From Pelomyxa schiedti (lineage: Eukaryota; Protista; Evosea): a DNA stretch of 48,066 nt. The position numbers and the translations under genes are program-made. The stretch covers positions 1 to 48,066 of the forward strand of contig JAHLWZ010000011.1 of NCBI GenBank assembly GCA_020536535.1, written 5' to 3'. A model generated the notes under the pieces. The model ran no database searches. It saw only the letters and a list, made by a program, of their open reading frames with translations, and was not told the origin of the DNA. Positions 1-48,066 of the stretch are shown here, in pieces. The first letter of the stretch is position 1. Each line of letters opens with the position of its first letter.

Positions 1-635
1 GACTGTGCCGGGGGGATGGGGCAGTTTCTGGAACAAAAACTGATAACTGAAGGTTATCTAGTTCATGGTACTGATGGAGAAATAAATATGGTGATTGCTA
101 TGTTAAACTACATACTTCATCATCTGCTTGGTCTTCATCGTTGGAATACTGTAAACAATAGTTAAGAAGGTAGTGATAAAGAAAAAAGGGGAGAGGGGAA
201 TTCAACATTGGCGATGGCAATGAGTAAATCGCCACAAAGAATGTGCAACTGCCTCATCAGGTAGCAATAGTTGGCAATAGGCATGTTAAACAGCAGTGAT
301 TCTATATCTTCCTTGCTGATGTGGTCATTGACCTGTGTTAATTTAGCAGTGTTAACAAGGGTAATTACAGGACTGCACAATTTCAGGGAACGCTATCAAG
401 GAAGACAGCAAGGCAGTGTTGTTACCCTTTATCCTGTCACGCTTTAGGTATGTGCAGATGGCATCAGCAACTGCGTGCATATGCCGCTTTTTGTCAATTG
501 GGGCTTCCATTACCTTTTTTTTTTTTCCCTTAGTCATTCTCTCATTCCCCTTGATGGAAACCTCTTTCAGCTTTTCTGTTACTGTGGATTGCAATTTTTC
601 TGATGGAGTCATGTCATACTCACTGGGCATCCCTA
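1..635 (-). repeat. Near-identical second copy of 3410..4044 (3' exons of the minus-strand RNF213-like gene); probable allelic/assembly duplicate next to a gap
   Basis: Colinear match with a handful of differences, mostly in predicted introns (incl. T12 vs T13 run), plus one conservative I/L change (MPIANY vs MPLANY); ends exactly at the N gap. Confidence 0.9.
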
Positions 636-735
636 NNNNNNNNNNNNNNNNNNNNNNNNNNNNNNNNNNNNNNNNNNNNNNNNNNNNNNNNNNNNNNNNN
701 NNNNNNNNNNNNNNNNNNNNNNNNNNNNNNNNNNN
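636..735. other. Scaffold gap (100 N)
   Basis: Run of N. Confidence 1.
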
Positions 736-2134
736 CACACAGCACCCAATTCAGCTGGGAAGTTTCTTGCCTTGGCATATTTATGGTCTTGGTACTGGCG
801 CTCACCAAGGTGAAGCTTGGTGTGTGCATCAATGGTCCCAATAAGACTAGAAGTTATCCACTCTATGGAACTCCTCTGCTTTGCAGATTCTCTGGAACAG
901 CGGAGATCAAGAGCCCCTCTATTCCCAAAGTTAACAAATTTGGACAAACACTGCCCTCACTCTCGCCTGTTTTACCTGGACCCATCTATGTATGCATGGA
1001 GATTGGTAAGGTGCTCATGTCCAATTCCATAAAAAAAGCAAAATGCTGCTCGCACACAGTCCTCCCTGTGTTGACTGGTGTCAAAACGAAGGGAAATTGA
1101 AAATAGAGATCGTAATGGAAATGAGAGTGAGGGGATAACGGAAACACCTTGAACATGTACATGTGGTGAGTGAAATTTTTGCAGTTTTTCCACCAAGTAT
1201 GTATCTTGTTCAGCTTTTATTTTGGAGTGTAGTTTCACTCGGTGTTGTTCAATTTCAGCAGGAGTAAAAGCTGTCACACAATTCCTCAGGCAGCACTGTA
1301 TTACAGCTTGAGCGGCGCACGTTGCTGACATGGGTGGTACCCCTCTTAAAGTACTTTTTAAAAAGTAACAGTAAAAAGTAGGTAGATCTACCTTGTAGAT
1401 GGATCTGCAACATTGCATTGTCCGATGTGGCTTTCCATACAGATCTCTTTCAATGTCCCTGAAATGATGTTAATCCAAAAGTAGAAAGTACATGTCAGAA
1501 AAAGTGTGGGGTCTGAAAAGTGCCCAGAGGTTTCTATGTCCACAACATTCACCACACAGAAAACCGCCTTTAATGTTTGCAGTAAAAGCCAAGCAGAAAA
1601 ACCAAAGCAAAACGAAATACAACGCAAACATAAATGAAGAATACTAAACCAAGGCTCTCTTTGGACAAGGAGGTGCCCCAGGGAGAGCGCTCAAGCAAGA
1701 TCAAGCATACTGAGAAGGAGATGTCAGACCTGTATGTACAGTCGCACTCTCTTTCTGTTGTTAAGCATTAATGGCTAGGAATGAAGTGACAAAAACGACA
1801 GTACAAACTGCTAAAGATAGTTTGAAGCACAAAGTCGAGGTGATGGCAGCTGAGGAAATGGCCCGGATAACCTCAAAGTATTTTCACGATGCCACATCGA
1901 CTGAGATGGACAACATTGGCTCCGCAGTATTTCACGGCACTATTAGGCTGGTGGAAATGGCCACAGGTACACCCACACAACGATATGTGACTCTGTTGAT
2001 GTGCCAACAACAAATGTGTATGTGTTGCCATGTGGTCTACGTCGATAAGGCAACACGGCCATTGTGTAGTGCATGGTACTCCAGTTGGTCTTCACACCGT
2101 CGTTTGAAACAGTAAGCCGATGCGTTTTAAACAT
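736..2134 (-). CDS. Multi-exon hypothetical protein, 3' end lost in the gap
   Basis: ATG at 2134 and a chain of open minus-strand segments (e.g. GHFLSCHHLDFVLQTIFS|KRECDC..., GVPPMSATCAAQAVIQCC..., FDTSQHREDCVRAAFCFF..., KFVNFGNRGALDLRC...) separated by short GT..AG stretches; no family recognised; exact model uncertain. Confidence 0.5.
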
Positions 2135-2454
2135 CGCGGGTGATTGGATGGTAAAACAATTCCGATAGCTTCAATTGATCGAAACATCGAGTCTAAAAAA
2201 GTAACCCTGCTAAAGGTCGATTTTTTATTTCCTCCTCAGTCGGTGGTGGTGTTCGGTGGTTACGGCGCTTAGCACCACAGATACTAGGGATTTGTGTTGG
2301 GTCAAGGTGGACTACGGTGCTTGTGTACCCCAGCCACGCACGCCGCGTTGCCGGATTTGCGACAGTTGAAAGAGGAAAAAAAAAGCCCCTTCCCCTAATG
2401 ATCAGTTATTCTTTTTTGGAGAATTTAGCAATAGGGGTGTGCTGTGCAGACAAT

Positions 2455-2515
2455 CGAATATCGACTTCGAATATTGGTTTTTATCGAATATAGTATTCGA
2501 TCTAGTCGATATTCG
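2455..2515. repeat. TCGA-rich nested inverted repeat (possible MITE relic)
   Basis: Perfect 12-bp arms CGAATATCGACT (2455-2466) / AGTCGATATTCG (2504-2515), inner TCGAATA/TATTCGA pairs; six TCGA sites in ~60 bp. Confidence 0.75.
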
Positions 2516-2686
2516 CCCATCTTTGCAGTGCACTACGATGCGAGAAGGTTTGATTGGGCAATAGCAGACTCACCAACCAGTACAGTTACAAATGAACCGT
2601 TGCTAGGTAGGGTAGGACAGAAAAAATTTCAAAACTGATTGTATTCCAAAATTACTCCCAGTCACCATCCAAGGTACAGTGATAAA

Positions 2687-5600
2687 TTACAATCCTTGGA
2701 GGGAACGCTCCAGGTCCTTCACTAATATGGTTCCTTCATCCGCCAAGGAGAGCATCTGTGTGTCCAGGTCCATGCCGTCGTTGCTCAGGGTGTCAGCCAG
2801 CTGTTTAATCCTGCCCATAATCCTGTTGGCTTCAGTCAAGTTATGTCCGCCGCCCAGCGCGGAATGGAAGTCGCGGTGCAGCTGCTCTGCCTCTTTGCAG
2901 TGCTGGCTCTCCACGGAGTCCATGGTGGCAACAACTTCGGAATATGACGCGTGGAACGAGGTGAATCTGGCGCAGAGCGATTGGAACTCGGGAAGAGCCT
3001 GCAGCTGCGGATTCACGATTGTGGCACGCAGTGTCAGGTTGATGTTGAGCAGTGCTTCGAAGTTGTTGTGGATGCTCTGAATGCTGGCCTGAATGCCATC
3101 GTATTCCTCTTTCTCGTGTTTCATGAAGTCTATAACTTGTGGGTCTTCAGCTGGTGGTGGGAGTGGAACCGGAACTGGAACAACTGGAACCGGAACCGGT
3201 ACTACTGGTGTTGGCACTGGAGGTTGTGGCAATGGCTCTGGCACTGCTGGTGCTGGATCCAGCACTGGTTGCAAGGTTGCTTCTGAATCAGGACCTATTT
3301 TGGTTGTTGGTATCGTTGGGTGCGTTGCTATGTATTGAGTTTTACACCCTATTCAGTAAAATACCTAGGGCATTCATAAACAGACAGGTGTAATGATCTG
3401 ATTTGGGTGGACTGTGCCGGGGGGATGGGGCAGTTTCTGGAACAAAAACTGATAACTGAAGGTTATCTAGTTCATGGTACTGATGGGAGATAAGTATGGT
3501 GATTGCTATGTTAAACTACATACTTCATCATCTGCTTGGTCTTCATCGTTGGAATACTGTAAACAATATTTAAGAAGGTAGTGATATAGAAAAAAGGAGA
3601 GAGGGGAATTCAACATTGGCGATGGCAATGAGTAAATCGCCACAAAGAATGTGCAACTGCCTCATCAGGTAGCAATAGTTGGCAAGAGGCATGTTAAACA
3701 GCAGTGATTCTATATCTTCCTTGCTGATGTGGTCATTGACCTGTGTTAATTTAGCAGTGTTAGCAAGGGTAATTACAGGACTGCACAATTTCAGGGAACG
3801 CTATCAAGGAAGACAGCAAGGCAGTGTTGTTGCCCTTTATCCTGTCACGCTTTAGGTATGTGCAGATGGCATCAGCAACTGCGTGCATATGCCGCTTTTT
3901 GTCAATTGGGGCTTCCATTACCTTTTTTTTTTTTTCCCTTAGTCATTCTCTCATTCCCCTTGATGGAAACCTCTTTCAGCTTTTCTGTTACTGTGGATTG
4001 CAATTTTTCTGATGGAGTCATGTCATACTCACTGGGCATCCCTATAAAAAGCCACTGTTTAGCTTTGTACTTAGTAAGAACCGTCATGGAGATATCGCCA
4101 ATTGTAGCAAATTTCTGATTGCGCAGCAAAGTGAGAGCTCTTGGAATTGGTTTATTTGGGATAAGGTCTAGCCAAATTTGTGCAAGAGTGTGTTGTTCAT
4201 GGTGGGTGGTTGGTCGGTGGTGCAAGTCTCTTTGAAAGTTTTCCAGTAGTTGGGTAAGCAGCTGCATCAATTCTCGTATCTGCTCCTCACTCTCACCTGA
4301 TTTCAAGGTTCAAGTGATAATTCATGGAATTTTCTCTTTACCTTGAAGAGCTCTTTCAAGGGTAGTGTAAATAGAAGGAGAGAGCTGTGTCTTAAAAGTA
4401 GGTGCCAACCTGGCCAAGTTTAAATTCGATGGTACAAGTCAAACATTAGGAAACAAACAGGTTAATTTCCCTATGCATTCTGTATTCCATTTTATCTTGC
4501 CCTTTCCATTTAGGTGCCTACATATGTTTATATTTACTACAAAGGATCAGTAGTAACCAGAATGGGAACGGTATTGTCAGGAAGGTCCATTGGGAAGGCA
4601 ACTCGCATGCTGTCAACTTCATTGAGTGTACATTTGTCAGCCAGGTAGTGGCTAATTATCTGATCGGCAATGTATGGAAGAAGGAAAAAAAGAACGGGAA
4701 TACAAATCGGGTAAGGGCGTTTTCTTCAAAATTGATGTTACTTTTGGTTCCATCTTGTAGTTTCAAATGGGCAACCGTTATTCTACCCAGATCAAAGCAG
4801 TTTACAGAAATAAGCAATTCTTATGATATTATTACACTGTATCCCAGAGAGTGGACATACGAGAGGCAGCATTTGGGATCGCCTCCACATTGTAGTAGGT
4901 TGCTTTGTTGTTATTTTCAAAAGTGAAGCCATAGGGATTTAGAACATCTATAAAATGTGATTGATATTCATGATAGGTGACCAGATACCACTATCACAAG
5001 CTTTCCGAAGTTCAACAAGAGTATTTTGAATTCTGGACATTTCTTTTATAACTGAGAAAATAAGGTCACCATGACCTCTCTGGGGCAAGCTAACTAACTC
5101 AGCCAATGATGTAGACGGAGCAATTTCCGGTATTTTAATTCTATGGCACTTATTTAGAAGGAAAACGTAGTGGAAAAAGAGACATACGCTATTTGATAGA
5201 AGGCACTATGTACCTCTTTCCATGCATTCAAAAATTTCTTGTGATTGGAAAGGATGCAATCAGATGCACCAGGGTTATTTTGTATTACCCAGTTAATACA
5301 TTCACTGAAGGGGGCGTGAAGATATTCTCCTAGTGAATACAGTTAAAATTTTGATAGGTCTCTGGCAGGTACCGTTCAAGACTGGAGCAAACATCGAGTT
5401 GAGCATTTGATAGAATACCACAAACAGGGGCAAATGCCCCAAAACCTGTAGGACTGGAATATTTGTATAAAAATATCCCAAAAGAGTTGTTGGAAGAAAT
5501 TTCCTTCTAGCAATATCACAAAGCTCATCACATCCAAAAAGGCAACTAAGAAGAGTATCTTTATGTGAACGATAATCTTGGAGAATGTTGAACGCCGCTG

Positions 5601-8600
5601 TTCCCTTTGTGTTAGGATGAATTTTGGAATCAATAAAGAAAGGTTTCTCTACTTGTGGTATTTTCCTAATAAAATACGTGAGATTGGAGAAGAAAATATA
5701 AGTGGTTACAAATCGGCAATCCCCAATAGTGATAGTGATTTACTGTCTTGCAGTAGTGCCACCAGAGTTTTCTCTTCCCTAATTGACTTCAAGAAAAAGG
5801 TGCGACTGTTCTGTAGAAAAGAGGTTGGGTGCAATAACTGGATAAGAAGTAAGAGAACGGAAATCTTATAGAAAAGGAAACCTGCTCCACAACATGTAGC
5901 AGCTCAGGCTTCACTTTTTGAATCTGCATAAACAAGTTTTCGGTTCCACTTAGCACACCAGCAACAAGTTTGAGAAGAATGGTTGAACAGGCTGCCTTCT
6001 TGATTTGCGATAGAATATCCCCTATTTGCCATTTCAGTAAAAATGCCAACATTAACTGGAGTGCCTTGAGTGAGGCTAGTTAGGAGCTGCCAGGCTTCAT
6101 CCATAGTCTTGATAGGAATAATTGCCTTTTGCTTTGAATTGTAATTGGATACAGGATCCATTGTGTGGAGGAAAAAGTGGTAAATCCAGAACTCAGTAGG
6201 CAACAAACTTGGTGGAGGAGAACGTGACATAACATTAGGAGAAAATGCATATGTGTTGTCACTCACTGCCGGTTTAGTTTCAGTAATTACCTACTAAGTA
6301 TGAAATAAAGAGAAGGTGATTAGCAACTGACTTGTGCTGCTAATTGTAACAGCTCCTCGGTGCATTTCTCTGGTTTAGATTCCACCCACATAAAAAGGAA
6401 GTTGCTCATCCAGTTATTCTCAGACAGTTTAGCACAGTAATCTTTCAATTTTGGGTTTCCATTAAAGTCTGGGAGAGTTTTGTTGTTCATCTATTCTTTA
6501 TATTAGTGTGACAGATGAATTTAATGAGTCTGACATGAAGAAATGTTATCAAATTCTCTTTCATTTCATTTCTCAAGGACTGGGTTTCATTGCTTTGAGT
6601 CATAAAATAGTCAATTACATCTCGCAGGAAGTGGATACTGCTTTCTGATGCTTGGCTTACAGGCACAGGAAGAAAATGAAGAGCCAGCAATACACCATTT
6701 AAAAGGATTGAAGTAGCTTTATATGTAGTGGAAACAAATTCCTCAAGGCATTGGAGTAAGTGCTTATTCTGTGTGAATGCAAAGGATTCTGTGGCTGAAG
6801 AACATTGACAGAGAAAACTGAAAACAACATGCATTGCATCCAGCCTTTGCAATGTGTCAATGTGGGTTGATAGAAATCGGGAAAGATCCTTTCGAGGCAG
6901 TAAGGTTGAAAAGAAGGAACGGCACACTTGACCCCAGTTAACAATACTCTCTATGTTGCTACAATCTCTCCCAAAAAGCCCAACTGTAAGCCTTTTCCAT
7001 AAAAATTCCGTACTCAAGTCAGCGATCCAGTTCTGAACATCAATCAATTTATTGAGTTTAGGCATATCCATATATCTGTGAAACTCCTGGTTTGTGAGAG
7101 GAGGATTCAACAGTTGCAGTGGGGTCACAAGTTCTTTGAAATACCAAATTTCCTTCTCAAAAAACCATTTTATGACGAACAGAAGTGGTACATCCATGAA
7201 TAAAGACATTTTGCAGACCTCAAGAGATTTTATAATAAGATCTACAAAGCGCCGCCATCTATTTTGAACTTCTTCAGTTGATCCAAGTGTTCCAACACGA
7301 CAGGAGAATTCTGAGAAGTGAAGAGATGACATTTTCATCGTTCTTGTTACGAAATCTTCTTGAAATGCTGTAAACAAATATTGTGTGCCTAAGTGTTCCA
7401 CAAGTGTTTGGATGGCAGGGTTTCCTTCTATAAGTTCAAGCATTCTCCCATGAAGATCAAGTTGTGAAAACGGCTTATGACATAAATCTCGAACTGCCTT
7501 CAACATTTGCATATTGATAAGATTGGAAATGACGTCATAGAAGGGGAGCTTTGAAGGAAAGTTATATGTCTTGGAAATAACTAGTGACAGACTATGGGTA
7601 TTAGAGGTGAGGTCCTCCTTGCTGAGCTGAGGGATTGGAATGGCACAATATGTTCTATGAACCAGCTCCTGGAGTTTTGCAGTCTCAGGGTCACTAAACA
7701 TGTTCATGATAGGGTTTAACCCAAAAGAAGACAGCATCATCTGTAGAATGGAACCCACTAAAGGAGCCATGAAATGGGACAGAGAAGATAAAATAGCACC
7801 AACCAAGCTGACAACAGAAGAGCCTTTAGAAATTTCTGTACCAGCCTCTGCAACAACGGAGTTAAGGAAACCTAGGCCCCAAGACCTGCTAAATTGGTGT
7901 ATGATGCCTATACACATTTCTGGGTGTTGCTCAAATAGGGTTTTGAGGATCTCATATCTTCGTTTCCATTGTGGATGCTGCAGGGCCACAGCAGTACTTT
8001 GGTCTCCATAGAAAGATTTAGCTTCAACGGAATCAAGGACAGAGGGACAGGAGTTAAGTCCACTGCCAGACATAAATCGGCAGAAGTGCTGAAGCAGCTC
8101 AAAGAACGACTTACTAAACATACCAGTTTCTTGATCACTATTGCTTAACTTACAATTCTCACCATCATTCAGTGTTAGCTGAAATGCATTGGCCATTAGC
8201 CACTGGGGGTCTGGTGCCATGGAGACAGTGCGGCTTAAAGGGGAAACTGCAATTCCCAGTGTGTCGATGTATATAAAATCCCAATTGTTGAGGAAAACTG
8301 CGTCGTAGGGACTCTCTCTTCTGATCCCAGCCTCAGGGGGGAAATGGACTAGGACCACAGCAAGTTGAATACCCGTGTTGGTGTCTGTATCTCTTTTTGC
8401 AGAATTCCAGGCTTCATCAATCTCATTTCTCAGGAAATTGATTTGCTGAGGGGAAATGATAGCCAAATCAGCAAGGCACAACAGCAACCTCTTCCTGTTT
8501 GAAGAACGGAATTCCTTCACTTTTAGGGTGCACTGCTGGCTGGAGAGTACCTCACGCATATTTATAATTTCCAGATACTCATCAGCTTTTGCAGCTGGGT

Positions 8601-11600
8601 CTACAGGGTTAATGTCTGTGAGGATTTCAGATATTTTGTCTTGTAAGTGCTTGTCAGTGGGTAATTGGAGTAGTTCAGCACTGGTGCGAGTGAATACTCC
8701 CCACTTAGAACAAAGTGCTCTTCCAGAACTTCTTTCACAAATCAGCTGCTTTAGAAACCTGAAGACTGAAAAGTGTTCCTGCTGTAAGAAGTAACAACGT
8801 TTGTATCTCTTTGGCAACTTGGGACAGAAGACAATCTGCTCGGGTCTTGCCAACTGAAGAATGTGAAGGTTAACTTTGGTTATGTATTGCTGCATGTTCC
8901 GTTCCCAGTGGTTATCTTCAAACTTAGGACTGGTAAGGGAATCAGAGTCTCCAAAGAGCGGCGGGAAAGCAGGGATAAGTTCATCAATATTCTCTTCTGT
9001 TGAGTTCCCCTGGTGTGTACTCAGTTTCACTGTCTGCTGCAGCACTGAAAAAATAAAAGAACTTGCAGTTTCATTGGCTGCCACGCCATAAAATAACCGG
9101 GAGTTACAGCTATCAGTATGTAATTTCTGGATCATGTGTTCCGCACCTCTCTGAAGAACTGCATATGGAGGTAAAGGGTGTGAATGACCTGAGGAAATGA
9201 AGGTCCTTAGAGGGAATGCCAAAAGTCGTTCAAACAAAGCGTCGTCAATCCCGAGACAATATTTTTCAAATCTATTCAGCAGCGGTGTTGGAAGGCTCTG
9301 CAAAGATGACTTGGGTACGTGAACAATTACTCTGAAGTTGTCATGCACCACACAAGGTTGAGAGAATGTTCCAGCAGCAAGGTTGGCAAAGCAAACCCGT
9401 GAGCTTGTGTTTGGAGCCTTGGAAACATCACGTTTATTCTTAGGCATGATTGTGTAGTGGCGGTTGAAAACATCATAAAACGAACTGTGAACACTAGTGG
9501 AGTTGACAAGTACAATTGTAGTACCAAGTTCCATTGCTATTTTCACTTTCTCCACTACTTCAGCTTTTACTCTTTGGTCATTGTCACCTGGAAAATCCCC
9601 AACGTAGCATATAGTTGTTTGGTTACGATCACATAGGCCTAGATCAAAAAGTAGAGCTACGGCGACTTCGTTTTCCGTTGGGTCAAGCTAAGACACAATT
9701 GAGAAAACTCTTTAAACGGTGGGTGCATACAAGCATTATGTAACGAAATGGAGCTGTATTAGGATCCTCCAAATCTGTCAACTTCTCAGAAAGACTCTCT
9801 TTGATTGTATTTATCTCTGTTCTACGTCCAGCAGGCAACTGACCCCACAATAACGTATTATTCGATTTAAGTGCGTGATTGATATGGTCAATGAAATTTG
9901 CAACAAGGCAATCAAAGTGACGCTGGTCCAAACCTCCAAAATTTCTTTTCAATCCAGCAATAACCTTGTGCTCTGTAAGGTCAAAAGAGAGTCCATCTGC
10001 TGTGAAACAGTGCTTGCGGAGATACCGCAAGAAGTAGACGAAGTCACGAAGGTGAAAGAATCTTTGTGGGTATGGAGAGCCATAGAATTTCACTACTTCT
10101 TCCTGGTATGCCACACACAGTTGGGCAAGTACATTCTGTACAGTGGAGTCTGGCTTATCTCCAAATATGCAACCTTGTTTTAGAAAAAATCAGTTGACAG
10201 CCCCGTTTTATTTCGAAAAAAAGAAGCTAAACCTTCAGCTAGTCTCTGCAAGTCAGTAAGAGGAGGTTCGCTTTGCAGCAGCATCAATGTCCTATTGGTC
10301 TTGGCTTCATCCAGAATTCGATTAGATAACAAAACTGATGAAACTTTTGGGTGATCAAGCTTGAAGTGTAGAATCTACAGTACAGATGTAATAAAGGAAC
10401 ATTATCAAACAAGCACAGTACCTTCAGTGGCGATAGTTCCTCTGAAGGTAAACCGACTTCATCCAAAAGAACAGCACAAAGTTCTCTGGAAGTTGAAAGA
10501 AAGGACTTCTGCCGGTGAGTTGCAGATTTGTACATGGACTGTATTTCAGAATCAGTGGATTGTTCACTGCATTGGTATCGAAATGGTTGTATATGATGCA
10601 AAGATCTGTAAAAATCAGAAGGTGAAGTTGTTCCTTTCATGTTATCAACTGCCACAGTGAAACTTAGTGTTTTTGAACAACCCCTACTGGGAGATCAAAA
10701 ACAAAAAAGGAAAAAATGAGTGTTCATCATACGGGGGCCCAACAATGACAAGAGGAATTCTAGAATCCAGACATACAACTGTGCAGAATAGATTCTCCAT
10801 GAAAGTATTTGTTTTAGCAATCCCGGCAGGAAGAACTGTGTTTTTACACAACTTTTCTAAGACAGCATGTGTATAATCAGACCATCTTGCTAAGTAGAGG
10901 GGAGCATTTGTGAAGTGTGCATTAGTGAAGTCTATAAGTGCCTTCTCAAATTGTTCCCTTGTCCAAGGTGTGTTTTCACGTGATGTTTCATGAAGCGGCT
11001 GTGACTTCGGCAGATTACCTAAGGCCTGTGTGTGTTGCTGAACAAAAGTGGTAGATGGAAGCCGGAAGTAGTATGTCATTGTTATGGAGAGAGCCTTTGT
11101 GAAATTTAGGTAGATCATTTAAGAGACGGAACTACCAGTGCCTGCCAATGGCATTCTTTTTCATGCAAGGAAAGAAAGTTTGGAGTTTCGGGAGCAGGTA
11201 GATTGGTCATAAACTGTGGGTGACTGCTGAAATAGCAATAAAGATCAACAGCACGTACAATATCACGTATAGTTGCTGTTACCCTGTGAATTCTTGCATT
11301 TTTAATGAAATCTTGCCCCATTAAAATGAGGGGTGTAAGCTGTTGGGTGACGAAATTTTTTCCAGGAAAACGGTTGGATATCAAGCCTTCTGTGAAGCTT
11401 TCTTCTTGTAGCCTTGTTAACTTTCCAAAATCCACAATTATCTTTTCCATTGAGAGTGGAGGAGCTCGGACAGCAAAAGATTTTCCTGAGAGTTTAGACT
11501 CTCTTCCAATGAAATTGAACTGGGTGTGAGCTTTGGTAGGCTCTACAGTGTCCATGTTCTTGTTTAGAGCAGCAACGAAGAAGATATCCTGGGGAAGATC

Positions 11601-14600
11601 TAATCCATCCAGCTTGGAATCACACATGACTTCCTTTACCATCCCAAGCACACTGGTAGATGTGCACTCATCTATGAAGCAGACAATCTTGGTGGCACTA
11701 GGAAAATGTGCAAGGACATCTTTGATATGTTGTATTCTGGCCCGAAACTGCTCCGCAGTGAAACGTTGATGCATCCTTATTCTGTGAAAGACAGACTCAA
11801 ATTTGGCGTTTTGAAAGGCAATAAGTAAATCAGCCAATTCCTTACTGCTATTCACTATGTAGTGCACTCCAGGTTCTAAGACTTCAGGCTTTGGAGAAGG
11901 TATCAGATACAACAAAGAGATCATGTCACATACTTGTGTGAGGGAATTTGAAAACATCTGTCTCAAACAGTCTGCTCGCAGAATATGTTGTCTCTTTTTG
12001 AGATTTTTTATTACATATTGCACACATTTACACGCAAAAAGAGGGAAGAATTTGTTGAAAGTGTTACACATTTCAACAATGAGGGAATGGAACTGCTCCG
12101 AGCTATCTAACCACTCCAAGGCTGTCTCCGCTGTGGATTTTGGGGATCGTGGAATGGAAAGCGGAGTCCTTGGGATAGCTGAAAGCTTTTTACCCTGAAA
12201 AATTGCCGTACATTGCTCAATAAGGACAGATGGGATACCAGGTATATTTTTCAGCATCCTATCCAGTACAAATCGCTTCGTTTTCCAGAACAGATTGGGG
12301 AACAGTTTAGAGTGTGCGTTAGTGAGAGTACTAAATACAGTCAGCAACTCCGTCTTTCCTGTCCCAGTTCCACCACACAGAATTAAGTTTTGCCCTGCCT
12401 TCATGTGATCATAGATAAGCAAGAGCTTTAAGGCAAAATCGGGAGTCAAGACATAGTGGTGCTGCCGTAAGATTCTATCCAAACCCTCAATCCCAAATGA
12501 CAGTTGTAGTTGCTGTCTCAGCCTGGCAGGCATGGATTTAGCTTCCTCAAGTGTGAAGACAAGGTCACGGGGAAGTGCCTCCTTCCCAGATGTTAACATG
12601 GGAAGTGATTTTGCTGCCACAATGGCAGTTGGAAGAGTAATTCCTTGGAAATTGAGTCTATGGGTGTGTTCTCTGGCAATATAGATCTGATCTGAAACAT
12701 CCAGAGTAAGTGTGCAAAGCCGAAGGCTGTCCGACTCAAAGAGGAATAACAACTGGTGTACAGACAACAATTTAGAGACATCATGTTCCTGTTGGTACAA
12801 CAGCTGCTGCTTAGCATACTGCAACAACCATGAGCATCTATCAGCAAGAAGTGAAACAAAGTGATGCTGCTTCATCCGATCATTGGACAGTTCAGGGGTG
12901 TTGGTACTCTGGAAGTATGACTGCAAAAATGTCCCAACATCAAATGAAGGAGACTCACCAAGGAACTTTACGAGTTTGGTAGTGTCATCAATCAGCGAGT
13001 GGCTTTTTGCATAGAGGAACTTTGAAACGAGAATGGCTTTATCGTCGATAACATAGCTGAGAGTACATTTTGGAATTAGCTTGTTCAGGTATTGAAGGAC
13101 AGGGAGATGTTGCAATACAACATCAGTGGTTTCAAAGCCAAATCCATCCTCTACATCAGCTTTTGGGGAGGCAGAAAGCTCCACAAAAATATTCCACTTG
13201 ACCTTATCTTGCCAAACAAGTAGTACAGTACCAGTTTGGTTGTCGCATAAAAAGCCCCATAGGATGAAGTCATAGAAAAACTTTCCAATTATAGCAAAGT
13301 TTGCATAGGCACTGATGTCGAAGTGCATATTAATTACACATTCACCTAGTTTCTTAACATCGTTTTGAAGTCTAGTAAAAGTGGGCACCATAGAAGACAC
13401 AGTGAAGCATTCGGTCATACTTATGCTAACAGAAAGTGTAATCATTTTACTGGTTTGTTGTTTCATTTTCACAAAAATATCAGTGCTTTTGCCACTGCAT
13501 GCCGGCCCAGTGTAACATGATACATCCATATTTCTTCTGCTGAGGATAGCTTGTGGGTTAAGTGGCGAGGATGTGAGGCGGCTCTGGGCTTGTGCCATAA
13601 CATCTTCTTGATTCTTAACAGAAAAGTTTAGGAAATTGTCAATTCCAACACGTGATGTGAATATGAGAAAAGTCTTTGCATGTGGTGTCTCTTGTGTTGC
13701 CATCTTGGCAGACCATTTAAAAAGCTTATGTCTGATGGATTCAGACATATCATTCACACCAACGATTACAAAGTAGAGGTGGGGAAAGCTCTTTATACAA
13801 GTGAGAAAATGCTTCAACTCTGTGCCCGTTGCCTGCAATCCATAACATATGAGGGAAGGATGTGGTACTTGATAATTAAATATCTCAAACAGCAAGTAAA
13901 GCTGTGTTGTGGGAGAGAAGTTCTCAGCAAGCTGTACTGTAATTTCGTGGTTGTCACTGCCAGGGTTGCCGGACATAGCTGAAGATTGGTGCGAAACGGC
14001 CACAACACTGTGTAGCTGCGTAACTAGACTGACAAAGGAACAAGCTAGCCTCAGAAGCAAAATGGGTTCCCACATTGCTGGTTTACCCCCAAGTCCGGAA
14101 ATTGACTTTGACATGCATTCAAGTAATGACTCATGAGGGATAGGATTGCTGCACATAACGTCAGGGAAGCAGAGCCACAAATAAGGCCTATATGCAGATG
14201 TAGTAACTGGAGACATCTCGAGAGAAGATGCAAGTGTTTCTCCAAATTTCGCAAGTTGGTGGCCTGACAGAAAGTTGAGACGGGGTTGGTTCTTGTAAAT
14301 CAGATTTAGTTCAAATCTCCACTCAGAAAGAATTCGAGTTAGCTGAATAGTAGTGAGAGGAGAAATTTCAATAACGAGCTTACTTCTGTATGAGCCTGCT
14401 TGAAATTATCGATATTTTGAAGACCACCAGGTTCATTGAGGAAGGTCTCGATTCCCTGAAATTGAGGATGCCCAAGACCTTCAAGTTGAAGACGGACTTC
14501 ATGCATTTCCTGGTTTCATAGGGATATATTCATTTTGGAAAGCTGTAGAGGAAAGCAAGTACCTCTGCCAATGAAAACAGTAGAATAAAACCTGACACAT

Positions 14601-17600
14601 TTTCTACATCAGCTGCCTCTATTTCGTAACTTAATCGCATTTTGAGAAGTAGAATGTTTTGTTCTTACTTGAGCTGCTTATGAAGATCTTCATTGCTCTA
14701 ATTAGATTCATTAAGAAGGAGTGAGATTGATCCTTCATTGCAGTGGAAGAACCCTCAATGTGAGGTATAACCAACACCAGAGACTGACCTTTAGGATTAA
14801 GTGACAAGCAGCTCCTGTAGCAACCCTTCTCTCTCAGTGTTCTTACATCTTCGAGGAGATCAGTGAGAATTAAAATGGTACTGTTTGTTAGTTAAGGTAC
14901 TCTGTTTAAAAGAAAAAAGGAAAAGAAAAGAAAATACATACAAGGCAATAGTGCTTCAAGATTAAGTCCCCCCTGACTTGAAAACATTACCTTCAGCTGT
15001 GCAAGATTGTCAAGGACACTCCTGATATTCTGGAGGAGATGGATGGCATTGCTTCTATCTCCAATTTCAGCCTTAAGTGCTTCACATAATTCATAAAGTG
15101 GCTTGTTCCTTTGGCCTCTTGATTGTTGGAAAACCATCATAGGTTTTCGAGAAGTAACAGCACACAATGCAAGTTCTTGACCAAAATTCCATCTATATGT
15201 GTGATTTACTAACTCCCATAAAGAATAACATACCCTTGGGTGGTTGCTTGAACTAAGGCGTGCATTTGCTCAAACTCAGGTTGTGTATAGCTCTGCCGTG
15301 AAGGTTATGTTGTTACATTAAATTGAAGTAGATAGAATGTACTTGGTGCCATTCCAGTACATCACCAGAAATACTTAGGATAGAGAAAAACTCTAGAATG
15401 TCGGGCTCAAGATCGCCAAACTGGTGCAGTGTTGTTAACAGTTATAAAAACTACTTATAAGTACCTGGTGCCTAATTTCCTTTAGGTGACGTTGGCACTC
15501 CGGAAGATGAACCTGGTGCACATGAATAAAGGATGATTTTGGGCTACTACGTACAGTCTGCGTTGTAAGGCTCTTATGACGCGCAAGTAAAGATGACACC
15601 GACTCAATGCACAGGTCATACTGGTGACAGCAATTATATACAAGAGGGATGTAGTCAAGATACTGCAGAAGTTCAAGTGCAGATTGAAGTATTCTGATAT
15701 TTGAAAAAGTATCCCCCTTGTCAGTGAAAAATTTGGAACTGTGTTGTCTGAGATTTAACCATAAAAAAACCAGTATTACATTAATTTGCCTTCTTCACTG
15801 GTGCCCCGTACTGGAGCAGATTTTTGCAGTATTCTGATCTGGACAATAATATTCTTAGTAGGTTCTTACCAAATACTGAAGGTTACCTTCTGAAGTTCGA
15901 TATCTCCAGCAAGAAGTTGACGCAAATCCCGGGTGGTATCATCAACTATGGAGCTAAGAGAATCGAGTGGAATAGTCCTTCCTCCCTATTATCAGATAGC
16001 TGTTGGCTTAGAAGACGAAGAAATAGAACACACAAATCTATCATTTGCAATATTTAAGAATGTCACTTCAAAAAAAGTACTTCGGTTTACCACAAAGTAC
16101 TTTAACTAAAAAAAAAACGCTTAGATAGGATAAGGGGAAAAAAAGGGGCAAACAGCATGTAAGGGGGGCTGCCGCAACTTCAAAGAGTCCTTCAAGTTTG
16201 CAAGCCACTGCTTAAACTCACAGAACAGTCCTTTCTCCATCTAATATATAGAATTAGAAAAGCAGAGGCTGTAGTGGCTCACATCAATAGTTAGCTGCAT
16301 GGTTGGTAAGGAAACTTTGGCTTTCTGAATCAACCAAGCCCTTACTATCTCCATGTGGTGTACTTCAGCCGTCATGGACTTAAAAGAATCATATATGTCT
16401 GGCATATTTGGCATTTCAATGCCAGGGAAGAGCATGTGGGCCAAGTGTTTGAATGCTTCATATTGAGCAGTGGCTGTTGTAGAAGACCGCTTTGAGGAGG
16501 AGCTATGGACAGATGGTTGGTCTGGTTGAAAACGACTGCCGGGTTCTTGGGTCACTGCCCTGTTAAATGTTACAACGGAAAAAAGAGGTAGGTATTCACG
16601 TTGAAACACATGATTTCACTTCATTTTGAGTAAGCTGAAGTTCCGCAATTCTGTCAACTTCACATTTTATGGCTCTTAGAAGCTGGAGAAGAATCAGCTG
16701 AGCCCAATAAATTTATATTGACCTCTCCACATGCACTCTGATAAGTCCAAAAAAAGGGATTGTTCAAGTCCAAACTCAAAGGAACAAACAGGGTATTACA
16801 GGAAGGGTGTAATATCAAAACTTCTTCAGGCTGAAGCTGGAATCTGGAAGACACACATGCAGATAGCACAGCCAGGACAATGGAACTCTGCTCTTCTGGA
16901 GAGGTAAACCTAGTGAAGTATTGCCCCATCCAGTTTCCAAGGGCGTTCAGTTGCTTTGGGAGGGATTGACCTGTACCAGCTTCACAGCTGAAACTGACAT
17001 TTAGATTTGAATACAGTCCAAATGATGTAAAACCTGACAATCTCTGATGCTTTGAAAGATTAATATCGGAATATATCTAGAAATAAGAGGAAAGGTACCA
17101 AAACATTTGATCATAAGCAGATATATTGGCCATTGGAGTCTTTTTGATACCTCACTGTCAATGCTTTGTATTTGTTCATGGCCAGAGTGGTTTTTCTTAT
17201 GCCGTTTTTGTTGAAGGAACTGCTTCAAATTGTGCTTGTGCAGATAGGTACTTGCTACAAACCGTGAAAAGTTTCTGGAAACAAGAGTGAAGTCTGCCTA
17301 CAAGCACATTAGCTCTTTCCTCAATGAAAAACTTACATTCTTAACCACATCCTTCATGGCATAAAGCTGCTGCTCATCCTCAGCTGGGAAATGTGACGAG
17401 TACTTGGGGCATAGCAATAATATATACAGGAAATCACAAAACCTGTGTTTATGAGCAGGGAAAGATCTTCAAATTTATATGATCTTACTCATTGTAATGG
17501 CTTTGCTTTTTAGAGAATATAAAATCGAGAGGAAAAAGCAGAAGGTGAATGCGTGGTAGCCCATCAGAGACTATTCCAGTATGCAAAAGTTTAGAATAGA

Positions 17601-19341
17601 TGTCCAGAAAGGAGCCAAATTGCTCAGGTTTGAGTGAAGAGACATTTTCACTGAGAAAGCGTTGTAAAAGGGGAAGATCCAGGAAGTAATCAGGTAATCT
17701 AGTAGAGATAAGAGGAAACAGGTAAGTTGTGCAACAACAGTTTCAACTCTTCCATTGAGAGTGAATGCTTGCTGACATAACACTGGATTGAATTGGTGTA
17801 AAAATCTTTGATATCAGGAGGGATCTCTGATCCCAGCACATCCACCCCAGTCTGCAAGGATAACTGTTTTTCCCTTAGCTTGTTTCTCTCGGGTTAGATT
17901 AAAAGGTTTACCTTGGAAAAATTTGCAGTCAATATATCTTGTGTGCTTTGAAGTTGAGCGAAAAGTGGAAAACAGTGTGGAATTTGTTTACCCCAGTTTA
18001 AGGTGCAATGCTTCTGAAACCCACTTTATCCAGTTCCACCATATGGCTAATCGCTTCAAATTGACTTTATCTTTCCTTGTAGTTGTCAATTCAAGAAGAT
18101 CATTATAGCAGTTAGTCATGTCCTGACTTGACTAAATAAAAGTGTAAAAAGAAAATGCCTACCTGTATTCCATTTCTGTTTCCAATAGGAATTGAGAATC
18201 CTCCAGGGCACACCCAAAACACATTAGATATCACTTCTCCTTGGAGTTGTTCACATTCATGGGCACTGCAGTGGTGGAGCTCATTTTTTATTTGCCGTAG
18301 GACACCTTGTAACACACTGATACTCACACTAGCAGGCAGCTTGCCTGAGAGTGAGTTATAAAGTACAGGTGCTCTGCAATAGTGATAATGAATAAATAGA
18401 ATAAACAATATATGAAACCTGTTAAAAAAGGTAGGAGTAAAACTGAACGGCAACTGTGTAAGGAAGTGGTCACAGAAGGTATTCCAGTTTGGAACAAACT
18501 AACATAAGATTAGGTTAGTTACGAGAAACTATCAACCTCATTCTCATTTGTTCCTTTGACATAATGCAATGCTAGATACAAAATTTGAATATGCATTTCA
18601 AATCCAGAACTCTATAGATGGTTACAATATTGTCTAATCCCATGATGGATAAAAACCAGCAACAGTGTTTTAGACCGCAGAATCGGGTCAACACTGCGAT
18701 GGGTAATCAACTGTAGCAGTTTCTCAAACATAGCTTTGTTATGTTGAAATAGGTTTGCCAGTGTCTTTATTTTTATTATTCAGTTAAAGAAAAGTATATA
18801 CTTCAGGTACCTGAAGAATAGAGATATCTCTTGTTTCAACTTCATCTGATGGACATTTTCCAGAAATGTGATAAAGTACACGATCAAGGCAACGAGGAAC
18901 ATCCTGTAAAATGGCCAAATTGTGTGCAGGATTCTTCTCAAAGGGTATTTCCCTAAGCAACAAGGATTCAGAGAAAGGGAAAAGCAAGAGGCTTGCCTCT
19001 TACTCTGTCAACTTTAGCAGCATTGCCAGTAAGAACGGAAAATTATCTAGAACGTGACTGCCCGTCACAGAAGGGACGTCAGAAAGGTTTAACTCCAGAG
19101 ATCGTGACAAAGAAACCAAGGCCCCACACAACCAAGATATGTGGGCTGAGAAATTAGGATTGTGGGCGAGGGCGTTGAATTGATCAAATGTCGAGAGGAG
19201 GGAGAATGCCGTGCGCGTGTAATTGCTGTCTAGAGTTGTGGACCATCTCCCATGCGCTCTTGATACAAGCTCGGGGCAGGAGACAAGGTGTGTGTACCTA
19301 TGGTAACGCAGTGTCAATCTCCGCGGGTCCGGGCAAGCCAT
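2687..19341 (-). CDS. RNF213: Giant multi-exon RNF213/mysterin-like AAA+ ATPase, paralog B (roughly 4,500-5,000 aa; no RING/RZ seen; Pro-rich linker plus helical C-terminal extension)
   Basis: RNF213-order motifs: LNFLSGHQL, P-loop GPACSGKS + HFDIS, YVLTPDFALKLL, Walker A GGTGTGKT, Walker B CFIDE, KEVMCD..LDG, FFVAALN, VRAPPLSM..IVDFGKL, IRDIVR, ENLFCTVVCLDSRIPLVIVGPP|GCSKT, LLDEVGL, SNRILDEAKTNR, FFHLRDF, RNFGG, KVKIAMELG..FYDVFNRHY, VHDNFRVIV, PLLNRFEK. Start MACPDPRR at 19341, stop TAA at 2687. Exon-by-exon homology with the plus-strand paralog from first to last exon supports a single gene. Confidence 0.85.
9230..14342 (-). other. Dynein-like multi-AAA core of paralog B
   Basis: AAA2-type P-loop ~13484-13507; AAA3 Walker A ~12351-12375 and Walker B ~11670; AAA4 Walker A split by an intron (~10668-10740) and Walker B LLDE ~10460; AAA5/6-type motifs 9250-9600. 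Confidence 0.85.
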
Positions 19342-19714
19342 TTATTTTGTGGTGGTTAATGTGTACACAGTGGGTGCTGAGGTGAAACCAGCACTAAATA
19401 TGGGAAGGGGCAGTTACAATTCCCTGACTGTGTTATCGGCACTTTCGGCATACATGGACACCAATCGTTAGTTTTATCTTGTTATTCCTTTTTGTTTTCT
19501 GCCGAGTTCGGTACATCGAAATTTTCAACTTGGTTTTCCTGAAACTTTGAGACCCTGAGTCTCCACACCACCGCCCTATCCATGAAACACCATCTGGAGA
19601 GCGATCTTTTCTCCTTCCTAGTTCCATCAGATTCTCAGAGGAACTCTCTGCACCATCAAACTACAATTGCAGACAAAACCCGAAAAAAAGAAAACCAAGC
19701 AACACGACGAACAG
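19342..19714. promoter_or_regulatory. Probable bidirectional promoter between paralog B and the CNBP-like gene
   Basis: ~370 bp non-coding spacer between two divergent ATGs; no specific element identified. Confidence 0.5.
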
Positions 19715-20783
19715 ATGCGTAGGTTTGCGCCGGCCCCCTATACAGGTTGTCGTTAGTGACTAACGAAAGCACCAAAAACAACCAACCAACCAAACACAAC
19801 AAACCAACAACAACAAAAAAATTAAACCCCACCTGCCTGCGGTGACGTGTATCGCTCTGACGAATAGAATAGTGAAGGCGTGCTATCGCTGTGGCTCTAC
19901 CAGCCACCTCGCGGCCATGTGCCCCTCGTCCACAGCCTCGCTCGACGTCGACGGCGGCGCCTCGTCCCAGCCCCTCTGCTACTTCTGCAACAACCCCGGC
20001 CACTTTGAGCGGTCGTGCCCCATGAAGCTGGGCGCCACCGGGCCCCTGGGCCTCGTCATGCCGCCCAAGGAGTCCCTGCAGCAGCAGACGCAGCAGCAGC
20101 TCCCCGTGTGCTTCAACTGCGGGCTCCCCGGCCACATCGCCGCGGGGTGCCGGCAGCACAGCGGCGGCCTCAGCGGCCGCTACGCCGTCAGCGGCGGCTC
20201 GCCGTTCCGCAGCGGCTCCAGGTTCATGGCCATGCCCGCGACCGGCGGCTCCGTGATGGCGTCGCTGCCCCCTCCGCCGCCGCCGCCGCCTCCCTCGCAG
20301 ATGATGTACTACATGGGCGGCCAGATGGGCGGCGGCGGCGGAATGGGCATGGGCATGCCCGGCGTCTGCTACGCATGCGGCGGCCGCGGCCACTTTGCGC
20401 GCGACTGCAAGACCCCCTCGTGCTACTCGTGCGGCGGCGCCGGCCACCTCGCGCGCAACTGCCCCTCCAACCCCTCCGCGTCGTCCTCGGCGTCGTCGTC
20501 GTCCGGGTCGTACTCGTCGTCGTCAAACGCAGCTTCTAAGCGCGAGGGAGGAGGGGACGTGGACGAGTCTGTGTCGTCGCGCCTGTCTGCTCCTCTGGGC
20601 TCATCGTCGTCGTCGTCGATGTCTATGGGGAATATGGGCAACTGCTACAACTGCAGGCAGCCGGGCCACATGGCCAGGGACTGCCCAAAGAGGGACATCG
20701 TGTGCCACAGGTGCGAGCAGCTTGGCCACGTGATGAAGGACTGCCCCCAGACCACCCAGCAGACCAGCAACTCTGACAGTTGA
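19715..20783 (+). CDS. CNBP: CNBP/Gis2/Byr3-like nucleic-acid-binding protein with seven CCHC zinc knuckles
   Basis: Seven CX2CX4HX4C motifs (CYRCGSTSHLAAMC, CYFCNNPGHFERSC, CFNCGLPGHIAAGC, CYACGGRGHFARDC, CYSCGGAGHLARNC, CYNCRQPGHMARDC, CHRCEQLGHVMKDC) with Gly/Ser/Pro-rich linkers. Start inferred: ATGC (19715-19718), intron GTAGGT..CTGAC..TAG (19719-19872), giving MLKACYRC. Main ORF 19842..20783. Confidence 0.85.
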
Positions 20784-21048
20784 GGATCTTCAACACAGGA
20801 GACTGATTGAATGATGTGATTCGATTTGGTGAAAGAATAAACACAAAGCAAAAGAATAAACACACAGTCCTTGTTCTTTCCTTTCTATTCAAAATCAAAG
20901 CTTGTGCCCCCCACAAAGTGACGCGTTTGTCTTCTGTTACGTGAAATAATTCGCACGTTGGCCCCAACTTGGTTGTTCGGTGTTACCAACAGACAGCCAA
21001 CAGTTTCGAAAAACTGAAAAACAAACAAACAAAGATCAGACCCGTACT

Positions 21049-24000
21049 ATGTCGGGGTGGCCGCGCTTCGATGTGAAGGGCGCCATAAAGAACAAAGCCG
21101 AGGCGGTTGGCCGCGCCGTCTCGTACCTGGTCCCCGGGTCGTCCGCGGCGGCGCACCCGCGGCCGCCGGTCGACGTCAAGTGCGAGGAGATCACGACGCT
21201 GGTGGGCACCAACCTCGTGAGCAGGATGCTGGGCGACACGGCGGGCTGCGGCGTGGCGCGCGACCGCGGCTTCACCAGGGCCCTCACGGCGATGCTGGAC
21301 GAGTTCGCGGCGCTCAACGGCGGCGGCGGCGCCGGGGGGACGGCGGCGGGGGGCACGGAGGAGGAGAGGGCCGGGAGGGTCAGGAGGTGCAGCGAGGCGC
21401 TCGAGGCGTGCGTGAAGAGGGTGTGCTACGGTGGGATGAGGAGCGCCGTGTTCATGCACAACTTCCCTGTGATGATTTATTTGTGGCTGAGGTTCCACCA
21501 GTATGCTCTGTTCTTTTTTTTTTTTTTTTTGGTTAAGTGAGAGGAACCAGGTTCTTGGAGGGTCTGAAAGGACCCATGATAGCGCCTATTCGGAAGCAAC
21601 TTGATGATGCAATACAAAAAGTTGACATAGACATCTTTGTTGTTCAGGAGGCTACTCGGCAAGAAAACTTTATCACACAGGTTCGATGGCATTTAGATAA
21701 GCTAAACTAACCTCACAAGATTTTACAATCTCTGCTTCAAGTAAACAGGGAGTTTTATCTTAATCTCACTGCTCTCAGACGTATTAGCATTTCCAAATCC
21801 GTCACAGAAGAAACTAAGGTCATTACCTGTTGTTCCTCTGTTATAAATTCAACCAATCTCCAAAATATCACAGGTTTTTTTTGTTAATGTGCATCTTCTA
21901 TTACTGCAAATGGAGATTGTTTCCTCATCTCTAGAAACCGATGTATATTTCATTCTTGTGCATTAACGAAATCGTTTACATCTTTCTCCAGGAGCATATT
22001 CAAACATGGAAGCTATTTATAGCCGATTTACTTGGCCGTCTATCGTTCTCAGCAAATGTCAATTTCTTTGACAGGTGTGCTTCTCTCTAATATAAAGCCA
22101 ACAAAGAAATTCAGTGCCCAAACGCACCGTCCTTTTTTATTTGCTTCTGTTGTGGCGAGCCATTATGGACCCTCTGTTTCAATTGCTGTCATTGAGGGCA
22201 TTACACAGATGGTCACAAATCCCCACTGTCGTATAGCGTCCGAGCCTCGTGCCAAGCATTTGCCCTTCACTTTATACTGGGCATGTCCCACAACTTTTTC
22301 CATACCCAAGACAACAGCTGCCATTGTGGTACTTTACTCTTTTCTATGCAATTAAATAACTTTATCTTCCAGGAACTGTCAAGGGCGTACGATAGTATGG
22401 AATCTTTACATTTTGATTTTGCTCAAAATCTATAGATCTGATGAACCTGGCGTGCCCCAGTCGAATTGGTGAAAGGATACCACCAGAAGCAGCAAGTCCT
22501 GTTGTTGAATACCTTGCAAATTGGTGGTATATACACAAATTTGTTGTTCCCAAGCTTTGTGAGGAACCAGGGTATGTGTAAATGTAATCTGGTTCGACTA
22601 ACTTTTTCTGAAGACAAAAAGCTCTCATGACAAACTCTCTAGCTAAAGTAGATCCAGTTTATGATTCTAAGTTCTCTAACCTTTCACACGAAGCTTTCTT
22701 GCCAATGTGGCATTGCACCCCTTTTTAAGTGCAAACCATTTCAGGAGCCCTCCGTCAAAGCCTTCCTGGAACAGTCACTAAAGACATTTTTAGATAACAT
22801 GTCAGAAACGGATTCCCCTCTGTCCATCTTAGACTTCACCAGGTTTCCGTGAGATATTTGACTCCCTTGTAACTGCTGTTAGGATTCCTGAACAACTTGT
22901 ATCATTTGACAATGTCACTAAGTTCCTCCAACAAATAAATGAAACCTCAGTAACGGAGGTTGCAAATCTTTTTGATATTTGCACACGAAAAATCCCTCCA
23001 AATGTGGATTTACAATTTGCCTTGGCCCCATTTACCCAGAGGCTAAAAGACAGGACCCTGTAGGCGACTTGCATTCCTTACTCCACATAATCCTTTCATA
23101 GGGAAAGTATTATTGAATTGTTCAAAATCCTTCTTAAGTGCAAGAGCTACTTCCTTGTTCATGATAACCCAAGTCATGTAGCTGCAGTAAAGACCGCACT
23201 GAAAGTTTATGTGTGTTTGAGTTGATGGATCAAAGGGGTAACATACATACAGATGCCTTTGGAAGATTTTCATCTCGAACAATTTGAAATGCTGGTGGAG
23301 CAGCTACACATTTGTGAAAAAGGAAATTTGTCTGAAATGTACTTAGTTTTTATAAAGGCCTTATGTATGTAGCACCAATTTTTGCCCTTCATCATGTTCA
23401 TTTTCTTTTAGCTTCCTTGATTGTAAGGTATTGCGAAGTACTTCATTCTTGGAAAATCCACCTTTTCTAGTTCCCAAGTGGAAACAGAGGCTCCTCTCCC
23501 AGCGCAACTCAATCAACTTGGGTCATTTCTTTTCCCTACTATTGATAGGTGGACAAGTGGTGTTGTTTACTATTCAGGATCCAGTGTTCACTCTCCGGAC
23601 AAAGTATCTCCACAGCTGAAAAGTGCACTTTTGGTGGCTGTCTTAGGTGAGTGTCTGGAAGTGCGAACCTTACTTGATGAGAGTTGCATCTGCCTCCTTT
23701 CTCCACCTGTTTTATCTTTGCTTGTTCTTCATAATGTTGAAATGAACAATGTCTTTTATCCCAGTTATCATGACGCATGTACAAAGGCACATGACAATTC
23801 TCTTTTCAAACAGTCCTAATGTACCCCCAAAAAGTTGGTGGAGAAAATTAAAGCCGCTATTGATTGCCTCCATGATAAGTATATCACCAGACAAAAGTTG
23901 AACGTGCTCTCAGAACCAAGGCAAGTTCCAACATCCTATACTAGGCTCTTTTCTGACTGGAGCAGTCAACCACAGACATCTTTTGCAAACTTGATTTACA

Positions 24001-27000
24001 TGCAGCAAAAACTTTTCCCTGCAACATCAATTCCCACTCTCCAAGAGTTGATAACAGAATTTAATGACGCAGAACTTCAGACAGAGCAGATAAAACGGGT
24101 TTGGTTGTGGCTCCTGCAGCGAGCACGGTTGCAACTGCCCACTGTCTCTGATGTGGATGTACTTGCCACATTGTTCCAGTTTGTGCACCTAATCATTTGA
24201 AGGCTAAATCTGACCCCCTTGCTGTAATCCAACGTTATGTTGATGGTTGTAAATCTCACCTTCATTCACTCGGTTTTCCTGATGTCTTTGATGCAGTAAG
24301 CTTTCTTATTACAACATTCTACAACTAAATGGATGTAGTTGAACTATTTTTTGGAAAAAAAAAGTACCTATTTTGATGCCTTAATTGTGCCGAAAATCCG
24401 GAAGTGCTATGTACCTTCTTGGTTAAATATTCTGTACTGATGGGATTTAGACTAATGCTGTTCCCCTTGACCAGGGGCAGCAACTGGCTCGCTTAATTAG
24501 TGCCACTCTGGGAGATCTCCGCAAATTTATTTCTGGTAGTGTGTGCCTTGATCAGGTCAGTATGTTGATTGTAAGCTCTGTCTAACAAATTACTAGATCA
24601 AGCAACTTGATAAATCAGGTGCTAGCAACCCCGTCGATGAGGGGGCTATTCTGTAATTCCGTTTTGTTGTTCTTCTTTTCCTTATCCCGGCTTAGAACGG
24701 ACTGGTTTGAGAAGCACTCAGTTGGACTATTTGAACCTATGGCTTATGATCGTCAGATCCTCAATGATGCCCGGGAATTAGTGAACTATTTGGAAAATAT
24801 ACCAGCTGTCTGTGAATGTTGCCATCAATGGAAAATTTCTAAGGGCTCCCGCAAGCTACTACAGAATGAATTGCACTTGTTGACCAGTGAAAATTTTGTA
24901 ACTTGACCTTTAACTCTGTTTTTTCTTTCTTATAATTACAGATGTCAAGGGAGGAATGTAGTGGCAAATTAAGGTTTCTACAACAACAGCTTGGGGAAAT
25001 GACACCATCTCAAATGTTAGTCTTTAAATCCTTCAGTTTGATAGAAGATGTGCTGGATTGGTATCGAACAGTATGTACAGACTAGATATTGCATATTAAT
25101 CTAAACAAATGTGCAGTTTAAGTCAGACAAAGACTTCCAGGACAAAGAAGATTTTGTGAGAGCTGACACCCAAGGGTATTTTTTTTCTTATTTTCCCTGA
25201 GAAATAAATAAGCTTGTAGATGGAAATTTGGGCAAGATCTCTCAAATTGTGTTGCTCGTGTCCGACCAGCCATTGTCACATTCCAACAAGTTCTTGACCT
25301 ACCAAACCGTAAAAGTATACCACTGAGAGAGCTGTGTGTCAGCCTTGTACGTACCATGGGGCCGGTGGGTGAATTCCAGAAGAATTTGGATGCCATCCAT
25401 GAGAATCTCCCTCGAATCAAGGTGTTATTTACACAGTCGAAAGGACTTAATCCAGATGCTCTCCTGCCTTGTAAAATTCAGTTTTTCAAGATTGTTTTGT
25501 GATCCTTCAATAGACATCAACCAGCTACGCCAGAATGGCCGATACAAGAGCTCTCTATCACTTCACAGAAAAGGGGAATCTTTAGTTTTACTGCAGGACC
25601 AAAAAGAGGAATCAAGATCTTACTTAATAAACCTCATGAGGGCAATGAAAATATTTATTGACAGTTCAGGTTTTCTCCCATATTGGTAGCACACAAATTA
25701 TCTTACAACTTGCTCAGAGAAAGGTGCGGAGACAAATATCTCAGAGTTTATTCAACTCTTTAATTGTGCGGAGGTATCTTTCAATGTGTTACAACCTTTT
25801 TTACCTGTAACCACTATGTACGTTTTCTTCAGGAAATCCACCAAGGGCGTCTTCGTCTTGAGGCATTAGGACATCCTAACTTTCAAGGCTCAGAGGATTT
25901 TTTAAATGACGTGGGTGAATTGAATTCAGTTGAGAAGCTTACTGCCACATCAATAGAGGTTCCACAGTTCACTCAGTGCTCAACTGATTCTCTCAAAAGA
26001 TTAGGAACACTTTGAATGAATGGAAGGGTGCAATTGAGGCACTTCATGAGGTCCTTAACTTACTTTTTTTTGATTTGGATTCATTTATATAGGAACCAAG
26101 ACTGAACTTTTTATCTGGAAGACAGCTGACACAATTTGGTGCCACTCTGTCTATGGTTACTGATCCTGGTCTTGGGCAGGACTTTGTTGCAAGTCAAGTC
26201 GCATCATATGTATGGTACTGCTTTCCAGAGCGAACCATTTCTGCCCACACGTCATACCAGTGTGTATGTACTGCACTAAGCTTGATGGGGGGTGTGCCAA
26301 CTGGTGGTTGGACTCCCCTTTCCACACTTACACTTGTTCATCAATTCGTCAAAGAACTCGCACAACACAGCAACCCCGGCCCCAACTCCCCTGAAACAGC
26401 CAATGATATTTCCATTGTCTTGGCAGAGAAGTTTTCTCCACATGGGATCCTGTTTTTATTATTTGAGCTTTTCCACTTGACTAGACCACATCCATCGTTG
26501 ATACTTTATGCAAGAACCGCTTCACATAACGATTTAGAGCGTTTCCTGAAGTGTGTCACTCTTTTTCCTCATCTCATGTTTGCTCTTGTTGGCGTGAATG
26601 AAATGCCTGAAGATATGAGAAAAGTATTGTACAAATGGGTAAATGAAGTGACAACAGGCACTTTGGAAGGCAAGGAGGGGAATAATAAACTCAGCAACAA
26701 CTACGGGAAAATGGTACTAATCTTCACTGAGAGAGTGGGCATTGATATATTCATGTCATTTGACACCAAGTATCAAGAAAACGTTCTGCCAGATGTGTTT
26801 GCACGACTGGAGACATCAAATGAGCTATCATTGCAAGCACTATGTAGAAACAGCTTACATGTGCAGTGTTACACAGGTAAAGAAAGGTCAGGAAAAACAA
26901 CAGAGATCAGACACAAAATGGATTTGCAAAAAACTCCCAACACGAGAAATCTCTTCCTTGCAATCCAGGAGGGATTCTCATTGTCCAACCTGTTGAACTC

Positions 27001-30000
27001 CTTGGAGATTATTGAAAAGTGGGCCAGGGAGCTCGAAGGGGAATGCCAGGTCAATGTTCATTTTGATATCAGTGCCTACGCCAATCTTCCTCCTGTTGCA
27101 ATACTGTTCTTCAACTTGGTTGTGTGGAGAACCGTGTGTGACCCCAGCACAGGAAGAATTTTCCATCTTCCCTGTGCCACCAAAACCAGTTTCTGTAAGT
27201 GGACACTGTTTGTAGAAGTGTCTGCTGCCCCAAAGAGTGATGCTCTTGAGGGATTTGGGCAAGAAACAACAGAGAAAGTCTTAGAGCACATTCCAATTTT
27301 GTGGTATCTGTGTCATTGCCGCATCCCAGAGGACTCACAGATTCAAGTGTCCAACTGCACACTACCGTTCATTGTTGATGAAAATGCCTTACTTGTTGCC
27401 AAGTGTCTCCATTTCTGTAGTGATCTCTTTGCTGAGGCATCCCTCCCTCAATTTTTAGATTCTGTTGAGGCAGTACCAGCTTTTGATTTTAACCAGGAAC
27501 TAGCTCATTTTTTTTCTCTCAAGAAGGACATGAATGATATTCAAAGACAAAAACACTTTGTTGAATTGCTCAGTGAACGCTGCCAGTGGATTGTGCAACA
27601 GGCAAGAGAGCGAGTCAAAAGCAGCGTCACAGGAGTCCATCAACCTCCCCAGTTTACTCTGCAAATCCTTTTCAACTTCCTCGTGGAGGAATGCTACAAG
27701 CTATGTCGAAGGACTCTTGACTCAGAAAAACAATTTTATGTTACTAGGGAAAGCCCAAGTGCGGCACATCATAGAGTCAAAATTGATGAACTGAGCACCT
27801 CCCCCCCTCCTGCTATTCTTGCCTTCATGGCAAGGAGAAAGTTTCAACCCCCCAAAAAAATGGATATAATAGATACCGAGATCGAAAACCTCAACACTCG
27901 GCTCATGAAAGAATTGGGATTGACCTTTGGTGTTAAAGACCTTAAATCTATTTTAGACAAGCAGCACTACGTTCTGACCCCTGACTTTGCTCTCAAACTA
28001 CTTCTTGTCTATGACCATATGCTTGCAAAACAGAATTTAACACTTTGTGGTGGAACGGGGACAGGAAAAAGTGAACTGATGAGGGTGTTCTGTGAAATTG
28101 TAAACTCACATAGCCAGCTTGTTCCTGATATGGCAAGAAAGATACACCGTTTTCTGTTTTATAAGCTACCAATTAAAGTTCTGTCCCAAGCAGAGGTAAC
28201 ACATTTCTGACAACCATTGAGTACTCCTAACTTCACCACAAGGTTGAAAGATTCAGGCCTCATTGTACGGATCACACAATGGCAGCAGCCAAATTTACTG
28301 AGGTTGTCAGCGAAATGTGCCACCTTCTAAAAGAAGGGCAACCTGTGTTGCCACTTGTGGTGAATGCTACAGTTGAATACATAAAAGAAAAACTGGGATC
28401 AAAGAAATACCTCTGCAAGACTGACCCACTTGTAAAACTTCTCAGTGCAGCAGCACCACAAGCAATCTCAGAAGTAGACTTCCTACAAGGCCTGCTGGAT
28501 TGTCGTAATGCCAAATTCAACTCCTTCTTCCATCGCATAAAAATGCATCAACGAATCACGGCAGATGAATTTCGAAATCATATACAGCAGGCCGTTACTG
28601 CTGCTGAAAATCTCCCAAGCAAAGCTCGTATTGTATTCTTTATTGACGAATGCACTTCTACATCCCTCCTGGGGATGGTGAAGGAGGTGTTATGTGATCA
28701 TCGCCTAGATGGTGCCCCTCTTCCTACTCAGATTTTTTTTGTTGCTGCCTTAAATCAAAATCGCGATGAAGATTCTTCTGCATCCTCTCCATCAAGCTTC
28801 GTGCCAATAAGCTTTGAAGGGGTGGACCACGGCATGATTCAGTCTTTTGCAGTTCGCCCTCCACCCTTGTCTCTGAAGAAGCTCTTAGTGGATTTTGGGA
28901 AACTCAACATGCAACAAGAGAGAAGTTTCACTGCTGGTTTGATTGAAAGCCGGCTCATGCGCACCAATCTCTCGGAGCACGACAAACATCTCACCCACTT
29001 GATATTGATGGCACAAGACTTCGTCAACAAAGCGCACATCCCCCGAGTTACTGCAAGCATACGAGACATCATGCGGGCCGTTGATCTTTATTCATATTTT
29101 TCTGGCCATACCCGATTTATGCATGAACTTCCTTCTGAATCAAAAGAACGAAAGAATTTGGAACACTGGCAAGCACTGGTAGGTCTTCTTCATGCTCACA
29201 CATTTTTTCACATTCTCAAAGGCTTTATCCATAGCAATGACTTACTACTTCAGACTTCCATCCCAAGATTTTGTTTCGCAAGAGGCAGCAAGAGCTCGTT
29301 CAGATCCGCATCTTTCTGCATTTCAGTCGCTAAAGCCCATCCCTGTTGAGTGCACAAGGGAAGAGTTCCGTAAACACTTAGAATCAACTCTCAAGGCCAG
29401 AGAATTTCACAATGTACCTGATAGACTCTTCAAGTACGACGAATTCTTGGGAAAAGTTTTGGAACAGCTATGTGATAATACTTCACTTCCACCCGGGATT
29501 GCCAAAACGAGAGCATTCATGGAAAATCTCTTTTGTACTGTGGTGTGCCTTGATGCCAAGATACCCCTGATCATTGTTGGTCCACCGTATGTTAACCTCT
29601 TCTTGTTTTAGGGGTGGAAACAGCTTTTTCTCTAAATAACTATTGCAGAGGGTGCTCCAAAACTCTGAGCTTTAAGATTGCTGTTGATAATCTGAAAGGA
29701 AAGAGTTCTATGAAACCTTTCTACAGATCACTGCATCACATAATACCCTACAGGTTGAACTGCTTCCCTGCCTTTTTTCTCATTTTTCTTCAACAGGTAC
29801 CAATGTAGCGAACAGTCCACAGACACAGAAATTAAATCTGTTTACAAGTCAGCAACTACAAGGCAGAGCGCGATAACCTCAGATTCAGATGAACTGTGTG
29901 CTGTACTGCTAGACGAGGTTGGATTGCCCGATGAAAAGCTATCCCCTCTTAAGGTTGACTGCTTTTTTCTTCCATAGTTATAACAATACATACTATTAGA

Positions 30001-33000
30001 TACTGCACTACAGACTTGATCATCCAAAGGTTTCTTCAGTATTGCTTTCCAACAAGATTCTCGATGAAGCAAAAACAAATCGTACCCTCATGCTTCTCCA
30101 AAGTGAACCACCAACACACGACCTTGAGGTTCTTGCACAAGGCAAGCAGTCTATTTAAAGACAAGATACCTAGGAAATCTAACATTGCAGTAAAGGTTGC
30201 ATATATGGGAATAATATAGAGACAGTTCCAGCAAGCACCAAAGAACTCCTTTCCGCTTTATGTGCAGCATACCGAGAAGAAGTTGCGAAGCTCTATGGGT
30301 CACCATATCCAAGCCGCTTCTTTCATCTACGTGACTTTGTGTACTTCTTGCGTTACCTTGGCAAGCATTGTGCAAGTGACATTTCTGGGACAGGAATGTT
30401 TAGTCTCACAAAATCTCATGTTTTCCATGGCCTGAGGCGAAACTTTGGGGGATTAGAAGGACCCCAATTCATTTCACTTGTGGGCAATTTCTTCTCGAAG
30501 ATAACGAGCGTACTGAAGAGATATGGCCAAGAACCGTGGGAACTTAGTCAATCTGAAATCCCTCACACTGAAGTTGACATGATCAAAGAGAGCCTGGGTG
30601 AAAAACTGAATGATGACGAAGATCCCAATACTGCCCCTTTTAGATATATCATGCTTGTACATTCCTTTTTCCTCTTTTTTTCCCCTAAGCTACCTGCAAC
30701 ATTTCCTAGCTCGATCCAACGGAGAACGGGGAGGCAATAGATCTACTTTTTGACCTTGGACTCTGTCCCCGAGCAACAACCTCAGTGTGCTATGTTGGTG
30801 ACTTCAGGGGGGATAACGACCAACGAGTACGTGCAAGTGTAGTTGAGAAAGTCAAAACAGCCATGGTGAAAGGTTCAGGCAGCTCTATTTTTGGTGATTT
30901 TTATACGTTTACAGGTGAGACGATCCTTCTTGTGAATTCTGCCAGTATACACAGTTCGTTTTATGATGTGTTCAATCGGCATTACACTGTCATTCCAACC
31001 ACAACTAACAATGTCACATCAAATCTCTGTTACGCCAATCTTGCTGCTGGTTCTTTTTCTCATCCATGTCTTGTACACAACAACTTCCGGGTTATTGTCC
31101 ATATTCCCAAGTCTTCTTTGCAGAAAATTCCAACCCCCTTTCTCAATCGCTTTGAAAAGTACACTTTGAGTATTGAGGATGCCCTCTACGAGTATTTAAG
31201 CAAAGTGCCAATCGTGATCAATGAGGAGAAACAAAATCCTTTCAACTCTTTGAAAGATTCACTTATTGAGACTGTGCACCAACTTCATGTTGTTTCGTCC
31301 AACTCTCATCTATTGTACGGAGTAGAACCCAAGGAAACTGTTTGCTCCCTTATGTTGAATACCGTAGAACGTACTTTCCCGATGTGTCTGAATATGATTG
31401 GAACTCAACAAGACTTACCACCTCTGGAAAATAACTATGCTTCCTATATACCACAATTTCCACCACTCCTTGGATGTTTCCCTGCAAAAGATACAGAGGC
31501 CAAAGCCTCACAATTTGCAGCAGCAGAGCACTGGTGGCAGAATAAACAGAAGTACATTGCAATGGCCAACACACACATACTGCAGTTGGCTCGACCAGAA
31601 AGCATCCATTTCCTTAAAAAAAAAATTCCATCCTATTACCTCGAAGCCTACCTCCTTTGGCAAGAGCATTTCTCCTTGTGCAGATTCATCAGTACCCTAG
31701 TTTCCAAACACTGGGAAAAACCACATGAAGCTGCTGACTTGCCTGCGATACAACAAGTCCGCTGTATTCAAAAGTGGGGGATTTTTATGAGAACAAGTGC
31801 CGAGCTCTTGAAGCTCCCGAATGACCACCAGATACAGGAAGCAACCCTTTCAAGTCTCCGAGAGCATGGCATCATAGAGAGCGGGCACAGAATGGAGGAG
31901 TACGTGCAAGTCTTATCTCTCACTGAGATGGCCTCAAGCCAAGACTGTGCTGATCAAGTGAGATCTTTTTGCTGCAAGCCTCTGGGTTGCCTGCTTATTT
32001 GTGTTGCGGATCTTGCCGTTGTTACACCCAACCAGGTCAATTTCCTCCGCAATGAGATTAATGAACAGTGGAAAGAATATGAACCCCAGGTGGTTGTTGA
32101 AGGCGTGCGCCCTTCAAAACCTCAAAAACAAAGAATTGCCATCGTGGTGCTACATTTCCCTCCTGAGATTGGCTTGAGAAAGGAGTGCTGTTATCAGGCG
32201 ATTTTTCTGAAGGCCTGGGACTTCACATACATTGACTCACTTGGTGTGTCTTCAGCCACCGGCGCTGCTTCCCCCATTATTGAAGCAGATCCAAAAACGT
32301 GGATGGCAAAAGCATTCCGACTTGAGGCAAAACTGGGTAAGGACCTACATCAAACCCAGATATCCGAAATGAACATGTTCAAAGACTTTTTCTTCGATCT
32401 CCTCCGCCAATTTTGCACTCTCATGCATGGAAATGGGTTGGTTGGTGGCAGTGGATTCGAAAATCAGGATGCTCAGGCATTTTATGACAAGGACAATTCC
32501 AAAAAGACACCCGACGATGTAGCTGAGATGAGATGTAATATAATCACGTCTCTGTTCGAAGAAAAACCCTTTCTCTATCGGGACATAATCCAGAGGTTTG
32601 CACAGTCATGGACTCCACAGTTCTTGCATGCCCTCGTTCAACAAGCAAGCACCACGTTGTATCGTGGTGTTAGCATAACGAGCTTTGTCAGTATTTTGTC
32701 GTCATCATTGCACACATTCATGACACCCCTTTTATCTTCAACTCTGAGGATGATACTCTCCTCCTACAATTTGCATTCGGTTCTTCTAATGGACAGCAAA
32801 GATAGTGAACTGATAGAACTTGTGCACAGAATTTTCACGACTGTGCCGATACCAAAGATGACACCAGAGGTGATAACAAACGCAAGACGTGTAATCCCAA
32901 TGGTGGACATTTGTCGCATGCACGCTTTTCCGCCGCGCCTTGCATTCTATGATATAGTAGCAACACTGGTAACAAATAAAATTGGACATGCCTGCAGGTC

Positions 33001-36000
33001 ACTACGTGATCAACACCGAAATGCACAAATTGTCTTCCAAAAGGTGTCAGAATCTATAGCCGAGGATGGAAATCTCAACTCCATTCTTGAACACATCGAG
33101 AACCATCCTCGTCTGTTTGAGTGGTTCAAGTATGACTTTATCACTCGCAGTCTGAAAATAACCTCTCTCCATTCATCCCGTTTCGAAGTTTTTTGCGACA
33201 GCAATTACTCAAAGCAAGAGATAAGAGAGAAATTAGAGCAATTTGAGAAGCTTATGCTTAATATTGTTCAGTCTTACAAAGTGACGCTGCAGGAAAACAT
33301 TGTCAATCTATTCATAGTCAGACGTTTTCATGCAGATGAAATCAATTACTTCAGCCAACTTGTTTTACCCCTGCAGTTAATGCACCCTTCACTGTCTGTG
33401 AAAGATTGGCAAGTTTTCAAAGTACCATCCTTCAAAACTGTGTTGGAGATGGAAAAATGGGTTACAAAGCAGTCTGCACAGTTGCTTTTCAAAAGGCTCC
33501 GTGGCATTCTGGAACTCCAAGCTCCAGAAGATAATAATAATAAAAAAGAGATGATTAGTAATTGGGGAAAATGCTATCGATGGTTCTATTCATCTCTCAA
33601 GCCCCGCAGTGAGCTCAGCAGCCTCTTATCCACAGAAATCGAGACACTTATGCAAATTGATGCAATGCATGTACTCTTTCTTGTATTGCTCAACAGTGAC
33701 AATGTCTTTGATTTATCATGTCCGTTCCTTCAAAATCCCACCACCTCTGGGTTGCTGCAAGCCTTTTCTGGGAAGAAAAATACTCCAGCTGAAAGGTTAA
33801 GGGAAGGCCTGAAACTTGCTTCACAGCTTTTACCCGACCCTCCACTGCCTCACCACACACAAATCCCTCACAGCCTAGAAAGTATTGCGGAGTATCTTCT
33901 ACAGGAAACTCCGAAGAACTCTCATGTTATGAGTAATGACTGCAGTGACAACATTTCCATATTTCTTGAGGTACCTTCCAAGCTCTCCTCACCATTTTAC
34001 TAATGAGGAATGGAGATCTGCAGTGACACGCTCCCAGACTTCGATACAGATAAGAAGCTGAAATATTACTGTAATGCCCTTACCGCCAACGTTGGTTGGG
34101 TTTCTAATTTCCTTGTGACATGGATAAAAACAAAACCTCAACAATGGAGGGAGCCCTTTTTTGCCTTGCTCGCTTCTGTATGATATGATAACAGATTTTA
34201 AAATACCTGCCCTTTGACCAAACAAACAAATATAGGTGATTGCCCAACGACCAAACTTCAATAGAGACACCTATACAACCAAACCGGACCTTCTGTCACC
34301 TGCACGCATTTCCCCCACGTTCTCCCCTCTTGATTTCTATCTGTTCCACTTCCTCACTTGCCTGATGGATGTAACCGTGCGCCGTGGCTCAGATCCACAG
34401 AACGAAGCTAAAACTGCCTCTCAGTCCTCCTTAAAGGAGGTTGTGGACTATTACTTGCAACTCCAGTCCATTAACGTCTGGGAGACAGGTTGACATCCCA
34501 AATCCACCCCCTTGCCCTGCTCAAAATGAAAATCAGACGTAGAGTTTATTCTCCACCACCACAAGAAAACTGTATGTCAGGCTCTCATTCTCAAAAAAGC
34601 GGCGGGGCTATTGGATACCTCAAACAAACGAGTAACTTTACTTGACCAAGTAACAGGCCTTGGAGAACCTACCCTTGGCATCATTTCCCAGGTTAGTTCC
34701 AATTTGCATTTTCCGGACTCTAAAAATCAAACGAAGGTTCTAGGCTCAAATTCTCTCACTGACGGTAAAGCCTATTTCATTGGTGCACTTCCAAATGATT
34801 TCACTGCTCTGGAGCTGATACGATTGCCCAAAGAAACCTTACAGCAATTGAATATTGTTGAAATGTATCTTACTCCATGAAAGTGTGGTTGGTAACTCAC
34901 GTGTTGAATAAAGGAGCACCACTGAAGATGTTACGCTCCTGGATACCGCTCGATTCTCTTTCACCCTTGCAGACATACCAGCAGATTTTGCACAAAAAAG
35001 GAGTAGCATCACACGAGACAAGTCACCACAAATTGAATCTTCATTTGTTGAACTACAAAGAACCTACCTCAAAGTTTCTACAGGCTTTCAAGCCAACTCA
35101 CTTGAAGAAGTCATACAACAAGAAATGTCCCAGGATAATGCCAAGCAAAGTAGCAACTTTCTGTGTCCACACAGTTCTAATGCCCTTACACAGGCCACTT
35201 GAAGTTGTGTCTTATTTTGGGCATCTACTATGAATGTGTACTGGCAAATCGACAGTGCGACTCATTGGACTCTCGCATCAAGATCTGGAGGAATCTTCTC
35301 TCTCTGTCAGCTCTGGAAGTCGACGGAATACAATTTATAGCGGGTTTGAACAACTTCATCAAGAACGAAACCGCGGTCTCTGTATACTTTTCTGATCCCA
35401 GAACAGCCAGTAAAATTCTGTTGTTTTGGCAATATTAATTTCACCTTTTCAAAAGTCTTACTTGTCAGTGTATTGGCCATTGTTACGAGTTTCCCGGCAG
35501 ACCACCTCCTGTATAAACAGATATATAATACCAATTCGTTGAAGGGTCTTTTCAATGGTTTTCCTTCAACGGCATTGTGCAAGGACGTTCCAAGGTAAAT
35601 AACTCGTTGTGGAATCATGACGTTTGACAGAAACAAGGTATAAATTGATCCTAGATATTATTACCTGGGGTACTCTTTGTTGGGCTCTCATTCTCGACCC
35701 CACTTCCCACCAACACATTCAGAAGTGGTTTTTCTCTGGGGAAAATGAAACTCCTTCAACGGGTTCTGCCATACCTCAGACGCTTCAGGCCTCAGCTTTA
35801 CACAATTTTACTGACGCTGTAAGTGCTCTAGAGAACGATACAGACACAAGACAAATGGTGCCACTGAATGACTCCCTTGTCATCTCATTGTTTTTTTTTT
35901 AGAACCTTGATGCCTCTCATTATTTCACAGAATCACTACTGTTCCTCTGGCAGGTTACAGCCCACTCTACATCTTGTTCGTTGCAAATTTCTTTTTAGTT

Positions 36001-39000
36001 CTTTTGCTGCTTACACAGACGTGTCGGGTTTACAGATAGAGAAAGAGTTGTTGAATATGAATCTACTCTCAAGGCACTTGTTTTTGGCAGCATCGACAGG
36101 CAGTACCAGTATTTAAAAGCTCTCTACATGAGGAACCTTTATGTATGAATGAACGCCGAAATAATCTGCTCTAACAATAATTTTAGTCCAAACCCAAATA
36201 CAAGGCATTGTGTGACATGCGAGACACTTGTACAGGCACTATCTGCTCCTGTGTATTCACATGGGAAGATGTCCAGGGGTTACTGAGATTATCTGGATCT
36301 TGTTCACAAGGATTTCTGGCTGAATTTATTGCACTTAGACACTGCCTTCGAGCGATTTTGAAGCTACCAAGACTGGTTCACCTTTATAAACTACTCAATG
36401 AAGCATTTGGTCCGCATGTTGAAGGTTCAAACATTGTTGTCTTCAGACTTGTAATCCTTTTTTTTTTTTTTTTTTTTTGTAGCAGCTAATCTTCACCAAT
36501 CTGTTGCTGAATGCATTACGCTACTTGCCAAAGTTGACCCAGCCACAGCAGATACGTTTAAAACCTTATTTGAGAGCCTTATCCCGGTTTGGGAAGAAAT
36601 TCGTATCTTAGTGAATGGGTTGAAGACCCATTTCTATCCAAACACAAAACAAATGTACACAAGAGTGGTAATAAGATTTTAGCATGACTTGAGAATAGGT
36701 TACCAACAGCCACTTTTCCACCTTTGAGCCTTGAGTCTCCTTTCGTTACCCTCATCAGTTTGAGAACAAACGATGAGACCAATGGGCAGGGTGATCTTCT
36801 CTTTAAAATGGTTGGAATTCTTGTGGACGTTCAAAACTATCTCCTCCAACTGAGACAAGAATATGATACTGGTGTGTGGTGCTCGCCAATTGTTGTCCTT
36901 TCAGCTAATCGGGTAAAGATGCATTGAACCCACATAGCTTTGTTTTTGAGAAGTCAATCCAGCACTACAATATAGAATATCTTCCGTTTTCTGTTGATAA
37001 GCCTGACACCAGTACCTGATTCCCACATTATCTAAACTCCTTTGTGAACAAACTCAAAAGATTTGAGTGTTCTGATCAATGTACCCTCATCTCAAGTGGT
37101 GGAACAGGATTTGATTAGATACATAACTCTGCCTCCTGAGGGCTCAAAACTTAACACCAAGATTGACGCTACTCAACTTGCCATTTATGTATGGCACCCG
37201 CATCTTGTGCACTTTGGGTGCTCAACGGTTTCCTACCAAAAAAAAAACAAAGGTAATTGGAAAGTACATGTCGGGGAAATGCCTTTTGGACAAAGATGAA
37301 TTGAGGTCGGTCTTTCCTATAGGAGCAATGACAAATCCCCAGCAATCAGCTGTAACGATACAACCTGTTTGAGTCACCATCCCTGTTGCGTGTGATAACC
37401 ATTTTGCTAGGGCAAACATGGAGACACTATCGAGTTAACATTTCAAGAAGAAATAGAAAAGTAATTCTCCTTCATACTTCATGTTATTTATTTCTTCTCT
37501 ACGAAGGTTGGGAACAAATTTCGAGGAAGAAATTCCCAAGTCTATTCCGCTTGACAGAGCTTTGAACAGTTGAAACTCTTCTGAAATATAAAATAAAATA
37601 ACAACACCTATTTTCCTTAGACGAGCCTGAAGATAAATTACGGGATTTGGTTGTGAAGTTGACACAGTTAATTCAGCGTCTACACCGAGACATTCAAATC
37701 CACCCTGAAGCTTCTGAAATCAGGCGATCGTTTTCAGAGTGTTGGACTTATTTGATGCCAACCCACCCTGTGCCACCCTACCTTTCTTCCCATAGTCTGA
37801 AAGTGTCGCACATCAAGTCTGTGGGGAGGTGCATACTTGCGAAATACAAAGGAAAGCAATGGCTATTCTCAGACTTACCTGAGGAGTATAAAATGAACCC
37901 AGTGGCGGACCAACGGACTGCATTGGAATCTTCCTTCTCCAAGGTAAAGTTCCCGGAGTGAAGACTTTCATTCAAAACAAAAAGGTTCTCTCCCTATCCC
38001 TTCCTGAGAGGCAAAGGCTAAGCAGTGTTGTTGAGAGGATGTGCTCCTTTTTGACAAAGGATCATCTGAAAAACGATTATAACAAATCTCTCTTGTCTCT
38101 CTTCGAAAATGTCAAAGAAATGGTACTCAATCTTATATCGCTATTCATCACTCATTGAACCTAAAAAAATAAGAATGAACAGTATCTGTCTGATGTTAGA
38201 GCTTTACTTCCAAAGGACTTAAAAATTTGTCACTATTGCTTCTTTATGAGGAATCTACACACCCTGTGTGGGGACTTATTGCTCTCTGTTACCACTGTAC
38301 GTCGTGATTTTCATTTACTCCTATAATTGCCAATACTGCAGGGAATGGAGGAGCAAGAAACTGAAGTCACACAACTCGAGGTAATCCTCTTGCCAACACG
38401 TCCCAACACTAAATAACTCAATTGCAGATGCCTGATGGAAAGTTCCCTGACAATTTAATGGTCTCCCTGCAAGATATTGGGACCGGTAACTGCTATTTAT
38501 TGCTTTATTTGTAGTAAAAGATTCGTGGCAGAGGCTCTATCGTCACCTGAAAATGACAGTGTCGAACAGCCTATGCCACCAGCCCCGATAGACACTACGG
38601 AGCCGCTACCTGAAGAAAGTGCTAAGCCACCCTCCATGGTTTGTGTACCAGCTGTAAAGGAGCCATTTCTGACAACTCATAGGACCCAGAGCCCTTTGAA
38701 GCAAGGATGACAGCTCTTCTACAGGACCTTGAAGAGGTTGTGTCAAAAAGCAAACAAGAGGAAGCCGACTTTCAGATTTATGTTACCAGCATGAAGGGCA
38801 ATTTTAACGCAATGAAGGAGATGCTGGAGACTGTGAAGCAACAACTTCCGAGTGAATCTCGTGGATTGCCTATTTTCAACAACGTGTCAGTCTTATTGTC
38901 CAAACAAGATGACGCATTGGAGGAAATGGGTCTTACTATAGACATGACAAAAGAAAATGAGGAAACTTGGAACCAACACAAACGACGGCTTGATGAGCTG

Positions 39001-39771
39001 CTCTATGAAGCTCATCAACTCTCAGAGATAGCCGCAAAAAAAGAGACTTCATCTGACGAAGTGAACGAGATTGCACAACGAAGTCAGCTGGCGTCTGGGG
39101 TTCTGGGTGAGATGAAAGCTCTTGCAGAGAATCAAAATTCAGCTGCAATGGAGATGGATACAAGCAGAAACACAGTGGAGGCATCATTGATGGAAATCCA
39201 AGAAGAGCTTGAGCGACTGAAACTACGGCAACAAGAAGAAGAGCGGAAGAAGCTGGAACAAGAAGAAGCACGGAAAAAGCTAGAACAAGAAGCAGCTCGA
39301 AAAAAGTTCGAGCAAGAAGAAGAACGGAGAAAGCTGGAAGAACAAAGGCTGGCACAAAATTTTCCCAACAGACATCAGCGCACAACCAGCACAACCACAC
39401 CAGCACTGCCACAGCAATGCAACTACATCCCTCCACAAAATTTCACAGCAACATCCAACTCTCACCGGCGCACTACCAGCTCCACCAACATAACGCAACT
39501 ACCACAGAAACCTATGTACAGCAACACCACAAGCACCACCATCTTCACTGCAAACACACCACCACCACCATACAATGGACAGCAACCCTATATCACCTCA
39601 CCTTCCCAACCACAATATCAAAGGCCAGCTCCCCCTTGTACAGTACCCCAGCCCACAACCAATCCAGCACAAATGACACAACAATGGCCTCCACAGCAAC
39701 CCTACAGACAGTACCAACCACCAAACCCCACACAATTTCATCCCTCACCTTATCCCCCAGGCCGGCACTAG
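21049..39771 (+). CDS. RNF213: Giant multi-exon RNF213/mysterin-like AAA+ ATPase, paralog A (roughly 5,000-5,500 aa; no RING/RZ seen; coiled coil plus Pro/Gln tail)
   Basis: Start MSGWPRF at 21049. Motifs: GKERSGKT + HFDIS, YVLTPDFALKLL, GGTGTGKS, FFIDE, KEVLCDHRLDG, FFVAALN, VRPPPLSL..LVDFGKL, SIRDIMR, ENLFCTVVCLDAKIPLIIVGPP|GCSKT, LLDEVGL, SNKILDEAKTNR, RNFGG, RYIML, FYDVFNRHY, VHNNFRVIV, PFLNRFEK. CTD-like FLAEFIALRHCLRAILKLPRLVHL, GQGDLLFKMVGILVDVQN, KYMSGK. Stop TAG at 39771. Confidence 0.87.
26100..31200 (+). other. Dynein-like multi-AAA core of paralog A
   Basis: P-loop 26876-26899; Walker A 28049-28072; Walker B ~28640; intron-split Walker A 29579-29663; LLDE ~29910; AAA5/6-type motifs 30790-31170. 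Confidence 0.85.
39235..39345 (+). repeat. Coding 27-bp tandem repeat x4 (EEERKKLEQ-like; single alpha-helix/coiled-coil type)
   Basis: EEERKKLEQ EEARKKLEQ EAARKKFEQ EEERRKLEE in the last exon of paralog A. Confidence 0.8.
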
Positions 39772-40110
39772 AACTGCCAAAACAAAAAAAAAAAAGATTT
39801 TGCCACTTTTCTTTTTCCGTTCACGGCTTGGCCTTTCAGGATTGATTTTCCCAGTTTTATCCATGGAATGTGTGACGACGCTACCCGGCGCACGATGTTG
39901 TTTGTTTGTGTAGCCTACTCAACTGTTTGAATTTTCTGTTGAAAGAATAAAGTGCATTCTCGAGTTGGGGCAAGGATTAAAGCACCTAGTCCAACATGCA
40001 AGCAAGTACGTAGATAAGTGCACGTGTCGGTTTCGCTATTTCTTTCTCAGACTAAATACTCTTTTTAGCCTGCCTTGTCAAGTAAGATAAAGGCTGTCTC
40101 CAGCAGCTTT

Positions 40111-40248
40111 TGTCTCACCAGCAAACTCAACCAAGAGAAACGGCTCGATGCTATGAACTTGGCAAGAAAACCAAAAGTAGTTCCAAATTTTTTCCCCAGT
40201 CCTACCTCTAAATCCTACATTCATAGAGTTGGAAGAACAGCGCTGTAA
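40111..40248 (+). pseudogene. DEAD-box RNA helicase C-terminal fragment (QxxR and motif VI, motif V absent)
   Basis: One frame reads CLTSKLNQEKRLDAMNLARKPKVVPNFFPSPTSKSYIHRVGRTAL*. YIHRVGRTA is DEAD-box motif VI and LNQEKRL matches the QxxR motif. Below the ORF-track length cutoff. Confidence 0.7.
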
Positions 40249-41199
40249 TTCTGCCTACCAAATGGACATAAAGGTACACAGCAGCAGGCCAAGCAGCATC
40301 ACGGGTTCGCAAAGATGGCCAAGAGTGTATCTTACAACACTCTGTTAGAGCTATCTCAACAACACCCAGGCTCACACTGCATATGTCCGACTGATCACTC
40401 TATTGTGGAGAAAAACTTGCACGATTTGGCTGGAAGCATGGGGTTACCTGATCCTCCTACCATAAGCCTTGAAGACGTAATCTGCAACTGCAACTACCTA
40501 AAAATGAGACAAGGCAGGAGCAAATCAACATAGCCTATGTTTTATGCCTGTGGGATTCACTGGGTGAGGGAATGTGCTTTGCACCACGAAAGGGGATGTC
40601 ATCAGACACTATCTCACTGACAGTAGAAGGAAGGAATATAATATTCTCCTCCTGGCTCATCTTCCACTTTGCGGTGATAAGAGCTTCCTCGAGGGAGAGG
40701 TCCAATCTTCATGATTTTTCCTATACCCACGACCATACAAGGACCAGTGGACTTCTCCCTTGAGGAAGGTCTTATGGGAGCAAAAACCCAATACAGAAGA
40801 GGACGTGTGGTTGTGCTTGTTATTGGATTATAATTCCGTAAATAGAACTACCCTCCATCGGGTGGCTGGAATATCCGCTTGGTGTGCTTGGAGCAGCCAA
40901 AGGGCCACCAGTCCCTCTCGTCTCGTGCAGTCGTCGTAGAAGATTCCGACGCTCCCGCGTCTTCCTCTTTGCCTCGGCCCTGACTTATTGCAATGCCCCA
41001 TTCTAAAACGGTGCTCGGCGTTGTACACCGTTGTTGGCCACTATTAATAATAGTTATATTTTTTTCCTCCTTTCAACTTGTCTGGAATGTACACAGCGGG
41101 AAAATCGACGAACGAGGAGGCTTTACAGAGCAAGGTGCACACAGAACTGGAGGCGGGAAGAATTTTAGTTGTGTGTGGTTGGTCTAATCTTTTCCTCTT

Positions 41200-43137
41200 T
41201 CAATCTAGTGGCAACTGGGTGAATAGAACAATGGAAAGGAGAGACATACCTCGAACTCGTAAATTACCGTGCAAGCTGAGTGGTCTGGAACGGGGTTGGA
41301 TGAAGAAGCCAGAAGTATTGGGTGGTGCCCAAGGCCTTCCAGTGAGTCCTGGAACAAAATGTTCCCTGTTGGGAAAGCTTGTAAATAGGGGAAAAGGGGA
41401 AGGATTTAAGTTACCGTTGAGGGGATCAAGAATGAATATTTTTCCCCAGCATGAAGCAAACAGCTTCCCCTGCTGGAAGTTCACAGTGACGAATCCATAT
41501 CCACACATGGGAAGAGATGCAGTCCATTGAGTTGTTCCTGTGTATGCATCTATACACGCAACACAGCCGCTTATTCCAACAACAATGCTCTTTCCACTTG
41601 AAAAGTCGCTCATAATGGATGTATGGGCAGAATGGGCCACAGTCGTAGTAGTCGGTGGAATGTTGGACTGAGGTCGAGGAATAGAAATAATGGAGGCTCC
41701 TTCAGGATGACCAAGGCCTTTTCGTATGTAAGCAAAATTCCACTTCAGGGTGGTGGAAGCCTTTGAGTTCATTCTTCCACTTGATTTCGTGTGTCATGGG
41801 GTCACAACAGAATAAGTGGCCAAAGGTGCCTTGTTAGGAATTGAGACCCTTCCAACTTTAATGGTATTCTTACACAAGTATGCAGATTGTGGCATTACTC
41901 CGTCAACTAAAAGTGTCACAATGTGGTAGCCAGTTCCTTTGAGAGAGGTTTCTTTTAATATCTGATGGTCATCAGACTGAGAAATGACAAAACGGGTACC
42001 TCGCCAGTGGAAGGCCTGATCGTGAAGAGATAACCAATGGCACCTTGTACAGGTTGGATTTTATTTTTTAATATTATCCAACTTACCAACTAATAGATAA
42101 TTCTCTTCTCCCGTATTTCCATTAACCCAAGCAAGTGCTACCTTTCAGATGCATGAGTTACGTGACTGATGGGAAAAGGTTATTAGTACTGGAGCGTGGT
42201 GCTTTATCGAGGAGAGATCTGTTGACCACATAATAGAACCATCAAGTCTCAACCCAAAAACTCTTGAATAGGATCCAACATAAATAGCATCACTCTGAAG
42301 AACCATGTTGACCCCCCAGTACCGAGTACCTGGAAGACTTGTTGTCCACAGTTCCTGCAAATAATCAGAAATGCGTTAAGGAGTTTAGGGAAAACATGTC
42401 CGTCAGTGCAAGAGAAACAGGACACGTAACCCTCACTCCCGAGAACCAAGTTATCACCAATGTACTTAATGTTCATGCCTGTGCTGTGTGCGTGGCCTTT
42501 GCATGTATCAGCATTTTTCTGTCCTACTGGGTGAAAAAAAAAAGATGACCTGTGGGTGTGAGGTGCCACAGTATAGATCCAGCAACCGGATTTATTGCGT
42601 AAAGGTGCCCATACGTGCCAGCATACAGCACATTGTTGTGGAGGGTGACATTCGTGATGTGATATCCGGTTCCTAGCCCAATTTATGTTTCTTGCTTGTT
42701 TTTTTTATTTCTTGTGTGCGTGCGTGCTGTGTCAAAGGAAAGAAGTACGAACCTTTCAAATTCAAAGTCCACACACGCTCCAATGCATCTCCTACAATGA
42801 CCTCAGACCCATCAGGAGTCTCAAAAGTTGTCTCATACGAAGCCCATCCAGAAGAAGTCGTAGTGGTGACGGCAGCGCCCCCCGGAGTGCCGTAGCTGCC
42901 ATTATTATGGGACACTGATCCCGGGAGCACGATCGGCTTGGTCTCTCGCAGTGCAGCGATGTAGCCGCCAGTCCCAATGACGATCAGATCTGACACCTCA
43001 GGCACAACGGCGCCGATAGGGAACACAACCAAGGGACCACCGCTCGTGGACTGTTGCTGCTGTTGGTACAATTGAAGATCGTTTGTAGTTGGCGGCGCTG
43101 GATCAGGCCCGCCAGGCGTCACGTTCATCGACATCAT
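41200..43137 (-). CDS. Multi-exon PQQ-like/BamB-like beta-propeller repeat protein
   Basis: Repeated blades: LIVIGTGGYIAAL..VWTLNLKGS; VLYAGTYGHLYAINPVAGSILW; LVLGSEGYVSCFSCTDG|ELWTTSLPG; IYVGSYSRVFGLRLDGSIMWSTDL; IVVGISGCVACIDAYTGTTQWTASL; LFASCWGKIFILDPLN|GNILFQDSLEGLG. ATG at 43137; 3' end approximate. Confidence 0.75.
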
Positions 43138-43503
43138 TTTCTTTTTTGAAGAAACTGAAAGTGCAGGGACCTTTCGAATCTCCTAATGACACCCGCCAGC
43201 GGTTTTTCGCCCCAAAGTGTGATGCACTTCTGTCACATACGTACAACGAACAACTGCCCGTGGGAAAAACCCCAGATCTGATCAAAATGGGAGAAGACAC
43301 CCCTGAGGGACAACTTTGCAGAGGGATGCATGTGCCGCGATGGAACAGTTGAGGTAGTGGGGCGGAGGTTCTCGCTGATCTCGCTGCCACCTAGGACGCA
43401 GTTGCAAAGTACATTAATTAAACCGAGTTCCACCCAAATCACTTTTTTTTAAATTCTTTCTTTCGCTCACCGCGTACATACGGCGACTGCACCACCCTCA
43501 ACC
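43138..43503. promoter_or_regulatory. Probable bidirectional promoter
   Basis: ~365 bp between the divergent ATGs of the propeller gene and the RRM-GAR gene. Confidence 0.45.
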
Positions 43504-45107
43504 ATGGATCTCGGTACTACCACCCCCACAGCACCACAAACCATCGCAACTCCGGCCGTTGTAATGTCGACCGACGCAGCGGCAGCAACCACCACAACAA
43601 CAGCTGTCGCCGCCGCCGCCGCCGCCGTCGCCGCCATCACCGCCCCAATCCCCACTTCTCCGCTGCCCGCCGTCCTCCCCGTGCGCGTGCCGGACGAAGT
43701 CCCCCTCCCCGTGCCGATGACGTACTACCGACCGGTCGCGACGCCGCCAGCGACGCCCGCGACGCCGACCCCGGCGCCCGCCGTCTCTGCGCCTGCCTCG
43801 TCCTCGTCATCCGGCGACGTGGCCATGGGGCAGAGCGAGCCCGCGATTACGGCGCCCGTGGTTGCTGCGCCGGCGGTGGCGTCCGGCCCGGCCGTGCCGA
43901 CGACCCCGCTCAAGCCCGCGAGCGCTGTGTTTGCGAGCGTACCTGCGCCTGCCAACGTCGCCGCCTCTACTTGCGCGACGGCGGCGGCGGCGGCGGCTAC
44001 GATCGCGGTGGGCACGCCGCCGGTGGAGGTGCCTGCAGCGGCGGAGCAGGGAAAGGAGAAGCCAATGAGCAGAAGAGCCAAGCAAAAATTGAACAAAAAG
44101 CTTCGCGAAGAACAGGGGGAAAGTGAAAAGGTCAAGAGCAAGGATGGGAAAGAAGCCAAGAAAAAGACCGCAAAGAAACCCGTGATTGTTGAGGAAGATG
44201 AAGAGGAGGAGGATGAGGATGAGGATGAGGAGGAAGAGGAAGAGGACTATGAAGAAGATGAGGATGAAGACGAGGAAGAGTATGAAGATGAAGAAGAGGA
44301 AGAGGACGAAGATGACGATAAACCTGTTAGTACCCAAATTCCACCATTGTTCTAACATGTGTTTAGCTTGCTGGACGCAAACGCAAGTCTGTTGAAAGTC
44401 CAACCAGCACTGCAAAGCACTCCAAAACTGATGATCAGAAAGAGTGTTATGTCTCTAACTTTGGTCCGTTGGTACTTGAGGAGGAAGTAGCTGCTCTCTT
44501 CAAAGACTGCAAAGGTTTCGTGGACTTCAAACTGGTCACCTATTCTGATGGCGCTTCCCGATGGTATCTTCCAACCCCAATCCAAACCCACAGTTATTTG
44601 ACACAAAAACAGCCATGGTTACGCGCACTTTACAGATGCTAAGGCAGCCAACAACGCCATCCAAACGAAAAATCAAATGCCGTTCAATGGTTTCCCGCTC
44701 GTCGTTTCACACTCGAAAACTTGTATGTATCCTCCCGACTTGACTGTCATATCTCACAAGGAACAGCACCCGGTGCCTCGACAGGGACATACTGGGACTG
44801 GCCCACAGAAGCAAACCTGAAAAGAGGAAGAGGCAGACTTATCTCCAAGTTCGGGACGCGAGGCCGCGGCAGGGGAAGCAGCCGGGGCCGCGGGAGGGGC
44901 AGAGGAGGCAGGGGAGGAAGGGGCTCAAGCAGAAGCAGAGGCAGGGGCCGCGGCAGAGGAGGAAGGGGCCAGCTGACATCATTCAGGGGACGAGGCCGAG
45001 GCAGGTCACGCGGGAGGAGGGGAGACAGCAGGGGAAGGGGGCGAGGCCAGGCGAAGCCACCCAGGGGTAGCAACTCTCTCCTCGACCGCCTCAACGCTGG
45101 TTACTAA
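43504..45107 (+). CDS. Nucleolin-like RNA-binding protein: Ala/Pro-rich N-terminus, Lys-rich segment, long acidic tract, one RRM, RGG/GAR tail (4 exons)
   Basis: Splicing after ..DDDDKP gives LAGRKRKS..KECYVSNF (RNP2)..GASR|CHGYAHF (RNP1)..FNGFPLVVSHS, then SPGASTGTYWDWP..(RG)n..LLDRLNAGY*. Three GT-AG introns keep frame. Confidence 0.8.
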
Positions 45108-45319
45108 TGAGCCCAATTGGCTGAATAAAATAATCAACGTACCGGAACGCTGTCATTTTCGTTATCGCTCAGTATCGGCGGTTTTCCTCCACAGGCAAGG
45201 TTTGGTGCAGTTGCAATCAAGTTCTGTGTTTTCAAGATCCAGAAGAGCAACAAGAAGTGGGGAAAACTGTATGTTTTACAGCTCCAACACCCAAACTCAA
45301 AGACACAATCAATGCAATC

Positions 45320-46548
45320 AACGGACATGTCCTTGTAATCACAGAAACACACTCCAGAACAAGCACACTACAACACCCAAAATACTGGTGGTTCTTGAAT
45401 GGACACCAAAACACAGTGTGGCAATAGGGATTCTTAAATCCCTCAACCCCACAACCCTAAGTCCTGATGGAAGGCCGAATTCCAAGGTTCAAATTCACTG
45501 GGAGAATCAAGCAACGGACTTCTGGGAACACACCAACAAAAGATACACCCCAAGGAACACATCGGTAACAATCCTGATAGGGGATTTCAAAGGAAGGGTG
45601 CTGGTGTTTGAATAGCAGGATATTGAACCTTGAGAGGTCCACAAACCTGAGACAAGCAGCACTGTCAACCATGGAAAACTGGGATGTTCGCTTGAAACCA
45701 AGTCTCCTACATTCATCCAAAATGGGACCTGCTAGACCCCAGATCATGCCGCATGCACCAAAACCAAAACCCTACCTGGGAATCAAATGCCTCAGATCAC
45801 TTCCAATCTTGCTGACAGTCACCACAAGAATGGAACAAGGACAGACCACCTAGATAGACTTTTGAAAACCCAGCATACAAGTTGCACCTCCTGAGAATCC
45901 TTCCAGAAAGCCTTCCCGAAAATCCAGTGCTGGAAGAGTGTAGCTACTAACCAAAGCCGCATGGCAAACGATGAACAACCACAACACAAAGCAGGACACT
46001 CTCTCAGCACTGCTTAAGTTGCAGAAAGCATCAAAAGCCTGACCATCATTGAAAGAAACAAGGAGGTAGCAGATTTGTTCGACTACCCCAAGCCCAGACA
46101 AAACACAAGAAACAATCACTGTGAAAGTGATGACTTCCCGAAAAAGGGAATCACAGAAGACAACTTCTGAGAATTCAATGGCACATGATGCTGTGCTGTG
46201 GGTCCACTGAATACTTGGAATTCATGAGAGACAGGGCTTATAAGCGACACAACATTCACCACAAACTCCACCAGATCAATTAAAATAAATAAAGACTTTG
46301 TTCCTCCTTATCTCGCTACAAACGTGTTCGTCACTCCCCTCCCCGTTAGGGACACCACTCACATCCCAATTAAACATCAAAATCCCAAGAAGAAACATGC
46401 ACCATTCTCTGAGATTCCAGCAAAAAGCACTCTCTATGCTCAAATGCTGGACCCACAACCCAAAACCTGACAACCCTTCTGAGCAAATACCAGAAGAAAT
46501 TAGGCCCAATTCCAATGCTGACCCCAGAAGATGTAGAGGCAGCAATGG
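45320..46548 (+). mobile_element. Decayed non-LTR retrotransposon (APE-type endonuclease and pre-RT linker)
   Basis: Motifs in correct order across shifted frames: VLVITETH (~45328-45352), SVAIGI (~45415), DFWEH..ILIGDFKGRV (~45571-45600), SDH (45792-45800), then MLTPEDVEAAM (46515-46547) resembling the T.EEV..A motif before RT. Many stops and frameshifts; CpG-poor. Confidence 0.6.
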
Positions 46549-46669
46549 CATATCTGGATCAATGGGCGGTGATTTTTTTTCCCGATCAAGTTCCTGTAAA
46601 CGGCTCTGCCCCGTTTTTTTGGGCGGTGATCCAGTCAAAAAGCTGTCTAAAATCACTGCCCGGGGCGGT
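46549..46669. repeat. Dispersed repeat copy 1 (CATATCTGGATCAATGGGCGGTGAT...), truncated by the gap
   Basis: Shares its first ~40 nt and internal GGGYGGTGAT/ATCACYRCCC motifs with 47302-47450. Confidence 0.6.
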
Positions 46670-46769
46670 NNNNNNNNNNNNNNNNNNNNNNNNNNNNNNN
46701 NNNNNNNNNNNNNNNNNNNNNNNNNNNNNNNNNNNNNNNNNNNNNNNNNNNNNNNNNNNNNNNNNNNNN
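46670..46769. other. Scaffold gap (100 N)
   Basis: Run of N. Confidence 1.
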
Positions 46770-47104
46770 GTGCCTCGACAGGGACATACTGGGACTGGCC
46801 CACAGAAGCAAACCTGAAAAGAGGAAGAGGCAGACTTATCTCCAAGTTCGGGACGCGAGGCCGCGGCAGGGGAAGCAGCCGGGGCCGCGGCAGGGGAAGA
46901 GGAGGAAGGGGAGGAAGGGGCTCAAGCAGAAGCAGAGGCAGGGGCCGCGGCAGAGGAGGAAGGGGCCAGCTGACATCATTCAGGGGACGAGGCCGAGGCA
47001 GGTCACACGGGAGGAGGGGAGACAGCAGAGGCAGGGGGCGTGGGCAGGCGAAGCCACCCAGGGGTAGCAACTCTCTCCTAGACCGCCTCAACGCTGGCTA
47101 CTAA
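46770..47104 (+). repeat. Second copy of the last (GAR) exon of the nucleolin-like gene (44773..45107)
   Basis: Same peptide except one R>H, several synonymous differences; starts at the gap and diverges right after the stop codon. Confidence 0.9.
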
Positions 47105-47301
47105 ATGACCAAATTTCGAAATTTGGTACGATTTGTGTTGTTTTCTTTGTTGAGAAAAGTTCCCCGGTGTCGTTTGTGATGAGAATGAGGCTTTCATTTC
47201 GTCAGGCACGAAGCCCAAAAACCGTGTACAAAAAACTGGAGCGGGCAGGAGTGAGTGGGAGTTTTTACACTTGGTTCCATGGTTAATCCCACTCAAACAT
47301 A

Positions 47302-47450
47302 CATATCTGGATCAGTGGGTGGTGATTTTTTCCCTATCAAAAAGTGTATCATCCACCCAAAATCACCACACCACCCAGGCAGTGATTTTGGGTGGTGATG
47401 ATACACTTTTTGCAGTGAAATTGGATCACCACCCCAGGCAGTGGTCAAGC
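47302..47450. repeat. Dispersed repeat copy 2 containing a ~29-bp-stem hairpin (MITE-like)
   Basis: Arms 47338-47366 (CAAAAAGTGTATCATCCACCCAAAATCAC) and 47382-47412 pair with one 2-nt bulge; 15-nt loop. Confidence 0.7.
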
Positions 47451-47649
47451 ACATAAGCCAGTCAGTAAAATACCCTGGGTTAACCAAAAGAAAAAAACTT
47501 TTTTGTTGACAGATGTACTTTTTTTTGGGTTTCAGATTCACTCACTTTTTTTCTCTGGTTACCTACAGCTTGGTTAATGGCTTCTTCTAGCTCTTACTTG
47601 GGGGTCCATACAACACAGCATCTGACCATGTTGCACTCATCCCACCAGT

Positions 47650-47790
47650 CACACCCATCCTGGCACTTGTCACTGCACCCGTCGCCGCACCCGTCGCCAC
47701 ACTCGTCGCCGCACCCGTCGCCACACCCGTCACCGCACCCGTCGCTGCAGTAGTCACCACACTCGTCGCCGCACTTGTCACCAATGTTGT
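47650..47790. repeat. Degenerate 12-bp minisatellite (GCACCCGTCGCC-like) in an Ala/Pro/Val/Thr-type low-complexity stretch running to the window end
   Basis: About ten consecutive units; the plus frame reads [26 protein letters not shown]. Confidence 0.7.
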
Positions 47791-48066
47791 AGCTCCCCCC
47801 ATGGCAGCCACCACACATTTCACTGCCACACCAGTCGCCACCACGCCGGTCCCTGCCCCACTGAAAGCACTCACCACATTTGTTGACTCTGTTGTTGCCC
47901 TGTTGTCACCGCCATTGTTCCCCCTGTCGCTGCCGTCGTCACCTCCCCCATCGTCCCACCCAACAACGCACTTGTCACCACACTTGGAGGCACCAATAAC
48001 GACGTTCCTGTGTCTACCTCAGTTGTTGCTCTCGTTGGTTTATTGCGTCCCATCACTATGCAACAA

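Follow-up and report, generated by a model that had tools for sequence, protein, structure and literature searches.

RNF213 is known chiefly for its role in animals, where it is an antimicrobial ligase, and as a factor in Moyamoya disease. In plants, head-to-head NLR pairs act as sensor and helper, the two members being paralogous large NTPase genes that stand divergently at one locus. Mouse RNF213 without its RING is still active as an E3 and has a scaffold unlike that of any known E3 (PMC7311170). An RZ finger is required for LPS ubiquitylation and for coat formation on bacteria (PMC11549300). Our literature search found no paper describing RNF213-like families in protists, Amoebozoa included.

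The window analysed here is an entire contig of Pelomyxa schiedti (48066 bp). The original prediction for this DNA had proposed a head-to-head pair of giant RNF213-like ATPase genes, bracketing a CNBP-like gene and forming a paired immunity locus. Two multi-exon, colinear giant genes, A and B, do lie on opposite strands and are transcribed outward, and the features found in and between them are listed in Table 1. The start codons of the mapped public models (19455 in A and 21049 in B) are 1594 bp apart, close to the spacing of about 1.7 kb given previously, and the stop codons are at 2687-2689 and 39769-39771, respectively; introns of A are mostly 40-50 nt long. In the public annotation both products are named 'AAA+ ATPase [Pelomyxa schiedti]'. 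When the public models were mapped, more than 50 exons of each gene remained in frame with zero stops, in agreement with the proposal that both copies are open, and a single open frame through the B region was also obtained by an independent splice-aware gene prediction. Our own gene predictor was validated on A, where 96% of the public model was recovered; the B model obtained with it was used for local comparison only, and searches were made with exons or public protein models. A and B are real, intact paralogues. Pfam search of the large exons and of the open reading frames in the window flanks detected no families except weak AAA matches, and those of A and B to AAA_7 and AAA_5 were below the curated cut-offs.

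Table 1. Features of the Pelomyxa schiedti contig, in order of position
Feature	Position	Strand	Basis
Gene A	2687..19455	-	KAH3767876.1, 4624 aa; 54 coding blocks mapped exactly
Three-helix bundle, A residues ~4474-4624	2690..3142	-	Predicted model; counterpart B 4962-5099
Deletion site in A (residues 3838-3875), ~340-350 aa missing	5556..5711	-	Profile and alignment
A AAA4 Walker B LLDEV	~10472	-	Motif scan
A AAA4 Walker A GPPGCSKT (residues 2285-2292), intron-split	10668..10740	-	Aligned to RNF213 AAA4
A AAA3 Walker B FIDEC, from residue 1983	~11687	-	Motif scan
A AAA3 Walker A GGTGTGKT (residues 1769-1776)	12351..12374	-	Motif scan, alignment to RNF213 AAA3
CNBP/Gis2-like gene, seven CCHC knuckles	19764..20783	+	Pfam zf-CCHC, 7 stretches, E 5e-41
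Gene B	21049..39771	+	Public model, 5283 aa; 62 mapped coding blocks and 14-nt micro-exon
RNA-covered 5' stretch of gene B	22914..23867	+	Spliced single-cell RNA-seq contigs X4, X5
B AAA3 Walker A GGTGTGKS (residues 1904-1911)	28049..28072	+	Motif scan
B AAA3 Walker B FIDEC	~28630	+	Motif scan
B AAA4 Walker A GPPGCSKT (residues 2384-2391), intron-split	29579..29664	+	Motif scan
B AAA4 Walker B LLDEV	~29903	+	Motif scan
B C-terminal module (residues 3780-4974), predicted RNF213 E3-core/CTD-like fold	34112..38841	+	AlphaFold2 model
~350-aa C-terminal module segment (B residues 3980-4333), present in B, lost in A	34915..36240	+
B-only tail, 184 aa, low complexity, Pro/Gln/Thr-rich	39217..39768	+	BLASTP and global alignment

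Kinship with RNF213 is visible at the sequence level in the ATPase core. A phmmer search of A against PDB matched RNF213 chains only (E 7e-48 to 2e-38), with A residues 1739-2720 corresponding to human RNF213 residues ~2430-3220; single exons likewise gave significant matches to RNF213 alone, and neither dynein nor midasin was among the PDB sequence matches of A at E <= 0.01. In each of A and B the motif scan found three Walker A motifs and two of Walker B, arranged as in RNF213: AAA2 has Walker A alone, and AAA3 and AAA4 carry both. This pattern matches the description of RNF213, in which AAA3 and AAA4 are the competent sites and AAA2 only binds (PMC7311170). For the C-terminal module of B, an AlphaFold2 model (pLDDT 83, pTM 0.69) was compared with known structures: in Foldseek the top 9 matches were all RNF213 (E 7e-13 to 4e-8; the next match 1e-2), and in VIA the model gave Z 19.2 over 671 residues to human RNF213 4134-4979 (9jwg_A), the next Z being 6.2. 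Dynein and midasin were absent from the fold matches of this module. The C-terminal model of A is of low confidence (pLDDT 61), and its top 5 fold matches were also RNF213 (E 5e-4 to 8e-3). Profiles of the C-terminal part constructed from seven Archamoebae, from a 350-aa segment and from 40 family-wide sequences gave chance matches only against PDB; according to the predicted models, the RNF213 relationship of this module is visible by fold comparison alone. Because the PDB sequence matches and the fold matches of the E3 module are to RNF213 only, the proposal of RNF213 rather than midasin or dynein proved right, and A and B are RNF213 relatives. Assignment of A or B as the RNF213 orthologue was rejected, since a homologue in the same genome (C1063) is closer and bears an RZ finger; its exon matches RNF213 with E 1.6e-50, and the equivalent A exon with 5e-9.

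The two genes were also compared with each other. Between the window halves, tblastx gave a colinear chain running outward from ~18.4 kb/~21.9 kb to ~2.7 kb/~39.2 kb, and the first exons visibly resemble each other, which bears out the homology from first to last exon that had been claimed. Large exons of A and B share 37-43% identity (E = 0 to 4e-74). In BLASTP, A 71-3838 and B 136-3980 are 36% identical and A 3875-4619 and B 4333-5099 are 24% identical, and the global alignment has 38% identity over 4383 columns. Divergence is strong outside the AAA motifs, as described earlier: around AAA4 identity reaches 73% and 62%, but it is down to 24-30% across the first 1000 aa and to 21-31% over the C-terminal part. 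At 38% identity, coding frames of 14-16 kb have remained open, and both genes therefore appear, from their sequences, to be under purifying selection.

The C-terminal parts of A and B differ in length. Of the module profile, A covers just two stretches, 12-221 and 565-1088, and B covers 13-1113; the intron map of A leaves no space for hidden exons at the deletion. This deletion of ~340 aa is common to A and the copies C579 and C197, and the segment was likewise undetected in the C347 copies; B is without the deletion. The earlier assignment, a reduced E3 region in B and an extended tail in A, therefore has to be turned round, because the deletion of ~340-350 aa is in A and the long tail is in B. 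In the low-confidence A model, the predicted three-helix bundle gave generic helical-bundle or BAR-like matches only in VIA, with Z up to 12.7, as is to be expected of helical bundles.

A and B belong to a set of at least 11 close Pelomyxa paralogues, which form one species-specific clade in the tree (support 100); outside Pelomyxa, proteins of Mastigella and Mastigamoeba are the closest relatives. In this tree the sister copies of A lie on other contigs (C197 and C347; SH-aLRT 98-99), an exclusive A+B clade was borderline rejected (AU p = 0.0465), and the placement of B is unsettled. The remaining paralogues stand alone or follow one another head-to-tail, as do three consecutive copies on C347. 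Giant AAA+ proteins related to RNF213 form a family that extends across eukaryotes and includes the Pelomyxa expansion; the RZ-less members of this family are mostly annotated as 'hypothetical protein' or 'AAA+ ATPase'. Taken as a whole, the explanation we consider likely is that A and B are intact, separately evolving members of a Pelomyxa-specific RNF213-like expansion. Each keeps a dynein-like ATPase core in the RNF213 pattern and the helical scaffold of the E3 module. Their head-to-head position is most likely a relic of an old local inverted duplication, in line with the original prediction. The A lineage would afterwards have seeded copies on other contigs, and the A-B arrangement does not appear to be a conserved two-gene module.

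Elements for ubiquitin transfer were searched for in A, B and their relatives. No RING was matched by Pfam in A or B at E <= 0.1, the C3HC4 RING pattern was found in 0 of 152 relatives, and A has no 60-aa window with five or more Cys. The RZ finger (PF20173) was not found by Pfam in A or in B residues 2600-5283, and the same scan matched a relative protein used as positive control (P0225, E 3e-18). In a genome search for RZ fingers, C807, C231 and C1063 were positive and the contig of A and B was negative. Two cysteine motifs, 'PGS..DCG' and 'GxC', are kept in 55 and 56 of the 62 aligned relatives, respectively, and both are missing only in B, A, C579 and C197. In B the 'PGS..DCG' loop is absent at ~35554, inside the segment that is lost from A. 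By a crude interpolation of the structural alignment, the 'PGS..DCG' loop would lie approximately at the position of the RNF213 RZ finger. With the Pfam RZ model at E <= 10, no match was obtained in B or in eight relatives over their 'PGS..DCG' segments.

Because mouse RNF213 is active without its RING (PMC7311170), loss of known motifs is no proof of lost ligase activity. A and B might then be still active ubiquitin or ubiquitin-like ligases, acting independently through an unrecognised site on the RNF213-type E3 scaffold. The E3-core/CTD scaffold, which in RNF213 is like no known E3, is kept in them with high structural similarity in the predicted model, and the very long open frames argue for whole-protein function under maintenance. 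Against this, the RZ finger needed for LPS ubiquitylation and for the bacterial coat (PMC11549300) is absent from A and B, both near-invariant cysteine motifs are deleted in the two proteins, and A is without ~340 positions of the module; we regard such activity as unlikely.

As the prediction had it, the giants bracket a CNBP-like gene with zf-CCHC knuckles, located between the two start codons in the same orientation as B, so that A faces it and B is downstream of it. Its frame is open from 19764, and the start codon probably lies further upstream in a small exon; RNA contigs match it at 20576-20881, and there is one copy in the genome. Low-complexity spacers make the product (~313-339 aa) longer than is typical of CNBP. 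Since a complete gene lies between the starts, a divergent promoter region would probably not be shared directly by A and B.

Under the reading first proposed, A and B would be a co-regulated sensor/helper pair for cell-autonomous immunity against ingested or endosymbiotic microbes, like plant NLR pairs. The divergent orientation with such close starts is consistent with it, the two subfamilies with a short (A) and a long (B) C-terminal module fit a division of labour, and both genes stay open at their present divergence. The N-terminal arms evolve fastest, and the N-terminus of RNF213 is under positive selection in primates (PMC11549300); the host, Pelomyxa schiedti, is described in one report as living with prokaryotic endosymbionts (PMC10579272). 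Nevertheless, the divergent promoter region would belong to A and the CCHC gene, not to A and B; the arrangement is unrepeated in the at least nine other copies; the nearest relatives of A are on other contigs without a B-like partner; and the conserved cysteines are gone from both members, not one. At the locus of a Mastigella-like relative, which is not a strict orthologue, no divergent partner was present within 10 kb upstream. A pairing conserved among paralogues or in the relative's locus was not recovered, and the immune pair seems improbable to us. Since only adjacency supports pairing, the idea of a 'paired immune locus' adds little. Selection might even so keep two copies that are not sisters within 1.6 kb of each other.

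It is also conceivable, with a still smaller chance, that the RZ-less branch uses the 'PGS..DCG' loop as its catalytic centre and that eight of the 11 close Pelomyxa copies, including A and B, are catalytically dead derivatives. The three copies with cysteines would in that case have the dead ones as their sensors, decoys or regulators, and the A-B locus would be one representative kept of each dead subtype.

Transcript support was obtained for one of the two giants. In B, the RNA contigs have joints at 23059/23102 and 23210/23253 (42 nt, GT..AG) and at 23782/23831, all of which match the public model and confirm these 5' introns; for A there was no RNA evidence in 18000-19455, the part of the gene within the 6-kb stretch examined (18000-23999). 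In this stretch, RNA coverage is confined to ~1 kb of B and the 3' end of the CCHC gene, and contigs of run X3 are unspliced, with the library type unspecified. The 14-nt micro-exon of B lies between 23364 and 23469, where no sequence with canonical AG/GT flanks was located in the DNA. The adjacency of A and B rests on assemblies of a single sample, since the join is spanned solely by contigs from one single-cell genomics sample (X1/X2). An artefact (a chimeric join in an amplified single-cell assembly) or a locus in decay, with one copy an unexpressed pseudogene, as the single-sample bridging and the lack of RNA for A in 18000-19455 would allow, is very improbable, because A and B are merely 38% identical and therefore not a duplicated-read artefact, a 28-kb contig of the source run covers 18000-23999 with one mismatch, the exons of each gene are in frame and stop-free, and B is spliced in RNA.

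Returning to A and B as separately evolving members of the Pelomyxa expansion, we suppose by analogy with RNF213 that they would most likely be ATP-driven scaffold or coat-forming machines, whose own ubiquitin transfer has been lost or reduced. They may serve in surveillance of membranes, ingested prey or prokaryotic endosymbionts, and perhaps in modulation of the three paralogues in which the cysteines are kept. The RNF213 architecture, a dynein-like core with a unique E3 scaffold, occurs in an anaerobic amoeba, and RNF213-like genes have expanded there to twelve or more, with at least 11 close copies. Judged from the motifs searched, most of these copies, including A and B, appear to have shed every known or suspected element of ubiquitin transfer while the genes are intact. 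A and B make the role of the RNF213 scaffold without ligase chemistry testable; the cysteine-bearing paralogues, one of them on C526, and the RZ-bearing homologue in the same genome are natural controls, and the host is rich in prokaryotic endosymbionts.

Comparison with the known systems is as follows. Like plant NLR pairs, as these are generally known, A and B are paralogous large NTPase genes placed divergently at one locus; unlike them, a third gene lies in between, the pair is neither conserved nor repeated among paralogues, and an integrated decoy domain was not found. With dynein heavy chain and midasin/Rea1 they share a concatenated AAA+ ring. Animal RNF213 (6TAX, 7OIK, 8S24, 9JW1) is, like A and B, a giant single chain with a dynein-like six-AAA core and the same Walker pattern, and the B model suggests likeness in the E3-core/CTD fold. 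A and B differ from it in having no RING and no RZ finger, in a C-terminal module invisible to sequence profiles and in an appended three-helix bundle, and B also in its Pro/Gln-rich tail. Nearly all RZ-less RNF213-like giants of Amoebozoa, Heterolobosea, rotifers, sponges and alveolates keep 'PGS..DCG' and 'GxC', whereas A and B have neither and A is also without ~340 positions. These giants are 31-50% identical to the A/B region in AAA4 and share with A and B the C-terminal module of ~1100 aa, for which an iterated profile covers 117 of the 226 collected proteins.

The window (48,066 bp) comprises one entire contig of the 52.4-Mb, 5337-contig assembly of Pelomyxa schiedti, an anaerobic amoeba of the Archamoebae. 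Six-frame analysis resolves two open-frame chains, one descending from about 19.5 to 2.7 kb (minus strand) and the other ascending from about 21 to 39.8 kb (plus strand). These are genes A and B of the Table; GenBank already lists both as 'AAA+ ATPase', and one gene A exon, used as query in a protein search, matched KAH3767876.1 ('AAA+ ATPase [Pelomyxa schiedti]') at 100% identity. Genes of this contig are rich in introns (median about 45 nt, mostly GT..AG), and the coding part of each giant gene is 14-16 kb long, split over more than 50 exons and free of stops. When one half of the contig was compared with the other by tblastx, matches between A and B were strictly colinear along the full length; their largest exons share 37-43% identity (E = 0 to 4e-74), and their first exons are also alike. 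The protein alignment extends from A residue 71 and B residue 136 to A 4619 and B 5099. Identity is 38% overall, rises to 73% and 62% in two 250-residue bins at AAA4, and falls to 24-30% over the N-terminal 1000 residues and 21-31% over the last quarter. The original prediction of two homologous giant genes, pointing apart, both open and strongly diverged outside the AAA motifs, is confirmed by these alignments and by the public models, and the starts, which it placed about 1.7 kb apart, lie 1594 bp apart. Judging from long stop-free coding at this level of identity and intact ATPase motifs, both genes are clearly maintained.

Table. Positions of the genes, sites and paralogous copies (window positions unless a contig or an alignment is named; C347 and C1063 are other contigs of the assembly)
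Feature	Location	Strand	Basis
Gene A, 4624 aa, P0001 = KAH3767876.1	54 blocks, ATG 19455 to stop 2687-2689	minus	public model mapped on window
Gene B, 5283 aa, P0154	62 blocks, ATG 21049 to stop 39769-39771	plus	public model mapped on window
CCHC ORF, seven CCHC zinc knuckles	19764-20780	plus	Pfam E 5e-41
'PGS..DCG' and 'GxC' sites	columns 838-840 and 1287 of C-terminal module alignment A4; first site in B ~35554		family alignment, 62 rows
C347 copies	~1-7.6 kb, 33.7-41.6 kb, 49-57.1 kb	plus	recent head-to-tail duplicates, branch lengths 0.04-0.1
C1063 RNF213-like exon, 1240 aa	C1063:6265-9984	minus	RNF213 match E 1.6e-50
C1063 RZ-type zinc finger	C1063:6325-6474	minus	39.6 bits, above Pfam cut-off

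The CCHC gene, a single-copy gene in this genome, faces gene A at a distance of at most 390 bp, and gene B starts 266 bp downstream of its stop codon. A GC peak at 20000-22000 (57.5% vs about 41% in gene bodies) spans the CCHC gene and the first exon of B, and both strands are open there in several phases. The public models cut short in-frame introns from long open frames at 13344-13418 (75 nt) and 11889-11933 (45 nt), both on the minus strand in A, and at 30875-30916 (42 nt, plus strand) in B, and each may be a real intron or an annotation choice. ORFs of 115-300 aa in the flanks (1-2686 and 39772-48066) gave no Pfam match at E <= 0.001, and two 100-N assembly gaps lie at 636-735 and 46670-46769.

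RNA-seq and genomic contigs were compared with the window over the 6 kb at 18000-23999. In gene B, 22198-22333 and 22914-23867 are covered by contigs of two single-cell RNA-seq runs, which are spliced at 23059/23102 and 23210/23253 (42 nt, GT..AG) and at 23782/23831, and two contigs show a 14-nt micro-exon on the plus strand between 23364 and 23469, for which no DNA placement with canonical AG/GT flanks was found in that interval. The public model of B agrees with all RNA joints, and its residues 596-600 correspond to the micro-exon. RNA contigs also reach the 3' end of the CCHC gene (20576-20881). None in the compared interval matched the first exons of A; contigs of this kind are no proof that transcripts are absent. 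One 28-kb contig, from what is probably the source sample, spans the genomic join from A through the CCHC gene to B; no independent sample does. A contig from a different study (library type unstated) carries, relative to the CCHC gene at 20409-20768 (plus strand), four substitutions and 6 nt inserted after 20490, which suggests that the low-complexity spacer varies between alleles or strains.

A and B are RNF213-like in protein architecture. Searching all PDB sequences with A (phmmer, E <= 0.01) gave nine distinct sequences, every one of them RNF213 (best E 7e-48), with dynein and midasin absent from these matches; the aligned stretch spans AAA3 to AAA4 and continues past it (A 1739-2720 to approximately human 2430-3220). 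Sequence profiles of the C-terminal third found nothing in PDB. From a 62-sequence family alignment, AlphaFold2 gave a confident model of B 3780-4974 (mean pLDDT 83, pTM 0.69). Its best nine Foldseek matches, over about 1100-1200 aligned columns, were all to RNF213 (E 7e-13 to 4e-8), after which matches fell to generic alpha-solenoids at E 1e-2. With VIA-align, the same model matched the human RNF213 E3 module (4134-4979) at Z 19.2 over 671 residues (rmsd 8.1), the next match having Z 6.2. The corresponding model of A was poor (pLDDT 61, 7 sequences), and its five best Foldseek matches were still RNF213. The expectation of RNF213 rather than midasin or dynein as best match was borne out. A terminal three-helix bundle is common to A and B and has generic fold matches only.

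RING and RZ fingers were found in neither A nor B by a Pfam scan at E <= 0.1, which gave sub-threshold AAA matches only; the same scan detected ZnF_RZ-type (PF20173) at E 3e-18 in one family member that served as positive control, and the gene A protein has zero cysteine-rich windows. RZ fingers occur at three places in the genome, all of them off this contig. One, on C1063, shares a 1323-aa open frame with an RNF213-like AAA segment. Since the C1063 exon matches RNF213 far more strongly than the equivalent gene A exon (E 5e-9) and carries the finger, the closest RNF213 homologue of the amoeba is not A or B; the C1063 gene is probably its counterpart of RNF213 proper, and A and B are in a divergent, RZ-less branch. 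The other two fingers are strong (72 bits each; C807:56634-56771, minus, and C231:81305-81427, plus), and their host genes could be ZNFX1-like or more RNF213-like genes.

A search with the AAA4 region gave 279 proteins, most of them unnamed, from Archamoebae, Balamuthia, Physarum, dictyostelids, Naegleria, Willaertia, Chromera, a diatom, a chytrid, sponges and bdelloid rotifers. For the C-terminal module (about 1100 positions), a profile iterated locally matched 117 of the 226 proteins gathered, 94 of them along most of its length. B matches at 13-1113, and A and the copies on C579 (P0002) and C197 (P0153) match at 12-221 and 565-1088 only, with about 340 positions absent. Because this segment is kept in B, C526, C448, C791, Mastigella, Mastigamoeba and the wider family, it was lost in the A lineage rather than gained in B, and the intron map of gene A leaves zero room for unannotated exons there. 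B thus has about 350 more residues than A in the E3 region, and also a Pro/Gln/Thr-rich tail of 184 aa which A does not have, so that the proposed reduced E3 region of B and extended tail of A are reversed. Two module cysteines are near-invariant, in a 'PGS-x(7-10)-DCG' loop (55/62 aligned sequences) and a 'GxC' motif (56/62). Only the Pelomyxa rows A, B, C579 and C197 have neither; in B each site has a short deletion, and in the A lineage the first disappeared with the large deletion. By crude interpolation of VIA alignment ranges, the loop lies near human residue 4528, which we take to be about the position of the RZ finger; the Pfam RZ model does not recognize it. All known (RING, RZ) and suspected (the two cysteines) ubiquitin-carrying elements have been lost from A and B.

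P. schiedti has at least eleven close paralogues. Besides A and B, single copies occur on C791, C579, C526, C197 and C448, while C347 has three head-to-tail and C2255 a fragment; C1063, C957 and C492 hold three distant relatives. Upstream of the C448 copy, equal-score matches exactly 1000 bp apart (C448:127088-127732 and 128088-128732, plus) may reflect an exon duplicated in tandem or an artefact of assembly. In maximum likelihood trees of the largest shared exon (quick search setting), the eleven copies form a single clade (support 100), whose sister group comprises Mastigella, Mastigamoeba and environmental relatives. Among the eleven, the sister of A is the C197/C347/C2255 group (SH-aLRT 98-99) rather than B, whose placement with C579 is not firm; forcing A and B together is 22.7 log-likelihood units worse, with a borderline AU p = 0.0465. 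Independently of the tree, the deletion of about 340 aa unites A with C579, C197 and C347, apart from B. Since non-sister copies 1.6 kb apart within a dispersed family are unlikely to be adjacent by chance, an old local inverted duplication kept in place, as originally predicted, is the simplest origin, followed by the seeding of further copies elsewhere from the A lineage. The arrangement itself recurs neither among the paralogues nor at the one locus of a relative that was compared: an opposite-strand pair occurs on this contig only, and on a Mastigella-like metagenomic contig (ENA ERZ21831265:ctg79744l, 2400-18400) the family gene is single, with no divergent partner within 10 kb and unrelated upstream neighbours (Indigoidine_A, ART and Glyco_hydro_9 domains among them), although it is not a strict orthologue because the expansion is Pelomyxa-specific. 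That gene is near intron-free over 7 kb (one tblastn segment of 2567 columns), in contrast to more than 50 introns per Pelomyxa copy. The further proposal that A and B are a paired cell-autonomous immunity locus is a speculation we consider improbable: adjacency alone points to functional coupling, but A groups with other copies, the CCHC gene rather than an empty promoter lies between the two starts, and no other paralogue contig has such a pair.

No paper in the library searched deals with RNF213-like proteins of Amoebozoa, Dictyostelium or protists. A and B are proteins of RNF213 architecture lacking RING, RZ and the branch cysteines, inside a lineage-specific expansion. An immune or symbiont-handling role would be plausible by analogy and from host biology, as P. 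schiedti lives in a consortium with prokaryotic endosymbionts (PMC10579272). In human cells, RNF213 coat formation needs ATP hydrolysis on all pathogens tested and the RZ finger for bacteria only (PMC11549300), so that one can conceive of a scaffold or coat that works without ligase chemistry, and we prefer the reading that A and B may be ATP-driven proteins of this kind. Each has three Walker A motifs (GPACSGKS, GGTGTGKT and GPPGCSKT in A), with Walker B (FIDEC, LLDEV) after the last two only. This is the pattern of mouse RNF213, in which AAA1 has neither motif, AAA2 binds ATP without Walker B, and AAA3 and AAA4 are competent (PMC7311170).

What the first reader, a model, noticed from the sequence alone, without database searches (positions are those of the whole stretch)
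33300..36420. Full-length RNF213 scaffold with apparently neither RING nor RZ finger
Seen: no C3HC4-type Cys/His pattern in the post-AAA exons of either paralog, and no CxxGH..CG..CxxC..IGG RZ motif. In paralog A, HLLYKQIYNTNSLKGLFNGFP runs almost directly into RYKLILDIITWGTLCWAL (~35500-35690). As I recall, these resemble the segments before and after the RZ finger of RNF213, as if RZ were cleanly missing, while CTD-like motifs follow. Known: RZ is the catalytic module for LPS ubiquitylation in RNF213. Inference: a ligase-less mysterin class whose output is not intrinsic ubiquitin transfer, either ancestral or by loss.
Basis: partly seen in the sequence, partly recalled or inferred. Interest (0 to 1): 0.8.

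Follow-up and report, generated by a model that had tools for sequence, protein, structure and literature searches.

The report
Amoeba RNF213-like giants missing catalytic loop
Two head-to-head giant genes of the amoeba Pelomyxa schiedti are true relatives of the human immune ubiquitin ligase RNF213. They keep its ATPase motor and ligase scaffold but have lost, by deletion, the small element at the spot where RNF213 carries its catalytic zinc finger, so they look like natural catalytically dead copies.

Summary
The window is a whole 48-kb contig of Pelomyxa schiedti. It carries two divergent giant paralogs: A (+ strand, annotated protein P0152, 5283 aa) and B (- strand, P0004, 4624 aa).

- **Family:** both are RNF213 homologues. 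AAA3/AAA4 match a vertebrate RNF213 at BLASTP E 3e-42. The post-AAA region matches RNF213's E3 module and CTD (hhalign 99.5%, E 4e-22). An AlphaFold model of A matches the human E3 module at Z 18.7.
- **Fingers:** neither paralog has a RING or an RZ finger in any frame.
- **New here:** this Amoebozoa-rich clade has no zinc-binding RZ. It carries a nearly invariant PGS..DCG..MG loop at that position, and its Cys aligns, with moderate confidence, on RNF213's catalytic Cys.
- **Losses:** A lacks that loop (about 23 aa, a separate small exon in a sister paralog). B lacks the whole ~350-aa module. A has Thr at a second invariant Cys; B, P0003 and P0151 show a gap there.
- **Direction:** the loss is derived. 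The four loop-less paralogs nest inside loop-bearing ones, and the genome also holds an RZ-bearing RNF213 gene.
- **RING:** its absence is normal outside vertebrates.

Other first-reader notes of this scan flag similar genes elsewhere in this genome.

The parts
21049..39771 (+). Paralog A, RNF213-like giant AAA+ gene (annotated protein P0152, 5283 aa, named 'AAA+ ATPase')
   Evidence: P0152 maps to the window at 91-100% identity from 21049 to 39768. It is colinear with paralog B.
28049..28072 (+). AAA3 Walker A of paralog A (GGTGTGKS, P0152 1904-1911). Coordinates are computed from the tblastn mapping.
   Evidence: Regex hit. It aligns with GETGCGKT of Candoia RNF213. Weak Pfam P-loop hits fall at the same place.
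29405..29590 (+). Exon holding the AAA4 P-loop of paralog A (GPPGCSKT, about P0152 2384-2391). Placement is approximate.
   Evidence: BLASTP against vertebrate RNF213 aligns VGPPGCSKTLS with IGKPGSSKSLA, and LLDEVGL with VLDEIGL. The exon is conserved with B.
30710..33970 (+). Large exon of A, covering the rest of the AAA ring, the hinge and the start of the E3 module
   Evidence: Open frame. RNA-supported donor at 33970. AlphaFold model residue 1 is P0152 3566, about window 33383, and aligns from human RNF213 3849.
34914..36435 (+). Exons of the E3-core-like module that A keeps and B lacks (equivalent to P0002 3526-3895)
   Evidence: No counterpart in B by tblastx. Matches P0002 and P0001. 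Most family members have this 275-370-aa segment.
35456..35594 (+). Exon ending ...GFPSTALCKDVP, the segment just before the RZ-equivalent site
   Evidence: RNA contig pieces and junction arithmetic. Translation. It aligns to the pre-RZ helix and LPTMP motif of RNF213 proteins with high column confidence.
35595..35637 (+). 43-nt GT..AG intron at the place where sister paralogs carry the small exon coding the DCG..MG loop. This is the site of the 'cleanly missing' element.
   Evidence: Sequence. RNA contigs join 35594 to 35638. A has 22 residues where P0001 and P0002 have 45. In the P0001 gene the loop lies in a frame of its own between two frame breaks.
35638..35953 (+). Exon starting (R)YKLILDIITWGTLCWAL, the helix that follows the RZ-equivalent site
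   Evidence: RNA contigs cover 35634-35857 and give a donor at 35953. Model helix 611-631. Family motif N..W....W.
36491..36654 (+). Exon region where A has Thr in place of the family's second invariant Cys (the GC motif, P0002 C4015)
   Evidence: BLASTP of A against P0002 aligns GL-KTHFY with EIPGCPLQ. The Cys is in 44 of 50 sequences, and A, B, P0003 and P0151 are among the 6 gapped there. It is invariant in alignment A6.
38683..39771 (+). Last exon of A: coiled coil plus a Pro/Gln-rich tail, appended after the CTD-like region
   Evidence: RNA-supported acceptor at 38683 and contigs up to 39795. Open frame of 362 aa.
2690..19455 (-). Paralog B (annotated protein P0004, 4624 aa)
   Evidence: P0004 maps at about 96-100% identity over the large exons. 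Its longest contig is 48066 bases. Its AAA core matches solved RNF213 structures at E 7e-48.
5664..5709 (-). Exon junction in B, around a 44-nt intron, where the ~350-aa module including the loop is absent
   Evidence: P0004 3674-3838 maps to 6290-5709 and 3839-4136 to 5664-4555. The gap in P0004 opposite the module shows in alignments and hhalign.

Best explanation
Paralogs A and B belong to a lineage-specific expansion of RNF213-like giant AAA+ proteins in Pelomyxa schiedti, with about eleven close copies in the genome.

Shown:
- They keep intact AAA3 and AAA4 Walker A/B sites, the RNF213-specific E3 module fold and a CTD-like end.
- Their clade, rich in Amoebozoa, has none of the four zinc ligands of the RZ finger. 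At the same position it has a nearly invariant ordered loop, PGS-x(5-8)-DCG...MG(G/N).
- A is about 23 residues shorter at this loop, which in a sister paralog is a separate small exon. B lacks the whole ~350-aa module around it.
- A has Thr at a second invariant Cys of the clade. B, P0003 and P0151 show a gap there.

Moderately supported: the DCG Cys aligns on the catalytic Cys of RNF213 (mouse C4462).

Inferred mechanism: A and B can still bind and hydrolyse ATP and present the E3 and CTD surfaces, but they cannot form the E3~ubiquitin thioester at the RZ-equivalent site. They would then act as ATP-driven scaffolds, sensors, decoys or regulators (pseudo-ligases), possibly working with loop-bearing or RZ-bearing paralogs, and not as ligases themselves.
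For: **Identity and family**
- P0004 and P0152 are P. schiedti 'AAA+ ATPase' proteins encoded on this contig.
- P0004 matches solved RNF213 structures at E 7e-48.
- P0152 matches Candoia RNF213 by BLASTP at E 3e-42 over 745 aa, with Walker A and B of both AAA3 and AAA4 conserved.

**E3 module and CTD**
- hhalign of the clade's post-AAA profile against RZ-bearing RNF213 proteins gives Prob 99.45%, E 4e-22, over 1051 colinear columns to the C-terminus.
- A second, tool-run hhalign of the post-module region gives 98.8%, E 5.4e-17.
- The AlphaFold model of P0152 3566-4765 has pLDDT 84.9 and pTM 0.77.
- The nine best Foldseek hits are all RNF213 (E 7e-10 to 3e-7); the next hit is at 9e-3.
- VIA-align gives Z 18.7 over 833 residues against human RNF213 3849-4979; the next hit is Z 8.2.

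**The loop**
- DCG is present in 39 of the 46 sequences that carry the module, and D, C and G are each at least 90% conserved.
- DCG aligns on the ECG of the RZ finger. A focused alignment gives Prob 70%, E 4e-5, against 0.8% and E 0.07 for a reversed control.
- The Cys of ECG is the nucleophile, mouse C4462. The zinc ligands are C4451, H4455, C4471 and C4474 (PMC12075652).

**Losses**
-.
- RNA contigs support the junction in A and show that A is expressed and spliced.
- The loop is a separate small exon in the P0001 gene.

**Direction of change**
- In the tree, P0002 and P0001 (both with the loop) branch off before the group ((P0151,B),(P0003,A)), which has support 0.96. The gene on C1063 falls in the RZ clade.
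- A's module has lost the extra cross-genus conservation seen in P0001 and P0002: 17-19% against 27-29% identity to Mastigamoeba in the first part of the module.
Against: - No biochemical data exist for any member of this clade.
- The equivalence of the DCG Cys with the catalytic Cys rests on an alignment with only moderate column confidence. In mouse RNF213 the zinc ligands are themselves needed for activity, so even the loop-bearing relatives may not be ligases. In that case 'loss of catalysis' in A and B would be the wrong framing.
- Another residue or a partner protein could supply the activity.
- The tree uses one region, FastTree and a midpoint root. The A+P0003 node has support of only 0.70.
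- Expression of B was not tested.
- The N-terminal 1800 residues were not compared with the RNF213 N-arm.
Confidence: 0.6

Rival explanations
1. A and B are still ubiquitin (or ubiquitin-like) ligases that use a different nucleophile or mechanism. Examples would be another cysteine of the E3 shell or CTD, or E2 activation by the CTD docking surface without a thioester intermediate.
For: The whole E3 scaffold and the CTD-like region are kept and fold with high confidence. In RNF213 the CTD docks E2~Ub (PMC12075652). Other members of the clade carry a C-terminal USP domain, so the scaffold stays tied to ubiquitin chemistry.
Against: Both near-invariant cysteines of the clade are missing in all four loop-less paralogs. 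No RING, U-box, RZ or IBR was found in the window or in the annotated proteins.
Confidence: 0.2
2. A and B are young duplicates on their way to becoming pseudogenes. The losses reflect relaxed selection and not a new role.
For: The family is large and fast-evolving: about eleven copies at 50-76% identity even in the AAA core. There is a partial extra copy of B's last exons at the contig end. A's module has lost its elevated conservation. Three of the four loop-less copies have deleted the module altogether.
Against: Both have uninterrupted annotated reading frames of 5283 and 4624 codons spread over dozens of short introns. A is transcribed and correctly spliced at every junction seen. The Walker A and B motifs of AAA3 and AAA4 are intact. 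The rest of the E3 module is as similar to its paralogs as they are to each other.
Confidence: 0.13
3. The RZ-less, RING-less state is ancestral. This would be a primitive mysterin that existed before the ligase fingers were acquired.
For: RING is indeed a late and patchy addition.
Against: RZ fingers occur in RNF213 homologues of animals, glomeromycete fungi, Amorphochlora (named by its source) and several unnamed metagenomic proteins. One also occurs in a P. schiedti RNF213-like gene on C1063. The loop-less paralogs nest within loop-bearing ones.
Confidence: 0.04
4. A finger exists but was missed because of a mis-spliced or unannotated exon.
For: None found.
Against: RNA contigs bridge the critical junction. 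The intron is only 43 nt long. Six-frame regex and PF20173 scans find nothing on the contig.
Confidence: 0.02

Closest known systems
RNF213 / mysterin (vertebrate giant E3 ligase; PDB 6TAX, 8S24, 9JWG)
   Same: - The AAA core has conserved AAA3 and AAA4 sites.
- The E3 module fold, which has no other counterpart in the PDB according to PMC7311170, is shared.
- A CTD-like end is present.
- Overall length and domain order are colinear.
   Different: - There is no RING.
- There is no RZ zinc finger: none of the four zinc ligands, no catalytic Cys and no IGGxxH histidine.
- A has an extra coiled-coil and Pro/Gln-rich tail.
- Sequence identity is only about 24% in the AAA core and about 11% in the E3 module.
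RZ-bearing, RING-less RNF213 homologues of invertebrates, glomeromycete fungi and protists, including the P. schiedti gene on contig C1063
   Same: They share the same giant architecture without a RING. They occur in the same genome.
   Different: They keep a Pfam-detectable RZ finger (PF20173). They form the other major clade of the tree.
Loop-bearing clade members: P. schiedti P0001, P0002 and the C791 copy; Mastigamoeba, Balamuthia and dictyostelid proteins, annotated only as hypothetical or AAA+ ATPase
   Same: These are the closest relatives, at 30-70% identity, with the same E3 module (model of P0002: Z 20.1 against human RNF213).
   Different: They retain the PGS..DCG..MG loop and the second invariant Cys. 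Some add a C-terminal USP deubiquitinase domain plus SAM domains. A and B have neither cysteine.
ZNFX1 (the other RZ-finger E3, an SF1 helicase)
   Same: It also couples an NTPase to an RZ-type catalytic element. It is relevant only as the second carrier of the element that is missing here.
   Different: It has a different scaffold. It is not homologous outside the RZ finger.

Membership tests
RNF213 family (giant dynein-like AAA+ E3 scaffold) | AAA ring homologous to RNF213, with AAA3 and AAA4 Walker A/B motifs | tested here: met
   phmmer of P0004 against PDB RNF213 chains gives E 7e-48. BLASTP of P0152 against Candoia RNF213 gives E 3e-42 with both Walker A/B pairs aligned.
RNF213 family (giant dynein-like AAA+ E3 scaffold) | RNF213-specific E3 module fold (E3-back, shell and core) | tested here: met
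   hhalign 99.45%, E 4e-22. The top nine Foldseek hits are all RNF213. VIA-align gives Z 18.7 for A and Z 20.1 for P0002 against human 3849-4979.
RNF213 family (giant dynein-like AAA+ E3 scaffold) | C-terminal domain (CTD) after the E3 module | tested here: met
   The hhalign alignment runs to template column 1562 of 1565. This was not checked by a separate structure model of the CTD.
RNF213 family (giant dynein-like AAA+ E3 scaffold) | N-terminal arm and linker | not tested
   P0152 residues 1-1860 were only scanned with Pfam, which found no domain before the AAA3 P-loop at about 1876.
RNF213 sensu stricto (vertebrate type) | RING inserted in the E3-back domain | tested here: not met
   Pfam and regex scans are negative. 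RING is also absent from many RZ-bearing homologues.
RZ-type transthiolating E3 (RNF213 / ZNFX1) | RZ zinc finger: C-x2-G-H ... C-x2-C ligands (PF20173) | tested here: not met
   There is no PF20173 hit on the contig although three hits lie over the cut-off elsewhere in the genome. The regex is negative here and positive on controls.
RZ-type transthiolating E3 (RNF213 / ZNFX1) | Catalytic Cys in the (D/E)CG loop and the His of IGGxxH | tested here: not met
   A lacks the loop and B lacks the module. The residues are defined in PMC12075652.
Loop-bearing (DCG) clade of RNF213-like proteins, defined here | PGS-x(5-8)-DCG...MG(G/N) loop at the RZ position | tested here: not met
   The loop is absent from P0152, P0004, P0003 and P0151. 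DCG is present in 39 of the 46 sequences that carry the module.
Loop-bearing (DCG) clade of RNF213-like proteins, defined here | Placement inside the clade on a tree | tested here: met
   A and B nest within the P. schiedti group (support 1.00) inside the loop-bearing clade.

The most novel reading that the evidence does not exclude
The RNF213 E3 scaffold has one fixed 'cassette' site that different lineages fill differently. The fillings seen are an RZ zinc finger, an IBR/Rcat-like cysteine cluster, a zinc-ligand-free DCG loop that keeps the nucleophile Cys (perhaps working with the second invariant Cys as a relay), or nothing at all. On this reading the loop-bearing amoebozoan proteins are a new zinc-independent kind of transthiolating E3, some of them fused to a USP deubiquitinase. 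A and B are natural pseudo-ligases that regulate or decoy them, within a fast-evolving and possibly defence-related gene family.
Probability: 0.25. Interest if true: 0.8.

Novelty: new variant of a known kind. Interest (0 to 1): 0.58.

Why it matters
RNF213 is a major human disease and immunity gene, and its catalytic mechanism, a Cys in the RZ finger, was settled only recently.

This contig shows that the same giant scaffold is old and widespread in eukaryotes. It also shows that the catalytic element sits at a replaceable site, and that nature has made copies with the motor and scaffold intact but the catalytic loop removed.

Such copies are ready-made separation-of-function variants. They allow a test of what the ATPase and scaffold do without ligase chemistry. 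The conserved zinc-ligand-free Cys loop of their relatives allows a test of whether the zinc finger is really needed for transthiolation.

I found no paper on amoebozoan RNF213 homologues in the library searched. The proteins are annotated only as 'AAA+ ATPase' or 'hypothetical'.

Tried and rejected
- **Single-sequence searches on the post-AAA region:** phmmer of the 1072-aa exon and of P0004 2900-4624 against PDB found no RNF213.
- **Profile-to-sequence search:** the HMM of family alignment A1 against PDB also found nothing at E up to 10. Only profile-profile and structural comparison revealed the homology. The family HMM did hit four RZ-bearing proteins directly, at E down to 2e-10.
- **ESM Atlas feature search:** uninformative, best score 0.85.
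- **Protein comparison on A2 against A3:** failed internally. Local hhalign crashed on the long alignments until sparse columns were removed.
- **Minimal-intron gene model:** my first model put one intron inside an RNA-covered stretch. I corrected it using the contigs.
- **IBR scan of the genome:** it did not place an Rcat-like domain on the distant RNF213-like contigs C957 or C492. The scan note about an Rcat-type copy therefore remains untested here.
- **Hidden exon, ancestral state, pseudogene:** considered and scored under the rival explanations.
- **Joined exons:** I built no joined exon model of my own for any search. The database proteins P0152 and P0004 were used by reference, and exons by window reference.
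- **Read laying:** done once, on 5901 letters.


Full report
**What the window is.** The 48,066-base window is a complete contig of the archamoeba Pelomyxa schiedti. Protein P0004 (KAH3767876.1, 'AAA+ ATPase') has this length as its longest contig and maps to the minus strand at about 96-100% identity over the large exons. Two giant genes lie head to head around a GC-rich stretch at 20-22 kb. Paralog A is on the plus strand at about 21.0-39.8 kb. Paralog B is on the minus strand at about 19.5-2.7 kb. They are colinear by tblastx. A's annotated protein is P0152, 5283 aa, found and mapped. Introns are 41-52 nt with GT..AG ends. Twelve junctions between 33.9 and 38.7 kb are seen directly in contigs of single-cell RNA runs, so A is transcribed and spliced. 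I did not build a joined exon model of my own for any search. The database proteins were used by reference, and they agree with the RNA junctions in the region of the finding.

**Checking the observation.** Pfam finds no RING, U-box, IBR or RZ domain in P0004, P0152 or their paralogs. A six-frame regex scan of the window finds no RING, RZ or DCG-type loop; the only hit is one loose RZ_core pattern match at 47815-47756 (-), outside both genes. The same expressions do find the RZ finger and the RING in genuine RNF213 proteins, for example Candoia aspera RNF213 with RING at 3892 and RZ at 4399. A six-frame scan of the whole genome with PF20173 finds three RZ fingers over the cut-off on other contigs and none on this one. 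Exon 35456-35594 ends ...GFPSTALCKDVP. A 43-nt intron follows at 35595-35637. The next exon begins (R)YKLILDIITWGTLCWAL. RNA contigs and P0152 both carry this junction.

**Is it an RNF213 scaffold?** Single-sequence and HMM searches of the post-AAA part against solved structures found nothing. The AAA core, however, is clearly RNF213-like. P0004 matches solved RNF213 chains at E 7e-48. P0152 matches Candoia RNF213 by BLASTP at E 3e-42 over 745 residues, with the Walker A and B motifs of AAA3 and AAA4 aligned and intact.

For the post-AAA part I aligned 31 clade members (A2) and 17 RZ-bearing RNF213 homologues (A3). hhalign gives 99.45% probability, E 4e-22, with 1051 colinear columns running to the C-terminal end of RNF213. 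A second, tool-run comparison of the region after the module gives 98.8%, E 5.4e-17. An AlphaFold model of P0152 3566-4765 is confident (pLDDT 84.9, pTM 0.77). Its nine best Foldseek hits are all RNF213 structures (E 7e-10 to 3e-7; the next hit is 9e-3). VIA-align gives Z 18.7 with 833 residues aligned to human RNF213 3849-4979, against Z 8.2 for the next hit. According to the structure paper, the E3 subdomains of RNF213 have no other counterpart in the PDB (PMC7311170), so this match is specific. The N-terminal arm was not examined.

**What sits at the RZ position.** The relatives found by the exhaustive and the word-based protein searches fall into two groups.
- One group carries PF20173. 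By the names their sources give, it includes animal proteins (sponge, Hydra, mollusc, tunicates, vertebrates), glomeromycete fungi and Amorphochlora.
- RING families occur only in the vertebrate entries. A few others show RING-like or U-box inserts at the same place.
- The other group holds the closest relatives of A and B. These are P. schiedti paralogs, Mastigamoeba, Balamuthia, Physarum, dictyostelids and metagenomic proteins. None of them has an RZ or RING.
- Most of this second group carries a 275-370-aa segment that B and P0003 lack. Inside that segment is a striking motif: PGS, then 5-8 residues, DCG, a variable linker, MG(G/N), and then a helix with N..W....W.
- DCG is present in 39 of the 46 sequences that carry the module, and D, C and G are each at least 90% conserved.

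In the profile-profile alignment the helix and PGS before the loop align with high confidence on the pre-RZ helix and the LPTMP motif of RNF213 proteins. DCG falls on the ECG of the RZ finger with moderate confidence. A focused alignment gives 70% and E 4e-5, against 0.8% and E 0.07 for a reversed control.

In mouse RNF213 the Cys of ECG is C4462, the transthiolation nucleophile. C4451, H4455, C4471 and C4474 bind zinc, and H4483 is the proposed base (PMC12075652). The clade therefore keeps a Cys at the nucleophile position but none of the four zinc ligands. In the AlphaFold model of the loop-bearing paralog P0002 (pLDDT 85.4; Z 20.1 against the human E3 module) the loop is predicted as an ordered element with pLDDT 81-90.

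**What A and B lack.**
- A has 22 residues where P0001 and P0002 have 45. The PGS..DCG..MG stretch is gone, and the junction coincides with the 43-nt intron.
- In the gene of the sister paralog P0001 (contig C448) the loop lies in a frame of its own between two frame breaks, with the flanking exons ending ...CPGSG and starting HRFALNTITW. The simplest event in A is therefore loss of one small exon.
- B lacks the whole module at an exon junction around 5664-5709. This corresponds roughly to human RNF213 4320-4690, as I estimate from the hhalign blocks. P0003 and P0151 lack it too.
- A second Cys (P0002 C4015) is invariant in alignment A6 and present in 44 of 50 sequences of A4. In A it is replaced by Thr. 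In B, P0003 and P0151 the alignment shows a gap at that column.

**Direction of change.** The genome holds about eleven close copies on contigs C11, C347 (three), C579, C197, C448, C791 and C526, plus more distant ones on C957, C1063 and C492. The C1063 gene has its AAA match and, about 3 kb downstream on the same strand, a variant RZ finger preceded by IPTMPHD (39.6 bits against PF20173).

A FastTree of 112 sequences over 676 columns, midpoint rooted, separates two clades. One is an RZ/RNF213 clade that includes C1063 (sister to the animal proteins, support 0.99). The other holds the loop-bearing proteins. Within the P. schiedti group (support 1.00), P0002 and P0001, both with the loop, branch off first. 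The four loop-less copies then form one group (support 0.96) as (P0151,B) and (P0003,A).

Loss is therefore derived. The order 'loop first, then whole-module deletions' is plausible but not proven. A's module has also lost the extra cross-genus conservation that the module shows in P0001 and P0002.

**Mechanism.** Shown:
- intact ATPase motifs;
- an RNF213-type E3 scaffold and CTD;
- absence of RING, of RZ and of both clade-invariant cysteines;
- expression and correct splicing of A.

Inferred: A and B cannot carry out RZ-type transthiolation. They act instead as ATP-driven scaffolds, sensors or regulators. The rival readings are another catalytic route, decaying duplicates, and the ancestral state; they are scored separately. 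Several loop-bearing relatives in other Amoebozoa have a C-terminal USP deubiquitinase domain plus SAM domains after the CTD region (UCH E down to 1.5e-43). This keeps the clade as a whole tied to ubiquitin.

**Novelty.** I found no paper on amoebozoan or RZ-less RNF213 homologues in the library searched. The proteins are annotated only generically. Two other first-reader notes of this scan flag RNF213-like genes elsewhere in this genome, one said to carry an Rcat-like domain in place of RZ. I saw IBR/Rcat-like cysteine clusters at the same variable site in distant relatives from other sources but did not confirm the P. schiedti case.

I class the finding as a new variant of a known kind. It is of real interest to RNF213 specialists, and it rests on computation alone.

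Noticed in passing
window 19842-20783 (+): An intronless open frame with seven CCHC zinc knuckles (PF00098, E 2.8e-41), CNBP-like. It sits in the GC-rich stretch (57% over 20-22 kb) between the two divergent giant genes.
   Followed up: no
window 2-633 (-), next to the N run at 636-735: A partial extra copy of the last exons of paralog B (P0004 residues 4263-4407, 64-98% identical). It abuts an assembly gap. It is either a third, truncated copy or an assembly duplication.
   Followed up: no
G000 contig C1063, minus strand, about 17150-4350 (loci L006-L008): A separate giant RNF213-like gene of P. schiedti with a variant RZ finger (C-x2-C-G in place of C-x2-G-H) preceded by IPTMPHD. In the tree it groups with the RZ/RNF213 clade.
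   Followed up: partly
L001 (C807:56634-56771, -) and L002 (C231:81305-81427, +): Two canonical RZ fingers (72 bits each) on contigs with no RNF213-like AAA match. They probably belong to ZNFX1-like or other RZ proteins.
   Followed up: no
P0158 (Balamuthia), P0010, P0016 (Acytostelium), P0171, P0169: Loop-bearing RNF213-like proteins of other Amoebozoa carry a C-terminal USP deubiquitinase domain (PF00443). Three of the five scanned (P0158, P0010, P0171) also have SAM domains after the E3/CTD region. The result is a ligase-like scaffold fused to a deubiquitinase.
   Followed up: partly
P0091, P0096, P0105, P0113, P0117 (distant relatives); G000 contig C277: IBR/Rcat-like cysteine clusters sit at the same variable site of the E3 module in four of these distant relatives (P0105 was not mapped). 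Weak IBR hits fall in 1800-aa open frames on C277, which may be the Rcat-type copy noted elsewhere in this scan.
   Followed up: partly
window 38683-39771 (+): The last exon of A codes a coiled coil with a repeated EEARKKLEQE-type stretch and a long Pro/Gln-rich tail that RNF213 does not have.
   Followed up: no
window 38278-38864, run X2: One RNA contig differs from the window by many substitutions and small indels and joins at non-GT..AG sites. It is most likely a transcript of another paralog laid on A, not editing.
   Followed up: no
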